Virus record (IMG/VR): IMGVR_UViG_3300033145_000529 | Location: 64,001-128,000 of that record | Source of the DNA: a virus | Direction: 5' to 3' (one strand) | DNA length: 64,000 bases | Part shown: piece after piece, positions 1 to 64,000 of the stretch | Layout of the letters: each line of letters opens with the position of its first letter | How positions within the stretch are numbered: position 1 is the first letter of the stretch | The notes under the pieces: generated by a model | What the model saw: the letters and a program-made list of their open reading frames with translations, nothing else | The model's database searches: none | Told to the model about the DNA's origin: nothing | Position numbers and translations under genes: made by a program

Positions 1-132
1 GTAGCCACATCAGCAGAAGTACGTTCTGTTGCAACTGAGATTAAGAGGTTTGGGTGGAGAGTTGTTAGTGCTTGTCTTAGTACTCTTTTAGCGATCGTAA
101 TGGTGTTAATTTTTCTATAAGGGTGAGGTTCA

Positions 133-636
133 ATGGGAGCAGGAAAATTTCGTAATGAGGATTTTAGTGTTTATTTTTTCCTTAAATTCCTTGATATTGA
201 GGGAACTCCACTAGGTAATATTGCTAAAATTGTAGATGGTTACCCTTATAATGAGATAGAAGAAGGTACACTAATTTTACCGACAGTATCTATTGAGGCT
301 AGTATGACATCTGAGGAGGGTGTTGGTGAGATGGGTGCTAGTTGGTTCAGACGTACTTGGGCTATAGACATCTTTGCACAAACTGATGTTCAGAGAGATG
401 ACTTGGCAGATAGAATCTTCCAAGCATTGGATGTAGCTATTCCTATAAAGGACTATTCTGATGGTTACCGAAAGGATACGGGGAAGTCACCAGCAGGTGT
501 GGATTTGAGGATAATTGAATATATGAATCCAAATGATCGGACAATACGACCTACCTATGCGTTTAATTTATACGCTAAGATTAAGTATTGGAGAGCTGCC
601 GTAACCTTTGAAACTGTATCAACACAGGCAAGTTAA
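133..636 (+). CDS. tail terminator/completion protein
   Basis: 167 aa, directly upstream of tail tube; LPTVSIE...IDIFAQTDVQRDDLAD pattern. Confidence 0.6.
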   Translation: MGAGKFRNEDFSVYFFLKFLDIEGTPLGNIAKIVDGYPYNEIEEGTLILPTVSIEASMTSEEGVGEMGASWFRRTWAIDIFAQTDVQRDDLADRIFQALDVAIPIKDYSDGYRKDTGKSPAGVDLRIIEYMNPNDRTIRPTYAFNLYAKIKYWRAAVTFETVSTQAS

Positions 637-972
637 TGATTGCCGAAGAAACTATAAAGGACTATCTACCAAGTAAAACAGAACAAGCAAATTGACTTGA
701 GGTTAAATGTTGAGACTGTGTGGCATAGTTGTGGTTCTTCTTGTTCTAATAGAGAACAGGAGATTCACAATCGGATTAAAGAATTAAATAGACACGGGAA
801 GGTAGGAAACTACTCCTCAATCGAGTTAGGTGTGATAAGGAAAAAGGTGGGTGAGGAGTACAAAGGGACGGATTGGATTAACAAAAATGGAATATCTCTC
901 TCAGGTTTGGGGAGTGAATAATATATGATGGTCAATTGGTAGAAAGGTTGTTTGAGGGAGAAGGGGTAAAAT

Positions 973-2169
973 ATGACAAAAAGAATAGCGGTCCCATATA
1001 AAGATGTAATGCTTAGAATAGTAGGACCTAAAGCTGATTTCTATGCCCACCGTGTTCAGCGATTAGATTTTCCTACAACATTACCTAATACTACAATTAA
1101 TGAGTTGGGCAATGACCAGCATGCAGGGATTATAACAGATATTCCAGAAGTTACTGCTACTTTCCAAGCATTTGATGTTTCACATAAGATTTATTCTATT
1201 TTATGTGGTGTAGACCCCGATGCTTTTGGAGATGCGGGGAAAGATGTTAGTAACCTTGGTTACATTGATTTGATTGGTTATGTTAGACAAGCTGATGTTG
1301 CTGAGATGCTAAAATGTATTCACGTAAAATATATGAGAATTACTGACTTTACCTTTACTTACACAGTTGATGGTGAGAGTACGGAGGAGTACAGTTGTGC
1401 TGGTAGTGAAAAGAGATATTTTGCTAATGATGTTGTAGTAGAATCTGGTAGTTTAGTTGGTGGAGTAGCAACTCTTACTCTTACACCAAGGCAACTAAAA
1501 AATAGTGATTATTTGTTAAGTTTCATTGTGGATGGTGATTGGAAGAATGAAGCGGCATCTGTTGGTGTTCAGTTAGATGATGAATACATTGTAGATGGTT
1601 TAAGCGTGACACTTAGCGGTGGAGCGACTGAGGATTGGTTAGCTGTTTTTCATACATTAAGTGGAACTTTAGCTTTTAATAGAATCTCTGATGCCACTGT
1701 TCCTGCGGCTATACGTGGTAAGAATATTCCTGTTGTAATTGCTGCTGAGAATATGCATAGAGTACAGAGTGTGACAATTAGGGGTACGTTCCCCAACACT
1801 AAAGTTGTGGAAATGGGCAATACTTCAGTTGTTGGTTACATTGTAGACCCACCTGACATTAGTGGAGATATTACGGTTCTTGACACAGATAGTGAAATTG
1901 TTGCTCTATTGACAACTGGTACAATAACTGATGCTGATGGTTATGGGGAATATGGCGTAGACGAGTATGAAGAGAGAACACTGGCGTTGACAGTTCAGTT
2001 GAAAGACCCTTCTGATAATACTACAATCCAGAAGACAGTGAAGATTCCTTATATGAGAATCACTTCAGATGGAACAGCCTCAAATGTGGGTGGTCAGTTG
2101 ACGCAGACATTCGCATTCATGTCTAACGATGCACAATGTATTGTATATTCTGGTGCAGTTCCAGCATAA
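973..2169 (+). CDS. major tail (tube) protein
   Basis: 398 aa beta-rich protein preceding chaperone pair and tape measure; strong SD. Confidence 0.75.
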   Translation: MTKRIAVPYKDVMLRIVGPKADFYAHRVQRLDFPTTLPNTTINELGNDQHAGIITDIPEVTATFQAFDVSHKIYSILCGVDPDAFGDAGKDVSNLGYIDLIGYVRQADVAEMLKCIHVKYMRITDFTFTYTVDGESTEEYSCAGSEKRYFANDVVVESGSLVGGVATLTLTPRQLKNSDYLLSFIVDGDWKNEAASVGVQLDDEYIVDGLSVTLSGGATEDWLAVFHTLSGTLAFNRISDATVPAAIRGKNIPVVIAAENMHRVQSVTIRGTFPNTKVVEMGNTSVVGYIVDPPDISGDITVLDTDSEIVALLTTGTITDADGYGEYGVDEYEERTLALTVQLKDPSDNTTIQKTVKIPYMRITSDGTASNVGGQLTQTFAFMSNDAQCIVYSGAVPA

Positions 2170-2220
2170 ACAATAGAATAGGAAGATATAGGTCATTCTA
2201 TCAAAAAGATACAAAGGGAA

Positions 2221-2298
2221 TTTGGTATGCGTACCAAAGATATTAAGGGAGTCTTTGATGACGATTATTCAAAATCGTGGTTATGGACTCCCTTATTT
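2221..2298 (+). terminator. stem-loops after tail tube gene (attenuator/terminator-like)
   Basis: TTTGGTA/TACCAAA hairpin, then TAAGGGAGTC...GACTCCCTTA stem followed by TTTGTT. Confidence 0.45.
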
Positions 2299-2323
2299 GT
2301 TATAAAATAAGAGAGGAAAGGAA

Positions 2324-3037
2324 ATGAGTAAAGAAGCTATGAAAAATTTATCTAAATTATTAAAATGGAGTAAAGAAGTAGAACTGAAAGGACCAGATGG
2401 TACAACGATTGGTAAAGTTTGGATTAGACTAGTTGGTGATTTAACCTATCAGACTGCACAACAATATGCTCTTGTAGCAAGTAGAAATATGCGTAAGAAA
2501 CTTCACGATAAGACTAGTTTAGAGTATCAAGCAATGTTTCTTGATATTAATGATAGGTCAGATAGTGACCTTGTTATGGGTATTGTTTTAGCAGAGATGG
2601 CTAATTATAGAGATTGGGCTATTGAGGAAGTTGATAAGGATATTAAAACAATACCAGAGTTAAATCACAATGCAAAATTAGAAGAACAGGAAGAGCATCA
2701 GAAAGCCGAAGAAGATTATTTAAAGAATAGAATTGAATCAGTTCGAAAAAAGATGGATGAAAAAGCAGAGAACAGAAATGAGGAATTAAAAGATAAGTCT
2801 AAAGAAGAACTTATTACTCTTTTTATGCGTGCGGCAATAGACCAAAGATGTCTTGAGATTTTTACGCAAATTTTTAGAGATTATTGTGTTTTTTGCGGAA
2901 CTTATTTGGATTCTAGATTTGTTGATGGAGCTTATAAATCATTTGATGAGTTTCAGGACATTGCAACACCAATTAAAAGACAACTTCTTGATACTTATGT
3001 TAAACTAGAGCTTACTGGTGAACAATTAAAAAACTAA
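2324..3037 (+). CDS. tail assembly chaperone (gpG-like)
   Basis: between tube and tape measure; ends in slippery A AAA AAC TAA. Confidence 0.75.
   Translation: MSKEAMKNLSKLLKWSKEVELKGPDGTTIGKVWIRLVGDLTYQTAQQYALVASRNMRKKLHDKTSLEYQAMFLDINDRSDSDLVMGIVLAEMANYRDWAIEEVDKDIKTIPELNHNAKLEEQEEHQKAEEDYLKNRIESVRKKMDEKAENRNEELKDKSKEELITLFMRAAIDQRCLEIFTQIFRDYCVFCGTYLDSRFVDGAYKSFDEFQDIATPIKRQLLDTYVKLELTGEQLKN
3028..3034 (+). other. programmed -1 frameshift site AAAAAAC
   Basis: X XXY YYZ heptamer just before stop; -1 frame is open into ORF 3049-3321. Confidence 0.8.
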
Positions 3038-3048
3038 GCAGGGACAAT

Positions 3049-3321
3049 GTGTTTGCTAGTTGGTGGCATATTGTCCAAAAATCAGGGATACCTTTATCTG
3101 ATGAGTTTAAATCTATTATAGATGTACCATATACCTTTACACATCTAATAAGGAAGAGAATGCAGATAGATAGTTGGATGGAGTTACCAAAAGATAAACG
3201 ACCACCAAAAGAAATTTGGGATAAACCTAATGAACTTGAAGAGTGGTTTAATAGGGTTTTTGACAGTGAAAAACAAACAGAATTTAATGTTCCAATTGAT
3301 GAGAATGAGGTAGAAAGATAG
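3049..3321 (+). CDS. tail assembly chaperone C-terminal extension (gpGT-like)
   Basis: -1 frame of upstream chaperone; abuts tape measure. Confidence 0.7.
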   Translation: MFASWWHIVQKSGIPLSDEFKSIIDVPYTFTHLIRKRMQIDSWMELPKDKRPPKEIWDKPNELEEWFNRVFDSEKQTEFNVPIDENEVER

Positions 3322-6300
3322 TGGTAGAATCACAATTTATACCAGGGCAACAAGGTGGAAGTCCTATGAGTCATACGTTGTTTATGAAACAGTATGAAGA
3401 ACAAAAGAGAAAACTAATTGAAAATACTGCGTTGTTTCAAAAATATGGCTATTCTCAAGCAGAGTCAGCTAAAATGTCTCATCAGATGGTTGATGCCAAC
3501 AAAAGAAACATTGCTAGTTTTAATGGGATGACAGAAAGCATGGGTAAGGCTGTTCTAAAAGTTACTTTGTGGATGGCAGCTATTAGTGTAGTTCTTGGTG
3601 CGATGAAAAAGGTGGGGGAGGTTATAGAACTGTGGAAAGATTTAGAGGTAACTTTAGAAAGGATTGGTATTACAACTGGTGAAATTGGTCTTGGTCTTTA
3701 CCAATACTTTGAGAAGACTGCTGATGTTGCCATTGCTATGGGTATGCCTATCCAAAATACTCTTAGGGGTATGGATTTGGCACTTAGAGCAACAGCTTCA
3801 TTAGAAAACCAAGTGGTGCGAACAGCTACAGCTACGATGATGTTGAGAGATGCATCTATTCTTGGTAATGTTGCTGGTATGAATTTTGACCAAGCAATTG
3901 ATATTTTAGTAGGTTCTTTGCGTCAGACTGGTATGGAGCTTGACCAAGGAATTATTCTTTTAGATAAGTGGGTAGCGGTAGCTAGAAATGCGGCTGTATC
4001 AGTTAATGATTTATCACAAGGTTTTGCTATTATGTCTAGTGCTGCTGCTTCTGCTGGTGTAAATATTGACCAAGTTAATGGTATTATTGCGGCATTGAGT
4101 GAGTCTGTAACATTAGGACCTATTGAGGTTGGTAATGCTATTAGAGCGTTAATGGCAACTATTTATAATCCAGGGTCAATTAAAATTATGTCACGGTATG
4201 GTGTTGCTGTTAAAGATGCTACAGGGGAATTGAGGTCATTTTGGGACATTATGACTCAGTTATCATCAATGGTAGTAACGGGTGCTTTGGATGAAAGTCA
4301 AATAATGGAAATTGCTAAAGCTGCTGGTGCTGGTCAGAGACGTTATGCTCAATTTATTGCTCTTTTACAGAACTGGACAAATGCGATGAGGGCTGCTGAT
4401 ATTTCTGCAAACGCACAGAATGAGGCTTTAAAGGCTAATCAAAGAATCGTTGATACTCTTACTAATGCTTATGACCAATTTACGGCGGCACAAAATAAGT
4501 TCTGGTATGCTTTTGGTGAAAAGAGTGGGATTATAGGTGATATGACACAAGCGTTTCAAGGATTTGCCAGTCTTTTTAACAATATTTCTGGTTGGAATGA
4601 AGGTCTATTTAAGACTTTGAAAATTTTGATGGAAATTGCTGCTGCTCTAGCTATTATTAAAGTTTCCATGATCGGTTGGGCTAAGCTTCAGGGTATGGGT
4701 ATTGGTGCAGGAATGGGTGGATTTTTTGGAATGGGTAAATATCCAATGGCTGCTGGTGCTGGAGCACCAGGGTACTATGACACTACTCAAGGTGCTAGAG
4801 GGGCACCTCTGTATGTGAGGGGAACTCCCCCATCGGGAGGGCAGGCTTTTGGTAGGCGTATGATTACACCTAGTCGTGGTGTAGCGGGAATTGCAGGTGC
4901 GGGTATGGTAGGTGGTCTTATTGCTGGTGAGATAACACAATCTACTTTAGGTGCGTGGGGAGGAGGTATAGGAGCTGGTATTGGTATGGCTTTAGGTGGT
5001 CCTGTAGGTGCTGCTGCGGGGGGAGCGATTGGTGCTGTTATTGGTAAAGCTATTGAGGATTCAGCAAGGACTGTTGAAGACATATTAAAAGGAGCTATGG
5101 AAGATTTTCTTGAGTCAATGCCTGCCGAGCTTAGAAGTGCTCTTACTCCAGGTATTCGTGATATATCACTTGCTGGTTTTGCGGCTGAACCTATATCAGA
5201 AGAAGAATTACCATATGCAGAGGCGTTAGAGAAGGCTAGAGAAACGATAGAACTTCAAGAAAGAGCTATTAAAACAGGTGGTACGGCTTGGGAAAAGTTT
5301 TCAGTAAATTTTACTGCTATTAGAGCGGCTATGGAAGCTTTAAGTAGTGAAGGATTTGCTGCTTCTTGGGAAATAATGCAGAAAGAGACTGGAACGTGGG
5401 TACGTGACGAAGCGGGAGAGTGGATTACGTTAACTGAACTTCATACAAGACAGTTAGATGCTCTACTACCAAAGGAACAGCAGATTAAGGATATACGGGA
5501 CGCTCTACTCAATAGTGATAAAGAAGCATTAAGTTTAGAGGATGAATTAGCAGTAAGGGCTAAGGATATTAGAGTTGAAGAAAACACTCAGTTAGTGGTT
5601 AACCGTGAGATTAACAAGTTAAAGGAAAAATCGTTAGATATAGGTACTAAGGAATTTTTACTTCAAAGGAGTCAAATTGAGTCTTCTCAAATAGCTTATT
5701 CAAATCTTCAAGCACAAATTGAAAGGTTTGCCCCCCAAGAGTTGCCTAGATTTAGACAATTAGTTCCAGATTTTGGGGCATTTATGCAATTTGAACCTGG
5801 TGCATACCAACCGTTACAGGAAGTATTAGCTACTCAAATTAGTATAACTAAGCAACAAGAAGAGGGAGTGCTTGCTATGAAGCAATTAGAGAGATATTGG
5901 GTAGCTCTTCCTGGTTTTAGTGCTACTTATACTACCAATCTTGAGGATATTTTAGCTCAAGAAAATTATTGGTCTGCTTTGTCAAAAGGCTTATTGGCAG
6001 ATGACATAGAAGCTATTGGACACTTGGGTAGAATTAATGAGTTTCTCCAGGAAAAGGGGGTACTCACTAAAGACTTAACTGCGGATGAGATGACCAGCAT
6101 ATCATTATTAGTAGCAGAGGGTGTGGAACACGCTAAAATTGTAGATCTATTGCAAAGAGAATATGACATAAATAACGATATGCTAAAAGATACTATGGAG
6201 TATATGCCACGTTATAAAACACCAGGACAGTTTGCGTTCTTACAAGGAATAGATGCGGGAAAGATTCAATCACTACTAGATAAATATAACACAATGTTTA

Positions 6301-6917
6301 GTGATTTTATTGATAAGGAAACTTCTGACCTTAAAACTTATTATGCTTTTGCACGTACTGAGGAAGGAGTTACTACTGGACAAGCAGAAACATTTGTCGC
6401 ATATGGAGAAGTTTGGAACGCAATGCTTCAAGAATTGCAAGGTATTGAAAAAAACACTAGCAAAATGCTAGAGGCTGAATACAATATACCAGGTTGGTAT
6501 CAAACACCTAATAGGTACATGGCTTTGAGGCAAACTGGTGGAGCGGGGGGATTTGGTCCAGCATCAGAAGGGATGTGGGGGGATTGGTTGGAGTTTGTAA
6601 GCAGTAGGAGTATGCAATCTGGTGGCATTGTCCGTGAAACTGGACCTTATTTCCTGCATAAAAGAGAGGTTGTTGTGTCAGGTGAGACACTGACAAGTAC
6701 TAATGTTCTTCTAGGTAATTCTTATAGGGTGCTTCTAATATCACAGCAATACTTATCAAATATTAACCTTGGGATTCTTGGGGTGAGGCAGGAGATTCAA
6801 CAATTGAGGCAGCAGTTGGCATCAACCAAAACAGCAGAAGTGGGTTCTTCTGATTTTGATAGAGTCACAAAAGCCAATTATGTTGGTATAAGTTCTTTAG
6901 GAGTAAATAGGAAATAA
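3321..6917 (+). CDS. tail tape measure protein
   Basis: 1198 aa helical Ala/Gly-rich protein with TP901-type core (IGNAIRAL-like, GELRSFWDIM) and Gly-rich hydrophobic stretch. Confidence 0.92.
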   Translation: MVESQFIPGQQGGSPMSHTLFMKQYEEQKRKLIENTALFQKYGYSQAESAKMSHQMVDANKRNIASFNGMTESMGKAVLKVTLWMAAISVVLGAMKKVGEVIELWKDLEVTLERIGITTGEIGLGLYQYFEKTADVAIAMGMPIQNTLRGMDLALRATASLENQVVRTATATMMLRDASILGNVAGMNFDQAIDILVGSLRQTGMELDQGIILLDKWVAVARNAAVSVNDLSQGFAIMSSAAASAGVNIDQVNGIIAALSESVTLGPIEVGNAIRALMATIYNPGSIKIMSRYGVAVKDATGELRSFWDIMTQLSSMVVTGALDESQIMEIAKAAGAGQRRYAQFIALLQNWTNAMRAADISANAQNEALKANQRIVDTLTNAYDQFTAAQNKFWYAFGEKSGIIGDMTQAFQGFASLFNNISGWNEGLFKTLKILMEIAAALAIIKVSMIGWAKLQGMGIGAGMGGFFGMGKYPMAAGAGAPGYYDTTQGARGAPLYVRGTPPSGGQAFGRRMITPSRGVAGIAGAGMVGGLIAGEITQSTLGAWGGGIGAGIGMALGGPVGAAAGGAIGAVIGKAIEDSARTVEDILKGAMEDFLESMPAELRSALTPGIRDISLAGFAAEPISEEELPYAEALEKARETIELQERAIKTGGTAWEKFSVNFTAIRAAMEALSSEGFAASWEIMQKETGTWVRDEAGEWITLTELHTRQLDALLPKEQQIKDIRDALLNSDKEALSLEDELAVRAKDIRVEENTQLVVNREINKLKEKSLDIGTKEFLLQRSQIESSQIAYSNLQAQIERFAPQELPRFRQLVPDFGAFMQFEPGAYQPLQEVLATQISITKQQEEGVLAMKQLERYWVALPGFSATYTTNLEDILAQENYWSALSKGLLADDIEAIGHLGRINEFLQEKGVLTKDLTADEMTSISLLVAEGVEHAKIVDLLQREYDINNDMLKDTMEYMPRYKTPGQFAFLQGIDAGKIQSLLDKYNTMFSDFIDKETSDLKTYYAFARTEEGVTTGQAETFVAYGEVWNAMLQELQGIEKNTSKMLEAEYNIPGWYQTPNRYMALRQTGGAGGFGPASEGMWGDWLEFVSSRSMQSGGIVRETGPYFLHKREVVVSGETLTSTNVLLGNSYRVLLISQQYLSNINLGILGVRQEIQQLRQQLASTKTAEVGSSDFDRVTKANYVGISSLGVNRK

Positions 6918-6918
6918 G

Positions 6919-7326
6919 ATGGCTGTAGTAGTTAGATGGAAATTAGATATTGGTGGTTCGTATGAATATGAATTCTCACGAAATCCAAATAGGTATGATG
7001 GAGATAGTGGCTGGCAATATGGTCCTCGTATGAGCGAAATGGAAGTTATAGGGTCTAATCAACCTCACATCCAAATTGATGGGTTTCAAGGGGCAACGAG
7101 AACTATACGTTTTACCGCTATCACTGGTACAATGACACGGAGATTGCAGGACTTCTTTTTAAGAAAGGCAATCATATATAATTGTAGAGACCACCTGTAT
7201 CCAACTCATGCTCAATTTAATTGTTTCATTGCGTCATTTACTCAACAGGTGCGTCCAACTACAGGCAGTTTCCCTGGGTCTGGTGAAGATACCTATGATG
7301 TAGAAATAACTTTGATAAAGATGTAA
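6919..7326 (+). CDS. distal tail protein (putative)
   Basis: small beta-rich ORF directly after tape measure. Confidence 0.55.
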   Translation: MAVVVRWKLDIGGSYEYEFSRNPNRYDGDSGWQYGPRMSEMEVIGSNQPHIQIDGFQGATRTIRFTAITGTMTRRLQDFFLRKAIIYNCRDHLYPTHAQFNCFIASFTQQVRPTTGSFPGSGEDTYDVEITLIKM

Positions 7327-7328
7327 TT

Positions 7329-8939
7329 ATGGGAATAGCTGAAGAATATGCGAAAAGGGTAAAGATACCCATTGCTAAGGTTAAAGTTACTAAATTTTTT
7401 GAGGGAGAGTCCCCTGGAGTGGAAGCCATTGGTGATAATTATTTTCCCGAAGTTATAAGTTGTGATATCACTTATGGTTTTGACCAAGCCAGTACAACCT
7501 GTACTTTGGAATTAAAAACTCCCCTTGATTCTGAAGGTAACTATGTCCGTTTTGTCCCAATGAATAGAGTTGAGGTGGAGCAGGGGTGGAATGTACTTTC
7601 AACTTACAGAATTACATTTTTTGGGTTTATTGATAAAATAGAGTATGCTAGTCCTCCCCGAACAGTTAGATTAGAATGTCGTGATATCCTAAAATTAGCA
7701 CAAGATAACTATTATATTTATTCAAATAGAAGAGTTTATTCTGCTGTACCTGACGAGTCTGAACTAGACGCTGACGGTAATCCTATGGGTGGTCAAGCTG
7801 TTGAGGATAGACAAGCTCAGAGAATTATTACGGATTTCCTGACAGATAGTGGTATCCCAGAGTCTAGACTTCACCTCGACTTTGTAGAATATCCTGCTTC
7901 TGGTGCGATTGTCATTGGTAACAATGCTACGGCTGTTTTCGCATATGAGTCTGCAATGGATGCTTGCACACGCATCACTGACCTTATTGGTTACCGTATA
8001 TGGGCTGATAAAGGTGGGCATGTTCAGTGTAAAGAAATAAGACCTGTCGGAGCCTCAACATCATCTCAAACATATCGCAGTCAAGAAGAGACATATGCAG
8101 GAGATGAGGTATGGACAATTACTCAAGTTGGTAATTTATTAGGTATTAGTGCAAGCAGAGATGATGACCTGAGAAATTGGGTTACAGTATATGGATATGA
8201 TGGAATAAGTACTACAGTTGCAGGTCCATCTGATTATATTCCTACCCCACCAACATATAGAAGGACAGAGATCAGGTCATACTTGCTAGATACACCAGAA
8301 TTACTTATTGCTGTAGCTACTAGAGTTTATAATGATTTGAACAGATTAAGATATACTGCTAGAGCTACTATTGAGGGAGACCCAAGACTTGAAATTGGAC
8401 AGACTATTAGCTTATATGACCCCCACGCAATGACGGACCTAATTGAATATTTCTTGTATGATTATACTAGCTCACTTACAGCAGGTATATGGACTATGGA
8501 ATTGAGTCTTGTTGGTGGTACTGGTGCGGGGACTGAAGGTTCACCCCCAGTTGCTAATATTGCTCCTGTAGCAATGTTTGTATATAGGGTTGAACATGAG
8601 TCGCTTGCTGACGATAGTAATATGTATGATGTTACTGTTGATGCGACACCTTCGTATGACCCAAATGGTCCATTAGAAGAATTGCTCTATACTTGGGTTT
8701 GTTCTGGTTATTCTGTAGCGAGCGGAATTACACATACTTACAATGTGATAACGGATACCCTTTCTATTTATGTTACATTGACGGTGCAAGACCAAGGAAC
8801 ACCACCGCTTAGTAGTTCTATTACTCTTGCAATAACATCTATTGAGGTAGAACAGAAGATGGTATTTGTAGCTTCGGGGAAGTATGTTTATACTTCAGAT
8901 AATGGTGGAGTAAGTTGGTTAAAACAAGAATTATGGTAA
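7329..8939 (+). CDS. baseplate hub/tail protein with C-terminal PKD-like domain and Asp-box
   Basis: hub motifs (FFGFIDKI, LECRDILK, GDPRLEIGQTI); PKD-like DATPSYDPNG...YTW; SDNGGVSW. Confidence 0.75.
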   Translation: MGIAEEYAKRVKIPIAKVKVTKFFEGESPGVEAIGDNYFPEVISCDITYGFDQASTTCTLELKTPLDSEGNYVRFVPMNRVEVEQGWNVLSTYRITFFGFIDKIEYASPPRTVRLECRDILKLAQDNYYIYSNRRVYSAVPDESELDADGNPMGGQAVEDRQAQRIITDFLTDSGIPESRLHLDFVEYPASGAIVIGNNATAVFAYESAMDACTRITDLIGYRIWADKGGHVQCKEIRPVGASTSSQTYRSQEETYAGDEVWTITQVGNLLGISASRDDDLRNWVTVYGYDGISTTVAGPSDYIPTPPTYRRTEIRSYLLDTPELLIAVATRVYNDLNRLRYTARATIEGDPRLEIGQTISLYDPHAMTDLIEYFLYDYTSSLTAGIWTMELSLVGGTGAGTEGSPPVANIAPVAMFVYRVEHESLADDSNMYDVTVDATPSYDPNGPLEELLYTWVCSGYSVASGITHTYNVITDTLSIYVTLTVQDQGTPPLSSSITLAITSIEVEQKMVFVASGKYVYTSDNGGVSWLKQELW

Positions 8940-8946
8940 TGGGTAG

Positions 8947-10179
8947 ATGACAACTAATATTTGGTGGGTAGACCCACCTAGAAAGTATTGGGCTGGTGGC
9001 TACATGAGCTATAAGTATCATGATGCCGTAGTGGATACAGTCTATATCCACAATAACCAATATTACTCTGGATTCCAATGCGTAAAGCAATGGCAATTTC
9101 CGCTAGACTTAATTTCTGACCATTACGAATGTTGGGCATACCACTTCTTTACAAAATTTAAAGTTCCAATAGCTACGAGCGGTGTATTCCAAAGTGCCGA
9201 ACTCTATTTAATGCTTGGTGGTGCTGAGATGGTCTTGGATGACCCCACTGTTTATAACGTTATGGACATTGACGTATACTACAAAAGTGTCTATGACACT
9301 GATACCTTTCCTTGGCAGGTTCTAGATGAAGGAGATTATGCGGCTCCGACATGGACTCAAAATCCTAATTCTATAGAAAATTTCTATAGTATGTGGGGTC
9401 TATTTGTAGTAGGAGGACCATATTGGGTAGACCCTGTTACTGTGACGGTTGGAGTTCAAAAAGCCATAGATGAGGGGTGGGAGTGGATTGCTTTTAGACT
9501 TTCTCCAAGTTATGTTGCCCCACCTGATTATAATTGGGATGTTAGACCAACGACATTCGACCAACGGGCTGCGTTAGCGTTTTATGGTCCAGTTAACCCA
9601 TATTGGACAACCTCACCGCCAGGATTCACTAAAAAGGGTGTACCTGAGCCTGCTTGCTCACCTGTCCCCTGGTTGAAAATTACTTATTCTGGTGGGGCAG
9701 AGCAGTGGTATCCAGGTGAAGATGAGACTGCTAATCCTGTCTCTGGAGAAGGTTCTACTGGTAATGCTATAGTAAATTGTGTAGCCGCAGACCCTAAAGC
9801 TAAAATGGCAATCGCTGGAACTGAAACGGGTAATTTGTGGCATTGTTGGAGTGGTGGAGGTGTGTGGAATAAGGTTCTTGATGGGGTTGAACCCATAACG
9901 GCTGTGTGGATGGATCATATAAGGAATTTCCAAGATTATCCGTATGGCGAAATTGCTTGGTATGGAGCGGGGAGCGGAACAGGAAGTGGAAATTTATATA
10001 AGAGTGAGAATTCTCTTGGTAATTTTACTCTGAAGGGAATTTTCCCAACAAAAATTGTTGAAATCATGTCCAGTAATCGGGATTCTGATAAAGTTGTTGT
10101 GGGTGTCTTGGACGGTGTTTGGACATCTGTTGATGGTGGTGAAACTTGGATAGAAGGGTTAGAATCCCCTACAACATAA
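8947..10179 (+). CDS. tail tip protein with C-terminal BNR/Asp-box blades
   Basis: SVDGGETW-type repeats at C terminus; tail context. Confidence 0.55.
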   Translation: MTTNIWWVDPPRKYWAGGYMSYKYHDAVVDTVYIHNNQYYSGFQCVKQWQFPLDLISDHYECWAYHFFTKFKVPIATSGVFQSAELYLMLGGAEMVLDDPTVYNVMDIDVYYKSVYDTDTFPWQVLDEGDYAAPTWTQNPNSIENFYSMWGLFVVGGPYWVDPVTVTVGVQKAIDEGWEWIAFRLSPSYVAPPDYNWDVRPTTFDQRAALAFYGPVNPYWTTSPPGFTKKGVPEPACSPVPWLKITYSGGAEQWYPGEDETANPVSGEGSTGNAIVNCVAADPKAKMAIAGTETGNLWHCWSGGGVWNKVLDGVEPITAVWMDHIRNFQDYPYGEIAWYGAGSGTGSGNLYKSENSLGNFTLKGIFPTKIVEIMSSNRDSDKVVVGVLDGVWTSVDGGETWIEGLESPTT

Positions 10180-10192
10180 TTGAGGTATAGTA

Positions 10193-11713
10193 ATGGCACG
10201 TGGTGATATTATAAATTCTAGTATAGAAACCTTGGAATTTGATGAAGACCAGGGAGTTTATTGTAAGATAGTACAAGTTTCTGGCGGTGTCTGTGCTATA
10301 GTATATGCGAATACCGATAATCTTAAAATGAAGACATATCTTATAGACAGCCTAGGTAATATTGGTGATGAGATAGACTCGGTGGTTATTGGAGTTGGGT
10401 CTTATCCCTATATCCATCATATTACTGATACCAATGTTTTTGCCATTGCATACGTAGGTCCTTCGGCAGACAGGTTTGTTAAACTTCTTACTATTAATAT
10501 CAGTAATGCGGGTATAATAGGTTCGGAAATTAGTTCATTGGACATTTACGACCCATCCCCTGATGTAGCACGGTACCTTAAGCTTGTTCATGTTAGTGGA
10601 ACTACATATGCTATTACTTGGTACATTGCTGGAACTCCTCCTGATTACCCTGGTTGGCTAGCAACAGTTAATATTGATAATGACGGTACAAATCTTTCTG
10701 TATTGGACAGCTATAATTTCTCTGCTAATGCCGTTTCACCTGATATTATGCGTGCTTATGGTAATGTGTTTATTATCACCCATAATGGCGGACTTGCAAT
10801 TACATTACCAATTGCTGCTAATGGTACAATTGGTTCAGTACTAGATAGTCATGATTTTCTGGTTGCTACAGGGTATCCATCACTAATTCACATCGCTGGT
10901 AACGTCTTTGCTACTGCTAGTTATGATGGGTTACCTGGTTGGATTAGGACATTTTCAGTTATTAGTGGTATTATAACTGAAATTGACACATATGAATTTG
11001 CTGGTGATGCTAGTGCTATAAGAGGTCTTTACTTAACTTCTGATGGTACTAATGTTATCATTGCTGTTGTATTCACAACTGCCCCTTCACCTCCTTTGGG
11101 GAAGATATACACCATTTACATAGGTATTGATGGAATTATCGGGGGACAGATAGATAGTGATCAGTGGAAGAGCACTGTTTCGACTCCTTATATAATTAAT
11201 GTAACTGGTAATATTTATGCTTTAGTTTGCGATGGATATGGTCCTGTGGGTGGTGGAGGATGGTTAGTAACACTAAGTATTGATACAATTTGGTATCGTG
11301 CGTTTAAAGGTTTATTTAATCGTGGTGATGAGATTCAAGCAATTTTTGAAGGTGGGGTAGGTTATAGAAGCCCCGATTTTGGGGTTACTTGGTATGAGAT
11401 GGAAGATGAACCAATAACAGGCAGAGATGTCGGATTTGATGCTTCAAATGAACAAGAGTCATTCATTGGGGCTAGTGGGGTTCTTTACAAGTTTGATTAT
11501 GCGGAGGGAGAGATTTTTTACTATGCTCAAGGTGCAGCAATAAGTGGAGTTGTATCATGTATAGATGTAGACCCAGTAACTCCTGTTGCAGTTGTTGGGA
11601 CAAGTGAGAAATTATATAAAACAGTAGACTTCGGTGCAACAGTTCATGAATGGAAGAGCATTCCAGTTGCGGGCGTTGCAATAGGCGGAAATTTTATAGT
11701 ACCGAGTGGATAA
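10193..11713 (+). CDS. tail tip beta-propeller repeat protein
   Basis: about 7 repeats of ~50 aa plus C-terminal Asp-boxes (SPDFGVTW, TVDFGATV). Confidence 0.6.
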   Translation: MARGDIINSSIETLEFDEDQGVYCKIVQVSGGVCAIVYANTDNLKMKTYLIDSLGNIGDEIDSVVIGVGSYPYIHHITDTNVFAIAYVGPSADRFVKLLTINISNAGIIGSEISSLDIYDPSPDVARYLKLVHVSGTTYAITWYIAGTPPDYPGWLATVNIDNDGTNLSVLDSYNFSANAVSPDIMRAYGNVFIITHNGGLAITLPIAANGTIGSVLDSHDFLVATGYPSLIHIAGNVFATASYDGLPGWIRTFSVISGIITEIDTYEFAGDASAIRGLYLTSDGTNVIIAVVFTTAPSPPLGKIYTIYIGIDGIIGGQIDSDQWKSTVSTPYIINVTGNIYALVCDGYGPVGGGGWLVTLSIDTIWYRAFKGLFNRGDEIQAIFEGGVGYRSPDFGVTWYEMEDEPITGRDVGFDASNEQESFIGASGVLYKFDYAEGEIFYYAQGAAISGVVSCIDVDPVTPVAVVGTSEKLYKTVDFGATVHEWKSIPVAGVAIGGNFIVPSG

Positions 11714-13673
11714 TATGATAACTAAGAGAGAAGCTAAAGAAATAGTAGATTGGGTTGTTCGGGAGATAACGAGGCGTAACTTTTCCTACGTTACTGATGG
11801 TAGATTAGATTTGAGTAAATCTCCTGTTGGGGCAATTTCTGGGACTCAAACTTCTGGTGGTCCTATTGCTGATGGTGCTATTTGGAATCGTCATGTTCAC
11901 CCCAACGCTGATATTAGGGGAACAAAAGTAAGAATAGCGACAACCGCAGAACGTGGTACTGTTCAGTTAGGAACTGATGGTGTAGCACTAGTCCCTACAA
12001 TGTCTGGTCTTCTTGCTACGGCTTCTGGTCTTGGTGCAAGTCTAATTGGTATTGAGGATAGTCCTGATGCATTTGTGTCAGAGGATGTAGAAGCTGTTCT
12101 ACATGAGTTGTATGATAAAATCGTTGCTATTGCCTTCCTTGATTTGACCGATACTCCAAGTAATTATACAAACAGATTCCCACAAGTTCCTACTATTACC
12201 GAGGCTGAGGCTGGTTTAGAATGGAGACCAGTGGATTATTATGATAGTGATAGCGTTGTACCTTTCCTTGGTTATGCCCTCAGCTTTGATGGGGATGATG
12301 ATTATGTAAATTGCGGGCAGGACAACAGCTTAAATCTAGTAGGTGACCTCAGTATTGAGATATGGATAAACCCTGATGCTACCAATATTAGTGGTTTGTC
12401 TTCAGTTTATAAATTTGCGGGTGGTTATAAAGGATTTAGGTTTGGAGTAAAGACTGCCGAAACAAACTTTGCCATCGGCAATTCAGGGGGTGGATATGAG
12501 GGATTAAATTGGAAACATGCTAATCTCTCTGATACTGAGGCTTATGTAGTAATTACAAAGGAAGGAACTACGGTTAAGTGTTATATAAATAACGTAGCAC
12601 AAGCTGACAAAACTCTCTCTGATGCTGTGATAAATGACCACTCTACAGTAAACTTATTACTTGGTCATAATCCATTGAATGCCAAGTACTTAAAAGGTAA
12701 GATAGCCCAAGTCCGCATATCAAATGTAGCTCGAACTCAAGCTGAAATAACTGCTAATTATAATGGCGGAGCAGGTCGCAAATTCCCACTGGATGCCAAT
12801 ACAGTAGCTCTGTGGCAGATAGATGAAGGTGCTGGTGCTACTGTCTATGATGAGACAGATAATGATAATGACGGGACTATTGATGGAGCTACTTGGACAG
12901 ATAGTATAATATATTCTAGATTTGATACTGATTATTCAGGTGCGGTTGCTGTAAGGTGTGGTGAAGAAGTAGTTGATGCTGAATCTGCTACAATGAATAA
13001 CATTCTTGATGGTGGTGAAGCTAATGGTTACTACGATATTTATGGCAGACCAAAAACAAGAATTGGTAGTAAGGAACAAATAGCAAAAGGAAATTATACA
13101 GAGTTTGAAGCGGATGGAACTCATCGTTTTGCTGGTGAGTCTACTGTGTGGGAAGATTTACGGACTCCTACTAATATGCTCAAGACCCACAGCACCAAAC
13201 CTCCTGTTTGGACTGATTATAAAGGTGGTCAAGTGTTAGCTTTTGAAGACCAAGCAGTAAATTATCAGACAGTTTACTTCACGTGGCAAATGCCACACGC
13301 ATATAAATTGGGAACAACACTTTATCCTCACGTTCACATTGTACCAGAAGACGATACTGCTGGAGATGTTTATTGGGAATTTACTTACAGTATAGCAGAA
13401 AAGGATGGCATAGTTCCAAATCCAACTACTGTAAATACTGTTCAAGCAATGCCTGCCATAGCAGACCAGCATAAGTTTCACTACATTGCTACAATAAGTG
13501 GAAGTGAAATGCCCGCTAGTGGAGATGATGTATCAACAATGTTATTGTGTAGTTTAACACGTAGGTCTGATGACGCATTGGATACTTTTAATGGTAAGAG
13601 TGTTTATTTATTAGAGGTAGATTTACATTATGAAATAGATACTGTTGGTAGTAGGCAAGAACTTATTAAATAG
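11706..13673 (+). CDS. tail fibre/spike protein with LamG (concanavalin-like) domain
   Basis: ALSFDGDDDYV...IEIWINP...KGKIAQVRISN LamG signature. Confidence 0.75.
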   Translation: MDNMITKREAKEIVDWVVREITRRNFSYVTDGRLDLSKSPVGAISGTQTSGGPIADGAIWNRHVHPNADIRGTKVRIATTAERGTVQLGTDGVALVPTMSGLLATASGLGASLIGIEDSPDAFVSEDVEAVLHELYDKIVAIAFLDLTDTPSNYTNRFPQVPTITEAEAGLEWRPVDYYDSDSVVPFLGYALSFDGDDDYVNCGQDNSLNLVGDLSIEIWINPDATNISGLSSVYKFAGGYKGFRFGVKTAETNFAIGNSGGGYEGLNWKHANLSDTEAYVVITKEGTTVKCYINNVAQADKTLSDAVINDHSTVNLLLGHNPLNAKYLKGKIAQVRISNVARTQAEITANYNGGAGRKFPLDANTVALWQIDEGAGATVYDETDNDNDGTIDGATWTDSIIYSRFDTDYSGAVAVRCGEEVVDAESATMNNILDGGEANGYYDIYGRPKTRIGSKEQIAKGNYTEFEADGTHRFAGESTVWEDLRTPTNMLKTHSTKPPVWTDYKGGQVLAFEDQAVNYQTVYFTWQMPHAYKLGTTLYPHVHIVPEDDTAGDVYWEFTYSIAEKDGIVPNPTTVNTVQAMPAIADQHKFHYIATISGSEMPASGDDVSTMLLCSLTRRSDDALDTFNGKSVYLLEVDLHYEIDTVGSRQELIK

Positions 13674-13683
13674 GTGAAATAAA

Positions 13684-14664
13684 ATGGCAACAAAAATATA
13701 TTTAAGAAGAGGAACACGCACCGAAATTCTAGGTATTGTTCCTGAAAGTGGTGAACCAGTATGGGCAACGGACACCAAAGCATTGTATATTGGTGATGAT
13801 GCAACGTCTGGTGGTGTTTTTGTCGGTGGCACTGGTGCTCAAGTACTGTCTTTAAATGGATTATTTGATATTATAACAATATCTGGTGCAGGTCTTGTTA
13901 CTGTAACTGAAGATGGTCAAGTGATAGTGGTCTCTGGTGAAGATATACTTGACGTGGACAGCTTGAATGGTTTAACTGGTGCGGTTACAATTTCGGGATT
14001 AAATGGTATAACTGTATTTGAAGATGGGCAAATCATAGTGGTTTCAGGTCGTGATGAATTTCTTGAGCTTATAGATACACCATCAAGCTATGCAGGTCAA
14101 GGTGGAAAGTTTGCTAGGGTAAATGTTGGTGAGGATGCTCTAGAATTTGCACCTACTGCATTTGTTGGTTTGACAGATACTCCTGCTAATTTTACTGGTT
14201 CGTCTAAGAAACTTGTTGCCGTAAATGCTGGTGAATCCGCCCTTGAGTTTATTAAAAGAATAAATATTGAAGAGACCTTAACAAGCGACCACGATTGGGC
14301 AGGATTAGTGTGTAGTGGTATTGCTGGTGAAACCTTGGCATTTGGTGAATTAGTTTATTATGCAAGTGATAGTAAGTGGAAGAAAACAATTGCAACAGTA
14401 GAAGGGCAAACAGATGGACATTTGTCATTGGTAGTTGCGTCAGGTGTGGAGGATGACAGTATTACTTTATTACTTCTAGGTTACATAAGAGATGATAGTT
14501 GGAGTTGGGTGGTGGCTAGTGGACTTTTTGTGCATACTGTAAGTGGGGAAATGTCCCAAGTTGCACCGAGTAATGCTGGTGAGTTTGTTCGTAGAGTGGG
14601 TTATGCTCATTCTTCTGATGCTATTTGGTTTAATCCTGATGGTACTGTAATAGAGAGGAGTTAG
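13684..14664 (+). CDS. tail fibre protein (Mtd_N-like N terminus, internal repeats)
   Basis: KIYLRRGT...GEPVWATDTKALYIGD; tandem SLNGL and L.DTP..Y/F.G repeats. Confidence 0.7.
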   Translation: MATKIYLRRGTRTEILGIVPESGEPVWATDTKALYIGDDATSGGVFVGGTGAQVLSLNGLFDIITISGAGLVTVTEDGQVIVVSGEDILDVDSLNGLTGAVTISGLNGITVFEDGQIIVVSGRDEFLELIDTPSSYAGQGGKFARVNVGEDALEFAPTAFVGLTDTPANFTGSSKKLVAVNAGESALEFIKRINIEETLTSDHDWAGLVCSGIAGETLAFGELVYYASDSKWKKTIATVEGQTDGHLSLVVASGVEDDSITLLLLGYIRDDSWSWVVASGLFVHTVSGEMSQVAPSNAGEFVRRVGYAHSSDAIWFNPDGTVIERS

Positions 14665-14668
14665 GCAA

Positions 14669-15946
14669 ATGTCTGAGCAAGTAATAATTGGAGGAGACCC
14701 AGAGAGGTATATTGCTGGTGCTGCTGCTAGGTATCACTGCCTTATGGGTGGAGGTTATTGGAAGACTGCTAGTATAGCAATTCCTATGCCTACAGCAGGG
14801 ACTCTAAAGAAGCTAAGAGTTCAGCTAACTGGTGCTCCTGGTGATGGTAAGAGCTATCAGATATATCTCAGTAAAGGTGGTGTAGAACAAGCATTATCGG
14901 TAACTATCTCAGGTGCTTCGGATACTGCAGGTTCAGATGATAGTAATGAAATATCTGTAGTTGCTGGAGATTTGGTAGAACTGGTAAGTATTCCTACAAA
15001 CACTCCTACTGATAGAGCTTGCACTTTCAGCTTAGAGTTTATACCTACCGTTGATAACGAGTCCATACACTTTGCATATATTGATAATGAGAAGAACAGT
15101 GATGGAGATGCCTATCACCAGGTTGTCTCTGGTTACGGCTCTGAGGTAGGTGCTGTTCTTGACAAAGCCTATGCAGTAGTTCCAACTGGCGGAACACTAA
15201 AGCTACTATATGCTATTGCCTTTACTGCCCCTGGTGCAGGAAACTCCAGAACCTTCACTGTGTACAAGGATGGTGGAGATACAGGTATAGTAGCTGCTAT
15301 TGCTGATACAGATACTAAGGTTCAGGATACCACTCACTCCCAGGCTGTTTCTGCTGGAGACCTGTTCTGTGTAAAGCTAACTAATGCAGGAGGTCCTGCT
15401 AGTTCAAAGTATGGCTGGTCATTTGTCTTCCTAGCTAGTACTGCTGGTGAGTTTCCTATCTTTAACTGTGGTGTTTATGCTCCTGCTATAGATGCTGTAA
15501 CCTACCAGAATCCCTGTGGTAGCTACTTTGGTGAGGCTTGGGATGCTACTGAGGCAAATGTAAAGCAGATTACTAGAACTATGGCTATCACTAAGATGTA
15601 TGTGAATCTAACTACTGCTCCTGGTGCTGATTCTAAGTCATATGCATTTATGCTAAGGGAGGATGAGGGAGATACAGATGTTACTGTAACTATTAGTACT
15701 ACAGCTACTACAGGTAACGATACAGCCCACACTCATGCTTTTACTGATAATCACTATGTAGCTGTAAAGTGCACTCCTGCTAATGCTCCTGCTACTACTT
15801 ACCCTAGGATAAGCCTATGTGGTTATATTTCTGATGCTCCTAGTGGTCCTTCTATAGCAAGCCTTGATGGAATTGCATCAGCATTAATTAATAAAGTAGC
15901 TGGTATTCCTTGGGCAAGCATTGCCAAAATAAATGGAGTAGGATAG
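14669..15946 (+). CDS. virion/receptor-binding protein with three internal repeats
   Basis: three ~130-aa repeats (GTLK.L...APG...S); end of tail module. Confidence 0.55.
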   Translation: MSEQVIIGGDPERYIAGAAARYHCLMGGGYWKTASIAIPMPTAGTLKKLRVQLTGAPGDGKSYQIYLSKGGVEQALSVTISGASDTAGSDDSNEISVVAGDLVELVSIPTNTPTDRACTFSLEFIPTVDNESIHFAYIDNEKNSDGDAYHQVVSGYGSEVGAVLDKAYAVVPTGGTLKLLYAIAFTAPGAGNSRTFTVYKDGGDTGIVAAIADTDTKVQDTTHSQAVSAGDLFCVKLTNAGGPASSKYGWSFVFLASTAGEFPIFNCGVYAPAIDAVTYQNPCGSYFGEAWDATEANVKQITRTMAITKMYVNLTTAPGADSKSYAFMLREDEGDTDVTVTISTTATTGNDTAHTHAFTDNHYVAVKCTPANAPATTYPRISLCGYISDAPSGPSIASLDGIASALINKVAGIPWASIAKINGVG

Positions 15947-15978
15947 GGCTTGACAACTCCTATTTTGTGTGGTATAAT
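15947..15978 (+). promoter_or_regulatory. sigma70/sigmaA-type promoter, extended -10
   Basis: GGC-TTGACA-N17-TATAAT with TG. Confidence 0.85.
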
Positions 15979-16049
15979 ACATGTAGGAATAGTAAAAGGT
16001 GTGGTGAGGAGAAGACAGAGAAAAAATACTTATTCCTAAGCCACGAAAA

Positions 16050-16081
16050 GGCTTGACATCTAGCCAATTATGTGGTATAAT
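16050..16081 (+). promoter_or_regulatory. sigma70/sigmaA-type promoter, extended -10
   Basis: GGC-TTGACA-N17-TATAAT with TG. Confidence 0.85.
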
Positions 16082-16102
16082 AAAAAGTAAAAGGAGAGTC
16101 TG

Positions 16103-16873
16103 ATGAGTGAATTTGGCAAAATTTTAGACGAAAGTAGCAAGAGAACAACTACAAGAGCGAGGTACGGTTCTGACTTTATTAAAGTTACGAGTGACCATCA
16201 AACGGTAATTAGAGTGCTTGATATTCGACCAGAAGTACAGTGGTCACACTTTGTACCAAAAGGACATCACGCCTTCCCTAATGCAAATGCGGGAAAGGGG
16301 ATGTCTTTTATGTGCCCAGGGTGGGATGATTGTCCTATCTGTGCTTGGAATCGAGGACAAAAGAAGACTGACCCAAAAACTAAGGATGTTCTAAATGCTC
16401 GTAAACTATATACCTTCAATGTTCTTGATAGAACATCTATTGCACTGTGTCCTAGTTGTGAAGCTGAACATTACGAGAGTGGCGGTTCTTACCCAAGTGA
16501 ATGTGAGTGTGGTGCAGATTTATCTAAAGTAGAAGCAACACCTCGTAATAAGATTCAAATTATGCAGAAGGGTAAGAGAATTGTAGACCAGTTTAAGTCG
16601 TTTGAGGAAGAACCTGAATTGGGTGACCTTAAAAATTATGATATTAAATTGGATACAAGGGGTAAGGGAAGTGAGTCAATGACTACTTGTGTTCCTAAGC
16701 AAAAGACTGAGATTGACATAGTTGAAGCTGTAGGTGAAGATTGGAAGGACAAGTTATATGACATTAAGCAAGTTACTGCACCATTATCTGCTGATGCTAT
16801 TGAGAGAATTCTTAACGGTGAAGACTATTACACTGTTCTGAGTTCCAAGAAAGATGAGGAGTCAACCTTATAA
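16103..16873 (+). CDS. single-stranded DNA-binding protein (gp32-like, Zn motifs)
   Basis: HFV...CP...CPIC, YTFNVLDR, YDIKL..RGKG..T, acidic tail; first gene of replication module. Confidence 0.7.
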   Translation: MSEFGKILDESSKRTTTRARYGSDFIKVTSDHQTVIRVLDIRPEVQWSHFVPKGHHAFPNANAGKGMSFMCPGWDDCPICAWNRGQKKTDPKTKDVLNARKLYTFNVLDRTSIALCPSCEAEHYESGGSYPSECECGADLSKVEATPRNKIQIMQKGKRIVDQFKSFEEEPELGDLKNYDIKLDTRGKGSESMTTCVPKQKTEIDIVEAVGEDWKDKLYDIKQVTAPLSADAIERILNGEDYYTVLSSKKDEESTL

Positions 16874-16893
16874 TTTAACTGGAGATACTAAAT

Positions 16894-17406
16894 ATGGGCG
16901 ATATTGAAGATAACGCTCGTAGTTTAACATGGTGGTGGGGACAGTTAAATTTGGGTGATGATTGGAACTCAATGCCACGTGATATGAAGCGAGGACTTAT
17001 CAAGAAACTTCATATGGCATTTATTGATATTGCTGAGTTCAATATCTCTGAAAAGGACATTCTGAGTTTAATTAAGTTGACTGACCCACCTACCGTGTGG
17101 GATGCGATGTTGTCATTAACTAAATTACCTAAGACTAGGAGCAAGTGGGAAGTTCTTGCCTATTTGAAGGTGGTTGTTATTAATACGTGGAAGGCACAGC
17201 ATCCTATCATAAGGTCTAATATGCAACCACCACCACAACCACCGAAGCCAATAAAAATCGCTAGTGATAAGACGGTTGAAAGGTGGAATCCTCTTAACTT
17301 TAAGAGGAGACGCTGTGGATGTGGAAATATAATACGTAGTGACAATAAAACAGGTTTATGTAGAACCTGTCAGAGACACAGGAATGGAAAGAACGTTGAA
17401 CATTAG
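16894..17406 (+). CDS. hypothetical protein with C-terminal Zn finger
   Basis: SD present; CGCG...LCRTC. Confidence 0.6.
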   Translation: MGDIEDNARSLTWWWGQLNLGDDWNSMPRDMKRGLIKKLHMAFIDIAEFNISEKDILSLIKLTDPPTVWDAMLSLTKLPKTRSKWEVLAYLKVVVINTWKAQHPIIRSNMQPPPQPPKPIKIASDKTVERWNPLNFKRRRCGCGNIIRSDNKTGLCRTCQRHRNGKNVEH

Positions 17407-18376
17407 TATTGCTTTGGTTGATGATTTAAAGATTCGCCAGCGTAGGGAACATGAGATATTGGGAGTTTGTCCTCATTGTGGTTGTGATGATGCAAATTTT
17501 AATACCGCAAAGTTGGTGTGGAGATGTCAACATTGTCCTGCTAGGGGTATAATTATTCCTGAAGAGGGGTACGAAGTTATAGAAGTTGAGGAAAAGGTGC
17601 TTGATGTCAAAGAAGTGAGAAGTCTTTATACTTCTTTGGGTAATAAATACTATCAAGACAGGGTACAATCTGCTTCAACTTACTTAAAGTCTAGAGGTTT
17701 AACACAACAGACAATTGATAACTTTAAGTTGGGGTTCTGTTCCACTGATTTTTATGATGAATATAGCAACCCGTTGGCTGAGGATGCTGGTCTTGTTTAT
17801 AATAATTATCCCGCATTAACTAATAGAATTACAATTCCATACTTAGTTTGTGGGGAAGTTACTGATTTAAGGGGACGAATACTTGATACTTACAAATATA
17901 AAGAAAGAACTCCAACTTATACGAGTTTGTCTGGTAGTCATGTGGTAAGAGGTGCAACTTTTCTTTTTAATCATGATATAATAGATACGAGTAATAGGAT
18001 TATAATAACTGAAGGAGAGTTTAAAGCCATTGTAGCCCACCAACATGGTTTCCCTATTGTGGCTACTCCTGGTGTTTTTGGATGGCAGAAGAGGTGGTCA
18101 TCATTGTTTAAAGGTAAAGAAGTTATTTTAGCGGCAGATTTTGATAGAGTTTTTGGTATATATTCTCCTGCTTATCTGATGACTAAAATGTTATTAAAGG
18201 AGATTCCACAGTTGAAGGTGGCAATATTAAGAATTGCAAGTTATACCATGAAGGGTAAAATTGATGTTGACTCGTTGATAGCTAATGGTCATTTGAAAAC
18301 TTTTAATAGAGCAATAGAAGGTGCGGTGGATGCCAGGTGGTGGTTAAAGCGAGAGGGGACGAAATATGGTAAATGA
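17339..18376 (+). CDS. DNA primase (Zn finger + TOPRIM); start may be ATG 17384
   Basis: CPHC...WRCQHC, YLKSRGL, NRITIP, IITEGEFKA, AADFD. Confidence 0.9.
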   Translation: MTIKQVYVEPVRDTGMERTLNISIALVDDLKIRQRREHEILGVCPHCGCDDANFNTAKLVWRCQHCPARGIIIPEEGYEVIEVEEKVLDVKEVRSLYTSLGNKYYQDRVQSASTYLKSRGLTQQTIDNFKLGFCSTDFYDEYSNPLAEDAGLVYNNYPALTNRITIPYLVCGEVTDLRGRILDTYKYKERTPTYTSLSGSHVVRGATFLFNHDIIDTSNRIIITEGEFKAIVAHQHGFPIVATPGVFGWQKRWSSLFKGKEVILAADFDRVFGIYSPAYLMTKMLLKEIPQLKVAILRIASYTMKGKIDVDSLIANGHLKTFNRAIEGAVDARWWLKREGTKYGK

Positions 18377-19919
18377 GATACAATTAACTCAAGAGCAGAT
18401 TGACGAGATTGACCTTAAAACAGAGAATGAGGATATACTATTTGGTAATACTGCTTCTGTAATTAGAACTGCTGATGATGGGAGGCTTCCAGTTTCTTAT
18501 GAGAATGCGGAAGAGGCTCTCCTTGCCATGTTTATACTAGATGATGATGTTGCAGAGTACATAATTAAAAGTGGTTTAAATGAAACTCATTTTTCTAAGC
18601 GTAAAAATAGGATTATATTTCCCTTAATTTATAATGTTAGGCTTGAGAGAAGTGCTTGTACTTATGACTTTGTTGTTGACAAACTTGAGGGAGAGACGAT
18701 GCCAGATGGTCAGACCGTTCTTAGTTTTGTGGGTGGACTTTCTAAGTTGTCTGAGATAATAGAGTGTTGTCCAGCAGTTATTGATTTAAACGTTGCTCAA
18801 GGTTATGTTGAAATAATACATAAGCAATGGAAGTTAGCAAAGGTTCAAGAGATAACACGTAAGATTGGTGGTCAGAAAAAGTATGATGAATCTGCACTTA
18901 TTACTGATTTGTCTGACTTGGAACAAGTTGTAAGTGACCGTGCCGTTGAACGTGGTGGTCTTATTTCTTTGGGTGTTCTTATACCAGATGCTTATGAGCG
19001 TTATATGGATAGGAGAAATAACCCCCAAAAGTATAAGGGGATGGAAACTGGTTTTTACTGGTTGAATAGGGATAGAGCAATTAGTAAGAAACATGTAACT
19101 GTCATAGGGGCTAGTACTAATATTGGTAAAAGCGTACTTGTGTCCAATATAATAACTAAGATGATACTGGATGATGTGAAACTCCTATTGTTCACCCCCG
19201 AACTTGATAGAAGAGAATACATTGATAGGTTGATGTGTGGAGAGGCAAAAGTATCAATAGAGAGGTGGAACGATGGTGCTATTACAGATGAGGATAACAC
19301 TAGATATGGCGTAATTCAGGATAAATTACTTAAAAAAGCACAAAATCTTTATGTAGAAGATAGGGGAAATCAGAGTTGTAGTTTTATTTTGAGCAGTATC
19401 AAGAAACATTTATTAAACCATATTGTGGATGTTGTAGTGGTTGATTACCTACAAGATTTAGATTATGTAGGAGATACCAGGAGAGCTATTACTGACATAA
19501 TGAGAAGGTTCTGTGCTTTTGCAAAGGATAATGACATCGCATTTATAGTATTAAGTCAGTTTAGGCGTTTTGATGATAGTAGAGAGCCTACGAAGGAAGA
19601 TTTAAAGGAGAGTGGTGACATCGAGAACATGGCAGATTGTGTTATCTTATTGCACAGGCTGAGTCTAACTACACATGGTGAGAGAAATAAGGGGTGGTAT
19701 AAAATAGCTAAAAATAGGCACGGTCCACTTACCGATAATGTTGCCCTGACTTTTTGGGAAGATTATCTCAAGTTTACTGAAAATGATATTCCAGAAAGTG
19801 GTAAAGAAGATCAGGGGACACTTATTGGTGACTATGATAATAGTATACCTGATGAGAGTAGACCAACAGAACAGTCAGTTGCAGAGCAGATTAAGAAGGA
19901 GCAAGGTAGTGGCAGTTAA
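18366..19919 (+). CDS. dnaB: replicative DNA helicase DnaB
   Basis: GASTNIGKS Walker A, VVVDYLQ, LSQF, DLKESGDIENMAD, IAKNRHG. Confidence 0.95.
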   Translation: MVNEIQLTQEQIDEIDLKTENEDILFGNTASVIRTADDGRLPVSYENAEEALLAMFILDDDVAEYIIKSGLNETHFSKRKNRIIFPLIYNVRLERSACTYDFVVDKLEGETMPDGQTVLSFVGGLSKLSEIIECCPAVIDLNVAQGYVEIIHKQWKLAKVQEITRKIGGQKKYDESALITDLSDLEQVVSDRAVERGGLISLGVLIPDAYERYMDRRNNPQKYKGMETGFYWLNRDRAISKKHVTVIGASTNIGKSVLVSNIITKMILDDVKLLLFTPELDRREYIDRLMCGEAKVSIERWNDGAITDEDNTRYGVIQDKLLKKAQNLYVEDRGNQSCSFILSSIKKHLLNHIVDVVVVDYLQDLDYVGDTRRAITDIMRRFCAFAKDNDIAFIVLSQFRRFDDSREPTKEDLKESGDIENMADCVILLHRLSLTTHGERNKGWYKIAKNRHGPLTDNVALTFWEDYLKFTENDIPESGKEDQGTLIGDYDNSIPDESRPTEQSVAEQIKKEQGSGS

Positions 19920-20385
19920 AAAGGGTAAAGTATTTGAACGTGAAACTGCGGCTTTAGCGGGTGTTTCCCCCAAGGGGAAAATTTATGGCAGAAGAATAGA
20001 GAGGTCTGGAGCAATTGGTACAGCAGAGGGAATATCCGAGTTGGCAGGGGATGTTAGATGGATGTTACCTTGGCTTGACTCAGAAATACACTTAGAGTGT
20101 AAGCATGGTTATAGTGATAAAGGTCAAGAAAGAAAATCAATGCGTATTGAACGGAAATGGTTTGATAAGCATATAACACAAGCGAAATCTTTAGATTTTT
20201 ATCCCGCTTTTGCTTTTAAGTTTAAGTTCACTCAACAGAATGGTATGAGTAAGATGGTCGTAATCCCATTTCCAGTAATGGAGAGAGTTCTGCGTGAGGC
20301 TAATAATGTATATGAGGAATTAGAAGAGCTAAAAAGAGAGTTGGTTATGTGGCAAAAAGGAATTAAAACAAGGAAGGACGAATAA
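19909..20385 (+). CDS. Holliday junction resolvase (Hjc-like PD-(D/E)XK)
   Basis: KGKVFERE...SGA...GDV...LECK; GTG start with AGGAG SD. Confidence 0.7.
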   Translation: MAVKKGKVFERETAALAGVSPKGKIYGRRIERSGAIGTAEGISELAGDVRWMLPWLDSEIHLECKHGYSDKGQERKSMRIERKWFDKHITQAKSLDFYPAFAFKFKFTQQNGMSKMVVIPFPVMERVLREANNVYEELEELKRELVMWQKGIKTRKDE

Positions 20386-21002
20386 TGGAGATTATAGAAC
20401 CATCTGTTGAGATTATTGACGATATAAATGAGTTGCAAATTATCACCAAGCTTGAGTTGTGCGGTAGGACTGCTTATAAGTCAGAGGATAAAATTACTAA
20501 AGGTTCTGCGGAGAAGTTTATTCGTAGTATAATTAAATCGGGACACGGTAGTGTTTTAGAGCATACTAATATCACAGTAAAGTTTATATGTGATAGAGGT
20601 GTGACACATGAACTCGTTAGACATCGTATAGCTTCTTATACTCAAGAGTCAACGAGATACTGTAATTACAGTAAAAAGGGTGTAATGTTTATCCGTCCTC
20701 TTTTTTGGGACGAGGGTTCACTGGAATGGGGACTGTGGTATAGAGCAATGCAGGAAGCTGAGATTAGATACAATAAACTAATTAAGCTAGGAGCAACACC
20801 TCAAGAGGCTAGAAGCGTATTACCTAATTCCCTAAAGACTGAAATTGCAACTACTATGAATATCAGAGAGTGGAGACATGTTCTTGGTTTGAGAACGCAA
20901 CCAAATTGTCATCCGCAAATGCGGCAACTTATGTATATACTTTTATTAGAGTTCAGGAAGAAGTTACCCGTTCTATTTGAAGATGTGGGAGTATTAGAAT
21001 AA
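20385..21002 (+). CDS. thyX: FAD-dependent thymidylate synthase
   Basis: GH.SVLEH, THELVRHR.ASYTQESTRY, ARSVLPN. Confidence 0.97.
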   Translation: MEIIEPSVEIIDDINELQIITKLELCGRTAYKSEDKITKGSAEKFIRSIIKSGHGSVLEHTNITVKFICDRGVTHELVRHRIASYTQESTRYCNYSKKGVMFIRPLFWDEGSLEWGLWYRAMQEAEIRYNKLIKLGATPQEARSVLPNSLKTEIATTMNIREWRHVLGLRTQPNCHPQMRQLMYILLLEFRKKLPVLFEDVGVLE

Positions 21003-21004
21003 TA

Positions 21005-21181
21005 ATGCGAAGAAATCGCTTCTATAATTTGTTCACAAAGGAAGAAGAGGAACGTAGAGCAGTAAATTGTTATTATGCTGATTTAATTATTTGTGACAAG
21101 AGAGTTGCGAGTAGGTGTAGGCAGGAGTCGTATAGGTTGTGGCGTAAATGCCCGAAACACAGAGGAGAAGAAAGTGTATGA
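21005..21181 (+). CDS. small hypothetical protein (58 aa)
   Basis: fills gap; ATGA overlap with next gene. Confidence 0.4.
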   Translation: MRRNRFYNLFTKEEEERRAVNCYYADLIICDKRVASRCRQESYRLWRKCPKHRGEESV

Positions 21182-22233
21182 TTGATTGGATTTTTGACAA
21201 GTCAAGACGTTTGACCGAACTTGTTTGTGACCCCGAAAGATACAGCGAAAGTCAAATAGCTAAGATAATGACTGAAGAGTTCGGGGAAGAGTTTTCTAGA
21301 GATGCTGTTCATAATAAAATTTTGCGGCTTAGTGTGAGGTCACTTCTTGATAGACCAATACCAAATAGGATGCCATACTATTCCGCTTACAAGGACATCA
21401 TAGAAGGTATTGAGGATGAACCAGATAAGGTACTTGAGCTTCAACCGAATCAAATGTACCTAGAACTACCAAAGGAAAACTTAAAAATTCTGCATCTTGG
21501 TGACCCCCATATCCCATTTCAGTGTGATGACCAGGTACAGATTGCTATGAATAGAAATGCGTCTGCGGATGTTGTACTAACAACTGAAGTCATTGATTGC
21601 TACTCTATTTCAAGGTTTAATAAGAATCTAAGCGTTCCTTTTGAGGTAGAGATAGACAATGCGGTTAGGTATTTTGAAACCCTGAGTGAGAACTTTCCCT
21701 TAGTTATTGTCACATCGGGCAATCATGACAAAAGGATAGATAAGGCTTTCATGAAAGGTGTTCCACCATCCTTACTGTGGTTGGTTAAAGGCAGTATCCT
21801 GAAGCTGTTAGCGAAACCTTTCCCCAATATTATAGTGTCTGAGACACCTGTTTTACAGATAAATGATGCTGTATTTGCTCATGCAGAGTTCTTCTCAAAA
21901 GTTGATTTGAAGGCGGCAATGAATGTTAGAAGTTTCCTTGATGAATGGAAAGATACGTTAAGTTTACGTGACTTCCGTCTTGTAATAGAGTCTCATACTC
22001 ATATGGTAGGTGCAACTTACAGAAGTGGTAATCTGAAGGTAATGGAAAGTGGATGTCTTTGCAGAGTTCCAGATTATGCTGTTATGGGGTTTTATAGTAA
22101 ACCTCAGACTAATGGATATGTTGTTGTGGTTCAAAAAAATGGGGTTACTGACTTTAATCTTACTAGAGAGTATGTGTTCCCAACAGAGAGGTATACACCA
22201 AATGTCTTCACAGGAGTGAGGATGGAGATATAA
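21178..22233 (+). CDS. calcineurin-like metallophosphoesterase with N-terminal HTH
   Basis: GDPH, GNHD, HTH metal motifs; SD before ATG 21178. Confidence 0.8.
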   Translation: MIDWIFDKSRRLTELVCDPERYSESQIAKIMTEEFGEEFSRDAVHNKILRLSVRSLLDRPIPNRMPYYSAYKDIIEGIEDEPDKVLELQPNQMYLELPKENLKILHLGDPHIPFQCDDQVQIAMNRNASADVVLTTEVIDCYSISRFNKNLSVPFEVEIDNAVRYFETLSENFPLVIVTSGNHDKRIDKAFMKGVPPSLLWLVKGSILKLLAKPFPNIIVSETPVLQINDAVFAHAEFFSKVDLKAAMNVRSFLDEWKDTLSLRDFRLVIESHTHMVGATYRSGNLKVMESGCLCRVPDYAVMGFYSKPQTNGYVVVVQKNGVTDFNLTREYVFPTERYTPNVFTGVRMEI

Positions 22234-22562
22234 TGTATAGAATAGAGGGTGATGGTAGTTATCAGCATACTGTAATTTGGAGAGATGGTGAGCAAATTTC
22301 CTATGAACAATGTGAATTTAGGATAAACCAAGAGGAAGAATGTGTTGCAGTTGTTGATGGTGTATTTGGTACTCTTGACCGTATGTTATTAACTGGTATT
22401 TACATGATAGTAAGCGATGGTAAGTTTACCAATTCTAAGCTGTTCTATATGACAGAAATACTTCACGGTGTTCAGTGGTTGAAAGGTATTATAAAGCAAG
22501 AGGGACATCCTGAGCTACGGTTGGGTACTATATTGTTACCTAATTTTATTGAGGAAGAATAA
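22233..22562 (+). CDS. hypothetical protein
   Basis: translationally coupled ORF. Confidence 0.6.
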   Translation: MYRIEGDGSYQHTVIWRDGEQISYEQCEFRINQEEECVAVVDGVFGTLDRMLLTGIYMIVSDGKFTNSKLFYMTEILHGVQWLKGIIKQEGHPELRLGTILLPNFIEEE

Positions 22563-22987
22563 TGTTTGAAGTGTGGGTAGATGGGTCTGTAAGAAATGGT
22601 AACCCAGGTTTTGGTGGGGTTGGTGTTTACGTAGAACACGATGGTATTGAGGTGTGGAGATACTCTTCACTGTGGGGTGAAGATGTTTCTAATAATCAAA
22701 TAGAATATGCGGCTATGATATATGCTTTAGAGTATTTGCAAGGTATTAATACTACAAATGAACCTTGTAAAATATATACAGACAGTGCCCTTGTTCACGG
22801 TCACGTAGTGAAAAGGTGGAAATGTAATTTTGAGCATCTTAGAATTTTACGAAATGAGGTTATTATGCTAATACGAACTGCGTCTTTTAAGGTGGAGATA
22901 GTTTGGAATGGCAGACTCAGTAATGAAATAGCTAATGAGTTAGCTCAAGCGGTTACAGAAAAGGAGAAATTGGCAAGGAGAGGATGA
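22562..22987 (+). CDS. rnhA: ribonuclease HI
   Basis: VDGSVRNGNPG, SNNQIEYAA, YTDS, NEIANELA. Confidence 0.9.
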   Translation: MFEVWVDGSVRNGNPGFGGVGVYVEHDGIEVWRYSSLWGEDVSNNQIEYAAMIYALEYLQGINTTNEPCKIYTDSALVHGHVVKRWKCNFEHLRILRNEVIMLIRTASFKVEIVWNGRLSNEIANELAQAVTEKEKLARRG

Positions 22988-23394
22988 TGGCAGAGTTTGA
23001 CAAAGTTAAAGATAGCGGCAAACATCAAGAATTTGAAACTGGTAGTAAAAGAGATACTAGGGACGGGAAGGGACGTTTTGACCTTATCCCATCATATGCT
23101 TTAACTAGGCTTGCTAGGCACTATGAGAATGGTGCTAAGAAATATGGTGATAGAAACTGGGAAAGGGGGCAACCCCTGGCTCGATATTTGGATTCTATGA
23201 TTCGGCATGCTTATAAGTTTTTGGGTGGCAGCCAAGAGGAAGACCATCTTGCGGCTGTTGCTTGGAATGCTCTTGCTTATATTGAAACAGAGCATAGAAT
23301 AGAACAGGGGATTCTATCAGTAGACCTTGATGACATAGAATTAGTGAGGAAGATGTTAAATGGAGGGAATAATAAAACTGAACAGAAAACTTAG
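22984..23394 (+). CDS. dATP/dGTP diphosphohydrolase domain protein (DUF5664)
   Basis: GKGRFDLIP, GAKKYGDRNWERG, EDHLAAVAWN. Confidence 0.85.
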   Translation: MMAEFDKVKDSGKHQEFETGSKRDTRDGKGRFDLIPSYALTRLARHYENGAKKYGDRNWERGQPLARYLDSMIRHAYKFLGGSQEEDHLAAVAWNALAYIETEHRIEQGILSVDLDDIELVRKMLNGGNNKTEQKT

Positions 23395-23620
23395 GAACGA
23401 TGGTCGTAAGTTTTGTTCTTCTTGTAATAGAGAGGTATCATTAGACTTATTTTCTGGTAATACCGCTTCGTGTAAAGATTGTAAGAATAAAAGAGGATAG
23501 ATTGATACCAGAAAAAGGTTATACTCAAGGTAACGTGGTTTGGTGTGTTTGGTGGGTTAACAGGATGAAGTTTGAAATGGATAGTGGTACGTTTTATAGT
23601 AGAGTTCAATTGATTATGGA
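23360..23620 (+). pseudogene. decayed Zn-finger/HNH-type endonuclease remnant
   Basis: KFCSSC...CKDC followed by stop and broken frames. Confidence 0.35.
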
Positions 23621-23628
23621 GCACAGAT

Positions 23629-24033
23629 ATGAGCAGTAAACATAAAAGTCATAGCTTAGATAAGGAATGTCTTTGTCCAAAGTGTCATTTACGGTTCGTT
23701 TGTTTTACTGAGGAACGAGTGTTCTCTGACCCCATATATCAGGGGTTGTTTGAAGCATTGATGGCTCAAGGGAAGTCTAGGGAAAAAGCTCTTGACGAAG
23801 TGACGGCTGAAATTAAGTTTAGGATGAATAACCCTATCGAAATAGGTGGTGGAAGTAATGGTACAATGTACCCACTTCCAACTACAATACCAGCTATCAC
23901 ACCAAATATTCAACCAGATGTACAACCTTGGATAGTGATTTCCGAGTATTCTGATACTGTTAATGACAAAGGAGAAGTGCAGGTGAATTATACTATGTAT
24001 GATGGGAAGGAAGTTAGCTGGTTATGCAAATAA
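23629..24033 (+). CDS. hypothetical protein with CxxCxxRFxCxT motif
   Basis: CPKCHLRFVCFT near N terminus. Confidence 0.65.
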   Translation: MSSKHKSHSLDKECLCPKCHLRFVCFTEERVFSDPIYQGLFEALMAQGKSREKALDEVTAEIKFRMNNPIEIGGGSNGTMYPLPTTIPAITPNIQPDVQPWIVISEYSDTVNDKGEVQVNYTMYDGKEVSWLCK

Positions 24034-26012
24034 ACTTAGACAATTATGAACTCATTGAGAAAAATGCAGAAATACCTTTAATCTTGGTAGAGGCGGAACA
24101 GTGCAAGTATATAGGTCTTGATACTGAGAATAAGGGCGGACTTGACATTCTTGCACCAGGAGTTAAGCTACTTCTTGTTCAGCTTGAAATAAAGGGCAAA
24201 GCATATATTATTGATGCCCGAAAGGTTGATATATCTCTTTTAAGTGACTTATTAATGAACAGGAAGCGATGGATTAAAATTGTCCAAAACGCTAACTATG
24301 ATTACAAAATTTTGAAAGTGCTACGTGGAATTCCTCTTCGTGGAGTCTTTGACACTAAGATAGCGGAGTCATTATTGCATATGGGAATAGGAAAAGGGGG
24401 AAATTCTCTTGATAATCTTTCACTCAAGTACCTAGACTACAAGATGGATAAGGATATTGTGTTAACATTTGTTAACCATCCTGATGATGCACCGTTTACA
24501 GAGGAACAACTTCGCTATGCGGCTGGCGATGTTCTTGTTCTCCCAGGAATACGTAAACGACAACAAATGTATTTGAATCAGTATAGGCTTAATCCAATTG
24601 CTGAATTGGAGTTTGCTTTAGTTGAATCAGTGGCGGAAATGGAACTTGCTGGTATTACTCTAGATTCTGAGATGTGGAATAAAAGCTTAGATAACACTAA
24701 GAAGAAGTTATTTAAAATAAGTACTGAATTGAGGCAGGTTTTACCAGATCCACCAGTACCACCTCCCAAACTAGTGAGATTGAAGAAGGATGGTACTCCA
24801 TATGCCAATACACCCAAATCAAAACCACCACCAGTTCTTAATCTCGATAGTTGGCAACAGCTTGTACAGGCTTTTAATGAAATTGGTGTAGACTTACGGG
24901 AGGTCAATAAGAAGACGAGGAAAGGTCCAACTAATAGTGGAACTATAAAAGTCGCTCAAAGTGTCTACAATAGTGATTCTGTGAAAGCTACCACGCTTAA
25001 AAACCTAATAAAATATAGGGGACTTAATCAGGTCAAGAAAACTTTTGGTGATAATCTTATTAATTGTATTAGAGATGATGGAAGAATCCATGCGAGATTT
25101 CATCAGAATGGAACTGAAAGTGGGCGGTTTAGTAGCTCTGCCCCCAACCTTCAAAATATTCAGAAGAAGGGCAAGGAAGGAGAGATATTAAGGTCTTGTT
25201 TTGTTCCAGCACCAGGTTATAAATTTGTCATTGCTGATTATAGTCAAATTGAATTAAGAATAGTTGCGGAGTTGAGTGGTGACCCTGTAATGTTGGCTAT
25301 GCTTCAAGACCCGAAAGGGGACATTCATCGGGCTACTGCATCTCAAATGTACAAAGTTTCATATGACAGCGTTTCTACGGTATTGAGGAGAGCGGCTAAA
25401 ACCTTGAATTTTGGTATTATTTATGGGATGATGATAAAGACACTTGCAGAGCGTCTTAATTGTTCTTCCACTGAGGCAGACGGTCACCTACGAAGGTATA
25501 ATGAGACATACTCTACTTTGATGGAATGGTTAAAAGATGAGGGTGATGCTGCATATAAGAGAGGTTGGACTAGAACAATTGGTGGTAGAATCAGGTGGTT
25601 TCCCACATTAAATGAGAAAGATTTTGAGACGAAGCGAGAATTTAATAATATGGTTGACTTCTTCAAGCGAGTAGGAAGGAATCACCCTGTTCAGGGGACA
25701 TCTGCTGATATGACCAAGACGTCTATTGTTCTGCTTTATTTTCCTTTGTTACACTTTACATCTAAATTAGTCAATACTATTCATGATGAACTTTGCATTG
25801 AGACACCAATTAAGCATACTATAGAGGTGGCGCATATAGTAAAAGAGAGAATGATTCATGCAGGAGAGCAGTTCTTACACAAAGTTCCTGTCCTAGTAGA
25901 TGTTAAAATAAGAGATTCTTGGTGGGTAAGTGACGATGTACCTGATGATGAAAGTGGGCAACAATTGTGGTTAATGCCACAAAGGTATGGATTGGATGGT
26001 AACGGGCAGTAA
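24024..26012 (+). CDS. polA: DNA polymerase family A with 3'-5' exonuclease
   Basis: LDTE exo I, YAAGDV, SGRFSS..PNLQNI, ADYSQIELR, AKTLNFGIIYG, IHDE. Confidence 0.96.
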   Translation: MQINLDNYELIEKNAEIPLILVEAEQCKYIGLDTENKGGLDILAPGVKLLLVQLEIKGKAYIIDARKVDISLLSDLLMNRKRWIKIVQNANYDYKILKVLRGIPLRGVFDTKIAESLLHMGIGKGGNSLDNLSLKYLDYKMDKDIVLTFVNHPDDAPFTEEQLRYAAGDVLVLPGIRKRQQMYLNQYRLNPIAELEFALVESVAEMELAGITLDSEMWNKSLDNTKKKLFKISTELRQVLPDPPVPPPKLVRLKKDGTPYANTPKSKPPPVLNLDSWQQLVQAFNEIGVDLREVNKKTRKGPTNSGTIKVAQSVYNSDSVKATTLKNLIKYRGLNQVKKTFGDNLINCIRDDGRIHARFHQNGTESGRFSSSAPNLQNIQKKGKEGEILRSCFVPAPGYKFVIADYSQIELRIVAELSGDPVMLAMLQDPKGDIHRATASQMYKVSYDSVSTVLRRAAKTLNFGIIYGMMIKTLAERLNCSSTEADGHLRRYNETYSTLMEWLKDEGDAAYKRGWTRTIGGRIRWFPTLNEKDFETKREFNNMVDFFKRVGRNHPVQGTSADMTKTSIVLLYFPLLHFTSKLVNTIHDELCIETPIKHTIEVAHIVKERMIHAGEQFLHKVPVLVDVKIRDSWWVSDDVPDDESGQQLWLMPQRYGLDGNGQ

Positions 26013-26190
26013 AGTTGATGACGCTATTACTTGTATTGTAGCGATATACCGCACTTGTCGGCAAGCTGTCATCTACAAATATACTAGAAAGATACCCGCA
26101 TAATGAAGAATTGCCAGGATTAGAGGAGGAGTGCGAAAAATGTGAATTTAGTTTTTTGCGTGCTTCTTCTAGGAGTAGAAGTCATGTATC

Positions 26191-26784
26191 ATGGGGGTAA
26201 GTAAGGAGAGGTTAATGAAAGAACATACAAGTCAACATGAGTGGGATTTACATTTTATGAGAGAGACTAAGCTTTGGATGGGGAGGAGCAAATGTCTTTC
26301 CAGACAAATCGGTGCTGTTTTAGTTCAAGGTAAGCATATTATAGCAAGTGGGTACAATGGACCTCCAATGGGTGTTCCCCATTGTGACCATAGAAATAAT
26401 CAAGGATACTACACTAATTTTGTTGAGGAGAAGTGTCCACGACAAAGAATGGGGTTTAAGAGTGGTGAGGGTATGGAGCATTGTGTTGCTGTTCATGCAG
26501 AGATAAACCCCATTATGCAGGCGGCAAAAATGGGCATCTCAACTAGAGGTGCAACGCTCTATTGCTATTGTGGTACACCTTGCATTAACTGTACAAAAGA
26601 GATTATACAAGCTGGAATAACGAGAATAGTTTGTCTTGGCAAAAGTGGAACTTCTCATGCACAAATAAAAGATGGGGATAACCCCACAAAGAGAGGATAC
26701 AACTTTCCATTGTCGGAGAAGATACTTGAACTGGTTGGAGTTAAATTAGATGTAATTACCGAAGAAGAGGTAAATAGTGGCTAA
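26191..26784 (+). CDS. dCMP deaminase
   Basis: SKCLSRQIGAV, GYNG, HAEIN, PCINC. Confidence 0.93.
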   Translation: MGVSKERLMKEHTSQHEWDLHFMRETKLWMGRSKCLSRQIGAVLVQGKHIIASGYNGPPMGVPHCDHRNNQGYYTNFVEEKCPRQRMGFKSGEGMEHCVAVHAEINPIMQAAKMGISTRGATLYCYCGTPCINCTKEIIQAGITRIVCLGKSGTSHAQIKDGDNPTKRGYNFPLSEKILELVGVKLDVITEEEVNSG

Positions 26785-27787
26785 GGATATTAAGGAACTT
26801 GTTGACCTAATCTTAAAGAAAACAGACAAAATATTTGTTCCTGAAGGTAAAACGACTTGGAGATTGCCTATGGGCATCCCATCACTAGACCGTATTCTTG
26901 GTGGTGGATTTCCTGGTGGAGCAATTGTTCAGATTTATGGTCCAGAAGAAGCAGGAAAGACAACACTTGCTTATCATGTTGCGGGACAAGCGGTTAAGTT
27001 GGGGTATCCCACATTATACATTGGTTTGGAAGGGTATAGTGAGCAATATGCCAAAGCATGCGGAGTTGATGTAGATAGTGATAAATTTCACCCTGTTTCG
27101 GGGGACTTTGCTGAAGAGGTATTCAATATGTGTATTGAGGGATTACGGAACTATGACTTAAAGGTAGTAGTTATGGATTCCATCACTGCGGCTATACCTA
27201 AAGCTAATATTGAAAAAAAGCAACCTACTGATGCTATGGACAAAGGTCCAAGTCTTGGGGCAAAAGCCCGAACTGTTGGTTATTTTGTGGAACAACTACA
27301 ACACCCCATTAGAAGAAAACACGGTCTTTTTGTCACAGTAAATCAGCTTAGGTCTAATATTGGTAAATTTACTTCGGGATTAAAGCCTTCTGGTGGAATG
27401 GCTTTACAATACTACACGGATGTTAAGATTTCAATGTGGGGTAGTAAGGATAGGTCTACAGGAATCATTGAGAGTAAAGTGACCGTCAACAAAGGTAAAG
27501 AATGGGATGTCGTTCCTTGGGGTGCTACTACTTTGTATATAGAACACGGTAAAGGGATTAGTGTTAACCATGATATTATTACTATCTGTGAGAAGGTAGG
27601 TATAATTAAGAAGAGCGGTTCTTGGTATAATTACGATGATGGGAAGCAGGAGTATAAGTTCCAAGGGATAGCCAAATTTGCAGATGAGTTAGAAAATAAC
27701 TTAGCACTTCGAGAGGAACTTTATAATAAGGCTACCCAGTCACAAGTAGAGGTCGAAGTGACTGAGGAGAATGAAGATGATAAATAA
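26777..27787 (+). CDS. recA: RecA/UvsX recombinase
   Basis: LGGGFP.G, YGPEEAGKTT, VMDSITA, NQLR, SGGMAL. Confidence 0.93.
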   Translation: MAKDIKELVDLILKKTDKIFVPEGKTTWRLPMGIPSLDRILGGGFPGGAIVQIYGPEEAGKTTLAYHVAGQAVKLGYPTLYIGLEGYSEQYAKACGVDVDSDKFHPVSGDFAEEVFNMCIEGLRNYDLKVVVMDSITAAIPKANIEKKQPTDAMDKGPSLGAKARTVGYFVEQLQHPIRRKHGLFVTVNQLRSNIGKFTSGLKPSGGMALQYYTDVKISMWGSKDRSTGIIESKVTVNKGKEWDVVPWGATTLYIEHGKGISVNHDIITICEKVGIIKKSGSWYNYDDGKQEYKFQGIAKFADELENNLALREELYNKATQSQVEVEVTEENEDDK

Positions 27788-27956
27788 TCTTAGTGACCTT
27801 TGGGTTAAAGCTTGTGAAGAACTTCGGTGTTTATCTAAAGATAGACCTTATATACGTAGTGAAGCCACGTTATGGGATGCTTTTAAATTTATGTATATGC
27901 GTAGAGTTAATGGGGGCAAAACAGATGGTCGCAAAGTTTATGGTGAGGTAAAATAA
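27771..27956 (+). CDS. hypothetical protein
   Basis: coupled small ORF. Confidence 0.45.
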   Translation: MKMINNLSDLWVKACEELRCLSKDRPYIRSEATLWDAFKFMYMRRVNGGKTDGRKVYGEVK

Positions 27957-28321
27957 TGTTACCAGAAAGACCGAACATTGAAGAGTTTATAAAGCTTGTT
28001 GACGACCTTGCAGATATACAAGATGAATTAAACAAGCTGGAATATCAATACAGTAAGAAAGTTGCTACTAATGTTCGTAGTGCTATGGAACGTGGTGCAA
28101 AAACTAGGGAGCTTGATTGTGTAAAAGTTCTCGGTAATACCGAGGAAGAGCAAAAAGTTATGGATGGTTTGATGAATTCAATTCATGACAGGAAAAAAGC
28201 GGTAAGGATGTTATGGGGGAAAATAGAGGCATGGAAAGCGAAGAAGGAGCTATATAGGACTGACAGTTATCATCAGATTACTGGTAAACCTGATAAGAGT
28301 TTCTTTTCAGAAGAGGGGTAA
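27956..28321 (+). CDS. hypothetical coiled-coil protein (possible recombination mediator)
   Basis: helical, downstream of recA. Confidence 0.5.
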   Translation: MLPERPNIEEFIKLVDDLADIQDELNKLEYQYSKKVATNVRSAMERGAKTRELDCVKVLGNTEEEQKVMDGLMNSIHDRKKAVRMLWGKIEAWKAKKELYRTDSYHQITGKPDKSFFSEEG

Positions 28322-28328
28322 GACATTT

Positions 28329-29072
28329 ATGGAAATAAGTTATACTATGCTCCATTCTTTAATGGAATGTGAATACAGTTACTACTTGAGATATGTTGAG
28401 AGAGTTCCTATTAGGGAGTCGTCAGCTTCAGTTTATGGGACTGCTGTTCACAGAGCTATACATACAGGATATGAGAATAATCTAGCTAGAGATGACTGGG
28501 CAAAGGTATTTAAACATGAATGGGTAGTTTTAACATCAAGCAAAGATATAGCTTTTTATAATGAGAACGAATATCTGAAGAAGTTCAAGGATGGGCAACA
28601 ACTTCTTTTAGATTATTATGATACATTTGTAAAAAAAGAAAAAAAACCGCCCCAAATGTTAGAATACTTTTTTGGGAGAGATAAAGCTGTAAAGCTTGGA
28701 AAGCATGTTATCATAGGAGTCCTCGACCAAATAGATGCCAGGAGTAGAATTATTGATTATAAAACTGGTATTAAACCAACACAAGCGAAGTTAGACCTTG
28801 ATTTACAGTTTACAATTTACAGCTATGCTTATAGACAACTGTTTGACCGAGAAGAAAGTGGTCTTGTTTTGAGGCATCTTGGTACTATGAAAGATATGAA
28901 AACAAAACGTACTGAAGAAGATTTTGAGCTTGTCAAGGAAGAAGTTGATAAGGTTGAGAGAAGATTGAAAGGTAAAATATTTGTTAGGAATTTAGGTAGG
29001 GGGTGTGCTAATTGTTATTTTATTGAACACTGTCTAGGCAAGGAGAGGAAAATTGGGAGAAGTTGGGCATAA
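28329..29072 (+). CDS. PD-(D/E)XK exonuclease (RecB/Cas4-like)
   Basis: ISY...C, GTAVH, GVLDQID, IIDYKTG, QFTIY, CANC..IEHC. Confidence 0.88.
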   Translation: MEISYTMLHSLMECEYSYYLRYVERVPIRESSASVYGTAVHRAIHTGYENNLARDDWAKVFKHEWVVLTSSKDIAFYNENEYLKKFKDGQQLLLDYYDTFVKKEKKPPQMLEYFFGRDKAVKLGKHVIIGVLDQIDARSRIIDYKTGIKPTQAKLDLDLQFTIYSYAYRQLFDREESGLVLRHLGTMKDMKTKRTEEDFELVKEEVDKVERRLKGKIFVRNLGRGCANCYFIEHCLGKERKIGRSWA

Positions 29073-29076
29073 GATT

Positions 29077-29511
29077 ATGTCAACCCTTGTTAAAGAGTTA
29101 TTACGGAATTACTATAATATAGATGATAGCTCTAAACTTGACTTAGATATGGCAATAAAAGCTCTTATTGATAGTGGCAAGTTTAGTGAAGATGAGCGTA
29201 TCATCCTTAAGCTTACTATCGAGCAAGTTCATCATAGTGGTATTTCTAGAGTTGTGGGGCGGCAAAAGAGTGCTGTTAATGCTAAGATTAATAAGATTGC
29301 TAAGAAAATTGCTGATTATTTAGGTGCTGAATACCAAGATGAAAAGATTTTAAAAGAAGTTGAATTTAGATTAGGTCGAGCACTTACCCCTGACGAAGAA
29401 AAATTTTGTTGGAAAATTATTCGGGCTGGTCGTCCAATAAAGGGGATAAACATTTTTAACTTTAAGGCTAGGAAGTATGCAAAGAGAGGAAAGGATAAAG
29501 CAAAGGGATAG
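29077..29511 (+). CDS. HTH protein (sigma region-4-like)
   Basis: ERIIL...ISRVVG..KSAVN..INKI. Confidence 0.5.
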   Translation: MSTLVKELLRNYYNIDDSSKLDLDMAIKALIDSGKFSEDERIILKLTIEQVHHSGISRVVGRQKSAVNAKINKIAKKIADYLGAEYQDEKILKEVEFRLGRALTPDEEKFCWKIIRAGRPIKGINIFNFKARKYAKRGKDKAKG

Positions 29512-30292
29512 GTGGGTTTGTAAAAGGTGCGGGAAGAAGTTTGAAGGTTTGGTTCTCTGTAAGTTTGACCTTACTGCTGACACTGATAATTGCTATATTA
29601 CCTTCTGTACGGAATGTTTAAAGTGGGCATTTGATAATCTAGAGGAAACAAAACAACTATGCACAAAACTTTTACGACGTAATAAGATTGTGTTGGTTGG
29701 AGATTGTCATGGCAATTTCGAGAAATTAGACGCTGTTCTGACTGCTGAAGAACCATTTGACTTTTTCATTTCGGTAGGTGATGTTGGTTCTCTAAATGAC
29801 GTAACTCCACAAAACATTTCACTAATTGAGAAGTGGCAAAATGGGTACTTTGTTCGTGGTAATCACGATGATGTGGAATTCTTCAAACCCCTTGAGATTG
29901 TGCAAACTATAAATGGGGTACAAGTAGCAGCATTAAATGGGATGCTAAAGTCACGAACGTTCCTCAAGGAACAATTAAATAATATTTCATTTCGTGAAGT
30001 TCTTTACTTATCACACTTGAACGATATTGACATATTGGTTACGCATCAACCACCAACAGGTCTATTTGGAGGAGTAGGTGAAGCTGTTCTTGAAGAGATG
30101 TTAAATTATCTCGTCCCCAAGATTTATATTTGTGGGCATATTCATAGATACAAACTGAGATTTCATCTTAAAACCTTCGTAATATCACTACCAATGATTC
30201 ATAGAGGTCATGCAGTTGCGTATTTTCAAGGTAGAGATTTGAGAAATTTAGAGGTAGTGTTGAAGAAGGGAAAGAAGTTTATTAGAGTATAA
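29477..30292 (+). CDS. metallophosphoesterase with N-terminal Zn finger
   Basis: GDCHG, VGD, RGNHD, THQPP, CGHIH. Confidence 0.85.
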   Translation: MQREERIKQRDRWVCKRCGKKFEGLVLCKFDLTADTDNCYITFCTECLKWAFDNLEETKQLCTKLLRRNKIVLVGDCHGNFEKLDAVLTAEEPFDFFISVGDVGSLNDVTPQNISLIEKWQNGYFVRGNHDDVEFFKPLEIVQTINGVQVAALNGMLKSRTFLKEQLNNISFREVLYLSHLNDIDILVTHQPPTGLFGGVGEAVLEEMLNYLVPKIYICGHIHRYKLRFHLKTFVISLPMIHRGHAVAYFQGRDLRNLEVVLKKGKKFIRV

Positions 30293-30306
30293 GGAACAAT
30301 TATATA

Positions 30307-30560
30307 ATGATAATTAGAACAGCATTTACATTCGGGGAAAACAACACTAGCAAAGATGGTATCGGCTAGACTAAACCTTAAAGGATATATTCCAGCACTG
30401 ATTCATGAGTATGCTAGGGACTATCACAAAGTGTCATGTAAGACCTAATACCGTGGCGGAGCAGTTCTTAGTGTTCTACAGACAATTGGAGCGGGAAGAT
30501 GAGATGTGCTCTAGTAGCACACAAATTATGTGTACGGATTGTCCAGTCAGGCATTGTAGT
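30307..30560 (+). pseudogene. frameshifted NadR-like P-loop ATPase (AAA_28) remnant
   Basis: SGKTTLAK...EYARDY...EQ...Q..RED...TD.P spread over broken frames. Confidence 0.55.
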
Positions 30561-30610
30561 TAAAGCTTGACACCGAGGGAAACAGAGATTGTTGTTAAAG
30601 GAGAGGAATA

Positions 30611-30808
30611 ATGCCAGTAGATAAACTTGAAAAACTAAGAAAGACAGACATAGACCTTAGTAGCATAACATTAAATGTATTCATGCATAGAGTTATTTGT
30701 TGTTCTGAGTGCGGGGAAACTCAATTTACCTTACGTAGAGTGAGGGATAAAGAAGGCAAGAAGATTAAACCTTCGAAATTCATTTGTGTGGAGTGCTATA
30801 AAGGGTGA
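30611..30808 (+). CDS. small Zn-finger protein
   Basis: CSEC...CVEC; strong SD. Confidence 0.6.
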   Translation: MPVDKLEKLRKTDIDLSSITLNVFMHRVICCSECGETQFTLRRVRDKEGKKIKPSKFICVECYKG

Positions 30809-31041
30809 AGAGATTATTTATAGAGTGCTCCAGTTGTCATTATATAATCTTACCGAATCCAGAGAAGATTCCTGTACTTGTTGAAGTTTTGGACAGTAAT
30901 AAACTTTACAAGTGTAAGAACTGCGATACTGTGATGGATTTTTATTCTATCCATATTTGTTATAGAGACCTCACTGACGAATGTAACGATTGCAGATTCC
31001 GTTTCTTATGTTACACAAACGATGCCACAAAAAAGGCTTGA
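30805..31041 (+). CDS. Zn-ribbon protein with C-terminal CxxCxxRFxCYT motif
   Basis: CNDCRFRFLCYT. Confidence 0.65.
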   Translation: MKRLFIECSSCHYIILPNPEKIPVLVEVLDSNKLYKCKNCDTVMDFYSIHICYRDLTDECNDCRFRFLCYTNDATKKA

Positions 31042-31066
31042 CTTATTGATTGGCTTATGATACAAT
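31035..31066 (+). promoter_or_regulatory. sigma70-type promoter
   Basis: GGC-TTGACT-N17-TACAAT with TG. Confidence 0.75.
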
Positions 31067-31083
31067 AGTAGGAGAAGTGGTAA

Positions 31084-31341
31084 ATGTTTAATAATATTAA
31101 GAATGCATATAGGGTTTTGACTAATAAATTATATGAACAATACGAACATCATGGAAGTGTTGTTTGGGTTAGAAAGGACTTAAAAGGTAAGCATAGAGAT
31201 TATTGTCTTTGTCATAGTTGCGAGAGGTTTAAACCCGCAGAAAAAAATTGTGTGACTGCTAATCTAGTGTTTGCTGTATGTAAAGAATGTGATATGGTTC
31301 TACCAGTTTGGGAATGCCCTTTCTTTGCTAAAAAGGCTTGA
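31084..31341 (+). CDS. Cys-rich hypothetical protein
   Basis: SD, follows promoter. Confidence 0.65.
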   Translation: MFNNIKNAYRVLTNKLYEQYEHHGSVVWVRKDLKGKHRDYCLCHSCERFKPAEKNCVTANLVFAVCKECDMVLPVWECPFFAKKA

Positions 31342-31366
31342 CAACTAGTCTTTTATGTGGTATAAT
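31335..31366 (+). promoter_or_regulatory. sigma70-type promoter
   Basis: GGC-TTGACA-N17-TATAAT with TG. Confidence 0.85.
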
Positions 31367-31377
31367 ATAAGTAGAGA

Positions 31378-31827
31378 ATGAAGAAATTAGTAAAATGTAT
31401 AGATTGTGGTGTGGAGAGGTTGGTAAGAATTAGGAATGGTAAACCTGTTCATGAAAGATGTTGTAAATGTTCAAACGAATTGAAAGCGATGTTTGGTGAG
31501 AGTAACCCTAATTGGAGGGGTGGACGTATTGAACACGATGGTTATACTATGATTAGGGTTTATCCTGAAGATAGGTTTTATTGTATGGTAAAATCAGAAT
31601 CATTTCCCTATGTTATGGAGCATCGTTTATTACTGGCTGAGTCTATTGGTAGACCATTGAGACCAGATGAGAAGGTTCACCATGATAATGAGCTACGGAA
31701 GGATAATAGAGTGGCTAACTTTGAATTGACAGATAATGGTGGTCATGCTGTCATTCATAATTTGGGGCATCATCCCAAAGCAAATCGGATTCCACCAAAT
31801 AATTTTGGTAAGAGGTACAATAAGTGA
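31378..31827 (+). CDS. HNH homing endonuclease
   Basis: NPNWRGG, YVMEHRL, VHHDNELRKDNRVANFEL. Confidence 0.85.
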   Translation: MKKLVKCIDCGVERLVRIRNGKPVHERCCKCSNELKAMFGESNPNWRGGRIEHDGYTMIRVYPEDRFYCMVKSESFPYVMEHRLLLAESIGRPLRPDEKVHHDNELRKDNRVANFELTDNGGHAVIHNLGHHPKANRIPPNNFGKRYNK

Positions 31828-32102
31828 AAATTAGTCAGGCATTACAAGCACAAAAAGCTCTCAATGCGGAGATTTCACACTTGAGAGGGTTAGAGTCCCA
31901 AAAAGCATGGTCGTATAGGTCATTAGAGACACCTAACGCTGAAATGAAATCAAATTTTGATTTTGACAAGAACCATGAGACCATCAAGAAACTGTCCCGT
32001 TTGCACACAAAGCTTGGACAGGCAATTTCGAGAACGAATCTTGAGTTGGACTGTATTGGTCTTGATGTAAAGGACCTTGTGGAACTGGGGGAGTGGATCT
32101 AA
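31824..32102 (+). CDS. DIP1984/septicolysin-like coiled-coil protein (tentative)
   Basis: MKISQAL..QK.L N terminus and L..AI..TN C terminus. Confidence 0.5.
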   Translation: MKISQALQAQKALNAEISHLRGLESQKAWSYRSLETPNAEMKSNFDFDKNHETIKKLSRLHTKLGQAISRTNLELDCIGLDVKDLVELGEWI

Positions 32103-32118
32103 AGTCTACTTCTCTACC

Positions 32119-32272
32119 AGCCTACTGATGGGGGAATTGTAGATTTTTGCACTGTTACAGTTATCTACTGTGTAGCACATCGGTAAAGAGGCGAAGCAGA
32201 AGGGTTTCTCGTGTATGCGTGTAATTGTGTATTCGTGTTTAGCGAGAATCTCTCTTCTTTCCACAGTAGGCT
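32119..32272 (+). ncRNA. putative structured ncRNA with 8-nt repeat loop
   Basis: closing stem AGCCTACTG/CAGTAGGCT; inner stem GGTTTCTCG/CGAGAATCT enclosing 4x YGTGTWWN. Confidence 0.6.
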
Positions 32273-32276
32273 CAAT

Positions 32277-32352
32277 GCGTCTATAGTGTTTAATGGTTTT
32301 AGCACATCACGCTTCCAACGTGATAGTCAGAGTTCGAATCTCTGTAGACGCT
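32277..32352 (+). tRNA. tRNA-Gly(TCC)
   Basis: cloverleaf; anticodon loop CTTCCAA. Confidence 0.92.
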
Positions 32353-32356
32353 CGAA

Positions 32357-32836
32357 ATGATTGGAGCAGTAGGTTATTGGGAGTCAAATGAGCGAAGTCC
32401 CTTTTCTGGTCGAATAGCGGATTTTGGACGTTGGGTTAATCAGTTGTATGCCTTTGGGCTAGATGCATTGCTTCTAATTGGAGCTGAGGGAGCAAAAACA
32501 CTTGGGTCAGTACAATCTGGTGCAGTTGTTGTCAGTTGGATGCAAAAATTAGAAGAAGCATCAATTACTTATCCCCAAGCAACAAGGGTTTTTGTGGAGC
32601 ACAGAGGAATAATTCCAGGAGATATCAAGTATGAATTTCTCCATAATTTTAATCATCCACAAGGAGATGTAATTTATTTCTTTGGTGCGGATTCAATGGT
32701 AACTGGTTTACCTGTAATTACAAAAAAAGATAAAGTTGTAACTATTTCATATCCGCATGAGGATGTCGCTCTATATGCTCAAGAGGCGTTGACTTGTGTC
32801 TTATATGATAGGATGGTAAAGAGTTTAAGTGGTTAA
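32357..32836 (+). CDS. SPOUT-fold RNA methyltransferase-like protein
   Basis: L..F.HP..DVIYFFG.DS..GL...V.I...LYA.EA...VLYDR (SpoU/TrmL-like). Confidence 0.65.
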   Translation: MIGAVGYWESNERSPFSGRIADFGRWVNQLYAFGLDALLLIGAEGAKTLGSVQSGAVVVSWMQKLEEASITYPQATRVFVEHRGIIPGDIKYEFLHNFNHPQGDVIYFFGADSMVTGLPVITKKDKVVTISYPHEDVALYAQEALTCVLYDRMVKSLSG

Positions 32837-33113
32837 AAGGTTGAAAGAAATCCAAATTCGACCTAAAATAGCGGAACATGACTTCCAAACTAAGCTTCGT
32901 GCAATAAGAAGAATTTTGACCAGGAGCGAGGTTAAAGTTCAAATTTTCTTTCGTGGCAGGGAATTTACTCACCTCGAAATTGGAATTAATCTATTGCGTA
33001 GAGTTATCGAAGAGACTAGGGATATCGCTAAGGTAAAGGCAAGGCACGAGAAGGACAACCGATTTTTTATTATTTTGGTGTCCAATGGTCAAGAAACCTT
33101 GCGAACAGTATGA
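32829..33113 (+). CDS. infC: translation initiation factor IF3, C-terminal domain only
   Basis: LKEIQIRPKIAEHDFQTKL...VKVQIFFRGRE. Confidence 0.85.
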   Translation: MVKRLKEIQIRPKIAEHDFQTKLRAIRRILTRSEVKVQIFFRGREFTHLEIGINLLRRVIEETRDIAKVKARHEKDNRFFIILVSNGQETLRTV

Positions 33114-33405
33114 AATAGATAAGAGTATTTGTCCCGAACCTGGGAATTGTTTTAAGTGCCAAATTAGTAAGGCAGATTGTTCTTATTGGTGGATGGTGGA
33201 AGCTATGAGTGTTGTATCTGAGCAGTATTTTTATAAATGTAATAATTGTGGTGAGTTTTTTAGTAGTTCACAAAAAGTGAAATCACCTGGTGCTTTGCTA
33301 TCACTTCCTGGAGCATTTGTTAAATGTCCCAAATGTGGGAGCAAGGATATAGATGAAAGTGAGGATATAGATGACAAACCATCTAGTGACCATACTTGGG
33401 GGTAA
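33085..33405 (+). CDS. Zn-ribbon protein
   Basis: YKCNNCG...KCPKCGS. Confidence 0.55.
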   Translation: MVKKPCEQYEIDKSICPEPGNCFKCQISKADCSYWWMVEAMSVVSEQYFYKCNNCGEFFSSSQKVKSPGALLSLPGAFVKCPKCGSKDIDESEDIDDKPSSDHTWG

Positions 33406-33412
33406 GATAATT

Positions 33413-33745
33413 ATGGGTGTTTATGATATGTTACCAAAAGGTAGTCAAGTAAAACTTTGGTCTAGCGAGATGGAAATCAAACGAGTAGGAGACGCTGTTC
33501 CCGATTATGGTTTGGATAGGTATGCTGTTCTTCTACGTGAGGGTGGTCATGTTCTGGTGGAAAAAGGTACAATCACCAAGATTATAGAAAACCATGGAAG
33601 GAAATATTACTACCCCGAAGATTTCCCCAACATTATCTGTTTTGATAAATGGGGATGTGAAATAGGTTCTCGTAGTGATTTAATTGGACAATTCCAAGGA
33701 ATGATGGGAATGGATGACCCATATTATTTTAGGAGTAAAGAGTGA
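33413..33745 (+). CDS. hypothetical protein
   Basis: MGVYD start; operonic. Confidence 0.6.
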   Translation: MGVYDMLPKGSQVKLWSSEMEIKRVGDAVPDYGLDRYAVLLREGGHVLVEKGTITKIIENHGRKYYYPEDFPNIICFDKWGCEIGSRSDLIGQFQGMMGMDDPYYFRSKE

Positions 33746-34158
33746 AATACTGGTCTAATGTTTGCGTTGAAGGTCATTGTTTTGGAGAACAGGATAAAAA
33801 CGGGAATAACCCATGTGGTAGGAGTGTTCCCTCATCTTTCTGTCTTGGCAATGGGAGAACTAAAGTTTGCCCTCATTTTGCTTGGTCTGATGCTACTGAG
33901 CGTGATGTAGCACGCTTTGTTCGTATCCGCTATATACTAAAGGATAGAATGGGTATATGGGCTGAGGAAGTCTGGTGTGAGCTACAATGGTGGTTTTGGG
34001 ATAGGCTTTGGTTCAACAGACGCAAAGTTGATGAATTTTTTAACAATATAAAAGTAATTGATGACAATGACCCTTGTAGGCAAAGTTGGAAAGAGGAAGA
34101 ACGTAAACAGCAAGAGAAATTCGAGAAGTGGTTTCCAAAGGCTAAGAAAGAGTGGTAA
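33742..34158 (+). CDS. hypothetical protein
   Basis: GTGA overlap. Confidence 0.6.
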   Translation: MKYWSNVCVEGHCFGEQDKNGNNPCGRSVPSSFCLGNGRTKVCPHFAWSDATERDVARFVRIRYILKDRMGIWAEEVWCELQWWFWDRLWFNRRKVDEFFNNIKVIDDNDPCRQSWKEEERKQQEKFEKWFPKAKKEW

Positions 34159-34164
34159 ATTGTA

Positions 34165-34428
34165 ATGCCTATTTATGAGTACATTTGTAGTGGGTGTGGT
34201 AAAGAGTTTGAGGAGAGAGTGACTGAATTTAAACCATTGGGTCGTTGCCCATTCTGCAAAAGAAGTAAACTGAGGCAAAAATGGTCTGTTCCAACTGCTA
34301 TCTACAGAGGTTCTGGGTTTGCTACCACAGAAGCTAGGGGTATAACTGGTAGAAAGCGTAGACCGAACATAAGAGTTGGAAATGTGAGTGATTTACCATC
34401 AGAGGAACGAGAGAAGTGTGTTGGATAA
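34165..34428 (+). CDS. FmdB-family zinc ribbon protein
   Basis: MPIYEYICSGCG..FE...CPFC...Y.GSGF. Confidence 0.85.
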   Translation: MPIYEYICSGCGKEFEERVTEFKPLGRCPFCKRSKLRQKWSVPTAIYRGSGFATTEARGITGRKRRPNIRVGNVSDLPSEEREKCVG

Positions 34429-35002
34429 ATGGAAGGTAAGTCTAGTTTTAGTAGAAGGTGATGTTCAACGTAAATTAGTTAAGTCAATTATTGAGAATTA
34501 TCATTCTTACATTCCAACATATAAGTCAGTTGGTAGAAGGATTGATTGGCTTATTTTATATGATAATGAGATTATAGGAATGATAGGAATTGGGTCATCT
34601 ACTTACCCACCATCAAAGGATTTATTAGCTTATTTAAATGTGTCCAAGTCTGAATATAGAAATTTATTTAATACTATTGCTAATAATTGGAGATTTTGTT
34701 TAATTAAACAAATAAAGAATATTGGAACAGTTATACTAAAGAAACTAAGAAGACTTGCACCCATAGAGTGGAAAAAGAAGTATGGGAATGATTTGAAATA
34801 TTTAACAACTTTTGTTGGTGGTGGACATAATGGTGCTGTCTATAGAGCTGATAATTGGAGCTTTATTGGACAAACATCTGGACTTCCTCCTCACAAAAGT
34901 AGCTCGATGAAATGGAATTCAGCGAAGGAACTAAAGACTTTGTTTGTAAAACCTACGGGTGAGAATAAAAAATTAATTTTTATAACAACGCTATCAAAGT
35001 GA
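34418..35002 (+). CDS. DUF4338 (DruA/Mom-related GNAT-like) protein, short form
   Basis: YHSY..VGRR, NNWRFCL, W..KYG, TFV, GAVYRADNW.FIG.T.G. Confidence 0.7.
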   Translation: MLDKWKVSLVLVEGDVQRKLVKSIIENYHSYIPTYKSVGRRIDWLILYDNEIIGMIGIGSSTYPPSKDLLAYLNVSKSEYRNLFNTIANNWRFCLIKQIKNIGTVILKKLRRLAPIEWKKKYGNDLKYLTTFVGGGHNGAVYRADNWSFIGQTSGLPPHKSSSMKWNSAKELKTLFVKPTGENKKLIFITTLSK

Positions 35003-35147
35003 GAAGTGTAAAAAGCAAGAATTACTAGAGGCTAAGGAAGAATATAAAAAGCTCAAAAGCCTTCACAAGTATGCTACGAGAGAAGTTAATTGAAGCACAG
35101 AAACCTTAGATAGTTTGTTGTAAGTAACCAATATGTGCCCGTGATTA

Positions 35148-35179
35148 GGCTTGACATCCTGCTTGGCTTGTGGTATAAT
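35148..35179 (+). promoter_or_regulatory. sigma70-type promoter
   Basis: GGC-TTGACA-N17-TATAAT with TG. Confidence 0.85.
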
Positions 35180-35216
35180 AAAGGTAGAATTAGAGTATTC
35201 TAACTAAAGGAAAGGA

Positions 35217-35477
35217 ATGGAAATGATGGAACTTTTGGAAACCAAAAATAAAAACTATGACCAAGTATTATTTAAAGTGGTTGCAGATGCAAAGGTATGT
35301 TTAGTATGCCAAAGACTTCTAACTTTTGACCATTTTAGTAATGATAAGTCACGTACCAGAGATGGTCATAAGACAATTTGTGCAGATTGTATGAAAAAGG
35401 GTATCAAACATTATGACCCACTTGACCATGAAACACAGATAATTATTGCCAGGAAGTACTGTAGAACAAATGAATGA
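35217..35477 (+). CDS. Zn-finger protein
   Basis: CLVC...F...DG...CADC; strong SD. Confidence 0.6.
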   Translation: MEMMELLETKNKNYDQVLFKVVADAKVCLVCQRLLTFDHFSNDKSRTRDGHKTICADCMKKGIKHYDPLDHETQIIIARKYCRTNE

Positions 35478-36412
35478 ATAAGGATAAATTGCGAGAAAAA
35501 TTACTGGTTGCCAAGGGGCAGTACGTAGATAAAAATGCGGACAGATTGGTCAAGATAAAACCTATTTGGGATAAGGTTCAGTCCGCTGTCCCCAAAGTCG
35601 AGGCATTAGAGCCGTATATTGAGTTTTGTACTAATAATGATTTGTGGTGGTATGGTAGAGTATCTGTAAGTAGTGCCCCATTGTCTGGTGAGGTGGGTAG
35701 GCGTATTCATTATCTTGTTCGTGATAAGAAAACAGGATTTATCCTTGGGGTTGTTGGGTTAGCCTCTGATTTAACTATTCCTATTAGAGATAAATATATT
35801 GGTTGGACAAATGATAACAAGTGGAAGGGTAAACGTATGAATTATCTAATGAATGTCCAACATTGCGTGGCAACTCCAGAACTAAGCAATTATTTAACTG
35901 GCAAATTGTGTGCCCTATCTGTTTTGAGTAGTGAAGTACAAGGTTATTTTGAACAAAAATATAGTCACCCTCTTGCTATGATGACGGTAACTTCCTTGTT
36001 TGGTAAGAGTTCTATGTATAATAGATTAGAAGGGTTTGAGTATCTTGGGACAACAAAAGGTTATTCATCTATACTTATTCCCCTTGAAGTAAAACAACAA
36101 ATGCGGGATGATTATAAACGAGAAAAAGGTAAATATTCAGAAATCTATTACAATGAAGATGGTTCAGTCCGTGAAAAATATGGGGTCGTAAAAGGTTACC
36201 AAAAACTTTCTAAGTATGGGAAGGTTCAAAGCGTAGAGAATTTTCGTGGGGTATACGTTATTCCTCTATCGTTTAACTATAGAGAATTCTTACGGCAAGA
36301 AACTGATAAGTTGAACAAGATTGAACATAAAACATTTGAAGAATTATTTATTTATTGGAAAGATAGATGGATGCTACCACGATACCAAAGAATAGTTAAT
36401 GGCGAAATATGA
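35474..36412 (+). CDS. DUF4338 (Druantia DruA-like) protein, long form
   Basis: GRRIHYLVRD, RD.YIGW, GKL.AL, TSLFG.SS.YNRL, LG.T.GY. Confidence 0.78.
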   Translation: MNKDKLREKLLVAKGQYVDKNADRLVKIKPIWDKVQSAVPKVEALEPYIEFCTNNDLWWYGRVSVSSAPLSGEVGRRIHYLVRDKKTGFILGVVGLASDLTIPIRDKYIGWTNDNKWKGKRMNYLMNVQHCVATPELSNYLTGKLCALSVLSSEVQGYFEQKYSHPLAMMTVTSLFGKSSMYNRLEGFEYLGTTKGYSSILIPLEVKQQMRDDYKREKGKYSEIYYNEDGSVREKYGVVKGYQKLSKYGKVQSVENFRGVYVIPLSFNYREFLRQETDKLNKIEHKTFEELFIYWKDRWMLPRYQRIVNGEI

Positions 36413-36588
36413 ATGGAACTAAAGTTACAGAAAATGAAGTTAAGTTGTGGCAACAAAAAGCAGATGAGGGTTTATCTGCCAGGAAGATAGGTAACCTCTT
36501 TGGCAGACAACATAGTACAGTTCTTTCTTATGTTGACATCCCCAAAGAAAATTCAGTGCTACATCAAGCACATCGTGGTACGCATTAG
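36409..36588 (+). pseudogene. truncated HTH leader of a homing endonuclease
   Basis: MNGTKVTENEVKLW...FGR..STV resembles the HTH at 38339. Confidence 0.45.
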
Positions 36589-36729
36589 TCTAAATATGCT
36601 GATATGAGTGAGGAAGAAATCGAAGTAACTACTTTCGGTGAAACCGAAAAGCAGTTTATCAGATATACGGTTTGTGGTCGTGGTGAGGTAATTGACGAAC
36701 CTCATAGATGTGGTTTCTACGATTAACGG

Positions 36730-36969
36730 AACGGAAGTAGTTAATATATACAAATGTAAGGACAAATTATATTTACATAGGGTGTGGTTCTCCTTTTGGT
36801 AACCCACTTGTTGTTGGCAAAGATGGGACAAGAGGAGAAGTCATAGAGAAGTATAGGAGTTACTTTAAGGGTAAACTTGAAGACCCGATGTTTGCACTTA
36901 TGGTTTCTCGTTTGTAAACCACAAGCTTGTCATGGAGATGTTATAAAGGAATATTTGGATGGTTCTTAG
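36730..36969 (+). pseudogene. DUF4326-family remnant
   Basis: YIG.GSPFGNP..VG.DGTR.EVI.KY...KP.ACHGDVI in shifted frames. Confidence 0.6.
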
Positions 36970-37765
36970 CATAAGAGAGCATGATAAAGTTGAGTGTATT
37001 GATTTTGTTCAGGCTCATCATTATTCAAAAGTAATGCCAAAGTTAACTAAACACTATTTAGGTTTGTTCAATGGTGAGGAGCTTGTGGGGGTTGTTACGT
37101 TAGGATGGGGGACTCAACCATTAGCTACTATTAATAAGCTATTTCCTGGTTACACTACTAAAGATTACTATGAGCTTGGCAAACTATGTGTTCACGATAA
37201 AATGCCACGCAATACAGAAAGTCAGTATATTTCACTTCTGATTAAATGGTTGAAAGATAACACCGATAAGAAATTGCTTTACACGTTAGCTGATGGGGTT
37301 GTTGGAAAGGTAGGATATGTTTATCAAGCTAGTAATTTCTATTATGGTGGGTTCTTTTGGACTGATGTTTATATCGGGGTAGATGGCGAAAAGATTCATC
37401 CTAGATCCGCAAGACAATTATGTAAAGAAAATGCTGAATTTGTGGGTAAGGATATGGTGTTCTGGTTAACTCCTGAGTATATGCAGGTGAAGGGGATAAG
37501 AAGGATAAGAGGAAAGATGTATCGTTATGTTTATCCTCTTAATAAGAAAATTAGAAAAGAAGTAGAGGCAAGAGGATGGAATAGGGAGTATCCTAAAGAT
37601 GGCTCATTGGTGTGGAGAGAACAAGTAGCAAAAAATAAGTATGTGGTATTACCTGAAATTCCACAATTTGCATTAGATGTAGTTAATGTTAATGCTAACA
37701 ATGTCAATAGGCATAGGAAGGAGAGGAGAGGACGTGAGAAAAATAATTGGTTACCATTATACTAA
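36959..37765 (+). CDS. Mom-family DNA adenine modification enzyme (GNAT-like)
   Basis: HHYS, YELGKLC, PRNTESQYIS, TLAD, GYVYQASNF.Y.G. Confidence 0.78.
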   Translation: MVLSIREHDKVECIDFVQAHHYSKVMPKLTKHYLGLFNGEELVGVVTLGWGTQPLATINKLFPGYTTKDYYELGKLCVHDKMPRNTESQYISLLIKWLKDNTDKKLLYTLADGVVGKVGYVYQASNFYYGGFFWTDVYIGVDGEKIHPRSARQLCKENAEFVGKDMVFWLTPEYMQVKGIRRIRGKMYRYVYPLNKKIRKEVEARGWNREYPKDGSLVWREQVAKNKYVVLPEIPQFALDVVNVNANNVNRHRKERRGREKNNWLPLY

Positions 37766-37937
37766 TAAGGAACTTCTTAACTTTTTTGGGATCGGTGAGG
37801 ATTACGTTATACGAAGTGTTTTGGTGATAGAGGCAGATGATGATGAATCTGCTTCATATTGGTCAATAGAGGCAACGATTGAGGAAGTACCTAAGCGAAG
37901 GGGGAAGAGTAAGGAGAGGGTATGTTCGGGGCAATAG
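37734..37937 (+). CDS. hypothetical protein
   Basis: SD + GTG. Confidence 0.5.
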   Translation: MRKIIGYHYTNKELLNFFGIGEDYVIRSVLVIEADDDESASYWSIEATIEEVPKRRGKSKERVCSGQ

Positions 37938-38920
37938 GTACAATAACAGTTCTCTGTTTAGCGTTTGGGTTGGTTGCTTATTTTGCAATTAAGTATATTC
38001 GTGAAGTTGCGAAGGTAAGAACTATTGAGCAAGAACATCGGATTGACATAAGAGAGCAACGAACAGATGCGGTTAAGAGGAGTCGTTCAGTAATCGAGGG
38101 GCAAGTGGCAGAACAACTTGTACCGCATTTCCCTGAGTGGAAATATGTTCCTTCAGAAGCCAGATTTCTAGCATCACCCCTTGATTACGTTGTTTTCGAG
38201 GGGTTGTCTAAGGATGAAGTAGATAGTATTAAATTTGTTGAAGTTAAAACTGGTAAAGGTAAACCAAACAAACGCCAAATTAGTACGAGAAAAGCGATTG
38301 AGGATGGTAGAGTAGGTTATGAATTATTAGAGGTAGATATGAATGGCAAACCTGTAAAACAAGATGAAATAGATTTATGGATTGATAGAGCTAGTGTTGG
38401 AAAAACTATTGATGAGGTATCATTAGAATTTGGCAGAAGTACAGCAACAATATATAAGTATGTGCCAAAGGGGGTTTTTAATTCCAGTGGTGGACTGCGG
38501 AATGGTAAGAAGGTAATTTTATCTGACATTGATTCTGCTTATTTGGCTGGTATTATAGATGGGGAAGGTAGTATTGGGTTGTCTAAGTTAAACAGAAAAG
38601 GTAGAACATTTATTAGTCCAGTAATAACTATAACAAACACTAGCAAAAATTTAGTTGATAAAGTGTCATCAATCTATCCTAATGGCACTTGGAGAACGAG
38701 GCAGAGGTCGTACAAGAATAAACCTATTAACGAATGGGTGTTAAATAAGACTAATAATGTAGCAGATTTGCTTCAACAAATAATACCTCATTTATCTGCT
38801 AAATTAGACAAAGCTAATTTGGTTTTAGATTTTTGTAAATATAGGCAAGAGAAAAAACCCTATTCAGAGATAGATTTGGAGTTTTTCAATAAACTTGAGG
38901 AGATTAAAAATGAGAAATAG
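37922..38920 (+). CDS. membrane-anchored Holliday-resolvase-like nuclease fused in frame to HTH-LAGLIDADG endonuclease
   Basis: RSRSVI.GQ..EQL.P, P.DYVVF, FVEVKTG; then AYLAGIIDGEGSI; internal GAGGT+ATG at 38339. Confidence 0.8.
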   Translation: MFGAIGTITVLCLAFGLVAYFAIKYIREVAKVRTIEQEHRIDIREQRTDAVKRSRSVIEGQVAEQLVPHFPEWKYVPSEARFLASPLDYVVFEGLSKDEVDSIKFVEVKTGKGKPNKRQISTRKAIEDGRVGYELLEVDMNGKPVKQDEIDLWIDRASVGKTIDEVSLEFGRSTATIYKYVPKGVFNSSGGLRNGKKVILSDIDSAYLAGIIDGEGSIGLSKLNRKGRTFISPVITITNTSKNLVDKVSSIYPNGTWRTRQRSYKNKPINEWVLNKTNNVADLLQQIIPHLSAKLDKANLVLDFCKYRQEKKPYSEIDLEFFNKLEEIKNEK

Positions 38921-39167
38921 ATGGTTTAGGAGAACATTTGGGATTGGTAGAGGACAAATGGTTATGTTACAAGGGGTAGACCAATTTGGTATGCCGAGGT
39001 GTTCCTTCTCTCAAGGTACAGGCAAAAATCAAGGAGATAAACCAGGGGTGGGTCCTGGTGGCAAGTGTGTTTGTCCCGATTGTGGAGCAAAGGTTGCACA
39101 TACTGTAAATACTCCTTGTAATCAAATGAAATGCCCTAAATGTGGGGCTACTATGACAAGGGAATAA
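38910..39167 (+). CDS. small Cys-rich protein (GPGGxCxCPxCG type)
   Basis: GPGGKCVCPDCG...PC...CPKCGATMTRE. Confidence 0.65.
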   Translation: MRNRWFRRTFGIGRGQMVMLQGVDQFGMPRCSFSQGTGKNQGDKPGVGPGGKCVCPDCGAKVAHTVNTPCNQMKCPKCGATMTRE

Positions 39168-40520
39168 ATGCTTTATAATTGTGATTGTTTAAAAGGAATA
39201 AAAACTCTTAATGATAACAGTGTTGACTTAGTAGCCACCGACCCACCTTATGGTATAGGGTTTATGGGTAAGGACTGGGATAAGGCGTTACCTGATAAAG
39301 AGATATGGGCTGAGTGTCTGAGGGTGTTAAAGCCTGGAGCATTTGCCTTTGTAATGAGCATACCGAGAAGCGACTGTCTGAGCAGGATGATTATCAGCCT
39401 AGAGGATGCTGGATTTAGGGTAGACTTCAGTCCGATATATTGGGTTTATGCGTCAGGATTTCCAAAGGCAAAGAATATAGGGAAGGCGGTGGATAAGAGA
39501 ATGGGGGCTGAGCGTGAAAGAACCCACCCTGATAATGAAAAGAGGTTTAAGGAATACAAAGAGCAAGACGGTAATGAGCGGAAAACTTTTGGTGAATTAG
39601 ATACTATGCCACTGACACCCCAAGCCAAAGCCCTAGATGGTAGTTATGGTGGGTTTCAACCCAAACCCGCAGTAGAAGTAATAATAGTCTGTATGAAGCC
39701 CTTGTCTGAAAAGACCTTTGTTGACCAATCCCTGAAGAACAGGAAGGGTATAACTTGGCTGGATGATTGTAGGATACCGTACGGTGGTGAAACCCCGAAT
39801 ATGGGTGGCAGGAAGAATGCCAAGATGGGTGGTGACCAACCCTATGGCTTCAAAATAGAGGGCAGACCTGATACACCAAATACAGTAGGTCGTTTCCCAG
39901 CCAATCTATTAGTCTCAGATGATGTGCTGAATGATGGGGGAGTAACAAGGAGTGGATTTATGAAGGGGAAGCATATAGCACCCAATTCTTATGGTGGATT
40001 TAACACTCCTACTGAAACTCAGACCTACCCCGATTCAGGCTCATTTTCCCGCTACTTTGATTTAGATAAATGGTGGGAAGAAAGGGTAAAGGAACTCCCC
40101 AAACCTGCTCAACAGACCTTTCCATTTCTAATAGTCCCCAAAGCTAGTAAAAGTGAGAAGAATAGGGGGTTAAAAGGTGGTTCAGGTAGCAATACATATA
40201 ATCGCAAGTGCCTTAATTGTGGCAAGTGGGAACGCAAACAGGGGTTGTCTGATAACTATACTTGCTATTGCGAGAAGCCAGATTGGGAACAACCATCGGG
40301 CAACAATCATCCCACAGTAAAACCCATCAAACTAATGTCTTACTTAATAACATTAGGCAGTCGTGAAGGTGATATCATTCTAGACCCGTTCTTAGGTTCA
40401 GGAACTACAGCAATTGCTTGTGAGATTGTGGGTCGTGATTGTATCGGTTATGAAATAGATAAAGGCTATTTTGATATAGCGATAAAAAGAGTGGAGGCAT
40501 TTAAAAGTGCAAGAAATTAG
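39168..40520 (+). CDS. DNA N6-adenine/N4-cytosine methyltransferase (beta class)
   Basis: TDPPY, HPTVKP, LDPFLGSGTT. Confidence 0.93.
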   Translation: MLYNCDCLKGIKTLNDNSVDLVATDPPYGIGFMGKDWDKALPDKEIWAECLRVLKPGAFAFVMSIPRSDCLSRMIISLEDAGFRVDFSPIYWVYASGFPKAKNIGKAVDKRMGAERERTHPDNEKRFKEYKEQDGNERKTFGELDTMPLTPQAKALDGSYGGFQPKPAVEVIIVCMKPLSEKTFVDQSLKNRKGITWLDDCRIPYGGETPNMGGRKNAKMGGDQPYGFKIEGRPDTPNTVGRFPANLLVSDDVLNDGGVTRSGFMKGKHIAPNSYGGFNTPTETQTYPDSGSFSRYFDLDKWWEERVKELPKPAQQTFPFLIVPKASKSEKNRGLKGGSGSNTYNRKCLNCGKWERKQGLSDNYTCYCEKPDWEQPSGNNHPTVKPIKLMSYLITLGSREGDIILDPFLGSGTTAIACEIVGRDCIGYEIDKGYFDIAIKRVEAFKSARN

Positions 40521-40944
40521 AGGAGATATTTGGGAACAGCATAAACTTGGAAGATGGGCAATTATCACTACTAATAGTGATGTCAGAAAAGATGGAGCTT
40601 GTATTATGGGGCGTGGTATTGCAAAACAAGCAGCTGAAAGGTTTCCCAATTTACCATATAAGCTTGGTAACGCATTAAAAGCTAGTGGAAATAAGGTTTA
40701 TGTCTTTGATGATTTGAAAATAATTACTCTACCTGTTAAGCACCATTGGAGAGGAAAAGCAGATCTTGGTCTTATTGAGAAATCCTTGCAACAGCTTGTT
40801 GCTTGGGTGGATACTCCACCACGAAAGCATGGTAAGTTTTATTTGCCAAGAGCGGGGTGTGGAAACGGTAGTCTTAATTGGTTTGATGTAAAACCGCTCT
40901 ACGAGAAGTATTTAGATGATAGGTTTGTAGTAGTGCAACTATGA
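40507..40944 (+). CDS. macro-domain (ADP-ribose-binding/hydrolase) protein
   Basis: GDIW, TTN, MGRGIAKQ, PVKHHW, PRAGCGNG.L.W. Confidence 0.85.
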   Translation: MQEIRGDIWEQHKLGRWAIITTNSDVRKDGACIMGRGIAKQAAERFPNLPYKLGNALKASGNKVYVFDDLKIITLPVKHHWRGKADLGLIEKSLQQLVAWVDTPPRKHGKFYLPRAGCGNGSLNWFDVKPLYEKYLDDRFVVVQL

Positions 40945-40956
40945 AAGGTTTAAGAA

Positions 40957-41214
40957 ATGGTTTACGTTAAGATAAACAAATTAGAAGAAGATTTGTGCCG
41001 CAGGGGAGACAAGATGGGGGCGATAAGTTCTATGCTTGCTAGGTTTCATCATCAAATTCAGGCTTCGGGAATATTTAAAGATTTGAAAAAGCACGAATCT
41101 TATGAGAAACCATCTCTAAAAAGACGTAGGAAAAAGAGAGAAGCGATGCTTCGAAGGATTAGAAAGGAGAGGAAAGATACCTTATATAAAACGGGAAATA
41201 AGGGAAGAAGTTGA
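40957..41214 (+). CDS. rpsU: 30S ribosomal protein bS21
   Basis: L.RF...GI..DLKKHE.YEKPS.KRRRK. Confidence 0.85.
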   Translation: MVYVKINKLEEDLCRRGDKMGAISSMLARFHHQIQASGIFKDLKKHESYEKPSLKRRRKKREAMLRRIRKERKDTLYKTGNKGRS

Positions 41215-41294
41215 CGAGGATGTAGACAACCTGCTTTCGGTGATAAGGAGTGTCAAAGACCCGAACGATACAGTGATTGATGGGATGCAAAACA

Positions 41295-41447
41295 GTAAAA
41301 CAAGATTGTGTAGACTATGATAGTGAGACAGGTGAGGTTAGAGGACTGCTGTGCGGTTTTTGCAATGTTGGAATTGGACATCTTAGGCATTCCGCCGATT
41401 TACTAAAACATGCAATCGAATATTTACAAGGAGAGGAATGTGTATGA
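41295..41447 (+). pseudogene. endonuclease VII remnant
   Basis: VDYD.ETGEVRGLLC..CN.GIG.L...A..YL with N terminus lost. Confidence 0.65.
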
Positions 41448-41643
41448 AATAAGTGGAATTTATGCTGTTAAGTTCTATCCTGACGGTTCATTAAGTAGGA
41501 ACAAGAAAGCATTCAAAATGGTAGTCAATTCAGAGCGGGGTGTAATGGCTTTTGTTGATGAACAGAAACCTTTTGAGAGCATTAAAATAAAAGACCCCGA
41601 TACTAAAGAGGACTTTACGGAATATTTTTTAGGTACAAAATAA
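41440..41643 (+). CDS. hypothetical protein
   Basis: SD + GTG. Confidence 0.5.
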   Translation: MYEISGIYAVKFYPDGSLSRNKKAFKMVVNSERGVMAFVDEQKPFESIKIKDPDTKEDFTEYFLGTK

Positions 41644-41812
41644 TGAAAGACCAGACTGGAAAAGAAATAAAGAGAGATTTTGCTCCCCGTAAAAGAAATC
41701 CTAGTGATAAGTACAAGGTTAAGATTGTCGAGAAAAAACCTGATTATGATGTAACTAAAGACCCTCAAACTAAAAGACCTATTGTCATTAGAAAGAAAGG
41801 GGATAAGAACTA

Positions 41813-42271
41813 GTGAGAATTTCTTTTGACTTAGATGGTGTTATAGCTGACGGGCATCATTGGTTCTTCAGTATTCTAGAACCAATTAGAGGGATTGACC
41901 GAGAGCGAGCTGAGTATGCAGAGTTGGAATATTATTCATCTCGTCCTTTAAAGTATCATCCTCACTTGTTCTTAGCGTCCGATGATGAGGCTATTATTGT
42001 TACGGCACGTAAACCGAAAGCACAGGCAGTGACTTGTGCATGGTTGAAGATGTACGGTATTAACTTACCTACCTATTTTGTTGACCCCGATGATTGTATA
42101 AATTGGGGGTCGTATGACGAAGCAGCAAAAGAGTCTGCAAGGTTAAAGTCAATAGTTATAAAGGAACAAAGGATAGCTGTTCATTTTGATAATAGTCCAA
42201 TTTTAGTCGCAACATTAAGAAAAATCCTACCTGGAGTGAGGGTAATTCTAGTTGGTGGGGAAATGTCTTAA
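41813..42271 (+). CDS. HAD-superfamily phosphatase/nucleotidase
   Basis: FDLDGVIAD, IVTAR, HFDN. Confidence 0.8.
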   Translation: MRISFDLDGVIADGHHWFFSILEPIRGIDRERAEYAELEYYSSRPLKYHPHLFLASDDEAIIVTARKPKAQAVTCAWLKMYGINLPTYFVDPDDCINWGSYDEAAKESARLKSIVIKEQRIAVHFDNSPILVATLRKILPGVRVILVGGEMS

Positions 42272-42296
42272 AAATTATTGAAAAAACCTTAAAAAA

Positions 42297-42328
42297 GGCT
42301 TGACAATTCTTGTTTTATATGCTATAAT
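42297..42328 (+). promoter_or_regulatory. sigma70-type promoter at head of tRNA array
   Basis: GGC-TTGACA-N17-TATAAT with TG. Confidence 0.85.
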
Positions 42329-42345
42329 ACAAGTAGAGGATTAAG

Positions 42346-42480
42346 ATGGCTTATACTCCCCCTCCTGTACCACTAACAAAAGCGGAATTTTACAGAAAGT
42401 GTAAGGAACGACAAACTAAGACAGCATGTAAAGAGTGCGATAGGTGTCCTAGTAGGTTTGTATGCTGGACTATAAAGTAG
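42346..42480 (+). CDS. 44-aa protein with CxxCxxRFxCWT motif (absent from ORF track)
   Basis: GAGG SD; MAYTPPP...CDRCPSRFVCWTIK. Confidence 0.7.
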   Translation: MAYTPPPVPLTKAEFYRKCKERQTKTACKECDRCPSRFVCWTIK

Positions 42481-42483
42481 GTA

Positions 42484-42751
42484 TGATAGAATTATTAGAG
42501 AGGGTTCAGAGTCGCTGTTTGTTTATGCATCTGCCGTGCGGTTTAATGTTACAAGCAATACTACTAAAAATGGCAAGGAGTTGAAAAGAAAGTATGCTCC
42601 TAATGAGATAGATTACTTCATGGTATATTGTACAGATTTGGGTAGGATTTTCCTAATATCTGTAAAAGAGGCAACAAGTACGCTTCGGGTGGAAGCAACA
42701 AAAAATAATCAGGATAAGGGCATTAAAGGGGGCACACGACTACGAATTTAA
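42484..42751 (+). pseudogene. PD-(D/E)XK homing endonuclease remnant (C-terminal part)
   Basis: Y..NEIDYFMVYC...IFLI.V...LR...KNNQ. Confidence 0.6.
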
Positions 42752-42758
42752 AGGTTTT

Positions 42759-42832
42759 GGGGGTGTGGTGTAATGGTAACATAGCAATCTGATAAGTTGC
42801 TGTAGGAGGATCAAAACCTCCCATCCCTACCA
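42759..42832 (+). tRNA. tRNA-Ile(GAT)
   Basis: loop CTGATAA; atypical T loop ATCAAAA; CCA encoded. Confidence 0.8.
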
Positions 42833-42926
42833 ATTAAAGTGGTGACTTCTTATTTTAAGTGATATTACGAATGCAAAATGTAGGTTGAGAGACTACGAAA
42901 TGCACTGTAAAGATAATAAAACATTA

Positions 42927-42998
42927 AGAGGCGTAGCTAACAGGTAAAGCAGTTGGTTTACACCCAACGAAAAAGGAGTTCGAATCTCCTCGCCTCTA
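42927..42998 (+). tRNA. tRNA-Val(TAC)
   Basis: loop TTTACAC. Confidence 0.9.
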
Positions 42999-43002
42999 CC
43001 CA

Positions 43003-43243
43003 AGGTTGAGGTAAGTCACATCCAGGGCATTCTCACCAATAGCTACGGATTTGTACAGGTGGTGTCTGTACCAACCTCAACCTCTAGGAAAGTAGATTTT
43101 GTTCTTTGTTGCATAATACCTCTAGATGTTTGGTATATAATTCCAATTGAAGACCTTGGTAGTAAGCACAATGTTCGTCTCTTTCTTGACATGATTGATT
43201 CTAAATCTAAGTATTCTAAATATAAAGAAAATTGGGCAGTATT
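43003..43243 (+). pseudogene. PD-(D/E)XK homing endonuclease remnant
   Basis: VDFV......DVWYIIP...SKYSKYKENW. Confidence 0.55.
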
Positions 43244-43331
43244 GGAGTAGTGCCTGAGTGGTTTAAGGGGACGGTTTGCTAAACCGTTGGGCGTAAATGT
43301 CCCGTAAGTTCGAATCTTATCTACTCCGCCA
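43244..43331 (+). tRNA. tRNA-Ser(GCT)
   Basis: loop TTGCTAA, long variable arm, CCA. Confidence 0.93.
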
Positions 43332-43338
43332 CATAAAA

Positions 43339-43370
43339 GGCTTGACTTGCTTAAAGGCTTATGATATAAT
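43339..43370 (+). promoter_or_regulatory. sigma70-type promoter
   Basis: GGC-TTGACT-N17-TATAAT with TG. Confidence 0.8.
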
Positions 43371-43725
43371 GGAAGAGAAGTGGGTAACTGTCAGCAGCGA
43401 ATATCTTAATAGAAAGTCTAAGTATAAGCATTGGGTACTTGGTTGTTGTGTTAAATGTAGAAATATTCAGGTCTACAGAGTTACAGATAGTGTAGTAGAA
43501 GCAAAGAAGTGGTGGGCTGTTGAGAAATGTGATAAGTGTGGAGGTCTTTGTGGTGTTTGTATCTTGAGTAAATACCAAAAACCACCTGGGTTTGCTAGAA
43601 AGTGTAAGAAGTGTAATTTTAGGTTCACTTGTGCTACTATTAGGATAAAGGAAATACCCTCTGTCTTAGTGGGGTTAACGACAGTAAGATTTGAATCCGA
43701 GGATGTTATAAAAGAGGATGTGTAG
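43369..43725 (+). CDS. Cys-rich protein with CxxCxxRFxCxT motif
   Basis: CKKCNFRFTCAT; start uncertain. Confidence 0.55.
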   Translation: MEEKWVTVSSEYLNRKSKYKHWVLGCCVKCRNIQVYRVTDSVVEAKKWWAVEKCDKCGGLCGVCILSKYQKPPGFARKCKKCNFRFTCATIRIKEIPSVLVGLTTVRFESEDVIKEDV

Positions 43726-43790
43726 CTCGATTTTGGTAGAGCCTCGGTCTTTTAAACCGAACGGTGTGGGTTCGAGTCCCATCACATCCA
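43716..43790 (+). tRNA. tRNA-Lys(TTT)
   Basis: loop CTTTTAA. Confidence 0.92.
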
Positions 43791-43792
43791 CG

Positions 43793-44125
43793 ATGGATGA
43801 ATACAAACATAAACAAGTAAAAATTAAAATACCTCCGTACAATTACTATGGTTATGTTGATGAGGGTATCGTTGATCTTGTGCAGTCTTTGTGGCGACAA
43901 AAAATTATGACTGGCATGAGTTGCCAAGAGATTGATGGTAACATATGGTTAATGTTTGACTCCAAGAAGGATTTTGTTAAGTTCTTGGGGAAGGTTGATT
44001 TTGTTGATATAACATTAAGTGATATTAGGTTGCGGAGACGAGATAAACGTATAGCTTATGAGTATGTGTCAGTTAGATTTCCAATTGATTTAAAGAATAA
44101 AATTAAAAAGAGAATAGATGATTAG
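43793..44125 (+). CDS. hypothetical protein
   Basis: VDEGI..LV..LW...I.T..SCQ phage motif; ATG at tRNA 3' end. Confidence 0.6.
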   Translation: MDEYKHKQVKIKIPPYNYYGYVDEGIVDLVQSLWRQKIMTGMSCQEIDGNIWLMFDSKKDFVKFLGKVDFVDITLSDIRLRRRDKRIAYEYVSVRFPIDLKNKIKKRIDD

Positions 44126-44128
44126 ATT

Positions 44129-44205
44129 GGGTGTGTAGCTAAATTGGTTAAGGCACTGGTCTCTTAAACCAGACATTAAGGGTTCGAGCCCCTTCACACC
44201 CACCA
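44129..44205 (+). tRNA. tRNA-Lys(CTT)
   Basis: loop CTCTTAA, CCA. Confidence 0.93.
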
Positions 44206-44288
44206 AAGGACATAAGTAGTTCCTATTAAATAACACAGAGGTCTACTTCGGTAGGCTTCTGTATTGAAAAAAGTACTACTCGTCCTTT
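44205..44288 (+). ncRNA. structured RNA motif, copy 1
   Basis: AAAGGAC/GTCCTTT + AGTAGT/ACTACT stems, TCCTATTAAA, cUUCGg hairpin, ATTGAA. Confidence 0.65.
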
Positions 44289-44300
44289 AATAATCGGTAT

Positions 44301-44357
44301 AATGGCATAAGCAGTTCCTATTAAAAAGTTGATTGAACAAATTTACTGCTCGCCATT
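44301..44357 (+). ncRNA. structured RNA motif, copy 2
   Basis: AATGGC/GCCATT + AGCAGT/ACTGCT stems, TCCTATTAAA, ATTGAA; compensatory changes vs copy 1. Confidence 0.65.
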
Positions 44358-44372
44358 TAGGGAAGGGAAAGC

Positions 44373-46334
44373 ATGGAGTCAACAATTAAATTATTTAGAG
44401 CACTACCAATAACAACTAAGGAAAAGAAGTTTGATGAAAAATTGATGGAAGCAACCATTAAGCATGGCTTTGTATTTGCACCAGAGATTGTTGCTAACTA
44501 TTCTAACTATGATGAATTGATTGAAAAAGTTGAAAGATTAGTTGGGGTAAGCTCTGAGCAAATGAATAGTTCGTTCCACAAGGCTTGGGCTAAGGTTAGA
44601 AACACAGGTATGGAACAATTAGTAGTAGAACAGATAGCACACTATCTGACTACCTATGGCAAAGAGAACCCTGAAGCATATCTGATTGAAAAGGGTATAC
44701 AGTGGGGTGTTGATGACCTTTCTGATAAGGTGTCAAATCTAGATGACATAGAATTAGATAAAGTCCAAGATGCTAACTATGTTTATATCCCTAACGAGGT
44801 ACTTGACATACCAGATGTAGAGTTGGATACGATTAAACTTATCGTAATCAAAGGATACACAAAAGCTGAACTAAAGGGCAAGCTGCTTGCTTTGTTAGGA
44901 CTTGGAGTTGCTTTGGGGGAAGATACGATACAAGCTGTTGTAGAGGTAGCCACGTTTGTCGGAGTTGATGACAAAGATATTGAAAAGGTTAAGAACAAGG
45001 AAGTAAATACCGCCTTGTATGACTACTTAGGTCTTTTTCCAGAAAATCCAGTTGCGTTTTTAAGGTTTATTGTTTTCAAAGCAGCAAGTAAAACGCTTTT
45101 GATAAAAGATTATAATTTGATTCAAGCGATTAGGGAAAGCAATAACTTGAATGTAATTAAACTATTTGATGACTACGAAAAGAAATATGGATTAGAAAGG
45201 TTAGCTGAGATATTTAATAGGTTCAAACCACTTTTCTTAGCTTTTAGAACAAATGAAAGACTCAAGGTAGTAGTTAATAGGATAAGAAGACTTGCTGTGA
45301 GATACCACAAACCTCTTCCAGAAGATTTCCTTAACACTGTTACAGCTAGGGTAGGAAATAGTGAGAAGATAACCCAAGGTAAATTACAATCTGAACTGAG
45401 GAGAGTAAATGTCTTCAGGAAGATACGATTAGCTTATGCACTAAAATTTAGGACAAAAGACGTGGATTCTATTTTATATAGGATAAGGAATGGTAAGGGA
45501 TATGCTACTGAGTTCACCTTCGGCAATCAGACTGAAGCTCAAAGAGTATTGGACATTGTATTAGACTCAATTGCCCGTGATGTTAGTAAGAATGTAAAGG
45601 ACAAGAAAATATACATTCCAGAGCATATAAATTATAGTCTACCCGCAACTGAGAAGCAGTTTACTGGTAATTTCCCATCAGGAACTTGTGTGTCACTAAC
45701 TGATAATATGATTGCTGGTATCAATTGGCATAACGTTAAACACAATAGGATTGACCTTGACCTGTCTTTATTATCAGTTACAGGTAAAATTGGTTGGGAT
45801 TCTTCTTATAGAACAGAAGAAGGTGATGTGCTATTCTCTGGTGATATGACTGATGCTTGTAACGGAGCATCGGAACTTTTCTATGTTAAGAAGCAGACTA
45901 AGAAATCGTTTATAATATTCGTTAATTACTATAATTTTGACGAGGCTATAAAAGTACCGTTCAAGATATTAGTTGCACATGAGGCTACTAAGAATCTTAG
46001 AAAAAATTATATGGTTGACCCTAATAATGTTGTAGCAATTACCGAATCAAAAATTGACCAGAAGCAAAAAATACTGGGGTTGCTAATCGTTACAACAACA
46101 GGAAGCAAGTTTTATTTTGTTGAGGCAAATATAGGCAGGTCAATAACATCAAGTGGTACTGAATTTGCCACACGAAGCAGAAAGTATCTACTAGACTTTT
46201 ATGAAAACACTATTATGTTAAGTGATGTTCTTACTAAAGCTGGTGCTAAACTTGTTGGTGACAGGGATGAAGCAGATATAGACTTATCACCAGAAACGCT
46301 TGAAAAGGATACCATATTAACTATGCTTAGGTAA
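44373..46334 (+). CDS. large helical protein with C-terminal TerD-like domain (possibly Ro/TROVE-related)
   Basis: IDLDLSLL...IGW...FSGDMTDA.NGASE; N-terminal Q..HY.TTYG helical region. Confidence 0.7.
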   Translation: MESTIKLFRALPITTKEKKFDEKLMEATIKHGFVFAPEIVANYSNYDELIEKVERLVGVSSEQMNSSFHKAWAKVRNTGMEQLVVEQIAHYLTTYGKENPEAYLIEKGIQWGVDDLSDKVSNLDDIELDKVQDANYVYIPNEVLDIPDVELDTIKLIVIKGYTKAELKGKLLALLGLGVALGEDTIQAVVEVATFVGVDDKDIEKVKNKEVNTALYDYLGLFPENPVAFLRFIVFKAASKTLLIKDYNLIQAIRESNNLNVIKLFDDYEKKYGLERLAEIFNRFKPLFLAFRTNERLKVVVNRIRRLAVRYHKPLPEDFLNTVTARVGNSEKITQGKLQSELRRVNVFRKIRLAYALKFRTKDVDSILYRIRNGKGYATEFTFGNQTEAQRVLDIVLDSIARDVSKNVKDKKIYIPEHINYSLPATEKQFTGNFPSGTCVSLTDNMIAGINWHNVKHNRIDLDLSLLSVTGKIGWDSSYRTEEGDVLFSGDMTDACNGASELFYVKKQTKKSFIIFVNYYNFDEAIKVPFKILVAHEATKNLRKNYMVDPNNVVAITESKIDQKQKILGLLIVTTTGSKFYFVEANIGRSITSSGTEFATRSRKYLLDFYENTIMLSDVLTKAGAKLVGDRDEADIDLSPETLEKDTILTMLR

Positions 46335-46336
46335 GT

Positions 46337-46412
46337 GGGAGTATCGTCTAGGGGTTTAGGACACCAGTTTCTCAGACTGGTAACGGGAGTTCGATTCTCC
46401 CTACCCCTACCA
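46337..46412 (+). tRNA. tRNA-Glu(CTC)
   Basis: loop TTCTCAG, CCA. Confidence 0.88.
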
Positions 46413-46621
46413 TGTGGGTATACATTTATGGAGATAAGATTAAACGAGTTGTGTATGGGTGGGTATGCCCCCATTGTGGCACGACTTGGATAGGTAATTT
46501 TCTAAGTACTTGTCCAAAATGCAAATCTACACTTTGTCTGAGTCAAGAATTTATAACAAAAGCTAATGAAAAAGCGTGGAAAGCGTATGATTTACAAAAG
46601 ATTAGTGCGAAACTTCATTAG
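46412..46621 (+). CDS. Zn-ribbon protein
   Basis: CPHCG...CPKC; ATG overlaps tRNA CCA. Confidence 0.55.
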   Translation: MWVYIYGDKIKRVVYGWVCPHCGTTWIGNFLSTCPKCKSTLCLSQEFITKANEKAWKAYDLQKISAKLH

Positions 46622-46697
46622 GAGGTTATGTGATGAAACTATTTAGTTACTTTGGTGTAAATAACAAGAAATGATGGGTATGAAGCTTTTATAGGTG

Positions 46698-46771
46698 GGG
46701 AACGTAGCTCAACGTGGAGCAGTGGTCTTATATGCCAAAGGTTGTAGGTTCAAATCCTACCGTTCCTACCA
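46698..46771 (+). tRNA. tRNA-Ile(TAT)
   Basis: loop CTTATAT, CCA. Confidence 0.85.
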
Positions 46772-46772
46772 T

Positions 46773-46849
46773 CCCCCTATAGTCTAATGGAATTAAAACG
46801 GTGGGCTACGAACCCACAGTTGCGAGTTCGAATCTCGCTAGGGGGTCCA
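46773..46849 (+). tRNA. tRNA-Arg(ACG)
   Basis: loop CTACGAA, CCA. Confidence 0.88.
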
Positions 46850-47031
46850 GTAAACCCATTTCGGGGGTGTGAGTAGTCTCACTATACGTGTAGGGAGTAT
46901 GAGAAGCCGTGTACAGAGTGTACATTGATGTTACGAAACTATCATACGACAGCCTTGCTGTTGAAGTAAGCGTTCGCTTAATTGTATGACAATAAACAAA
47001 AGAGCTTACTCACCCACCGAAATAGGTTTAC
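46850..47031 (+). ncRNA. putative ~180-nt structured ncRNA
   Basis: long interrupted terminal stem GTAAACC.ATTTCGG.GGGT..GAGTA / TACTCACCC.CCGAAAT.GGTTTAC plus inner stems. Confidence 0.65.
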
Positions 47032-47033
47032 GA

Positions 47034-47222
47034 ATGGAGAAGGTAGTACCATTAAGACAACAAATAACTAAGGTTGTTCAGAATAATCCTCATTTAGATA
47101 ATAGTTTTCTTGTGTCAGGTTGTCTTTGTTCTCATTGGAACGACCTTGAAGAATGCGATAAATGTCTTGTAAGATTTTATTGTTATACTCATTTTAGAGT
47201 GAAAATTGCCCCTGTAGTGTAA
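47034..47222 (+). CDS. small protein with CxxCxxRFxCYT motif
   Basis: CDKCLVRFYCYT. Confidence 0.6.
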   Translation: MEKVVPLRQQITKVVQNNPHLDNSFLVSGCLCSHWNDLEECDKCLVRFYCYTHFRVKIAPVV

Positions 47223-47283
47223 ATGGAGAACACATTAGTCTTCTAAGCTAATAGTCCGAGTTCAAATCTCGGCAGGGGTGCCA
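47208..47283 (+). tRNA. tRNA-Arg(TCT)
   Basis: loop CTTCTAA, CCA. Confidence 0.92.
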
Positions 47284-47441
47284 GAGTACTTAGGATGCGG
47301 TAGCGTTTACAAGGTGAAAACTGATAGGTATTAGCTGAAATAACGTCAAAAGCACTTTGATAGAAAAGCTAATAGTGTGGAATACCGAGAACTATTAGCT
47401 AGGCACAGAGGAAAAACCGATAGCCTTTATCCTAAGTACCC
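47284..47441 (+). ncRNA. putative ~158-nt structured ncRNA
   Basis: GTACTTAGGAT/ATCCTAAGTAC terminal stem; AGCTAATAGT/ACTATTAGCT inner stem. Confidence 0.6.
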
Positions 47442-47446
47442 TTTAT

Positions 47447-47527
47447 CTCGCTGTAGTCGGGGCGGTTTCCTAAACCGTTATCCGTAAATCGGAACTGTAA
47501 CTGTGGGTTCGAATCCCATCAGCGAGT
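47447..47527 (+). tRNA. atypical tRNA-Arg(CCT)-like RNA lacking a canonical D arm
   Basis: perfect acceptor stem, paired T arm, loop TTCCTAA, extra TCCG/CGGA hairpin. Confidence 0.6.
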
Positions 47528-47551
47528 CGTATGCTAGTGTAGTCGAATTAG

Positions 47552-47850
47552 GCAAGTCATAATGAATGATTTAGAAAAGAGAGAATACCAAAGGAATTGG
47601 TATCATAATCATAAGAAGCAAGCTAGAGCTTGCAGGAATAGACGCAAAGACAAGATAATGGTATAAAGAATATAAGAGTACGCTATTTTGTCATGAATGT
47701 GGAGAGAATCACCCATGTTTAACCATGATAGCCACATCCAATGTTTTATCATCATTTGGATGATGAAAGCTCAAGCAAGCAGGTTGGTCTATTGAACGTA
47801 TAAAAGAGGAAATAGATAAATGTGAGAATTGTCATAGAAAAGGTTCTTGG
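47552..47850 (+). pseudogene. HNH endonuclease remnant
   Basis: EYQRNWY..., CHECGENHPCL, KEEIDKC.NCHRK in broken frames; resembles 54904-55233. Confidence 0.6.
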
Positions 47851-47862
47851 GGGAAATGTTTT

Positions 47863-47940
47863 GCTGGTGTAGCCCAATAAGGTAGAGGCAACAGCCTTAG
47901 AAGCTGTTCAGTGAGAGTCCGAATCTCTCCACCAGTACCA
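47863..47940 (+). tRNA. tRNA-Leu(TAG), short variable loop
   Basis: loop CTTAGAA, CCA. Confidence 0.88.
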
Positions 47941-47952
47941 AAAGAGAATAAG

Positions 47953-48342
47953 ATGTATTTATACACGACAACTGACAATAGAACGATGAAAAGACACTGG
48001 CATTTTGGTGGGAGAGAGTGTGATGGGTGTCAATATAGGTTTGAATGCTTTACTAGTAATAGAATCCATATTAAACTTGTGAAGGTGGATGTTACAGAGA
48101 TACCTCACCTTTACCAACAGTGTGATAGATTCAAAGCGGAATTCCATTTACCAAAGTGTTTAAGACTTGGACTCTATAAACAAATAGCGGATTGTGGTTT
48201 TTGGAGTAGGAGTTACAGACAAAATTTCGGTGATGGATTCAAACTAGGAGCAATAATTGAAGAAGAAGATGAATATATTGATATAGAACGTGCGTGGGTG
48301 AAGTTTCCAGTTACTCTGTTTATAACTGGTACAATGAGATAA
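47953..48342 (+). CDS. hypothetical protein with CxxCxxRFxCFT motif
   Basis: CDGCQYRFECFT. Confidence 0.65.
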   Translation: MYLYTTTDNRTMKRHWHFGGRECDGCQYRFECFTSNRIHIKLVKVDVTEIPHLYQQCDRFKAEFHLPKCLRLGLYKQIADCGFWSRSYRQNFGDGFKLGAIIEEEDEYIDIERAWVKFPVTLFITGTMR

Positions 48343-48343
48343 T

Positions 48344-48416
48344 GGTCTATAGGTGTTAATGGTGAGCATGCATCCCTGTCAAGGATGAGGGACGGGCTCG
48401 AAACCCGTATAGACCG
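48344..48416 (+). tRNA. tRNA-Asp(GTC)
   Basis: loop CTGTCAA. Confidence 0.85.
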
Positions 48417-48431
48417 CTATGAAAAATATAG

Positions 48432-48683
48432 ATGACCTTAAAGGAGAGGAACATGAGAGAATTAAAAGTCACAGATGATGAGCTAGATATGTTACACGGA
48501 GCACTTGTACTTCAATCGTGTTGTAATGGTGTATACTGTGTAAGTTCGTATGAAAAAGCTTTAAATGGTGATAAGGAAGAACTAGATGAGTATAAATTTC
48601 ATGGACATACTTTTGAGCAAATAAAAGAAGGAATTGCTCCACTTCTTTCTGTTATGGAGAAGGTTAAAACACTTTGGGAGTAA
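48432..48683 (+). CDS. hypothetical protein
   Basis: SD favours the second ATG (48453). Confidence 0.55.
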   Translation: MTLKERNMRELKVTDDELDMLHGALVLQSCCNGVYCVSSYEKALNGDKEELDEYKFHGHTFEQIKEGIAPLLSVMEKVKTLWE

Positions 48684-48704
48684 GCTAAGAAAGAATGAGG
48701 GTAA

Positions 48705-48780
48705 GGCACTGTAGCTAATTGGCAAAGGCGGTCGCCTGCAAAGCGATTTTAAGTGGGTTCGATTCCCACCAGTGCTTCCA
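48705..48780 (+). tRNA. tRNA-Cys(GCA)
   Basis: loop CTGCAAA, CCA. Confidence 0.92.
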
Positions 48781-48790
48781 AAGGAGATAA

Positions 48791-49309
48791 ATGAAAGATT
48801 ATTATAAGATTTTAGGTGTGGCTAGGGACGCTTCTCCAGAGGAGATAAAAAGGGCATATAGGAGACTAGCGAAACAATGGCATCCTGATGTAAATAAATC
48901 TCTAGAAGCAGAAGCGAAATTTAAAGAAATAAATGAAGCTTACGAATCTTTAACGTCAAAGAGAACGCTGAATGGTACATTTGACCCGTTCGATGTTTTC
49001 TTCAGAGAGTTTAGTTCTTTTGGTGGCATCTTCAGTGGTCAAAATATTAATGTAATTAGAACAAGAAGGATAAGCTTATCTGTTGATTGGTTAACCATGA
49101 TTTTAGGTGGTGAGATTGTTGTTAATTTGGATGGGGAAAGAATTACATTGAAAGCTCCCCCACTATCTCAAGCAGGGCAAACAATTCACATTAAAGTTTA
49201 TGGTGTTGATAACTATTTTACTTTGCAACCAAATTTACCAAGGTCATTGAGCGAGGAACAGAAAAAGAGTCTGGAAAATTTGAGAAATACATTGAAAGAT
49301 GAATACTAA
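48791..49309 (+). CDS. DnaJ-domain co-chaperone (short)
   Basis: [23 protein letters not shown]. Confidence 0.9.
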
Positions 49310-49543
49310 ACAAATTGGTGATATATCATAAGCTAATATAGAAGTTAAATTACTTTCCAAAGGATATACTGTTTTAGTCCCACGTGATAATGATAGGTAT
49401 GATTTAGTAATAGATAAAGATGGTGCGTTTAAAAGGATACAGTGTAAGACTAGTCGTTTAAGGAATGGAGCAATCGTGTTCAAAACGGTCAGTTCTGAGT
49501 ACCATAGAGGTGGATGACTTGGGCTAAAGATTATGAAATATAA
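49299..49543 (+). pseudogene. PD-(D/E)XK homing endonuclease remnant (N-terminal part)
   Basis: [11 protein letters not shown]...GY.V..P..DN.RYDLV.D.....RIQCKT with internal stop. Confidence 0.7.
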
Positions 49544-49545
49544 TT

Positions 49546-49621
49546 TCTGGTGTACTACAATTGGTAGTAGAATCGGCTGTTAACCGAGCATATGTTGGTT
49601 CGAATCCAACCATCAGAGCCA
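49546..49621 (+). tRNA. tRNA-Asn(GTT)
   Basis: loop CTGTTAA, CCA. Confidence 0.9.
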
Positions 49622-49625
49622 AAAT

Positions 49626-49697
49626 GGGGGTATCTGCTAGTGGCTAGGCACTCAGGTTTTCACCCTGAAAACGGGAGTTCGATTCTCCCTACCCCTG
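49626..49697 (+). tRNA. tRNA-Glu(TTC)
   Basis: loop TTTTCAC. Confidence 0.9.
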
Positions 49698-49814
49698 CTC
49701 ATATTAAACTAGTTCATGAGATTGCTGATGATGTTCTAATAAGAATTATTAATGATATAAATAACTTATTGGCAGTGTGTCCGAATCGTCACAAAAGAAT
49801 ATGATAATAAGAAT

Positions 49815-49889
49815 AGCGGGGAGATTGTTGGTTATCCGTTAGCTCTCATAAAGCTAACTACGTGGGTTCAATTCCCACCTCCGCCACCA
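49815..49889 (+). tRNA. tRNA-Met(CAT), 1:72 mismatch
   Basis: loop CTCATAA, CCA, reduced D arm. Confidence 0.8.
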
Positions 49890-50260
49890 TGAAAATATTT
49901 ATATTAGATGATATGCCTAATAGACAACAATTTTTATCTTGTGCTATGTCTAAAATATACGGTGGTGATTCACATTGTATAGTTGCAGATAGTTTTAGTA
50001 ATGCTGTCAAGGTATTTGAAGAACATAAGGAATTTGATATTATGTTTTTAGACCATGATTTGGGTGGGAAGATTTATGTTGATTCAGAAGACCCTAATAC
50101 TGGTTATCAAGTAGTTAAATACATGGCAGAGCATGACATTAAAGGTAAAGAAATTATTGTGCATAGTTTAAACTTTGCGGGAGTTCAAAATATGTTAGCA
50201 ATATTACCAAAGCACGCAAAATATGTACCATATACCATTTTACACTCTTCAAGATTATAG
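49889..50260 (+). CDS. cyclic-phosphate-processing receiver domain protein
   Basis: KIFILDD, LDHDLG, TGY.V, IVHS.N..G...M. Confidence 0.8.
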   Translation: MKIFILDDMPNRQQFLSCAMSKIYGGDSHCIVADSFSNAVKVFEEHKEFDIMFLDHDLGGKIYVDSEDPNTGYQVVKYMAEHDIKGKEIIVHSLNFAGVQNMLAILPKHAKYVPYTILHSSRL

Positions 50261-50262
50261 AT

Positions 50263-50334
50263 TCTCCTGTAGTCTAATAGGTAGGACGGTTGGTTCTGAA
50301 CCAGCTATTTCAGGTTCGAATCCTGACAGGAGAA
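50263..50334 (+). tRNA. tRNA-Gln(CTG)
   Basis: loop TTCTGAA. Confidence 0.9.
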
Positions 50335-50574
50335 CAGGAAAATAAGGTGTATCGGCAAGGTAGGATAGATGAGGAACTTAAAATACTGTAGTAATACTTT
50401 GTTGAATGAAAAGATACGCTTGTTTGTATTGTAGTTATATCTATTATAGAGTCAAACCTAGATGGTGCAGAAGGTGTTTTAGTATCAGTATTTATGAAAT
50501 AGATACAAATGGTTATGTCAAGAGAGGTTTAGACTTAGGTGATAAGACGCAAGAGAAGTTAAAGAATTGCGTAT

Positions 50575-50650
50575 GGTGACGGTCATTCAATGGTAGGAAG
50601 CCTCGCTGTGACCGAGGTAATGTAGGGTTCGAATCCCTCCCGTCACCCCA
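50575..50650 (+). tRNA. tRNA-His(GTG)
   Basis: loop CTGTGAC, G-1, CCA. Confidence 0.9.
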
Positions 50651-51171
50651 TGAATCTAAGAGATAACATAGAAGCTTTAGGTTGCAGAATAGAAGGTGAT
50701 TTCACTTTACATTCTGGTGCGAAGAGTAATGTAAAGTGGGATATTGAAAAGCTTTATTCTGATTATGCTTTACACGAGAGATTGTTTTACCTCAGACCTT
50801 GGCACAGGGAAATCTTAAAATTTATAGGAGGTAGAGATGTCCTTATCGTGGGTATTCCTACTGGTGGAGAGAGATTGATGTATGATTTTGGTAGGCACTA
50901 TAAACTTAGATATGGTGACTCAAAATACCACCTTGCTCCCTGTATGAAAAATTGGGATGCTATTATAATAGATGATGTGTTGACTACTGGAGCAACTATT
51001 AGGGAATTATTCGATAAAGTTCACATTCTAGGTGTAGCAGTTCTTGTTAACCGTTCAAAGCTAACTAAAATCAATAATAAACCTATTATCTCAGGAGTTT
51101 TTGCTGATGAATTTGATGGGAGATTCAAAGCCTGTAATTGCACCCAAGTATTGCATTGTGGCGGAGGTTAG
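50650..51171 (+). CDS. orotate phosphoribosyltransferase-like protein
   Basis: GDFTLHSG.KS, GIPTGG, IIDDVLTTGAT. Confidence 0.8.
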   Translation: MNLRDNIEALGCRIEGDFTLHSGAKSNVKWDIEKLYSDYALHERLFYLRPWHREILKFIGGRDVLIVGIPTGGERLMYDFGRHYKLRYGDSKYHLAPCMKNWDAIIIDDVLTTGATIRELFDKVHILGVAVLVNRSKLTKINNKPIISGVFADEFDGRFKACNCTQVLHCGGG

Positions 51172-51175
51172 CAGA

Positions 51176-51207
51176 GGCTTGACTTTTAACGTGGCTTGTG
51201 GTATTAT
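51176..51207 (+). promoter_or_regulatory. sigma70-type promoter
   Basis: GGC-TTGACT-N17-TATTAT with TG. Confidence 0.75.
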
Positions 51208-51213
51208 AATAGT

Positions 51214-51570
51214 GTGGACATAGTAATAGACCAAGAAGATACAATCTACCGTTATAAGTGCAACGAGCAATGTGATAATTGTCCGATGCGGTATGTTTGC
51301 TGGACACACAGGAAAGATGGTAATACTCTCCACTTAAAAGGACAATCCTATTTAGACCCGATGACTCGTGCTAGAGTGGGTTTGTTCGCAGGCAACCAAG
51401 AGACTTTATGTCCTTGGTGTTATCGAATAGAAAAGAAGGATGTAGCACGTAAACTTGGCGAAACTTGTCCCACTTGTGGTCATTATATAACATGTGATAG
51501 TTGTATCAGAGATTGTAACCTCAGAAATGACCTCTATAACACTGATGGTGATTGCCTTATGACAAAGTAA
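51214..51570 (+). CDS. Cys-rich protein with CxxCxxRYxCWT motif (possibly leaderless)
   Basis: CDNCPMRYVCWT; GTG lies 7 nt after the -10 box. Confidence 0.6.
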   Translation: MDIVIDQEDTIYRYKCNEQCDNCPMRYVCWTHRKDGNTLHLKGQSYLDPMTRARVGLFAGNQETLCPWCYRIEKKDVARKLGETCPTCGHYITCDSCIRDCNLRNDLYNTDGDCLMTK

Positions 51571-51582
51571 GGAGAGGAATAT

Positions 51583-51780
51583 ATGGAAATACACGAAGGA
51601 AAACAGACACGAAATTACAGAATGTTCATCAAAATTGGGACTAAAAAACAATTAGATGCTATTGGAAAAAGTGGTGCTGGTGGGTTTAAGAAGGTTGAGC
51701 TTATGATTACTAGCAACTTTGATTTAATGGTTTCTGATTGCGATAAACCTTATTGGGTGGAACTGAAGTATAAAACTTAA
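51583..51780 (+). CDS. hypothetical protein
   Basis: strong SD. Confidence 0.6.
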   Translation: MEIHEGKQTRNYRMFIKIGTKKQLDAIGKSGAGGFKKVELMITSNFDLMVSDCDKPYWVELKYKT

Positions 51781-51786
51781 TCGAAA

Positions 51787-51863
51787 GCTCAGGTGATGCA
51801 ATAGGCAGACGGACACGTTTCAAAAACGTGGTTTTGAGAGTTCGAATCTCTCTCTGAGCACCA
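51787..51863 (+). tRNA. tRNA-Leu(CAA), short variable loop
   Basis: loop TTCAAAA, CCA. Confidence 0.85.
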
Positions 51864-52096
51864 TGTGTATAAGAAGATGTTCAAAATGTAACTCCATTTG
51901 GGTGTGCTGGAACTGGGTGCACGCTTTTGGTGGTGATAGAAAAAGGTATGAAGAAACTAACCCACACATTCCACCAGAAGAATTGTTAGATTGGGGTCAC
52001 GAATGTTGGAGTTGCAATAATGTCTTACAGACTAAAGATAAGGTTCACAACGGTATACCTTATTGGTTCTTAAAAAGATTTTATAAGGGAGTGTAG
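51863..52096 (+). CDS. Zn-ribbon protein
   Basis: CSKC...ECWSC; ATG overlaps tRNA CCA. Confidence 0.55.
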   Translation: MCIRRCSKCNSIWVCWNWVHAFGGDRKRYEETNPHIPPEELLDWGHECWSCNNVLQTKDKVHNGIPYWFLKRFYKGV

Positions 52097-52160
52097 TCTA
52101 ATAGGATTAAAACAGCAGCCTCCAAAACTGTACTTCGGGGTTCGAGTCCTCGTACTCCCG
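52087..52160 (+). tRNA. tRNA-Trp(CCA)
   Basis: loop CTCCAAA. Confidence 0.85.
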
Positions 52161-52302
52161 CATGATTGAGCAAAAGGAATATTCAGCATGGGTAGTGGAA
52201 CGTTCAGTACTCTATTTGTATAGCATAGATTGGGTTTATGTTTTCGAATTGGAGTCTCTTATGGATCTAGAGGCAAGGTTACAATTAGATAATAATTAGG
52301 AG

Positions 52303-52638
52303 ATGTGTATGCGTGGAGCTAGATTAATTGTTGCTCGGTGTAAAGCTGAAAAGACTTTCAGAAATTACGAGGGATTTTCACCACGTAATAAAAAACAATC
52401 GAGGTGGCATAGTTACTATGGCAGGTTAGGGTGGGCAGAAGACGAGATACAAAGAATGTTAGGAATTTACCGCAAAACTAAAGTTCCATGTTCTTGTTAT
52501 ATGTGTGGAAATCCTAGACGGCATTGGGGATATTTACCAATAAAAGAAGTTAGGCAACATCTTAGTGCTGATTCACAGTATGATGAAATACATTGGAATC
52601 ACCGAAAGTTAAGATGGTTGAAAGGATGGTTGGATTAA
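52303..52638 (+). CDS. basic hypothetical protein (PCSC.MCGNPR motif)
   Basis: T..PCSCYMCGNPRR. Confidence 0.65.
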   Translation: MCMRGARLIVARCKAEKTFRNYEGFSPRNKKQSRWHSYYGRLGWAEDEIQRMLGIYRKTKVPCSCYMCGNPRRHWGYLPIKEVRQHLSADSQYDEIHWNHRKLRWLKGWLD

Positions 52639-52688
52639 GAGGGGGCACCAAATATACGCAGACGAGACCGTTGTAAGGAATGTATTAA

Positions 52689-52762
52689 GCTCGTGTAGCC
52701 CAATCGGCAGAGGTGATGGATTTAAACTCCATTTAGTGTAGGTTCGACTCCTATCACGAGCA
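52689..52762 (+). tRNA. tRNA-Leu(TAA), short variable loop
   Basis: loop TTTAAAC. Confidence 0.85.
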
Positions 52763-52776
52763 CAAGGAGGGGTAAT

Positions 52777-53007
52777 GTGAGTTGGGGAATAGAGGCTATT
52801 GGGATAACTGCTGGTGCTCTTGTTTTTGGAGCAATGGCTGCAAAAAGACTTGTTGTTATTAAAGCTTTTTTGTTAGCGGGGGCTATAGGATTTTTCACAT
52901 ATGGTATGCTATTATCCCTTCCAGCAATAATAATTATTAATTCTATAGGTATGGGTGTTGCCATATATGGTTTAGTAAGTGCCATTCGAACCACGAAAAA
53001 GGCTTGA
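52777..53007 (+). CDS. small membrane protein (YgjV/PQ-loop-like, 3 TM)
   Basis: hydrophobic; strong SD. Confidence 0.6.
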   Translation: MSWGIEAIGITAGALVFGAMAAKRLVVIKAFLLAGAIGFFTYGMLLSLPAIIIINSIGMGVAIYGLVSAIRTTKKA

Positions 53008-53032
53008 CATCTACTTTGGTATATGGTATAAT
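53001..53032 (+). promoter_or_regulatory. sigma70-type promoter
   Basis: GGC-TTGACA-N17-TATAAT with TG. Confidence 0.85.
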
Positions 53033-53069
53033 AATAATAGAGTTGGGGAACTCCAAATAAAGGAAAGGA

Positions 53070-53453
53070 ATGGAAAAAATGACTACTGAAAAATTTGGAT
53101 TAGTGGAACTTGAACGGTATGAAGCAAAAGTGGGCTTCAAAAAGTCCGATGTGCGGACAATCAAGGGTGTGTGTGCAATTGTGGATTTACCTTTGACTGT
53201 CGCACCCGAAACTCAGGGAATCATAGCAGCTTGTAATAAGGATATTCTAGCCTCTGAGATACAAATTGCTAAGATTAGAGCTGAGGATGCTAGGAATGAT
53301 GAAGCAACAAAGCAGAACATTGCACGCTTAAAAGCTGAAAGAGAAGCTACCAAGAGGAAGAGTGAGCGGTCTATAACTGTCTCAAAGGTTGAGACTGGGA
53401 ATTCCAATAGGGAAATCGCTCGTTTGCAGAAGCTCTTAAAGCATTTTTCCTAA
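53070..53453 (+). CDS. coiled-coil hypothetical protein
   Basis: own promoter; AAAGGAAAGGA SD. Confidence 0.7.
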   Translation: MEKMTTEKFGLVELERYEAKVGFKKSDVRTIKGVCAIVDLPLTVAPETQGIIAACNKDILASEIQIAKIRAEDARNDEATKQNIARLKAEREATKRKSERSITVSKVETGNSNREIARLQKLLKHFS

Positions 53454-53458
53454 TTAAA

Positions 53459-53641
53459 AACCTGAGCTAATAAGTAGGTATTGTCTAACTAGCCCGTGTG
53501 GACTTGCCCTTAACTCAAAGAGTTAACTCCACAAGGCAGAGCGGGGAAAATCTAACCAGAGTTATTGGATTAGGTGGTACAGCCACCCTGCTGTTAATCT
53601 AGACTCTGTGGAAGGTAGACAGTCTGCCGAAAGCTCAGGTT
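53459..53641 (+). ncRNA. putative ~183-nt multi-stem ncRNA
   Basis: AACCTGAGCT/AGCTCAGGTT terminal stem; TTGTCTA/TAGACAG, TTAACTC/GAGTTAA and CAGAGT/ACTCTG inner stems. Confidence 0.65.
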
Positions 53642-53645
53642 ATTT

Positions 53646-53718
53646 GCCGAGATAGCTCTAATGGTAGAGCGATAGGTTGAAGCCCTATGCGTTGTTGGTT
53701 CGAATCCGACTCTCGGCA
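53646..53718 (+). tRNA. tRNA-Phe(GAA)
   Basis: loop TTGAAGC. Confidence 0.92.
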
Positions 53719-53799
53719 CATAAATCTAAGACGGAGGTCTAAGATGAACGCTAACGAAAGAAAAGATACCCAATTAGGCATATCACACGGTACAGATGG

Positions 53800-53873
53800 G
53801 GGGGCTTAGTTCATTGGGAGAACAACTCCCTTGCAAGGAGTAAAGACGAGTTCGACTCTCGTAGCCTCCACCA
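53800..53873 (+). tRNA. tRNA-Ala(TGC)
   Basis: loop CTTGCAA, G3:U70, CCA. Confidence 0.92.
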
Positions 53874-53880
53874 ATAAGTT

Positions 53881-54498
53881 ATGAAGATAGTTTTAATAGC
53901 AGACACGCATAACTGCACTCCTGAACTTCCTGATGGAGACATCTTAATTCATGCTGGTGATGGCACATCAAGAGGAACTAGAGAAGAAGCTGAACAGTTT
54001 GATGAGTGGCTTGGCACTTTAAAATTTAAACAAATTCTATTCACACCAGGTAACCATGACTTCTGTTTTGAGAAGAATAGAGATATATTAAAGAATGCTA
54101 CAACACTGATAAACGAAGGTATTGTAATTGATGGTGTTTCATTTTGGGCATCACCATATACATTAACCAAGTTCAATTGGGCATTTATGAAACCTGAGAA
54201 TGAATTAGCAGAGATTTGGCGTTATATTCCAGATAAGGTTGATGTTCTTATCACACACGGTCCACCTAGAGGAATATTAGACAGAACGATTAGTGGGGAA
54301 AACGCTGGTTCACAATCCTTGCTTGACCGCTCAAGGATAGTTAAACCTAAAGTGCATGTTTTTGGACACATACACGAAACATACGGGTCACAGTATAATC
54401 GTGGGGTACATTATATCAATGTTTCTGTCCTCAATGAGTATTACCAGAACGTGAATAAACCAGTTGTGGTTGACGTTGGTGTGTGGCTCAGTCAATGA
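53881..54498 (+). CDS. metallophosphoesterase (239FB/MPPED-like)
   Basis: ADTH, IHAGD, PGNHD, THGPP, FGHIHE. Confidence 0.9.
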   Translation: MKIVLIADTHNCTPELPDGDILIHAGDGTSRGTREEAEQFDEWLGTLKFKQILFTPGNHDFCFEKNRDILKNATTLINEGIVIDGVSFWASPYTLTKFNWAFMKPENELAEIWRYIPDKVDVLITHGPPRGILDRTISGENAGSQSLLDRSRIVKPKVHVFGHIHETYGSQYNRGVHYINVSVLNEYYQNVNKPVVVDVGVWLSQ

Positions 54499-54644
54499 CG
54501 GAGGTCTAAAAATGAGCACAAATAAAGATAAGTTTTAGGGATGCCTTTTGGCACTGCTTCAAATACACTAAGGAAGAACTTTTTATTTCATGTATTAAAC
54601 AAAGGTTGCTTCAAAAAGCTCGGCAAGAGGATAGAATAAATAAA

Positions 54645-54722
54645 CAGTCTATAGCTCAATAAGGTAGAGCACCACGTTTGGGGTGTGGGGGGTTGGTGGT
54701 TCAATTCCACCTAGACTGACCA
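54645..54722 (+). tRNA. tRNA-Pro(TGG)
   Basis: loop TTTGGGG, CCA. Confidence 0.9.
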
Positions 54723-54825
54723 TGCACCACGTTGCTTGGAATTTGGTGTTGGGTATTGAAACTATGAGTTTCAACCAAACGTACAAAGACTTAGAGGAAG
54801 CGATACCAAGCCATTTGCTTCCCTA

Positions 54826-54901
54826 CAGGGTGTACGTCAGTGGACAGACTACCTAGCCTGGACCTAGGAGGACGGCGGTCCGAATCCGCCCACCCTGACC
54901 A
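54826..54901 (+). tRNA. tRNA-Pro(TGG)-like, non-canonical anticodon loop
   Basis: loop CCTGGAC (C33, A37); C1:G72, A73; CCA. Confidence 0.7.
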
Positions 54902-54903
54902 TC

Positions 54904-55233
54904 GTGGGGTATAAAAATAAAGAAAAACAGAAAAAAGCACAACACGAGTCATATCTAAGACTTAAAGATATTTACCGTGAAAACAACCGTAGAAGGCGTA
55001 AAGAGCTTAAAGAGTGGTTTGCTGAAATCACAAAGGACGATGTTTGTTTATTTTGTGGAGAGTCTTGTAAGATTTGTTTAGACTATCATCACAGAAATCC
55101 AGAAGAAAAGGTAGCCAACGTAAGCACATTACTTGCAAATATGAGAAGTAGAAAAATGATACTGGCTGAACTAGCAAAGTGTGATTGTATGTGTTCTAAT
55201 TGTCATAGAAAGCATGAAGCTGGATTGATATAA
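54904..55233 (+). CDS. HNH endonuclease
   Basis: CLFCGE...LDYHH.NP.EK...KCDCMCSNCHRK.H/E pattern. Confidence 0.8.
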   Translation: MGYKNKEKQKKAQHESYLRLKDIYRENNRRRRKELKEWFAEITKDDVCLFCGESCKICLDYHHRNPEEKVANVSTLLANMRSRKMILAELAKCDCMCSNCHRKHEAGLI

Positions 55234-55239
55234 TGGAAA

Positions 55240-55532
55240 AGTATGAAAGACGAGAACAAAAATTAGAGGCTAAGAAAACTAGAGTACCTAAACACGGTAG
55301 AAACATAGGAGTAGTTTATAGAAATGCCTTGGAGAAAAGAACTAGCAAAGAAGATAGATAGCTTCCTAAAACTAGAACATGATTGGGATAGCCGTTGATT
55401 TGATACTTGACCACATTGATGGCAACTCATTTGATAATTTACCTAATAACTTAAGATGTGTTTGTTCTAATTGTGATGCTAATTTACCGACCTATAAATC
55501 AAAGAATAGAGGAAATGGCAGGGGATATAGAC
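55240..55532 (+). pseudogene. HNH endonuclease remnant
   Basis: LILDHIDGN..DN...NLRCVC.NC....TYK.KNRGNGR with broken N terminus. Confidence 0.65.
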
Positions 55533-55608
55533 GCCAGCAAAGCACATTTGGAAGTGCAGGCGATTTGTAATCGTCAGGAAGGTTTGGGTTCGAATCCCCC
55601 TGCTGGCT
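55533..55608 (+). tRNA. tRNA-Thr(TGT)
   Basis: loop TTTGTAA; imperfect T stem. Confidence 0.78.
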
Positions 55609-55617
55609 CATTGAGTC

Positions 55618-55689
55618 GCCACTGAAGCTCAAAGGTTGAGCAACTACTTCGTAAGTAGGAGATTGTGAGTTCGAATCTCACCTGTGGCT
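55618..55689 (+). tRNA. tRNA-Thr(CGT)
   Basis: loop TTCGTAA. Confidence 0.88.
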
Positions 55690-55698
55690 CATAGTATT

Positions 55699-55781
55699 GG
55701 AGAAGTGTCCGAGTGGTTTATGGTGCTGGCTTTGAATCCCAGTGAGCTAACGCTCCGAAAGTTCGAATCCCACACCTTCCG
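55699..55781 (+). pseudogene. chimeric/degenerate tRNA-Ser(TGA)
   Basis: Ser-type D arm and variable arm, but T stem and acceptor halves do not pair. Confidence 0.6.
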
Positions 55782-55790
55782 CTAGTTAAA

Positions 55791-56057
55791 ATGGAATTAA
55801 AAGTTTGCGAAACTAAAAAACGTTCTCTAGTAAAGGCAATATCGTTTAGGATTATTGAAGTTGCTATTGATACGCTTATACTTTCTTTCTTTATTCCCGT
55901 ACCAATAGCCTTTGTATTGGCAATGGCTGTTGAGGGAATTTGTTTCGCTTTACATTTTGCGTTTGAGAGAGTCTGGAATAAAATAGATTATGGGAGACAC
56001 ATATACAAACGCAAAAATAAGCAAACTAAATGGATGTTATATAAGCAGACTGAGTGA
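55791..56057 (+). CDS. DUF2061-family membrane protein
   Basis: ETKKRSLVKAISFRII...ERVWNKI.YG. Confidence 0.8.
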   Translation: MELKVCETKKRSLVKAISFRIIEVAIDTLILSFFIPVPIAFVLAMAVEGICFALHFAFERVWNKIDYGRHIYKRKNKQTKWMLYKQTE

Positions 56058-56064
56058 ACGGCTT

Positions 56065-56310
56065 ATGGGTCTGCTTATGATATTAGAAATAGAATTATCG
56101 TGGGGCAAGAGATTGGCATTTAATACATGGGGCGTAGAGACTGCTAGTTTTATTTGTGAAGGTGAAAGAAAGTGTAGTGATTGTGAGTTTCGTTTTGCTT
56201 GCTATACCACCAACACCGTAATTAAGATTAAACGTGAGTTCACCGATTATCATAGTGCGATAAAATATAGAAACAACCTTAAAAAAAGGTTTAAGTGCCG
56301 AGTAGTCTAG
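56065..56310 (+). CDS. small protein with CxxCxxRFxCYT motif
   Basis: CSDCEFRFACYT. Confidence 0.6.
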   Translation: MGLLMILEIELSWGKRLAFNTWGVETASFICEGERKCSDCEFRFACYTTNTVIKIKREFTDYHSAIKYRNNLKKRFKCRVV

Positions 56311-56373
56311 ATTGGTTTGGACGTCAGCCTTTGAAGCTGGAGTTTGGTGGTTCGAATCCACCCTCGGCAACCA
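56296..56373 (+). tRNA. tRNA-Gln(TTG)
   Basis: loop CTTTGAA, CCA. Confidence 0.9.
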
Positions 56374-56375
56374 AT

Positions 56376-56944
56376 GGGTTGACTGCTGTATCAAGGGGGT
56401 TGCTATTAAATTAGAGTTAGGTGATATCCTTATATGCGTCAATGATAGGACTGATGCATGGTCAAGATTAAACAGAGTCATAGCAGGAAAATATGACCAT
56501 GTTCTTATGTACATTGGAAAATTCCATGACATCCCTATGGTTTACGAGAGTGATGGTCGAGGGGTGGTAATTCAAAACTTAACACACCAAACAGGTAAAC
56601 AAGTTTTGGTTATGCGTTCCACTCTTGGGCAGGAAGCTAAACGTAGAGTTATAGCCAAAGCGATTGAAATAGCCAGTAGAGATGGTGCTTATTACGATTA
56701 TTTTGCGGTTGTTTATTCTTGTATTCCGAGAATACTTAAAGAGAAATTCCCATTCTTACCAATACCTTCCCACTATGTTCGTGATAAGATGATGATTTGC
56801 TCCGAAGCGATTGCAGAAGCTTTTTGGGAAAACAAGATTCCAGTTCTTCCACAAGGTATCGTTCCATTACCCGAAGATTTTAAGACTAGCAAGATTCTAC
56901 ATCAAGTTCTGCAAGGGAGTTTATTAAAAGATGTTTTGCCGTAA
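56376..56944 (+). CDS. permuted papain-like (YiiX/YebB NlpC/P60) peptidase; start uncertain
   Basis: GDIL, YDHV..YIG, YD, ICSE.IA, V.P.D. Confidence 0.75.
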
Positions 56945-57212
56945 TGGTTTGGTGGTTTAAATGACGAGGCTAAAATGGCAACTTACTGTAAGAGAAAGTG
57001 TCCCGCTTGTAAAAAAGATATGCGAATGGTAACTGAGGTTGATGGAACAATACTATACAAGTGTTATGATTTTGATTGTGGTACGCTAATCCTTTTTGAT
57101 AAGGAAGCTGGAACAGAGCTACAAAGGTGGAATAGAAACGGGAAAGAATATTAGGGTAGGGTATATCTACGAACTTGGTAAGTCAGGTAATCATCCTCTC
57201 TCCCAAGGGCAT

Positions 57213-57249
57213 AAAGAAGGCTCAAGGATTAACCTGAGCCTTCTTTTTT
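57213..57249. terminator. intrinsic terminator between convergent blocks
   Basis: AAAGAAGGCTCA...TGAGCCTTCTTTTTT hairpin. Confidence 0.8.
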
Positions 57250-57324
57250 GCCTACTAATCTCTAAAAACAAATCCGAAAAATTCTATGTCGTCAATAGTC
57301 ATCTCTCTCTATCATCTGCCATTC

Positions 57325-57678
57325 TTAAAAAACATTCTCCTCTATTACGCAATATTTAGGAAGTTTAGTTTTTCTATTCTTTAAACTAAGTACCTCGTTT
57401 ATCTCCTTATAAATTTTATCAACTTGTGACATTCTTCGGGGTTTGTAGTTTTCCTCACAAGCGGCAGAATCTTTGTGTACAAGCATCCCTGTAACCTCAC
57501 AAAAACCTACAGGACGTTGAATTGTTCTGTATCCCTGTGCTTTCATGTCAAATTTGGCGTTCTGACACTTACCACAAGTGTTCTGAATTTTCCAATTTAC
57601 TTTCACCCGTTTTGGTCTCTCGTTATTTGCTAGGGTAAAACATATAAAACGATACTCACACTCTTCACACCTAGGCAT
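57325..57678 (-). CDS. Cys-rich protein with N-terminal CxxCxxRFxCFT motif
   Basis: MPRCEECEYRFICFT. Confidence 0.7.
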   Translation of the reverse strand: MPRCEECEYRFICFTLANNERPKRVKVNWKIQNTCGKCQNAKFDMKAQGYRTIQRPVGFCEVTGMLVHKDSAACEENYKPRRMSQVDKIYKEINEVLSLKNRKTKLPKYCVIEENVF

Positions 57679-57803
57679 TAACTATCCTCAGCTTTTTATT
57701 TTCACGTTTACCCCTTTTCCTTAAGACCTCCACTTCCTCTGGTGATACTACTGGTTGTTCTGGTATTTGTGGTTTTGGTGGACTACCTAGAGGTTGAATT
57801 CTT

Positions 57804-58010
57804 TTACTTGGTGGTTGTGGCATCTTCTTCCTCTTTTCCAAATTCTGCTCTGATGAATTCTTGTTCTTTCTTCATTAGGATATGAACTTCATCAAAACTC
57901 TTAGCACTTCGGAGAGCATTTCTTAGGTCTAGCAATCTATCTAAATAGAGGTTAATATAACCTTTGATAAATTGCTCCTTAAATTGCTCCAATTCCTTTT
58001 CTTCGCTCAT
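57804..58010 (-). CDS. hypothetical protein
   Basis: AGGAG SD. Confidence 0.6.
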   Translation of the reverse strand: MSEEKELEQFKEQFIKGYINLYLDRLLDLRNALRSAKSFDEVHILMKKEQEFIRAEFGKEEEDATTTK

Positions 58011-58035
58011 TCATACTCCTTTGCACAGTTACCTT

Positions 58036-58270
58036 TTAACTAGGATTATAGCATCTACGCTTCATGTTTACCCATGTGGTCATAAGAGGTTTTCTGAGAT
58101 GGTAAGCAATTTTCTTATTTGCCAAATACTCTTTGTGTTGCTCCCTATAACACTGACACCACAAACTTACTTTGTCTTTATTAAGAGCATTCCATATCTT
58201 GCTATAACAAGATTTACACAATCCATTTGCGTGGTGTTCTCTTTGCTTATTGCATTTTGTACATGTCATT
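58036..58270 (-). pseudogene. truncated HNH-type endonuclease
   Basis: CTKC...HANGLCKSCY...TW.NMKRRCYNP then stop. Confidence 0.55.
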
Positions 58271-59644
58271 AATTTCATTTTTATGCTTAATATACTCTCT
58301 AGCTTTGGCAAACGCTGATTCTCTATCATCTTTATTTAATTTTCCATCTATAACCAAGCTAGTTAAATAATTCTTTATATCACCAATAGCTTTACTAGGT
58401 TTAAGGTTAAACGCTTCCATAATCTCCACACCACTAATAGGTGATGTTAAAGTTTCTGGTTGTTCCTTCATACACTTATTTACTAATCTTGTTAAGATAG
58501 TTATAAACTTGTAACGTGGGTTCTTTGAAGAACGAATATCACACCTCACTAAATCTAATAGCAGATAAATATTATCCTCCCCGACCTTCCTCACCAACCG
58601 CATGATGATTCGCTTCCTAATTCTACCATTTCGAATTTCCCTTTGCAAAACAATAGGAGTCATATGATACTTTATCAAGTGGCATACGCTGTTTACGATT
58701 TCGTTATTGTAACGTAATCTACGTAGAATCTTTCTAGTCTTTCTAGCACCCACATTGTGGTGTCCATAGAAGTGAACACCGTCATCATCTTCTATCTTTG
58801 TCTCTGGTTTTCCAATATCGTGGAAGATACAAGCAAGACGGAAGATTAGATTTCTATTGCCAGCATCTACTTTACTACCTTTGTGTAGAACTAACAATGA
58901 ATGTTCGTAAGCATCTTTCGTGTGATTTTTTCCCTGTGGTATATACCTTAGATCCATAAACTCAGGTGCTACATAATACATCAATCCAGTCTGACATAGT
59001 TTTCTGACACCAAAAGAAGCTCTATATGAAAGAATAATTTTGGTAAACTCGTCACGTATTCTTTCCTTAGAGATAATTTCCAGTCGTTCTGGATGCTCAA
59101 TTCTTATACCTAGAGAGAATCCAAATTGGCAAGCAAACCTAATGGCTCTTAACATTCTTAGCGGGTCGGATGAAAATCTCTCGTTGAAATCTCCCACGCA
59201 TCTAATAACTTTATTTTTAATATCTTCTTGCCCATTAAACGGGTCTATAATGGTGTCTACACCATGGTTAATAGACCTTATCAAATCAATAGCCATAGCA
59301 TTAATATTAAAGTCCCGCCGACTCAAATCATCATATATGTTATCACTAAATGTCACTGTTGGATTACGAGAATCAGAAGTGTATTTTTCCCCTCTGTATG
59401 TAGTTACCTCAATGGTTATGCTTGCTGTATTGAGACCAATTGTTCCAAAAGCTTCTCCAATAGAATAAATGCTACCAAACTCATCCAATAGTTCTTTTAT
59501 CTTATCTGGATGAATATTAGTTGCCATATCAATATCGTGTGATTCTCTATTAAGAATAATATCACGAACAGTACCACCCACTAGATACAACTCGGCATTA
59601 TTTTTAGCAAACTTGGTTGCTATTCTTTTTACAATATCTTCCAC
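58247..59644 (-). CDS. cca: CCA-adding tRNA nucleotidyltransferase with HD domain
   Basis: YLVGG.VRD, DIDMAT, DLSRRDFNINAMA, DPLRMLRA.RF, FHDIGKP. Confidence 0.93.
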   Translation of the reverse strand: MEDIVKRIATKFAKNNAELYLVGGTVRDIILNRESHDIDMATNIHPDKIKELLDEFGSIYSIGEAFGTIGLNTASITIEVTTYRGEKYTSDSRNPTVTFSDNIYDDLSRRDFNINAMAIDLIRSINHGVDTIIDPFNGQEDIKNKVIRCVGDFNERFSSDPLRMLRAIRFACQFGFSLGIRIEHPERLEIISKERIRDEFTKIILSYRASFGVRKLCQTGLMYYVAPEFMDLRYIPQGKNHTKDAYEHSLLVLHKGSKVDAGNRNLIFRLACIFHDIGKPETKIEDDDGVHFYGHHNVGARKTRKILRRLRYNNEIVNSVCHLIKYHMTPIVLQREIRNGRIRKRIIMRLVRKVGEDNIYLLLDLVRCDIRSSKNPRYKFITILTRLVNKCMKEQPETLTSPISGVEIMEAFNLKPSKAIGDIKNYLTSLVIDGKLNKDDRESAFAKAREYIKHKNEINDMYKMQ

Positions 59645-60004
59645 AATTAACCTCTAATATTAGCGTTTTCTTTCATAGACAACCAGCAACAAAATTCTGG
59701 TGCATAAATTTTTTGTCCTATTATTTGTTTTTTTATCTTTGTCTAAATTGAATCCTCATTAAATTTAACCTCATCCCATCCTTCTAAAATAGACATATCC
59801 TGTAGGAAACTAGCAAAACAATACCATTTTTTACAGACAGTGATTCCATCTGTCAGTCATTATCTTCTCCTTTGGTTTCTAGCTCATCAATAGCCCACCA
59901 TAGGCGATTTGCCTGATACCATATTTCCTCTTCGCCACACACTCCTCTTATTTCTCTACACAAATCAGTAATCAATTTCAACAATTCAACTTTCTCTTCA
60001 TCAG

Positions 60005-60303
60005 TCATTTCTTTACCTTCCGCCTTGCTTCTAACATTTGGTCAATAGTATCTTGCATTGCTTTCGGTAAAGTAACCCACCAATTCTCTGTTAAATCACC
60101 GTTCTCTCTAACATCCCAAAGAAATAAGGCACAATCATCATGAGCAATACTCATTACTGGTAAGCCACAAATATCCTTTATAGTCATGGTGGAATACTCT
60201 CGACTATCTAAGGAAGCAAAACGTTCACCATCATACTTTTGCAATTGCTTACTAGAGAATTGCCACGGTGGGTCGGCATATATTATGTTGTATTTTTATT
60301 CAT
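60005..60303 (-). pseudogene. MT-A70 family adenine methyltransferase remnant joined to an unrelated tail
   Basis: YNIIYADPPWQF...Y.TM...I..LPV..IA..DC.LFLW then divergence. Confidence 0.7.
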
Positions 60304-60512
60304 TTCATATCCCTCAAAATGGCATCACCACCCACTTCCCATAACTCAAAACCAGCTTTGTTGAATTTTTTAGCTATTTTCTTGATTAATTCTCTTTCAC
60401 CCATACCGTTTATCTCTAAATCCAAGCTTCCATCCTTCTTTTTTAAATGCAGTAAGTTGCTCAGGATAGATTCTTTTATTTCTCTTTAACATATTATGTA
60501 TATGTATAATAA

Positions 60513-60824
60513 TTATTCATATTTAGGGCAGTCTCCACATTTACACTGATCCCAAAGTAGAGAACTCATAAGTCCTAGTTCTGCGGAGGACTTGGGGGGA
60601 TTAAAGTTTTCTCTCTTACCATCATACACTATCCAAGGAATGCTTGGTTCTTTATTTAAGTCCCAGTCACCCTTTTCTAAGTAGGCACAGTACCCGTTCT
60701 CGTGCTTGTGGTGACGCTTGTCTGTTTTCCAATAAGGACACACTCTTACATCACCAGTGTCAAATACTGTGTAGCAATACATTCCCTTCGGTATTACGCT
60801 TTTATCTTTTTCCATTGTTCCCAC
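60513..60824 (-). CDS. Cys-rich hypothetical protein
   Basis: IPKGMYCY...CPYW...LLWDQCK.C phage motif. Confidence 0.65.
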   Translation of the reverse strand: MGTMEKDKSVIPKGMYCYTVFDTGDVRVCPYWKTDKRHHKHENGYCAYLEKGDWDLNKEPSIPWIVYDGKRENFNPPKSSAELGLMSSLLWDQCKCGDCPKYE

Positions 60825-61171
60825 AATTCACATTCTTTTTCTTCTGCCTCATCCCTGATTTTCATAATTCTCTTTCTGATTTCTTTCCCTTTCTCCCAAC
60901 AAGGTTTACAGATATACTCAGGGTAATCAGAATGGAAATAGGGTTCTAGCAAGTTGCATTCAATATCTACATGTTCCGAACATTCCCAACAAACATCTTC
61001 CTTGCAAATTTTACATTGTTTAATTCCAGTGCATCTCCACTGGTCTTCTTTGCCACAAAAATCACAAGTGACGATGGCTATGGAAGTTGTTTCTATCTTT
61101 GATTCAACTCTTTTCATTCTCCGTACTTTCGAAAGCTCTTCAATTATTGGAGTTAAGCCCAATTTTGGCAC
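60794..61171 (-). CDS. Zn-finger hypothetical protein
   Basis: multiple CxxC. Confidence 0.6.
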   Translation of the reverse strand: MPKLGLTPIIEELSKVRRMKRVESKIETTSIAIVTCDFCGKEDQWRCTGIKQCKICKEDVCWECSEHVDIECNLLEPYFHSDYPEYICKPCWEKGKEIRKRIMKIRDEAEEKECELWEQWKKIKA

Positions 61172-61173
61172 AT

Positions 61174-61422
61174 TTACTTCTCAAATTTTGTCTTTCTCTC
61201 TCGTTTAACTTTTATTTCAGTATAGCATCGGAAGCGAAGTTTACAGTGCTCACATTTTTCCCTATCTTTCATAGCGGCAGTTCGTTCTCTACACTCTTGG
61301 ATAAAATCAATGAGTGATAAGTCCTCAGCGTTCATTTGCGGATTACTAGGTAGCCTCCTCCAAGCTGTTGATACTGGTATAGCTTGTCGTAGTGCTTTAA
61401 TCATATCCTCATTTTCGCACAT
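61174..61422 (-). CDS. small protein with CxxCxxRFxCYT motif
   Basis: CEHCKLRFRCYT. Confidence 0.6.
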   Translation of the reverse strand: MCENEDMIKALRQAIPVSTAWRRLPSNPQMNAEDLSLIDFIQECRERTAAMKDREKCEHCKLRFRCYTEIKVKRERKTKFEK

Positions 61423-61534
61423 TGTTGTACTCTCTCAAGGGCAAGTCGGTGATGCTATAGGTCGTCATCTGAAAAAATAGAGCGTGGTTTAGTCCAGCAC
61501 CAACTATTACCACATCATAGTGATTCATTCAAAA

Positions 61535-61939
61535 TTACCTTCTTGTCGTATAACACTTAAATCGTGCATCACACTTCTCACAGTGTTCTGTAGGGAACTT
61601 TCCATAGCTCCAACAAACCTTAAATGGATTACCACACGTTGAGCAGGTGGGATACTTTCTAACTTCACCCATGTTGTATATAGAAACATCACAAGTAGGA
61701 CAATACCATACTATCTTCTTCTGCTCACCAATGTTTCCTTTTATACCAATGAAGTCAAGCCCAAAAGGAGTATTGTTCCACCACAATCCGCAACCCGCAC
61801 ACTTCACATTAACGATTAGTCCACCGCTTAGACGACCCTCGTAGAACTTTTTACTACCGCAGTTCAGACAAGCTAGTTCCTCTGCTGGCATCTTTTCCGT
61901 GTCAATTATTCTACGTTTTCTTTTTAAGAAGTCAAACAT
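61535..61939 (-). CDS. double Zn-ribbon protein with C-terminal CxxCxxRFxCYT motif
   Basis: CEKCDARFKCYT. Confidence 0.65.
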   Translation of the reverse strand: MFDFLKRKRRIIDTEKMPAEELACLNCGSKKFYEGRLSGGLIVNVKCAGCGLWWNNTPFGLDFIGIKGNIGEQKKIVWYCPTCDVSIYNMGEVRKYPTCSTCGNPFKVCWSYGKFPTEHCEKCDARFKCYTTRR

Positions 61940-62279
61940 TTATCGCTTCGTCATCAAATTTCTTTGTCATTGCTTTGCACATCTGATAAGTTAAATTCGT
62001 AAAAGCCTTTGATGCCTCATCCACTGTAATCATTTGTGCTTTCATACATTGCTGTAGCTTCTGTAGTCCTATATGGGTATCTTCAAAGACACTCATTGAT
62101 TGCGGTCTACCAGCAGTCCAGCATTGAAATCTTTGGTCACATTTGCTACAATGCCTGTGGTCAACTTCTCTTTCTTTTATTCTGCACTGTTCAAACCTCC
62201 ATTCGGGTGTGGTTTTATCTATATAGTAGTCACTGTCTTTCTTAATCATATCAAGTTGTAACTTAGGTAACCTTAACAC
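61932..62279 (-). CDS. protein with CxxCxxRFxCWT motif
   Basis: CSKCDQRFQCWT. Confidence 0.65.
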   Translation of the reverse strand: MLRLPKLQLDMIKKDSDYYIDKTTPEWRFEQCRIKEREVDHRHCSKCDQRFQCWTAGRPQSMSVFEDTHIGLQKLQQCMKAQMITVDEASKAFTNLTYQMCKAMTKKFDDEAINV

Positions 62280-62483
62280 ACCAACTCCAACAATCCTACT
62301 CTATCAGTCTTGTAACAAATCATACGTCTAGTAATTACTATCAAAGCATCGTTGAAGTTACCCCTGACCAGATTCGATAAAGCCTTGAAACACGTCCGCC
62401 ATCGGATGCTTGCGACTACCAACTTTTCCTTTATGTGCTTCACTTGTTTGTTTATAACCCAGTTTTGGCATGTTCTAATCTAC

Positions 62484-62735
62484 CTATACATTTATCAATA
62501 ATTTACCAATACTATTCGCAACTTCTGATTTGACTATAATATTTTGTCCTTTTGCCGCAAATTTCTTATCGTTCTCGGTCTTCCACACTTGAATTTGTAT
62601 GAACTCTGCTCCCCAACATTTTACCTTGGCAACTCTAACCTTGGAGAACTTGTTCTTCTGGATTTCTCCAATAACATCTAAGAGTTCAAAAACCTTCTTC
62701 TTGTCGTATTTCTTGTCCACATCTGAAAAGCTCAC
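62484..62735 (-). CDS. PC4/YdbC-like ssDNA-binding protein (tentative)
   Basis: VRV......G..FIQIQ.W.......KG.NI pattern; GGAGG SD. Confidence 0.5.
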   Translation of the reverse strand: MSFSDVDKKYDKKKVFELLDVIGEIQKNKFSKVRVAKVKCWGAEFIQIQVWKTENDKKFAAKGQNIIVKSEVANSIGKLLINV

Positions 62736-62967
62736 TATTTACCTCCAAGCGATTTTATAGTCTTTTTTAGTGTTGGCTGACAATGTAATCCATTGACAAT
62801 TACCTGGTTCAAACTTTAATTCCACCATACCTACAGCATAGAGCTTAGTATACGATAACAACCGTGTTTCTTGTGCAATGATAATTTTCTTTTATGCTCT
62901 GCTTGTTTTTGAGTGAGAAACTTAAATTTTTTCTGCCCTTTTCTGTTCTCCTATAAGCTCCACCTTA

Positions 62968-62999
62968 ATTATACCACATGCCACAGATTAAGTCAAACC
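62968..62999 (-). promoter_or_regulatory. sigma70-type promoter (minus strand)
   Basis: reverse complement GGT-TTGACT-N17-TATAAT with TG. Confidence 0.75.
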
Positions 63000-63164
63000 T
63001 TTATTATCTGCCATTTTACTCTTGAAAAGACGAACCATACACTTAGGAATCCCAAAGTGGTGACACCAATAAGGTGTAGCTTCATACTCCCTTAATCTTC
63101 GCCAACAGTAATCGGGGTCTTTAGTAAATTCTTTTAGTGTCGGGTCTGGGTATGCTATCCTGCA

Positions 63165-63401
63165 TTACTTCTTTTCCTTAAACCTCTTTGCTGCTCTTTC
63201 ACCAAAGTATTCTACTACAATAGCAGTTGCTACTGCCTGTAGCTGTAAGGGAACATCCACTTCACATAGCCACATAATACCTAATAGTGTCCATGAGAAT
63301 ACTATAAGGTAAGGTCTAACCATTCCCTTCCAGAACTCTAAGTCACTAGTCCTTTGCACCTTACTGTTCTCCAAATTATATGTTTCTATTTCTTTATCCA
63401 T
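63165..63401 (-). CDS. small 2-TM membrane protein (holin-like)
   Basis: VRP...two TM helices...YFGER basic tail. Confidence 0.55.
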   Translation of the reverse strand: MDKEIETYNLENSKVQRTSDLEFWKGMVRPYLIVFSWTLLGIMWLCEVDVPLQLQAVATAIVVEYFGERAAKRFKEKK

Positions 63402-63538
63402 TGTATTGAGGATGCTGCCTTACGGGAGCACCAGTATAATCTCCTACCTATTTGTCCAGCTTCAGATACGTATGATTCTGCTAAGGATATTCTCTGGGTA
63501 GCCTCAGATATAAAACCATGTACCACCATAACCCATAA

Positions 63539-64000
63539 CTACCTCTCAAAATGTAACTCCCTCATGTGCCACCGCATCCAGCTACCCATAAAAGGATTGT
63601 TTGACCTGTCAAGGTATCTACTAAATTTCCTGTGTAATTTTTTGGTGTCTTCATATTCATCCCCAGAGTAATTGCCCCAAATATCAAAGTAAATTATGTT
63701 GTATTTGCGGTCTGGTGTATAACTATAAATATCATCTTCATCAACCCTTAATTTGTTGATGTAGCTACCGAGATGTTTTGCCAAGTGTGGGAGGACAAGA
63801 TGGCACACATCGTGTGAGATTTCTACTACAGTAACACTTTCCACTTCTGGTTTAGGTAAAATGCTACAAAGAATCATACCTAATCCTAAGCCAGCGATTA
63901 GGATATTACCATGTGCTTCTCTTAGAATTTCCGTATTAGAATATCGTTCACCACCTGAGTCTGACATTATTATACTGCCATTATGTGTAAGCTTACAAAA
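63539..64000 (-). CDS. class I SAM-dependent methyltransferase (spermidine-synthase-like), 5' end outside window
   Basis: ILIAGLGLGM, VTVVEIS, YFDIW; frame open to window edge. Confidence 0.75.
   Translation of the reverse strand, partial: FCKLTHNGSIIMSDSGGERYSNTEILREAHGNILIAGLGLGMILCSILPKPEVESVTVVEISHDVCHLVLPHLAKHLGSYINKLRVDEDDIYSYTPDRKYNIIYFDIWGNYSGDEYEDTKKLHRKFSRYLDRSNNPFMGSWMRWHMRELHFER

Follow-up and report, generated by a model that had tools for sequence, protein, structure and literature searches.

The question raised by this stretch of phage DNA (the window, 64,000 nucleotides) is why twelve small proteins with no apparent relationship should share the peptide C-x2-C-x2-R-[FY]-x-C-x-T. 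The initial annotation took it for a portable three-cysteine metal tag, its fourth ligand possibly supplied in trans, through which many effectors dock onto one hub or hetero-oligomerize. All twelve peptides are present exactly as quoted there, although the positions given for them are those of the ORF starts, and the motifs themselves start at 23674, 30982, 42436, 43603, 47154, 48019, 51271 and 56173 on the plus strand and at 57669, 61254, 61582 and 62150 on the minus strand. The decayed copy that had been reported was also confirmed. Our preferred reading, to which we give a probability of about 0.7, is that the motif forms the central part of a self-contained four-cysteine mini-module, not described before and predicted to bind metal, in one clade of phages. 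The carriers and the two degenerate sequences in the window are as follows.

23629–24033, plus strand: 134-aa carrier immediately 5′ of DNA polymerase I; motif CPKCHLRFVCFT at 23674–23709, fourth Cys two residues upstream of it (C-x-C-x2-C-x5-C).
26132–26167, plus strand: decayed copy CEKCEFSFLRAS in a 51-codon stop-to-stop frame without an ATG, between the DNA polymerase and the next gene.
30805–31041, plus strand: 78-aa carrier; motif CNDCRFRFLCYT at 30982–31017, 7 residues before the C-terminus, closest upstream Cys 7 residues ahead of it.
42346–42480, plus strand: minimal carrier of 44 aa, with GAGG about 7 nt 5′ of its ATG; motif CDRCPSRFVCWT at 42436–42471, 2 residues before the C-terminus, upstream Cys at C-x2.
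43297–43725, plus strand: carrier flanked by tRNA-Ser and tRNA-Lys, its true start probably the Met at 43369; motif CKKCNFRFTCAT at 43603–43638, additional CxxC pairs of zinc-ribbon type.
46986–47222, plus strand: carrier of 78 aa (62 aa from 47034), its orthologue in relative G002 also motif-bearing; motif CDKCLVRFYCYT at 47154–47189, 10 residues before the C-terminus.
47953–48342, plus strand: 129-aa carrier starting at a Met after tRNA-Leu; motif CDGCQYRFECFT at 48019–48054, no upstream Cys, His at −6 and −8, Cys downstream.
51196–51570, plus strand: 124-aa carrier; motif CDNCPMRYVCWT at 51271–51306, fourth Cys at C-x3.
51878–51913, plus strand: degenerate variant CSKCNSIWVCWN without R, F and T, within a 77-aa ORF (51863–52096) between tRNA-Leu and tRNA-Trp.
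55990–56310, plus strand: carrier of 106 aa (81 aa from 56065); motif CSDCEFRFACYT at 56173–56208, fourth Cys at C-x5.
57325–57678, minus strand: 117-aa carrier, G002 orthologues also motif-bearing; motif CEECEYRFICFT at 57634–57669, beginning at residue 4 and leaving no room for an upstream Cys, CxxC downstream.
61174–61422, minus strand: 82-aa carrier; motif CEHCKLRFRCYT at 61219–61254, fourth Cys at C-x12.
61535–61939, minus strand: 134-aa carrier with multiple CxxC pairs; motif CEKCDARFKCYT at 61547–61582, 3 residues before the C-terminus.
61932–62279, minus strand: 115-aa carrier; motif CSKCDQRFQCWT at 62115–62150, Cys at C-x11, His at −1 and −3.

The motif is more frequent than chance: strict matches numbered 0 in 50 mononucleotide shuffles of the window, and the bare C-x2-C-x5-C pattern occurs 24 times in the window against 3.4 in the shuffles (n = 50). 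Matches to the DNA pattern number 19–49 per genome in five related genomes, where a reversed control pattern gave 0. The twelve copies are real but the count is too narrow, as the window holds one third of the copies in the entire 148-kb phage genome (about 33–35); relatives have 65–68, 49 and 50, and carriers make up 12–20% of the crude gene calls per genome. The motif-bearing proteins, well over a hundred of them, are small and otherwise unrelated, and the module is restricted to one clade, an isolated group of uncultured phages of 130–150 kb. When 1.84 billion proteins were searched exhaustively with a profile, only 223 cluster representatives came back, all small, and a DNA pattern scan of cellular genomes gave nothing above chance. 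As annotated, the codons differ among copies: the Arg is AGG, AGA, CGT, CGG or CGA, and as both Arg codon families are used, selection acts on the protein; third positions of the conserved motif codons show 50% identity. The motif is under purifying selection. An alignment of 36 orthologues of the 23629 carrier, the best-sampled family, leaves C14, C16, C19, C25, F23 and T27 invariant, and of the 58 carriers for which an orthologue of about 50% identity exists, 54 have a motif-bearing one, which is almost never so for non-carriers.

The idea that a fourth ligand has to come from another chain did not survive. Among 197 copies pooled from four genomes (33, 65, 49 and 50), 196 have a further Cys in the same protein, whereas 16–24% of small non-carrier ORFs (crude ORF picks, like all the gene calls that served as controls) have no Cys at all. 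In these genomes the number of extra cysteines has its mode at 1 and a second bump at 5–6. Exactly one is found in 57 proteins; it lies upstream in 51 of the 57, usually 1–13 residues ahead of the motif and sometimes 40–75, being more than 40 residues away in 11 (about a fifth) and close in most others. A Cys lies within 15 residues upstream in 71% of copies, with spacer peaks at x3 and x4, and the first spacer is mostly x1, x3, x4 or x9. Independent metagenomic carriers behave in the same way (extra Cys in 138 of 139, mode 1), and carriers with no fourth Cys nearby are few, for example 57325 and 47953 in the window. As the fourth Cys is nearly always in the same protein, the module is a C-xn-C-x2-C-x5-C site in cis, with the consensus Cys, 1–13 (sometimes 40–75) residues, C-[DNE]-x-C-x-x-R-F-x-C-[FYW]-T-x-[RK]. 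An L7/L12-like domain in relative G003 is bracketed as by a staple, with one Cys before it and a three-Cys tail after it, and in the small proteins of the arrays in relative G001 the Cys is in the first strand and the C-terminus is the motif plus one residue.

The R, F, aromatic and T positions are conserved far more strictly than plain metal ligation requires, and this could equally well reflect a shared partner. In that case the module would be a docking or oligomerization tag, a common handle to one phage or host hub or a means of pairing through shared metal, with the invariant R, F, aromatic and T forming the binding face. These non-ligand residues are indeed kept across the 147 unrelated families into which 196 carriers fall by masked BLAST, the motif is often an exposed C-terminal tail (in 41% of copies the end is no more than 10 residues away) and an aromatic patch beside the cluster of Wbl proteins is reported to bind the primary sigma factor (PMC13013590). 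However, the C-terminal bias is largely due to G001 alone (46 of 65 copies, against 9 of 33, 11 of 49 and 15 of 50, or 18–30%, in the three remaining genomes), the analysis brought up no candidate hub and, with the fourth ligand in cis in nearly all copies, a ligand in trans is unnecessary. None of the results points to docking or hetero-oligomerization, and we regard such a tag as unlikely.

That the motif belongs to no named family was borne out, as nothing in Pfam, PHROGs, PDB sequences or folds explains it. Against solved metal sites the best PDB profile match had E = 1, Foldseek matches all had E > 0.1 and VIA Z scores were 3.8 or below; weak Pfam echoes among the carriers came from Whib (E = 0.035) and DDE_Tnp_1_6 (E = 0.003). 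The cysteine spacing is nevertheless, as had been pointed out, that of known [4Fe-4S] sites, namely the AddB/Cas4 ‘iron staple’, WhiB and the EndoIII cluster loop. In Cas4/AddB one N-terminal and three C-terminal cysteines clamp the chain around a single metal centre (PMC3466216). This may be an FeS cluster or Zn, the latter in DUF3799 (PMC3466216), and so likeness to the staple cannot tell which metal the module would hold. Carriers partly resemble the AddB/Cas4/Dna2-type staple (Pfam PDDEXK_1, Cas_Cas4), which has C-x2-C-x5-C near the C-terminus plus an upstream Cys: the triad is present in every carrier, but the upstream Cys is usually 1–13 residues away and distant in only about a fifth of four-Cys carriers. 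None of the Pfam families listed for 150 carriers (25 of 26; E ≤ 0.01) is PDDEXK_1, the RecB-type PD-(D/E)XK nuclease domain. A gene with the canonical staple pattern lies within the window itself.

28329–29072, plus strand: PDDEXK_1 (Cas4/AddB-type) nuclease, a non-carrier (Pfam E = 2.7e-25, above cut-off).

This nuclease gene, the only one of its kind in the clade, has C14 and a C-terminal CANCYFIEHC, the canonical staple form; its Cys spacing is identical to that of the module but the R-F and aromatic-T signature is missing. Outside the clade, the R-F-x-C-W core recurs only in a very large family of proteins of about 285 aa with at least 3,738 relatives, which was found on viral contigs (L015, L046, L065) and is thus apparently phage-encoded. 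It keeps C-x-F-C-x-[YF]-R-F-x-C-W at a C-terminal Cys triad which, together with one N-terminal Cys, D..D-x-K and Q-x3-Y, is invariant. Its sequence makes it a probable RecB-type (RecB/Cas4) nuclease, the PD-(D/E)XK assignment coming from these motifs and a Pfam E of only 0.033, with profile comparisons not significant. Unlike the module it is a single orthologous family, is not portable and does not keep Thr at position 12.

Resemblance to Wbl proteins (PF02467) lies in small size, occurrence in phages and the C-xn-C-x2-C-x5-C arrangement, the spacing of the last three cysteines being invariant in the module and an upstream Cys nearly always present. The Wbl consensus C-x2-C-P-V-R-x2-C also places Arg at the seventh motif position. 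However, Wbl is one family, confined to Actinobacteria and their phages, while the module is grafted onto many proteins in a clade of 37–40% G+C. The four cysteines of WhiB1 are C9, C37, C40 and C46 (PMC6282962). The G[V/I]WGG turn that follows the last Cys in Wbl proteins was found in 0 of 197 carriers, even with a relaxed pattern; the sole Whib match among 20 carriers scanned protein by protein scored 15.1 bits against a cut-off of 23.6 (E = 0.035), and Whib is absent from the families listed for 150 carriers (Pfam, E ≤ 0.01), so that membership was rejected. The endonuclease III/MutY cluster loop, C-x6-C-x2-C-x5-C, is compact, with four Cys in about 17 residues close to a C-terminus, and shares this and its last two spacings with the module, but carriers have no HhH-GPD domain, their first spacer is mostly x1, x3, x4 or x9 rather than x6, and no match to Pfam EndIII_4Fe-2S was seen among them. 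The SPASM/twitch pattern of radical SAM proteins (C-x2-C-x5-C-x3-C) was also rejected, as the module has R, K or N three residues after the third Cys, and no radical-SAM domain is among the Pfam families listed for 150 carriers. The weak DDE_Tnp_1_6 profile (PF13751, IS1182/IS5) covers the motif together with the upstream Cys and the residues that follow in the 51196 carrier (E = 0.0033, residues 17–53) and the 47953 carrier (E = 0.03); scores of 18.2 and 15.0 bits fall below the cut-off of 25.1 and cover only profile positions 3–60 of 125, and carriers lack a DDE domain, so that membership was rejected.

Arginine and aromatic residues displayed on a small metal knuckle are the retroviral pattern. 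In the manner of the retroviral CCHC knuckle or the EndoIII loop, the module could likewise contact DNA or RNA through its Arg and two aromatics, anchoring proteins of replication and repair, and RNA-related ones, on nucleic acid. Carriers do include a uracil-DNA glycosylase (UDG), a DNA polymerase neighbour, a SWIM protein and an L7/L12-like protein, and many sit among the 27 tRNA genes, but the median pI is 8.0 for carriers and other small ORFs alike, so that carriers show no excess of basic character, the module has a median net charge of 0, and Pfam recognized no nucleic-acid-related domain in most of 150 carriers. Several carriers have further CxxC pairs outside the motif, and Pfam zinc-ribbon matches were few and weak (1–2 members per family, E 0.0003–0.007). 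A classical zinc ribbon or knuckle has two C-x2-C pairs (or C-x2-C plus H/C-x2-4-C), whereas the module has one C-x2-C and two single cysteines; the fold searches gave no zinc-finger match, although such a site could still escape them. A nucleic-acid-binding role for the module as a whole appears improbable.

It is less probable still that the carriers are one old, hyper-diverged paralogue family, derived from a single small Cys protein, in which only the metal site survives and nothing is portable. In G001, genes of similar size do stand in tandem arrays of about 20, every one with the motif at its end, and some are detectable paralogues; many copies of the motif are also followed by a weak strand-like pattern. 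Against this, the motif is portable, its position being N-terminal, internal or C-terminal (from residue 4 to the last residues), as was claimed, and it is fused to unrelated domains: a family-4 UDG and an L7/L12-like domain (L7/L12 CTD), which suggest different folds around it, an intein-split SWIM protein and zinc ribbons. With the motif masked, all-against-all blastp among the genome's 35 carriers found nothing below E = 0.3, and hhalign probabilities for 410 family pairs were 33% or less, upholding the view that the flanks are unrelated. The word ‘effectors’ was too narrow, since some carriers, such as the family-4 UDG, are fusions to ordinary enzymes. A site cross-linked at Cys and Thr by a radical-SAM or lanthipeptide-type enzyme is barely credible: both residues are invariant and the genome encodes radical-SAM enzymes, but ordinary enzymes are among the carriers, and the radical-SAM enzyme at genome position 49194 lies in a sugar cluster and has no counterpart in 4 of 5 relatives with 19–49 motif copies, a failure to co-occur on which a RiPP-type precursor with a radical-SAM maturase was rejected.

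On the preferred reading of a self-contained module, four thiolates of one chain would bind a single metal centre, which could be a [4Fe-4S] cluster or a Zn ion. As the phages encode no Fe-S assembly genes, any cluster would be host-supplied. With the fourth Cys close by, the module would form a compact knuckle made up of a strand with Cys at its end, a loop with the C-x2-C pair and a short helix beginning at R-F-x-C. AlphaFold2 models are consistent with this arrangement: that of the family at genome position 32452 (pLDDT 73) has a strand, a Cys-ended strand, the C-x2-C loop, a short helix over R-F-x-C-F-T and then a strand and a helix, and that of the 23629 carrier (pLDDT 61, about 55 at the motif) begins a helix at RF, confidence at the motif being only about 55–72. 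With the fourth Cys far upstream, the three-Cys tail may instead fasten the C-terminus to the rest of the chain, as the staple of AddB/Cas4 does. A hydrophobic and hydrogen-bonded shell of the module's own would be provided by the invariant R, F, aromatic and T, and we propose that the module could therefore fold in any context. Its spread across the non-structural genes of these phages seems to have come about through fusion and shuffling, or through very old divergence. If so, it would be a cheap cytoplasmic stand-in for a disulfide, stabilizing small, fast-evolving proteins, and an add-on to some enzymes.

The 148,197-bp IMG/VR record of which the window spans bases 64001-128000 is rated complete, and the window is 38% G+C with 27 tRNA genes. 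The initial annotation had reported twelve peptides of the form C-x2-C-x2-R-[FY]-x-C-[YWFA]-T here and all twelve were found, the coordinates it listed being ORF starts (in several cases the first Met following a tRNA gene); the decayed copy that it placed at 26132 was also confirmed, in a frame without an ATG, and a 13th, degenerate copy (CSKCNSIWVCWN) lies at window 51878. Zero strict matches were obtained in shuffled sequence. Its Arg is encoded by five codons, with both codon families used, and the third positions of the conserved codons are just 50% identical, which, as had been proposed, indicates conservation at the protein level and rules out a DNA repeat as the explanation of the copies. 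Many lie in a tRNA-rich region:

Window 42759-55690: tRNA island with 26 of the 27 tRNA genes and small ORFs wedged between them.
Window 58247-59644, minus strand: CCA-adding enzyme or poly(A) polymerase with an HD domain, adjoining the tRNA island.

Five ORFs of the island (43297, 46986, 47953, 51196 and 55990) carry the strict module and one (51863) a degenerate variant; several of the island's ORF calls overlap tRNA ends, and the true starts of these are probably internal Mets.

The motif is larger in extent than was first reported. About 23 further copies are present in this genome outside the window, and the copies as a whole are found among small genes, in the replication region, in the tRNA island and on the two arms, and avoid the structural and sugar genes at approximately 33-87 kb. 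These genes are accompanied by a radical-SAM enzyme whose C-terminus weakly resembles SPASM (L106, another stretch of this genome, 9194-10336; genome 49194-50336). A scan of IMG/VR with a degenerate DNA pattern showed the motif to cluster in a few contigs, 55-153 kb long, with 49, 39, 43, 19 and 38 matches in the related phage contigs G001, G002, G003, G004 and G005, respectively, and zero matches to a reversed control pattern in the same five. At protein level the copies number 65-68 in G001, 49 in G002 and 50 in G003, and carriers make up 12-20% of genes, a percentage that rests on crude gene calls. These genomes have 58-102 genes in common at 45-59% identity. With a DNA polymerase profile the clade members are 52-81% identical, and the next match comes only at 27%; as GenBank phages have DNA polymerase matches of at most 30% identity and no relative of the 23629 protein (the 134-aa carrier upstream of DNA polymerase I), the clade is isolated and uncultured, and all members of it seen are motif-rich. 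When 1.84 billion cluster representatives were searched exhaustively with a profile of the motif, 223 passed E <= 0.001; among the matches listed, all 150 are 48-224 aa long and 141 of the 142 examined have the strict motif. Two metagenomic carriers, P0053 (148 aa) and P0054 (104 aa), have two complete modules each, those of P0053 being an internal duplication with a Cys 11 residues upstream of each. Scanning 185,579 prokaryote genomes for the pattern turned up 117 matches, no prophage and no clue to the host, and as nearly all of these matches are in short or stop-containing frames they are at chance level.

The flanks had been described as looking unrelated and the carriers as unrelated small proteins, and both descriptions are supported. 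Once the motif was masked, the 35 carriers that this genome encodes had no blastp matches among themselves, and 410 pairs of its families compared by hhalign reached at most 33% probability, over 11 columns. Masked in the same way, 110 of 151 carriers from three genomes were singletons at an E of 0.001 and 196 carriers from four genomes fell into 147 families at an E of 1e-5. Of 58 carriers with an orthologue elsewhere in the clade, 54 have one that is itself a carrier, while the orthologues of non-carriers almost never are; the 54 of 58 argue that the module is stably inherited within each family under purifying selection and is truly common to different families. Almost none of 150 carriers were recognised by Pfam, and searches of it with 10, 10 and 150 carriers found no family for the motif itself; PHROGs gave no match to 10 window carriers, nor NCBIfam to the 23629 carrier. 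The few recognisable carriers are mutually unrelated and include, besides several zinc-ribbon proteins, the first three of the following (L108 is a further stretch of this genome, L112 a stretch of G003 and L085 a stretch of G001):

L108:6711-7442 (genome 134711-135442), minus strand: family-4 uracil-DNA glycosylase (UDG) carrier, NCBIfam E about 1e-27.
L108:18192-19625 (genome 146192-147625), minus strand, outside the window: 477-aa SWIM-type zinc-finger carrier with an intein.
L112:18438-18941 (G003 78435-78941), minus strand: phage-encoded carrier resembling the L7/L12 C-terminal domain.
L085:4974-15333 (G001 24974-35333): array of some 20 nearly tandem genes encoding 74-102 aa, plus one of 263 aa.

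The glycosylase has four Cys inside the UDG domain, at positions that fit what we take to be the family-4 cluster ligands, and an added C-x10-C-x2-C-x5-C at its very end (CKNCKQRFYCFR, then stop). In the SWIM carrier the intein, which contains a LAGLIDADG homing endonuclease (Pfam E = 3.7e-8), separates the two halves of the SWIM motif, C-x-C and C-x-H, and the module is in the C-extein. The L7/L12-like domain was detected in two carriers with Pfam E down to 1e-12. About 18 genes of the G001 array end in C-x2-C-x2-R-F-x-C-W-T plus one residue and many of the proteins begin with a K-x-G-D-x-V strand, typical of small beta-barrels, paralogy being detectable for some members only.

The initial annotation had envisaged a portable metal module with a fourth ligand possibly supplied in trans. 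The portable module holds up, with metal binding predicted from the Cys spacing; a ligand in trans does not, as a further Cys is present in the same protein for 196 of 197 copies. The sole carrier without one has a His six residues before its first Cys (seven in its metagenomic orthologue). Among small non-carrier ORFs, 16-24% contain no Cys. A Cys lies within 15 residues upstream of the motif in 71% of the 197 copies (82% if His is counted), with spacer lengths that peak at three and four residues. The number of extra Cys per carrier has its mode at one (57 proteins) and a second bump at five to six, as expected if each carrier has one Cys4 site and some have a Cys4 ribbon in addition. In 51 of the 57 four-Cys carriers the fourth Cys is upstream, at a distance of 2-13 residues in 35, 18-25 in five and 42-75 in 11. 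Among metagenomic carriers 138 of 139 have an extra Cys, again with a mode of one, although the profile that retrieved them has a slight bias towards an upstream Cys. The 23629 protein belongs to a family of 36 members in which C14, C16, C19, C25, F23 and T27 are invariant. The module thus reads C-xn-C-x2-C-x5-C within a single chain, and a ligand from another chain would be unnecessary.

AF2 models, in both of which confidence is modest over the motif itself, suggest how such a site might be arranged. In the model for the family of the genome-32452 protein, a 78-aa carrier (15 sequences, pLDDT 73), a strand is followed by another that runs up to the first Cys, then by a loop with C-x2-C, a short helix over R-F-x-C-F-T, a third strand and a helix; in that for the 23629 family (pLDDT 61) a helix likewise begins at R-F. 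Neither model had a match in the PDB by Foldseek (E > 0.1) or in a wide VIA-align search (Z at most 3.8, with a weak BTB-like topology), and the ESM Atlas yielded no usable match. Where the fourth Cys is distant, as in the L7/L12-like protein of G003 and in those G001 array members whose first strand contains a Cys, the lone Cys precedes the domain and the triad follows it, a predicted staple topology.

The cluster loop of EndoIII and MutY has the same Cys spacing as the module, and small metal-clasped domains as such are already known. The spacing is also that of the AddB/Cas4 iron staple (PMC3466216) and of WhiB1 (C9, C37, C40 and C46; PMC6282962), and sub-threshold Pfam matches to Whib (E = 0.035) and to the transposase Cys motif DDE_Tnp_1_6 (E = 0.003) fall exactly on the module. 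The G[V/I]WGG of Wbl proteins, however, was not found in carriers, and among the Pfam families listed for 150 of them there was no nuclease, HhH, DDE or radical-SAM domain. Two further proteins bear on the comparison:

Window 28329-29072: the clade's own PDDEXK_1 nuclease, not a carrier, with a canonical triad CANCYFIEHC lacking R-F.
L015:3790-4641, L046:223-1074 and L065:1423-2286 (other viral contigs): family of about 285 aa with at least 3,738 relatives and no Pfam domain.

Outside the clade the R-F-x-C-W core was seen only in this family, in a conserved C-terminal triad C-x-F-C-x-[YF]-R-F-x-C-W. Its invariant N-terminal Cys, D..D-x-K and Q-x3-Y resemble a RecB/Cas4-type nuclease; a PD-(D/E)XK assignment received no significant support from searches of the PDB (phmmer and profile) or from hhalign with the clade nuclease. 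With 141 motif segments as a profile the sole match among all PDB sequences was CQGCPHRYEC of USP9X (E = 1), presumably part of a zinc-binding finger. Literature searches found no description of the motif, which is undescribed in the libraries and literature searched. The initial annotation had not recognised it as a named family, and none of the family membership tests placed it in one; the module appears to work like known Cys4 metal sites yet is a member of none of those families.

As to the metal, the odds between [4Fe-4S] and Zn are, judged from sequence, roughly even. The Cys spacing and the Pfam echoes favour [4Fe-4S], but the same staple binds Zn in DUF3799 (PMC3466216), the USP9X look-alike points towards Zn as well, and Zn would be easier for a phage needing 35-68 loaded proteins per infection. 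Searches for Fe-S_biosyn, NifU and NifU_N found no Fe-S assembly genes in the clade phages. The genome encodes an RNR large subunit with an ATP cone; as no clade member has NrdB, this RNR is probably class II and tells nothing about oxygen.

The simplest reading is that the module would be a self-sufficient metal clasp. Such a clasp would allow very small or newly extended cytoplasmic proteins to fold, and may have spread through a set of early and accessory genes with rapid turnover, either by end-shuffling or because tiny genes consisting of the module alone, like the 44-aa ORF at window 42346-42480, became fused to others. That R, F, the aromatic and T are so strictly conserved would then be due to their forming the shell of the clasp itself; it is also the chief argument for a shared partner, which is conceivable. 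We think it improbable that the module is a proteome-wide functional tag, either an autonomous [4Fe-4S] knuckle whose face of invariant R, F, aromatic and T residues would dock a fifth of the phage's early proteins onto a single partner from host or phage, or a global switch in which all carriers would depend on host iron-sulfur or redox state and the infection programme would have a single control. A general nucleic-acid-binding role is weakened by the finding that carriers are not unusually basic. Modification of the module by the radical-SAM enzyme is unlikely, as that enzyme is not conserved in the clade.

A self-sufficient clasp of this kind would be a clean natural case of a portable mini-domain spreading inside compact genomes, and it is unusual for one 12-residue signature to have stayed intact across some 150 protein families that are unrelated to one another and account for 12-20% of the genes in a virus lineage. 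For protein engineering it may offer a ready-made minimal tag of about 15-35 residues, predicted to bind metal, and the 44-aa carrier makes the question of which metal directly testable at the bench. The module is also a marker for a deep, uncultured phage clade without a GenBank relative and, if the [4Fe-4S] assignment is true, the iron-sulfur assembly of the host would be under exceptional demand from these phages, tying infection to iron and redox state.

Follow-up and report, generated by a model that had tools for sequence, protein, structure and literature searches.

Sequence comparison indicates that RNA X, an element of 154 nt in the phage DNA analysed here, is a genuine and previously undescribed structured RNA family of a large-phage lineage. 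As judged from the relatives, RNA X is a rod of about 25 bp (helices P1, P1b and P2) that ends in a junction, and this junction is predicted to carry a variable hairpin (P2a), a conserved hairpin (P3/P4) and a G/U-rich single strand of 35-46 nt. The element lies between a small gene for a 92-aa protein and a tRNA-Gly gene (Table 1).

The window, the stretch of 64,000 nucleotides that was analysed, comprises bases 64001-128000 of a 148,197-bp IMG/VR phage record rated complete by CheckV, and the window carries 27 tRNA genes together with genes for a tape-measure protein and a ribonucleotide reductase. The RNA X loci were fetched from IMG/VR, JGI metagenomes and other assemblies via homologues of the 92-aa protein. 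Copies were obtained from 30 distinct related phage loci and two distant ones (L283 and L284), all of which are members of one phage lineage located through the neighbouring small gene. The phages bearing them are uncultured, with genomes of about 135-150 kb, and were sampled in metagenomes of sediment, groundwater and landfill. RNA X is single-copy in each of the three complete or near-complete phage genomes examined. A stricter scan of IMG/VR with an RNA-only pattern returned known contigs only. Scans of IMG/VR and GTDB with short-core patterns gave chance matches only, none of them with flanking P1 motifs, and were discarded.

Table 1. Features of the RNA X locus. Positions refer to the window, except for the Y-RNA-like arrays, which are given in the coordinates of the respective loci.
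Feature	Position	Strand	Description
Sigma-70-type promoter	31338-31366	+	TTGACA, 17 nt, TATAAT, with TG; 12/12 consensus positions
HNH endonuclease gene	31378-31827	+	PHROG HNH families, best E-value 1.5e-17
Small ORF, 92-aa protein	31824-32102	+	GTG start; predicted helix, beta hairpin, helix, helix
RNA X, whole element	32119-32272	+	154 nt; covariance model R1 score 153.9 bits
P1, 5' strand	32119-32127	+	AGCCTACTG; pairs with CAGTAGGCT at 32264-32272
P1b, 5' strand	32130-32134	+	pairs with 32258-32262
P2, 5' strand	32141-32150	+	AGAUUUUUGC; long-range pairing with GCGAGAAUCU at 32242-32251
P2a, short hairpin	32151-32161	+	ACUG, UUA, CAGU; variable length and sequence
P3/P4 hairpin domain	32164-32204	+	P3, 32164-32171 with 32196-32204
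P4	32175-32178 with 32188-32192	+	loop AUCGGUAAA
Unpaired GAA in the P3/P4 domain	32193-32195	+	
G/U-rich single-stranded segment	32205-32241	+	four octamers, GUGU x4
3' strands	32242-32272	+	P2, 32242-32251; P1b, 32258-32262; P1, 32264-32272
tRNA-Gly(UCC)	32277-32353	+	ARAGORN and Rfam tRNA, 56.1 bits
Y-RNA-like arrays	L002 3283-4129; L036 1442-1944; L275 4277-4899		upstream of rsr

Conservation and secondary structure of RNA X

The covariance model R1 matched 30 distinct loci with E-values from 5e-06 to 2e-36, and the distant copies in L283 and L284 scored 22-23 bits with the filters off. Across the family, the element measures about 155-180 nt. The reverse-strand covariance scores reached only about 17 bits and, because these scores are weak and G-U pairs are abundant, RNA X is assigned to the plus strand. 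The identity of the relatives to the window copy was 0.55-0.90 for RNA X versus 0.41-0.72 for the third codon positions of the adjacent gene, and RNA X was the more conserved in 8/8 comparisons. These results indicate purifying selection on the RNA itself. The single-sequence fold z-scores (-2.2 on the plus strand and -1.6 on the minus strand) are unremarkable, and the case for RNA X is therefore made by comparison with its relatives.

At gathering scores, the sole match of Rfam 15 in the window was tRNA, and RNA X matched nothing. With E-values up to 10, a search of positions 31700-32500 gave only noise overlapping RNA X (ST7-OT3_4, 12.6 bits); the families covered include 6S, SRP, tmRNA, YrlA, the L20 leader, PyrR and ribozymes. 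Likenesses seen by eye to the hammerhead (CUGAUGA), SRP domain IV and PyrR, as well as to a D-arm, 16S h23 and the L20 leader, were rejected, as they had no Rfam support and the motifs concerned are not conserved.

In an unbiased MAFFT alignment of 22 sequences, the five helices P1, P1b, P2, P3 and P4 fit with 91.5% paired cells, compared to 84.0% after shuffling and 44-49% with the partners slid, and changes on both sides were seen at 16 pairs. In the model-fitted alignment of 30 sequences, which is biased towards its own structure, 90.9% of the cells were paired (41-47% in the slid controls), and 26/35 pairs exhibited changes on both sides.

For P1, the pairing of AGCCTACTG with CAGTAGGCT, which had been noted earlier as closing a 154-nt element, was confirmed from the sequence and covaries among the relatives: the eighth pair is UA, UG or CG, and the third pair changes from CG to UA or AU. 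The P1 core, GCCUAC/GUAGGC, is nearly invariant. For P1b, both-side changes were also observed (one pair, for example, is GC, AU, GU or UG), and in L027 the helix is replaced by GAGAAU/AUUCUC. For P2, about 89-91% of the cells were paired, with both-side changes at most pairs, and the helix is compensated in L017, L025, L026, L029 and L002. The length of P2a differs among the sequences of alignments A3 and A5, and the presence of a local hairpin there was judged by eye in each sequence. For P3, 97% of the cells were paired, with both-side changes at 6/7 pairs, and for P4 98% were paired. Within the P3/P4 domain, the loop motif GU(A/G)(A/U)AGAG and the unpaired GAA are conserved in sequence. 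A pseudoknot in which the conserved 5' flank CCUCUCUACC pairs with the P4 loop GGUAAAGAGG was considered as well. The two segments are complementary, but 70.4% of the cells were paired versus 70.6% after shuffling, with one both-side change, and the pseudoknot was dropped for want of covariation.

The earlier note had placed two other arms inside the closing stem. Across the relatives, the first of these (GTAGAT/ATCTAC) had only 69.5% paired cells and overlaps the covarying P3, and the outer part of the second (GAAG/CTTC) had 60.6%. The inner part of the second arm (TTTCTCG/CGAGAA) held up better, with 82.2% paired cells, but it is partnerless in L026 and L029, in which P2 is compensated. By this comparison, the two inner arms are weaker than P2 and P3 and do not represent the best-supported fold. 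In the window sequence, the noted fold and the minimum-energy fold have energies of -50.5 and -50.6 kcal/mol, respectively, and the noted fold may be an alternative conformer of RNA X. According to duplex energies, the GCGAGAA segment can pair isoenergetically in P2 or in TTTCTCG/CGAGAA in the window's subgroup. Because these two pairings compete at equal energy, part of the fold may take either form, and RNA X may switch between conformations. Neither candidate fold pairs the G/U-rich stretch.

In the window, this stretch holds the four octamers CGTGTATG, CGTGTAAT, TGTGTATT and CGTGTTTA at 32210-32241, as had been read from the sequence before. GTGT occurs four times in a 37-nt stretch, versus 3.6 times per kb genome-wide, so that GUGU is enriched about 30-fold. 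Among the 30 homologues, the segment is 35-46 nt long, with a G+U content of 59-84% and a C content of 5-18%. It contains 1-5 GUGU motifs (median 3, n = 30) at spacings of 2-24 nt, the commonest arrangement being 22,8 and others including 8,11,8 and 16. The 8,8,8 phasing on which the earlier note relied is present in the window copy and is shared by no relative. What the family conserves is therefore the presence of several GUGU motifs on a G/U-rich strand and not their phasing, and with the number and spacing of the motifs this variable the proposed TRAP-like geometry fails. Of the broader idea that phased single-stranded repeats are bound by a protein, the phasing is lost, whereas the unpaired G/U-rich segment with its GUGU motifs is kept family-wide and fits protein recognition. 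Overall, the unpaired parts of RNA X that are conserved in sequence are the P4 loop, the GAA, UUUCUCGUGU and the repeated GUGU.

The small gene, the tRNA and the Ro60 neighbourhood

RNA X begins 16 nt past the stop codon of the small ORF, as stated in the earlier note. For the 92-aa protein, 70 homologues were found at at least 60% identity, with 24 invariant residues, and a full-library profile search yielded only 12 clusters at 50% identity. The AlphaFold2 model (mean pLDDT 73.7) contains a helix at residues 3-23, a beta hairpin at 27-43, and helices at 47-70 and 82-91. The median pI is 6.3 and the net charge about -1, with helix 47-72 at net +4. The label "DIP1984-like", which had been given to this protein, did not survive the searches: no NCBIfam match was obtained at E-values up to 1, no such match in Pfam, and no sequence relative in the PDB. 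Nothing significant was found in Pfam, NCBIfam, PHROGs or PDB sequences, and the Pfam family DUF6549 appeared only below threshold (20.6 bits, E-value 4.6e-4, gathering cut-off 27.4 bits). For the structural model, the best Foldseek E-value was 0.59 (6vy1), the weak top rows being prefoldin subunits. The VIA-align Z scores were at most 8, all for generic helical hairpins, and a protein atlas search gave no informative relative. These results suggest that the protein adopts a generic helical-hairpin fold, with no assignable family or fold.

The small gene lies 5' of RNA X in all 32 loci. A similar RNA was found downstream of the homologous genes in 30 loci and in 2/3 of the distant homologues examined (L283 and L284), the distant homologues of the ORF having profile E-values of 1e-17 to 1e-30. 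Since the downstream RNA is kept and Rfam gives no match to it, both at gathering scores and at E-values up to 10, two expectations of the earlier note hold, namely that homologous genes carry a similar RNA and that this RNA belongs to no unrelated Rfam family. From these loci, the linkage between the gene and RNA X is judged stable across the whole known family. All of the loci share descent, however, and the linkage is therefore not independent evidence and no proof of a physical partnership. In L282, the distant ORF homologue is followed by a 324-nt intergenic region (1578-1901), in which neither an RNA X match nor a tRNA was found and which contains an end-paired stem and two UUGAUUGUA units. 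This region may be a very divergent or replaced counterpart of RNA X.

The promoter at 31338-31366 most likely drives the ORF, RNA X and the tRNA. No terminator-like site was found between it and the tRNA, and in 16 relatives a near-consensus sigma-70-type promoter lies 21-44 nt 5' of the small ORF. In the window, the promoter and the small ORF are separated by an HNH gene, the stop codon of which overlaps the GTG start of the ORF; the gene is missing at this position in L001, L002 and most other relatives. Because the promoter of the relatives lies directly 5' of the small ORF, the HNH gene of the window is read as an insertion. It looks like a homing-endonuclease insertion, is lineage-specific, and belongs to the context outside the RNA X element.

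The distance of 4 nt to tRNA-Gly that had been noted was borne out, with the stem ending at 32272 and the tRNA starting at 32277. A tRNA-Gly is found 2-5 nt 3' of RNA X in 24/30 loci. In L034, RNA X starts 1 nt after tRNA-Ser and, in L276, 11 nt after tRNA-Met. In the distant copies, the tRNA 3' of RNA X is tRNA-Leu (L283) or tRNA-Met (L284). In L275, no tRNA follows RNA X, and an IF3 C-domain gene begins 11 nt later; RNase P would therefore not always be what sets the 3' end of RNA X. In L035, an extra hairpin-forming insert of 72 nt (387-458) separates RNA X from tRNA-Gly. The region after tRNA-Gly in the window (32357-33113) contains a 159-aa ORF, for which no Pfam, NCBIfam or PHROG match was found, followed by a gene for a stand-alone IF3 C-terminal domain (Pfam IF3_C, E-value 3.6e-22). 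An IF3 C-domain gene is located at most about 600 nt 3' of RNA X in the window, L002, L275, L277 and L281. Elsewhere in the window, a 653-aa ORF after two tandem stem-loop motifs (44373-46334) gave no Pfam or PHROG match.

Three relatives, namely L002 (whose genome is complete and has terminal repeats), L036 and L275, have an insert of about 2 kb that separates the small ORF from RNA X. In this insert, an array of 4-6 tandem Y-RNA-like units precedes a gene with TROVE plus vWA domains (Ro60/Rsr). Each unit starts with (U)AGUGGYG(A/U)AGA..GAGUUACUUCG and ends with UCGCUUGUUCCCUA, and one unit per array has a tRNA-like module with a weak match to the Rfam YrlA model (30 bits), reported by ARAGORN as 'tRNA-???'. 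An rsr gene on the same strand within about 4 kb was found in these three loci only, and the window phage is not among them. In L284, a hairpin starting with GGUGGCGAGGAUCGU lies just 5' of the distant RNA X copy (3370-3425) and resembles the 5' motif of the Y-RNA-like units; no rsr is visible in this short locus. The Ro60/Y-RNA neighbourhood of RNA X is suggestive.

Candidate functions of RNA X

The explanation that we consider best, with somewhat less than even confidence, is that RNA X is co-transcribed with its neighbours, excised by tRNA processing, and serves as a platform to which a protein binds, via the P3/P4 hairpin and the G/U-rich strand. The strong sigma-70-type promoter would transcribe the 92-aa gene, RNA X and tRNA-Gly together. 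RNase P would then cut 2-5 nt beyond the closing stem, where the tRNA begins, and the released RNA would be trimmed back to that stem, the rod of about 25 bp formed by P1, P1b and P2 protecting its ends. The recognition surface would comprise the P3/P4 hairpin and the G/U-rich single strand of about 40 nt with its several GUGU motifs, and RNA X would act, as a scaffold or sponge, on an RNA-binding protein of the host or the phage. As the number and spacing of the GUGU motifs are variable, several protein contacts fit better than one antisense target. A search of the phage genome for RRM, cold-shock (CSD) and S1 domains found none.

The protein bound could also be encoded next door: the 92-aa helical protein might oligomerise and bind the GUGU repeats, which would make a dedicated phage ribonucleoprotein. 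We regard this as unlikely, though deserving real weight. The gene lies 5' of RNA X in every locus, including the distant ones with a different downstream tRNA, and would share one promoter with it. Helix 47-72 is positively charged, with many invariant polar or basic residues, and the order helix, beta hairpin, helix is typical of oligomerising proteins, to which the weak prefoldin rows from Foldseek may be added. Conversely, the protein as a whole is near-neutral and matches no known RNA-binding family or fold, the number (1-5) and spacing of the GUGU motifs that it would read are not conserved, and in three relatives about 2 kb of DNA, with the Y-RNA array and rsr, stands between the gene and RNA X. 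The linkage, moreover, stems from shared descent, and L282 may have the gene without RNA X. Less likely again is the further proposal that RNA X and an oligomer of the 92-aa protein, reading GUGU on the rigid rod, constitute a previously unknown phage ribonucleoprotein acting on host RNA metabolism or translation, a role beside which the tRNAs, the IF3 C-domain gene and, in some relatives, the Ro60 gene and Y-RNA arrays of the locus can be named. Alternatively, RNA X could act in cis within the polycistronic transcript, either by stabilising the upstream mRNA at its 3' end or by serving the tRNA as a spacer or processing signal, and have no function once released. RNA X always has a coding gene or tRNA on one side and a tRNA or gene on the other, with spacers of 1-31 nt on most sides, and a long terminal helix at a 3' end made by RNase P would stop 3' exonucleases. 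A stabiliser, however, needs no conserved three-way junction, no invariant loop or bulge sequence, and no conserved single strand of 40 nt, and RNA X is unchanged whereas its upstream neighbour varies (small ORF, rsr or tRNA), which makes a role confined to the transcript improbable.

The setting of RNA X in the rsr-encoding relatives raises the possibility, in our estimate a decidedly improbable one, that it is a Y-RNA-like partner of a phage- or host-encoded Ro60/Rsr, tethering or gating Rsr and PNPase. In 3/3 of these relatives, RNA X begins 8-23 nt past the rsr stop codon on the same strand, and its 5' and 3' ends pair in a long covarying stem (P1, P1b and P2). In addition, RNA X of phages without rsr contains G(G/A)CGAAG, which matches GNCGAAN0-1G, a motif proposed for Rsr recognition that lies near the 5' end, in the Rsr-binding stem (PMC4201824); the CGAA motif has also been used in PMC12135203. 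In RNA X, however, GGCGAAG is not close to the 5' end but internal, on the 3' side of P4/P3 (32190-32196), and the motif is absent exactly in the rsr-adjacent copies L002, L036 and L275 (GACUAG, GAAACG). The end motifs that mark the true Y-RNA units of the arrays are also missing from RNA X, the Rfam YrlA model does not match it, and no TROVE match was found in the window genome or in G001. With the motif misplaced, or absent beside rsr, and with neither Y end motifs nor TROVE, RNA X is therefore not filed as a Y RNA. We see a very slight chance that RNA X is instead a base-pairing small RNA, the G/U-rich strand of which would be directed against C/A-rich sites in host or phage mRNAs. A long, accessible and conserved single strand would suit such a role, as would UUUCUCGUGU, which is nearly invariant in most members. 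The remainder of the strand, however, varies in motif number and spacing, and the phage genome contains no complementary site longer than 10 nt, the 9-10-mer complements being at chance level.

Relation to known RNAs

Few structured noncoding RNAs are known from phages, and most of these have no known function. With a covariation-backed architecture, strongly conserved unpaired sequence and a fixed place heading a translation-related operon (tRNAs and the IF3 C-domain gene), RNA X is a defined and testable candidate for an RNA with which a phage captures an RNA-binding protein of its own or of its host.

Among such RNAs, GOLLD and ROOL are large and ornate and often occur in prophages near tRNA genes (PMC5737381, bioRxiv 10.1101/2024.12.08.627333). 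Like RNA X, they are structured noncoding RNAs associated with phages, have no assigned function and tend to adjoin tRNA genes. GOLLD and ROOL, however, measure 500-800 nt and form multimeric cages, whereas RNA X, at about 155-180 nt, matches neither Rfam model.

For the small RNAs CsrB/RsmZ, which sequester CsrA, and for the leaders with (G/U)AG repeats that TRAP binds, the likeness to RNA X lies in a repeated short motif in unpaired RNA on a structured scaffold. The motif of RNA X is GUGU, in contrast to GGA for CsrA or (G/U)AG for TRAP, and its 1-5 variably spaced copies are located on one junction strand, not in hairpin loops nor in an 11-fold phased array.

The Y RNAs of bacteria and phages (YrlA, YrlB and Yrn1, and Yrl1 and Yrl2 of phiLo), to which Ro60/Rsr binds, share with RNA X a long stem that pairs the ends. 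The same-strand adjacency to rsr in three relatives and the CGAA-containing heptamer in most copies are further points of likeness. Unlike YrlA-type Y RNAs, RNA X has no tRNA-like module and no Rfam YrlA match, and the window phage is without Rsr.

The tRNA cluster of T4 encodes stable RNAs (species 1 and 2, rnaC and rnaD) that are small and structured, lie beside phage tRNA genes and have no known function. These stable RNAs share a transcript with the tRNAs, from which the enzymes of tRNA processing release them. Compared with these RNAs by description only, RNA X differs in having its own covarying architecture and a G/U-rich strand. Its position is T4-like, with a tRNA 2-5 nt downstream in 24/30 loci and 1-11 nt upstream in two. 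RNA X would add a family to the few stable RNAs known to be excised via tRNA processing.
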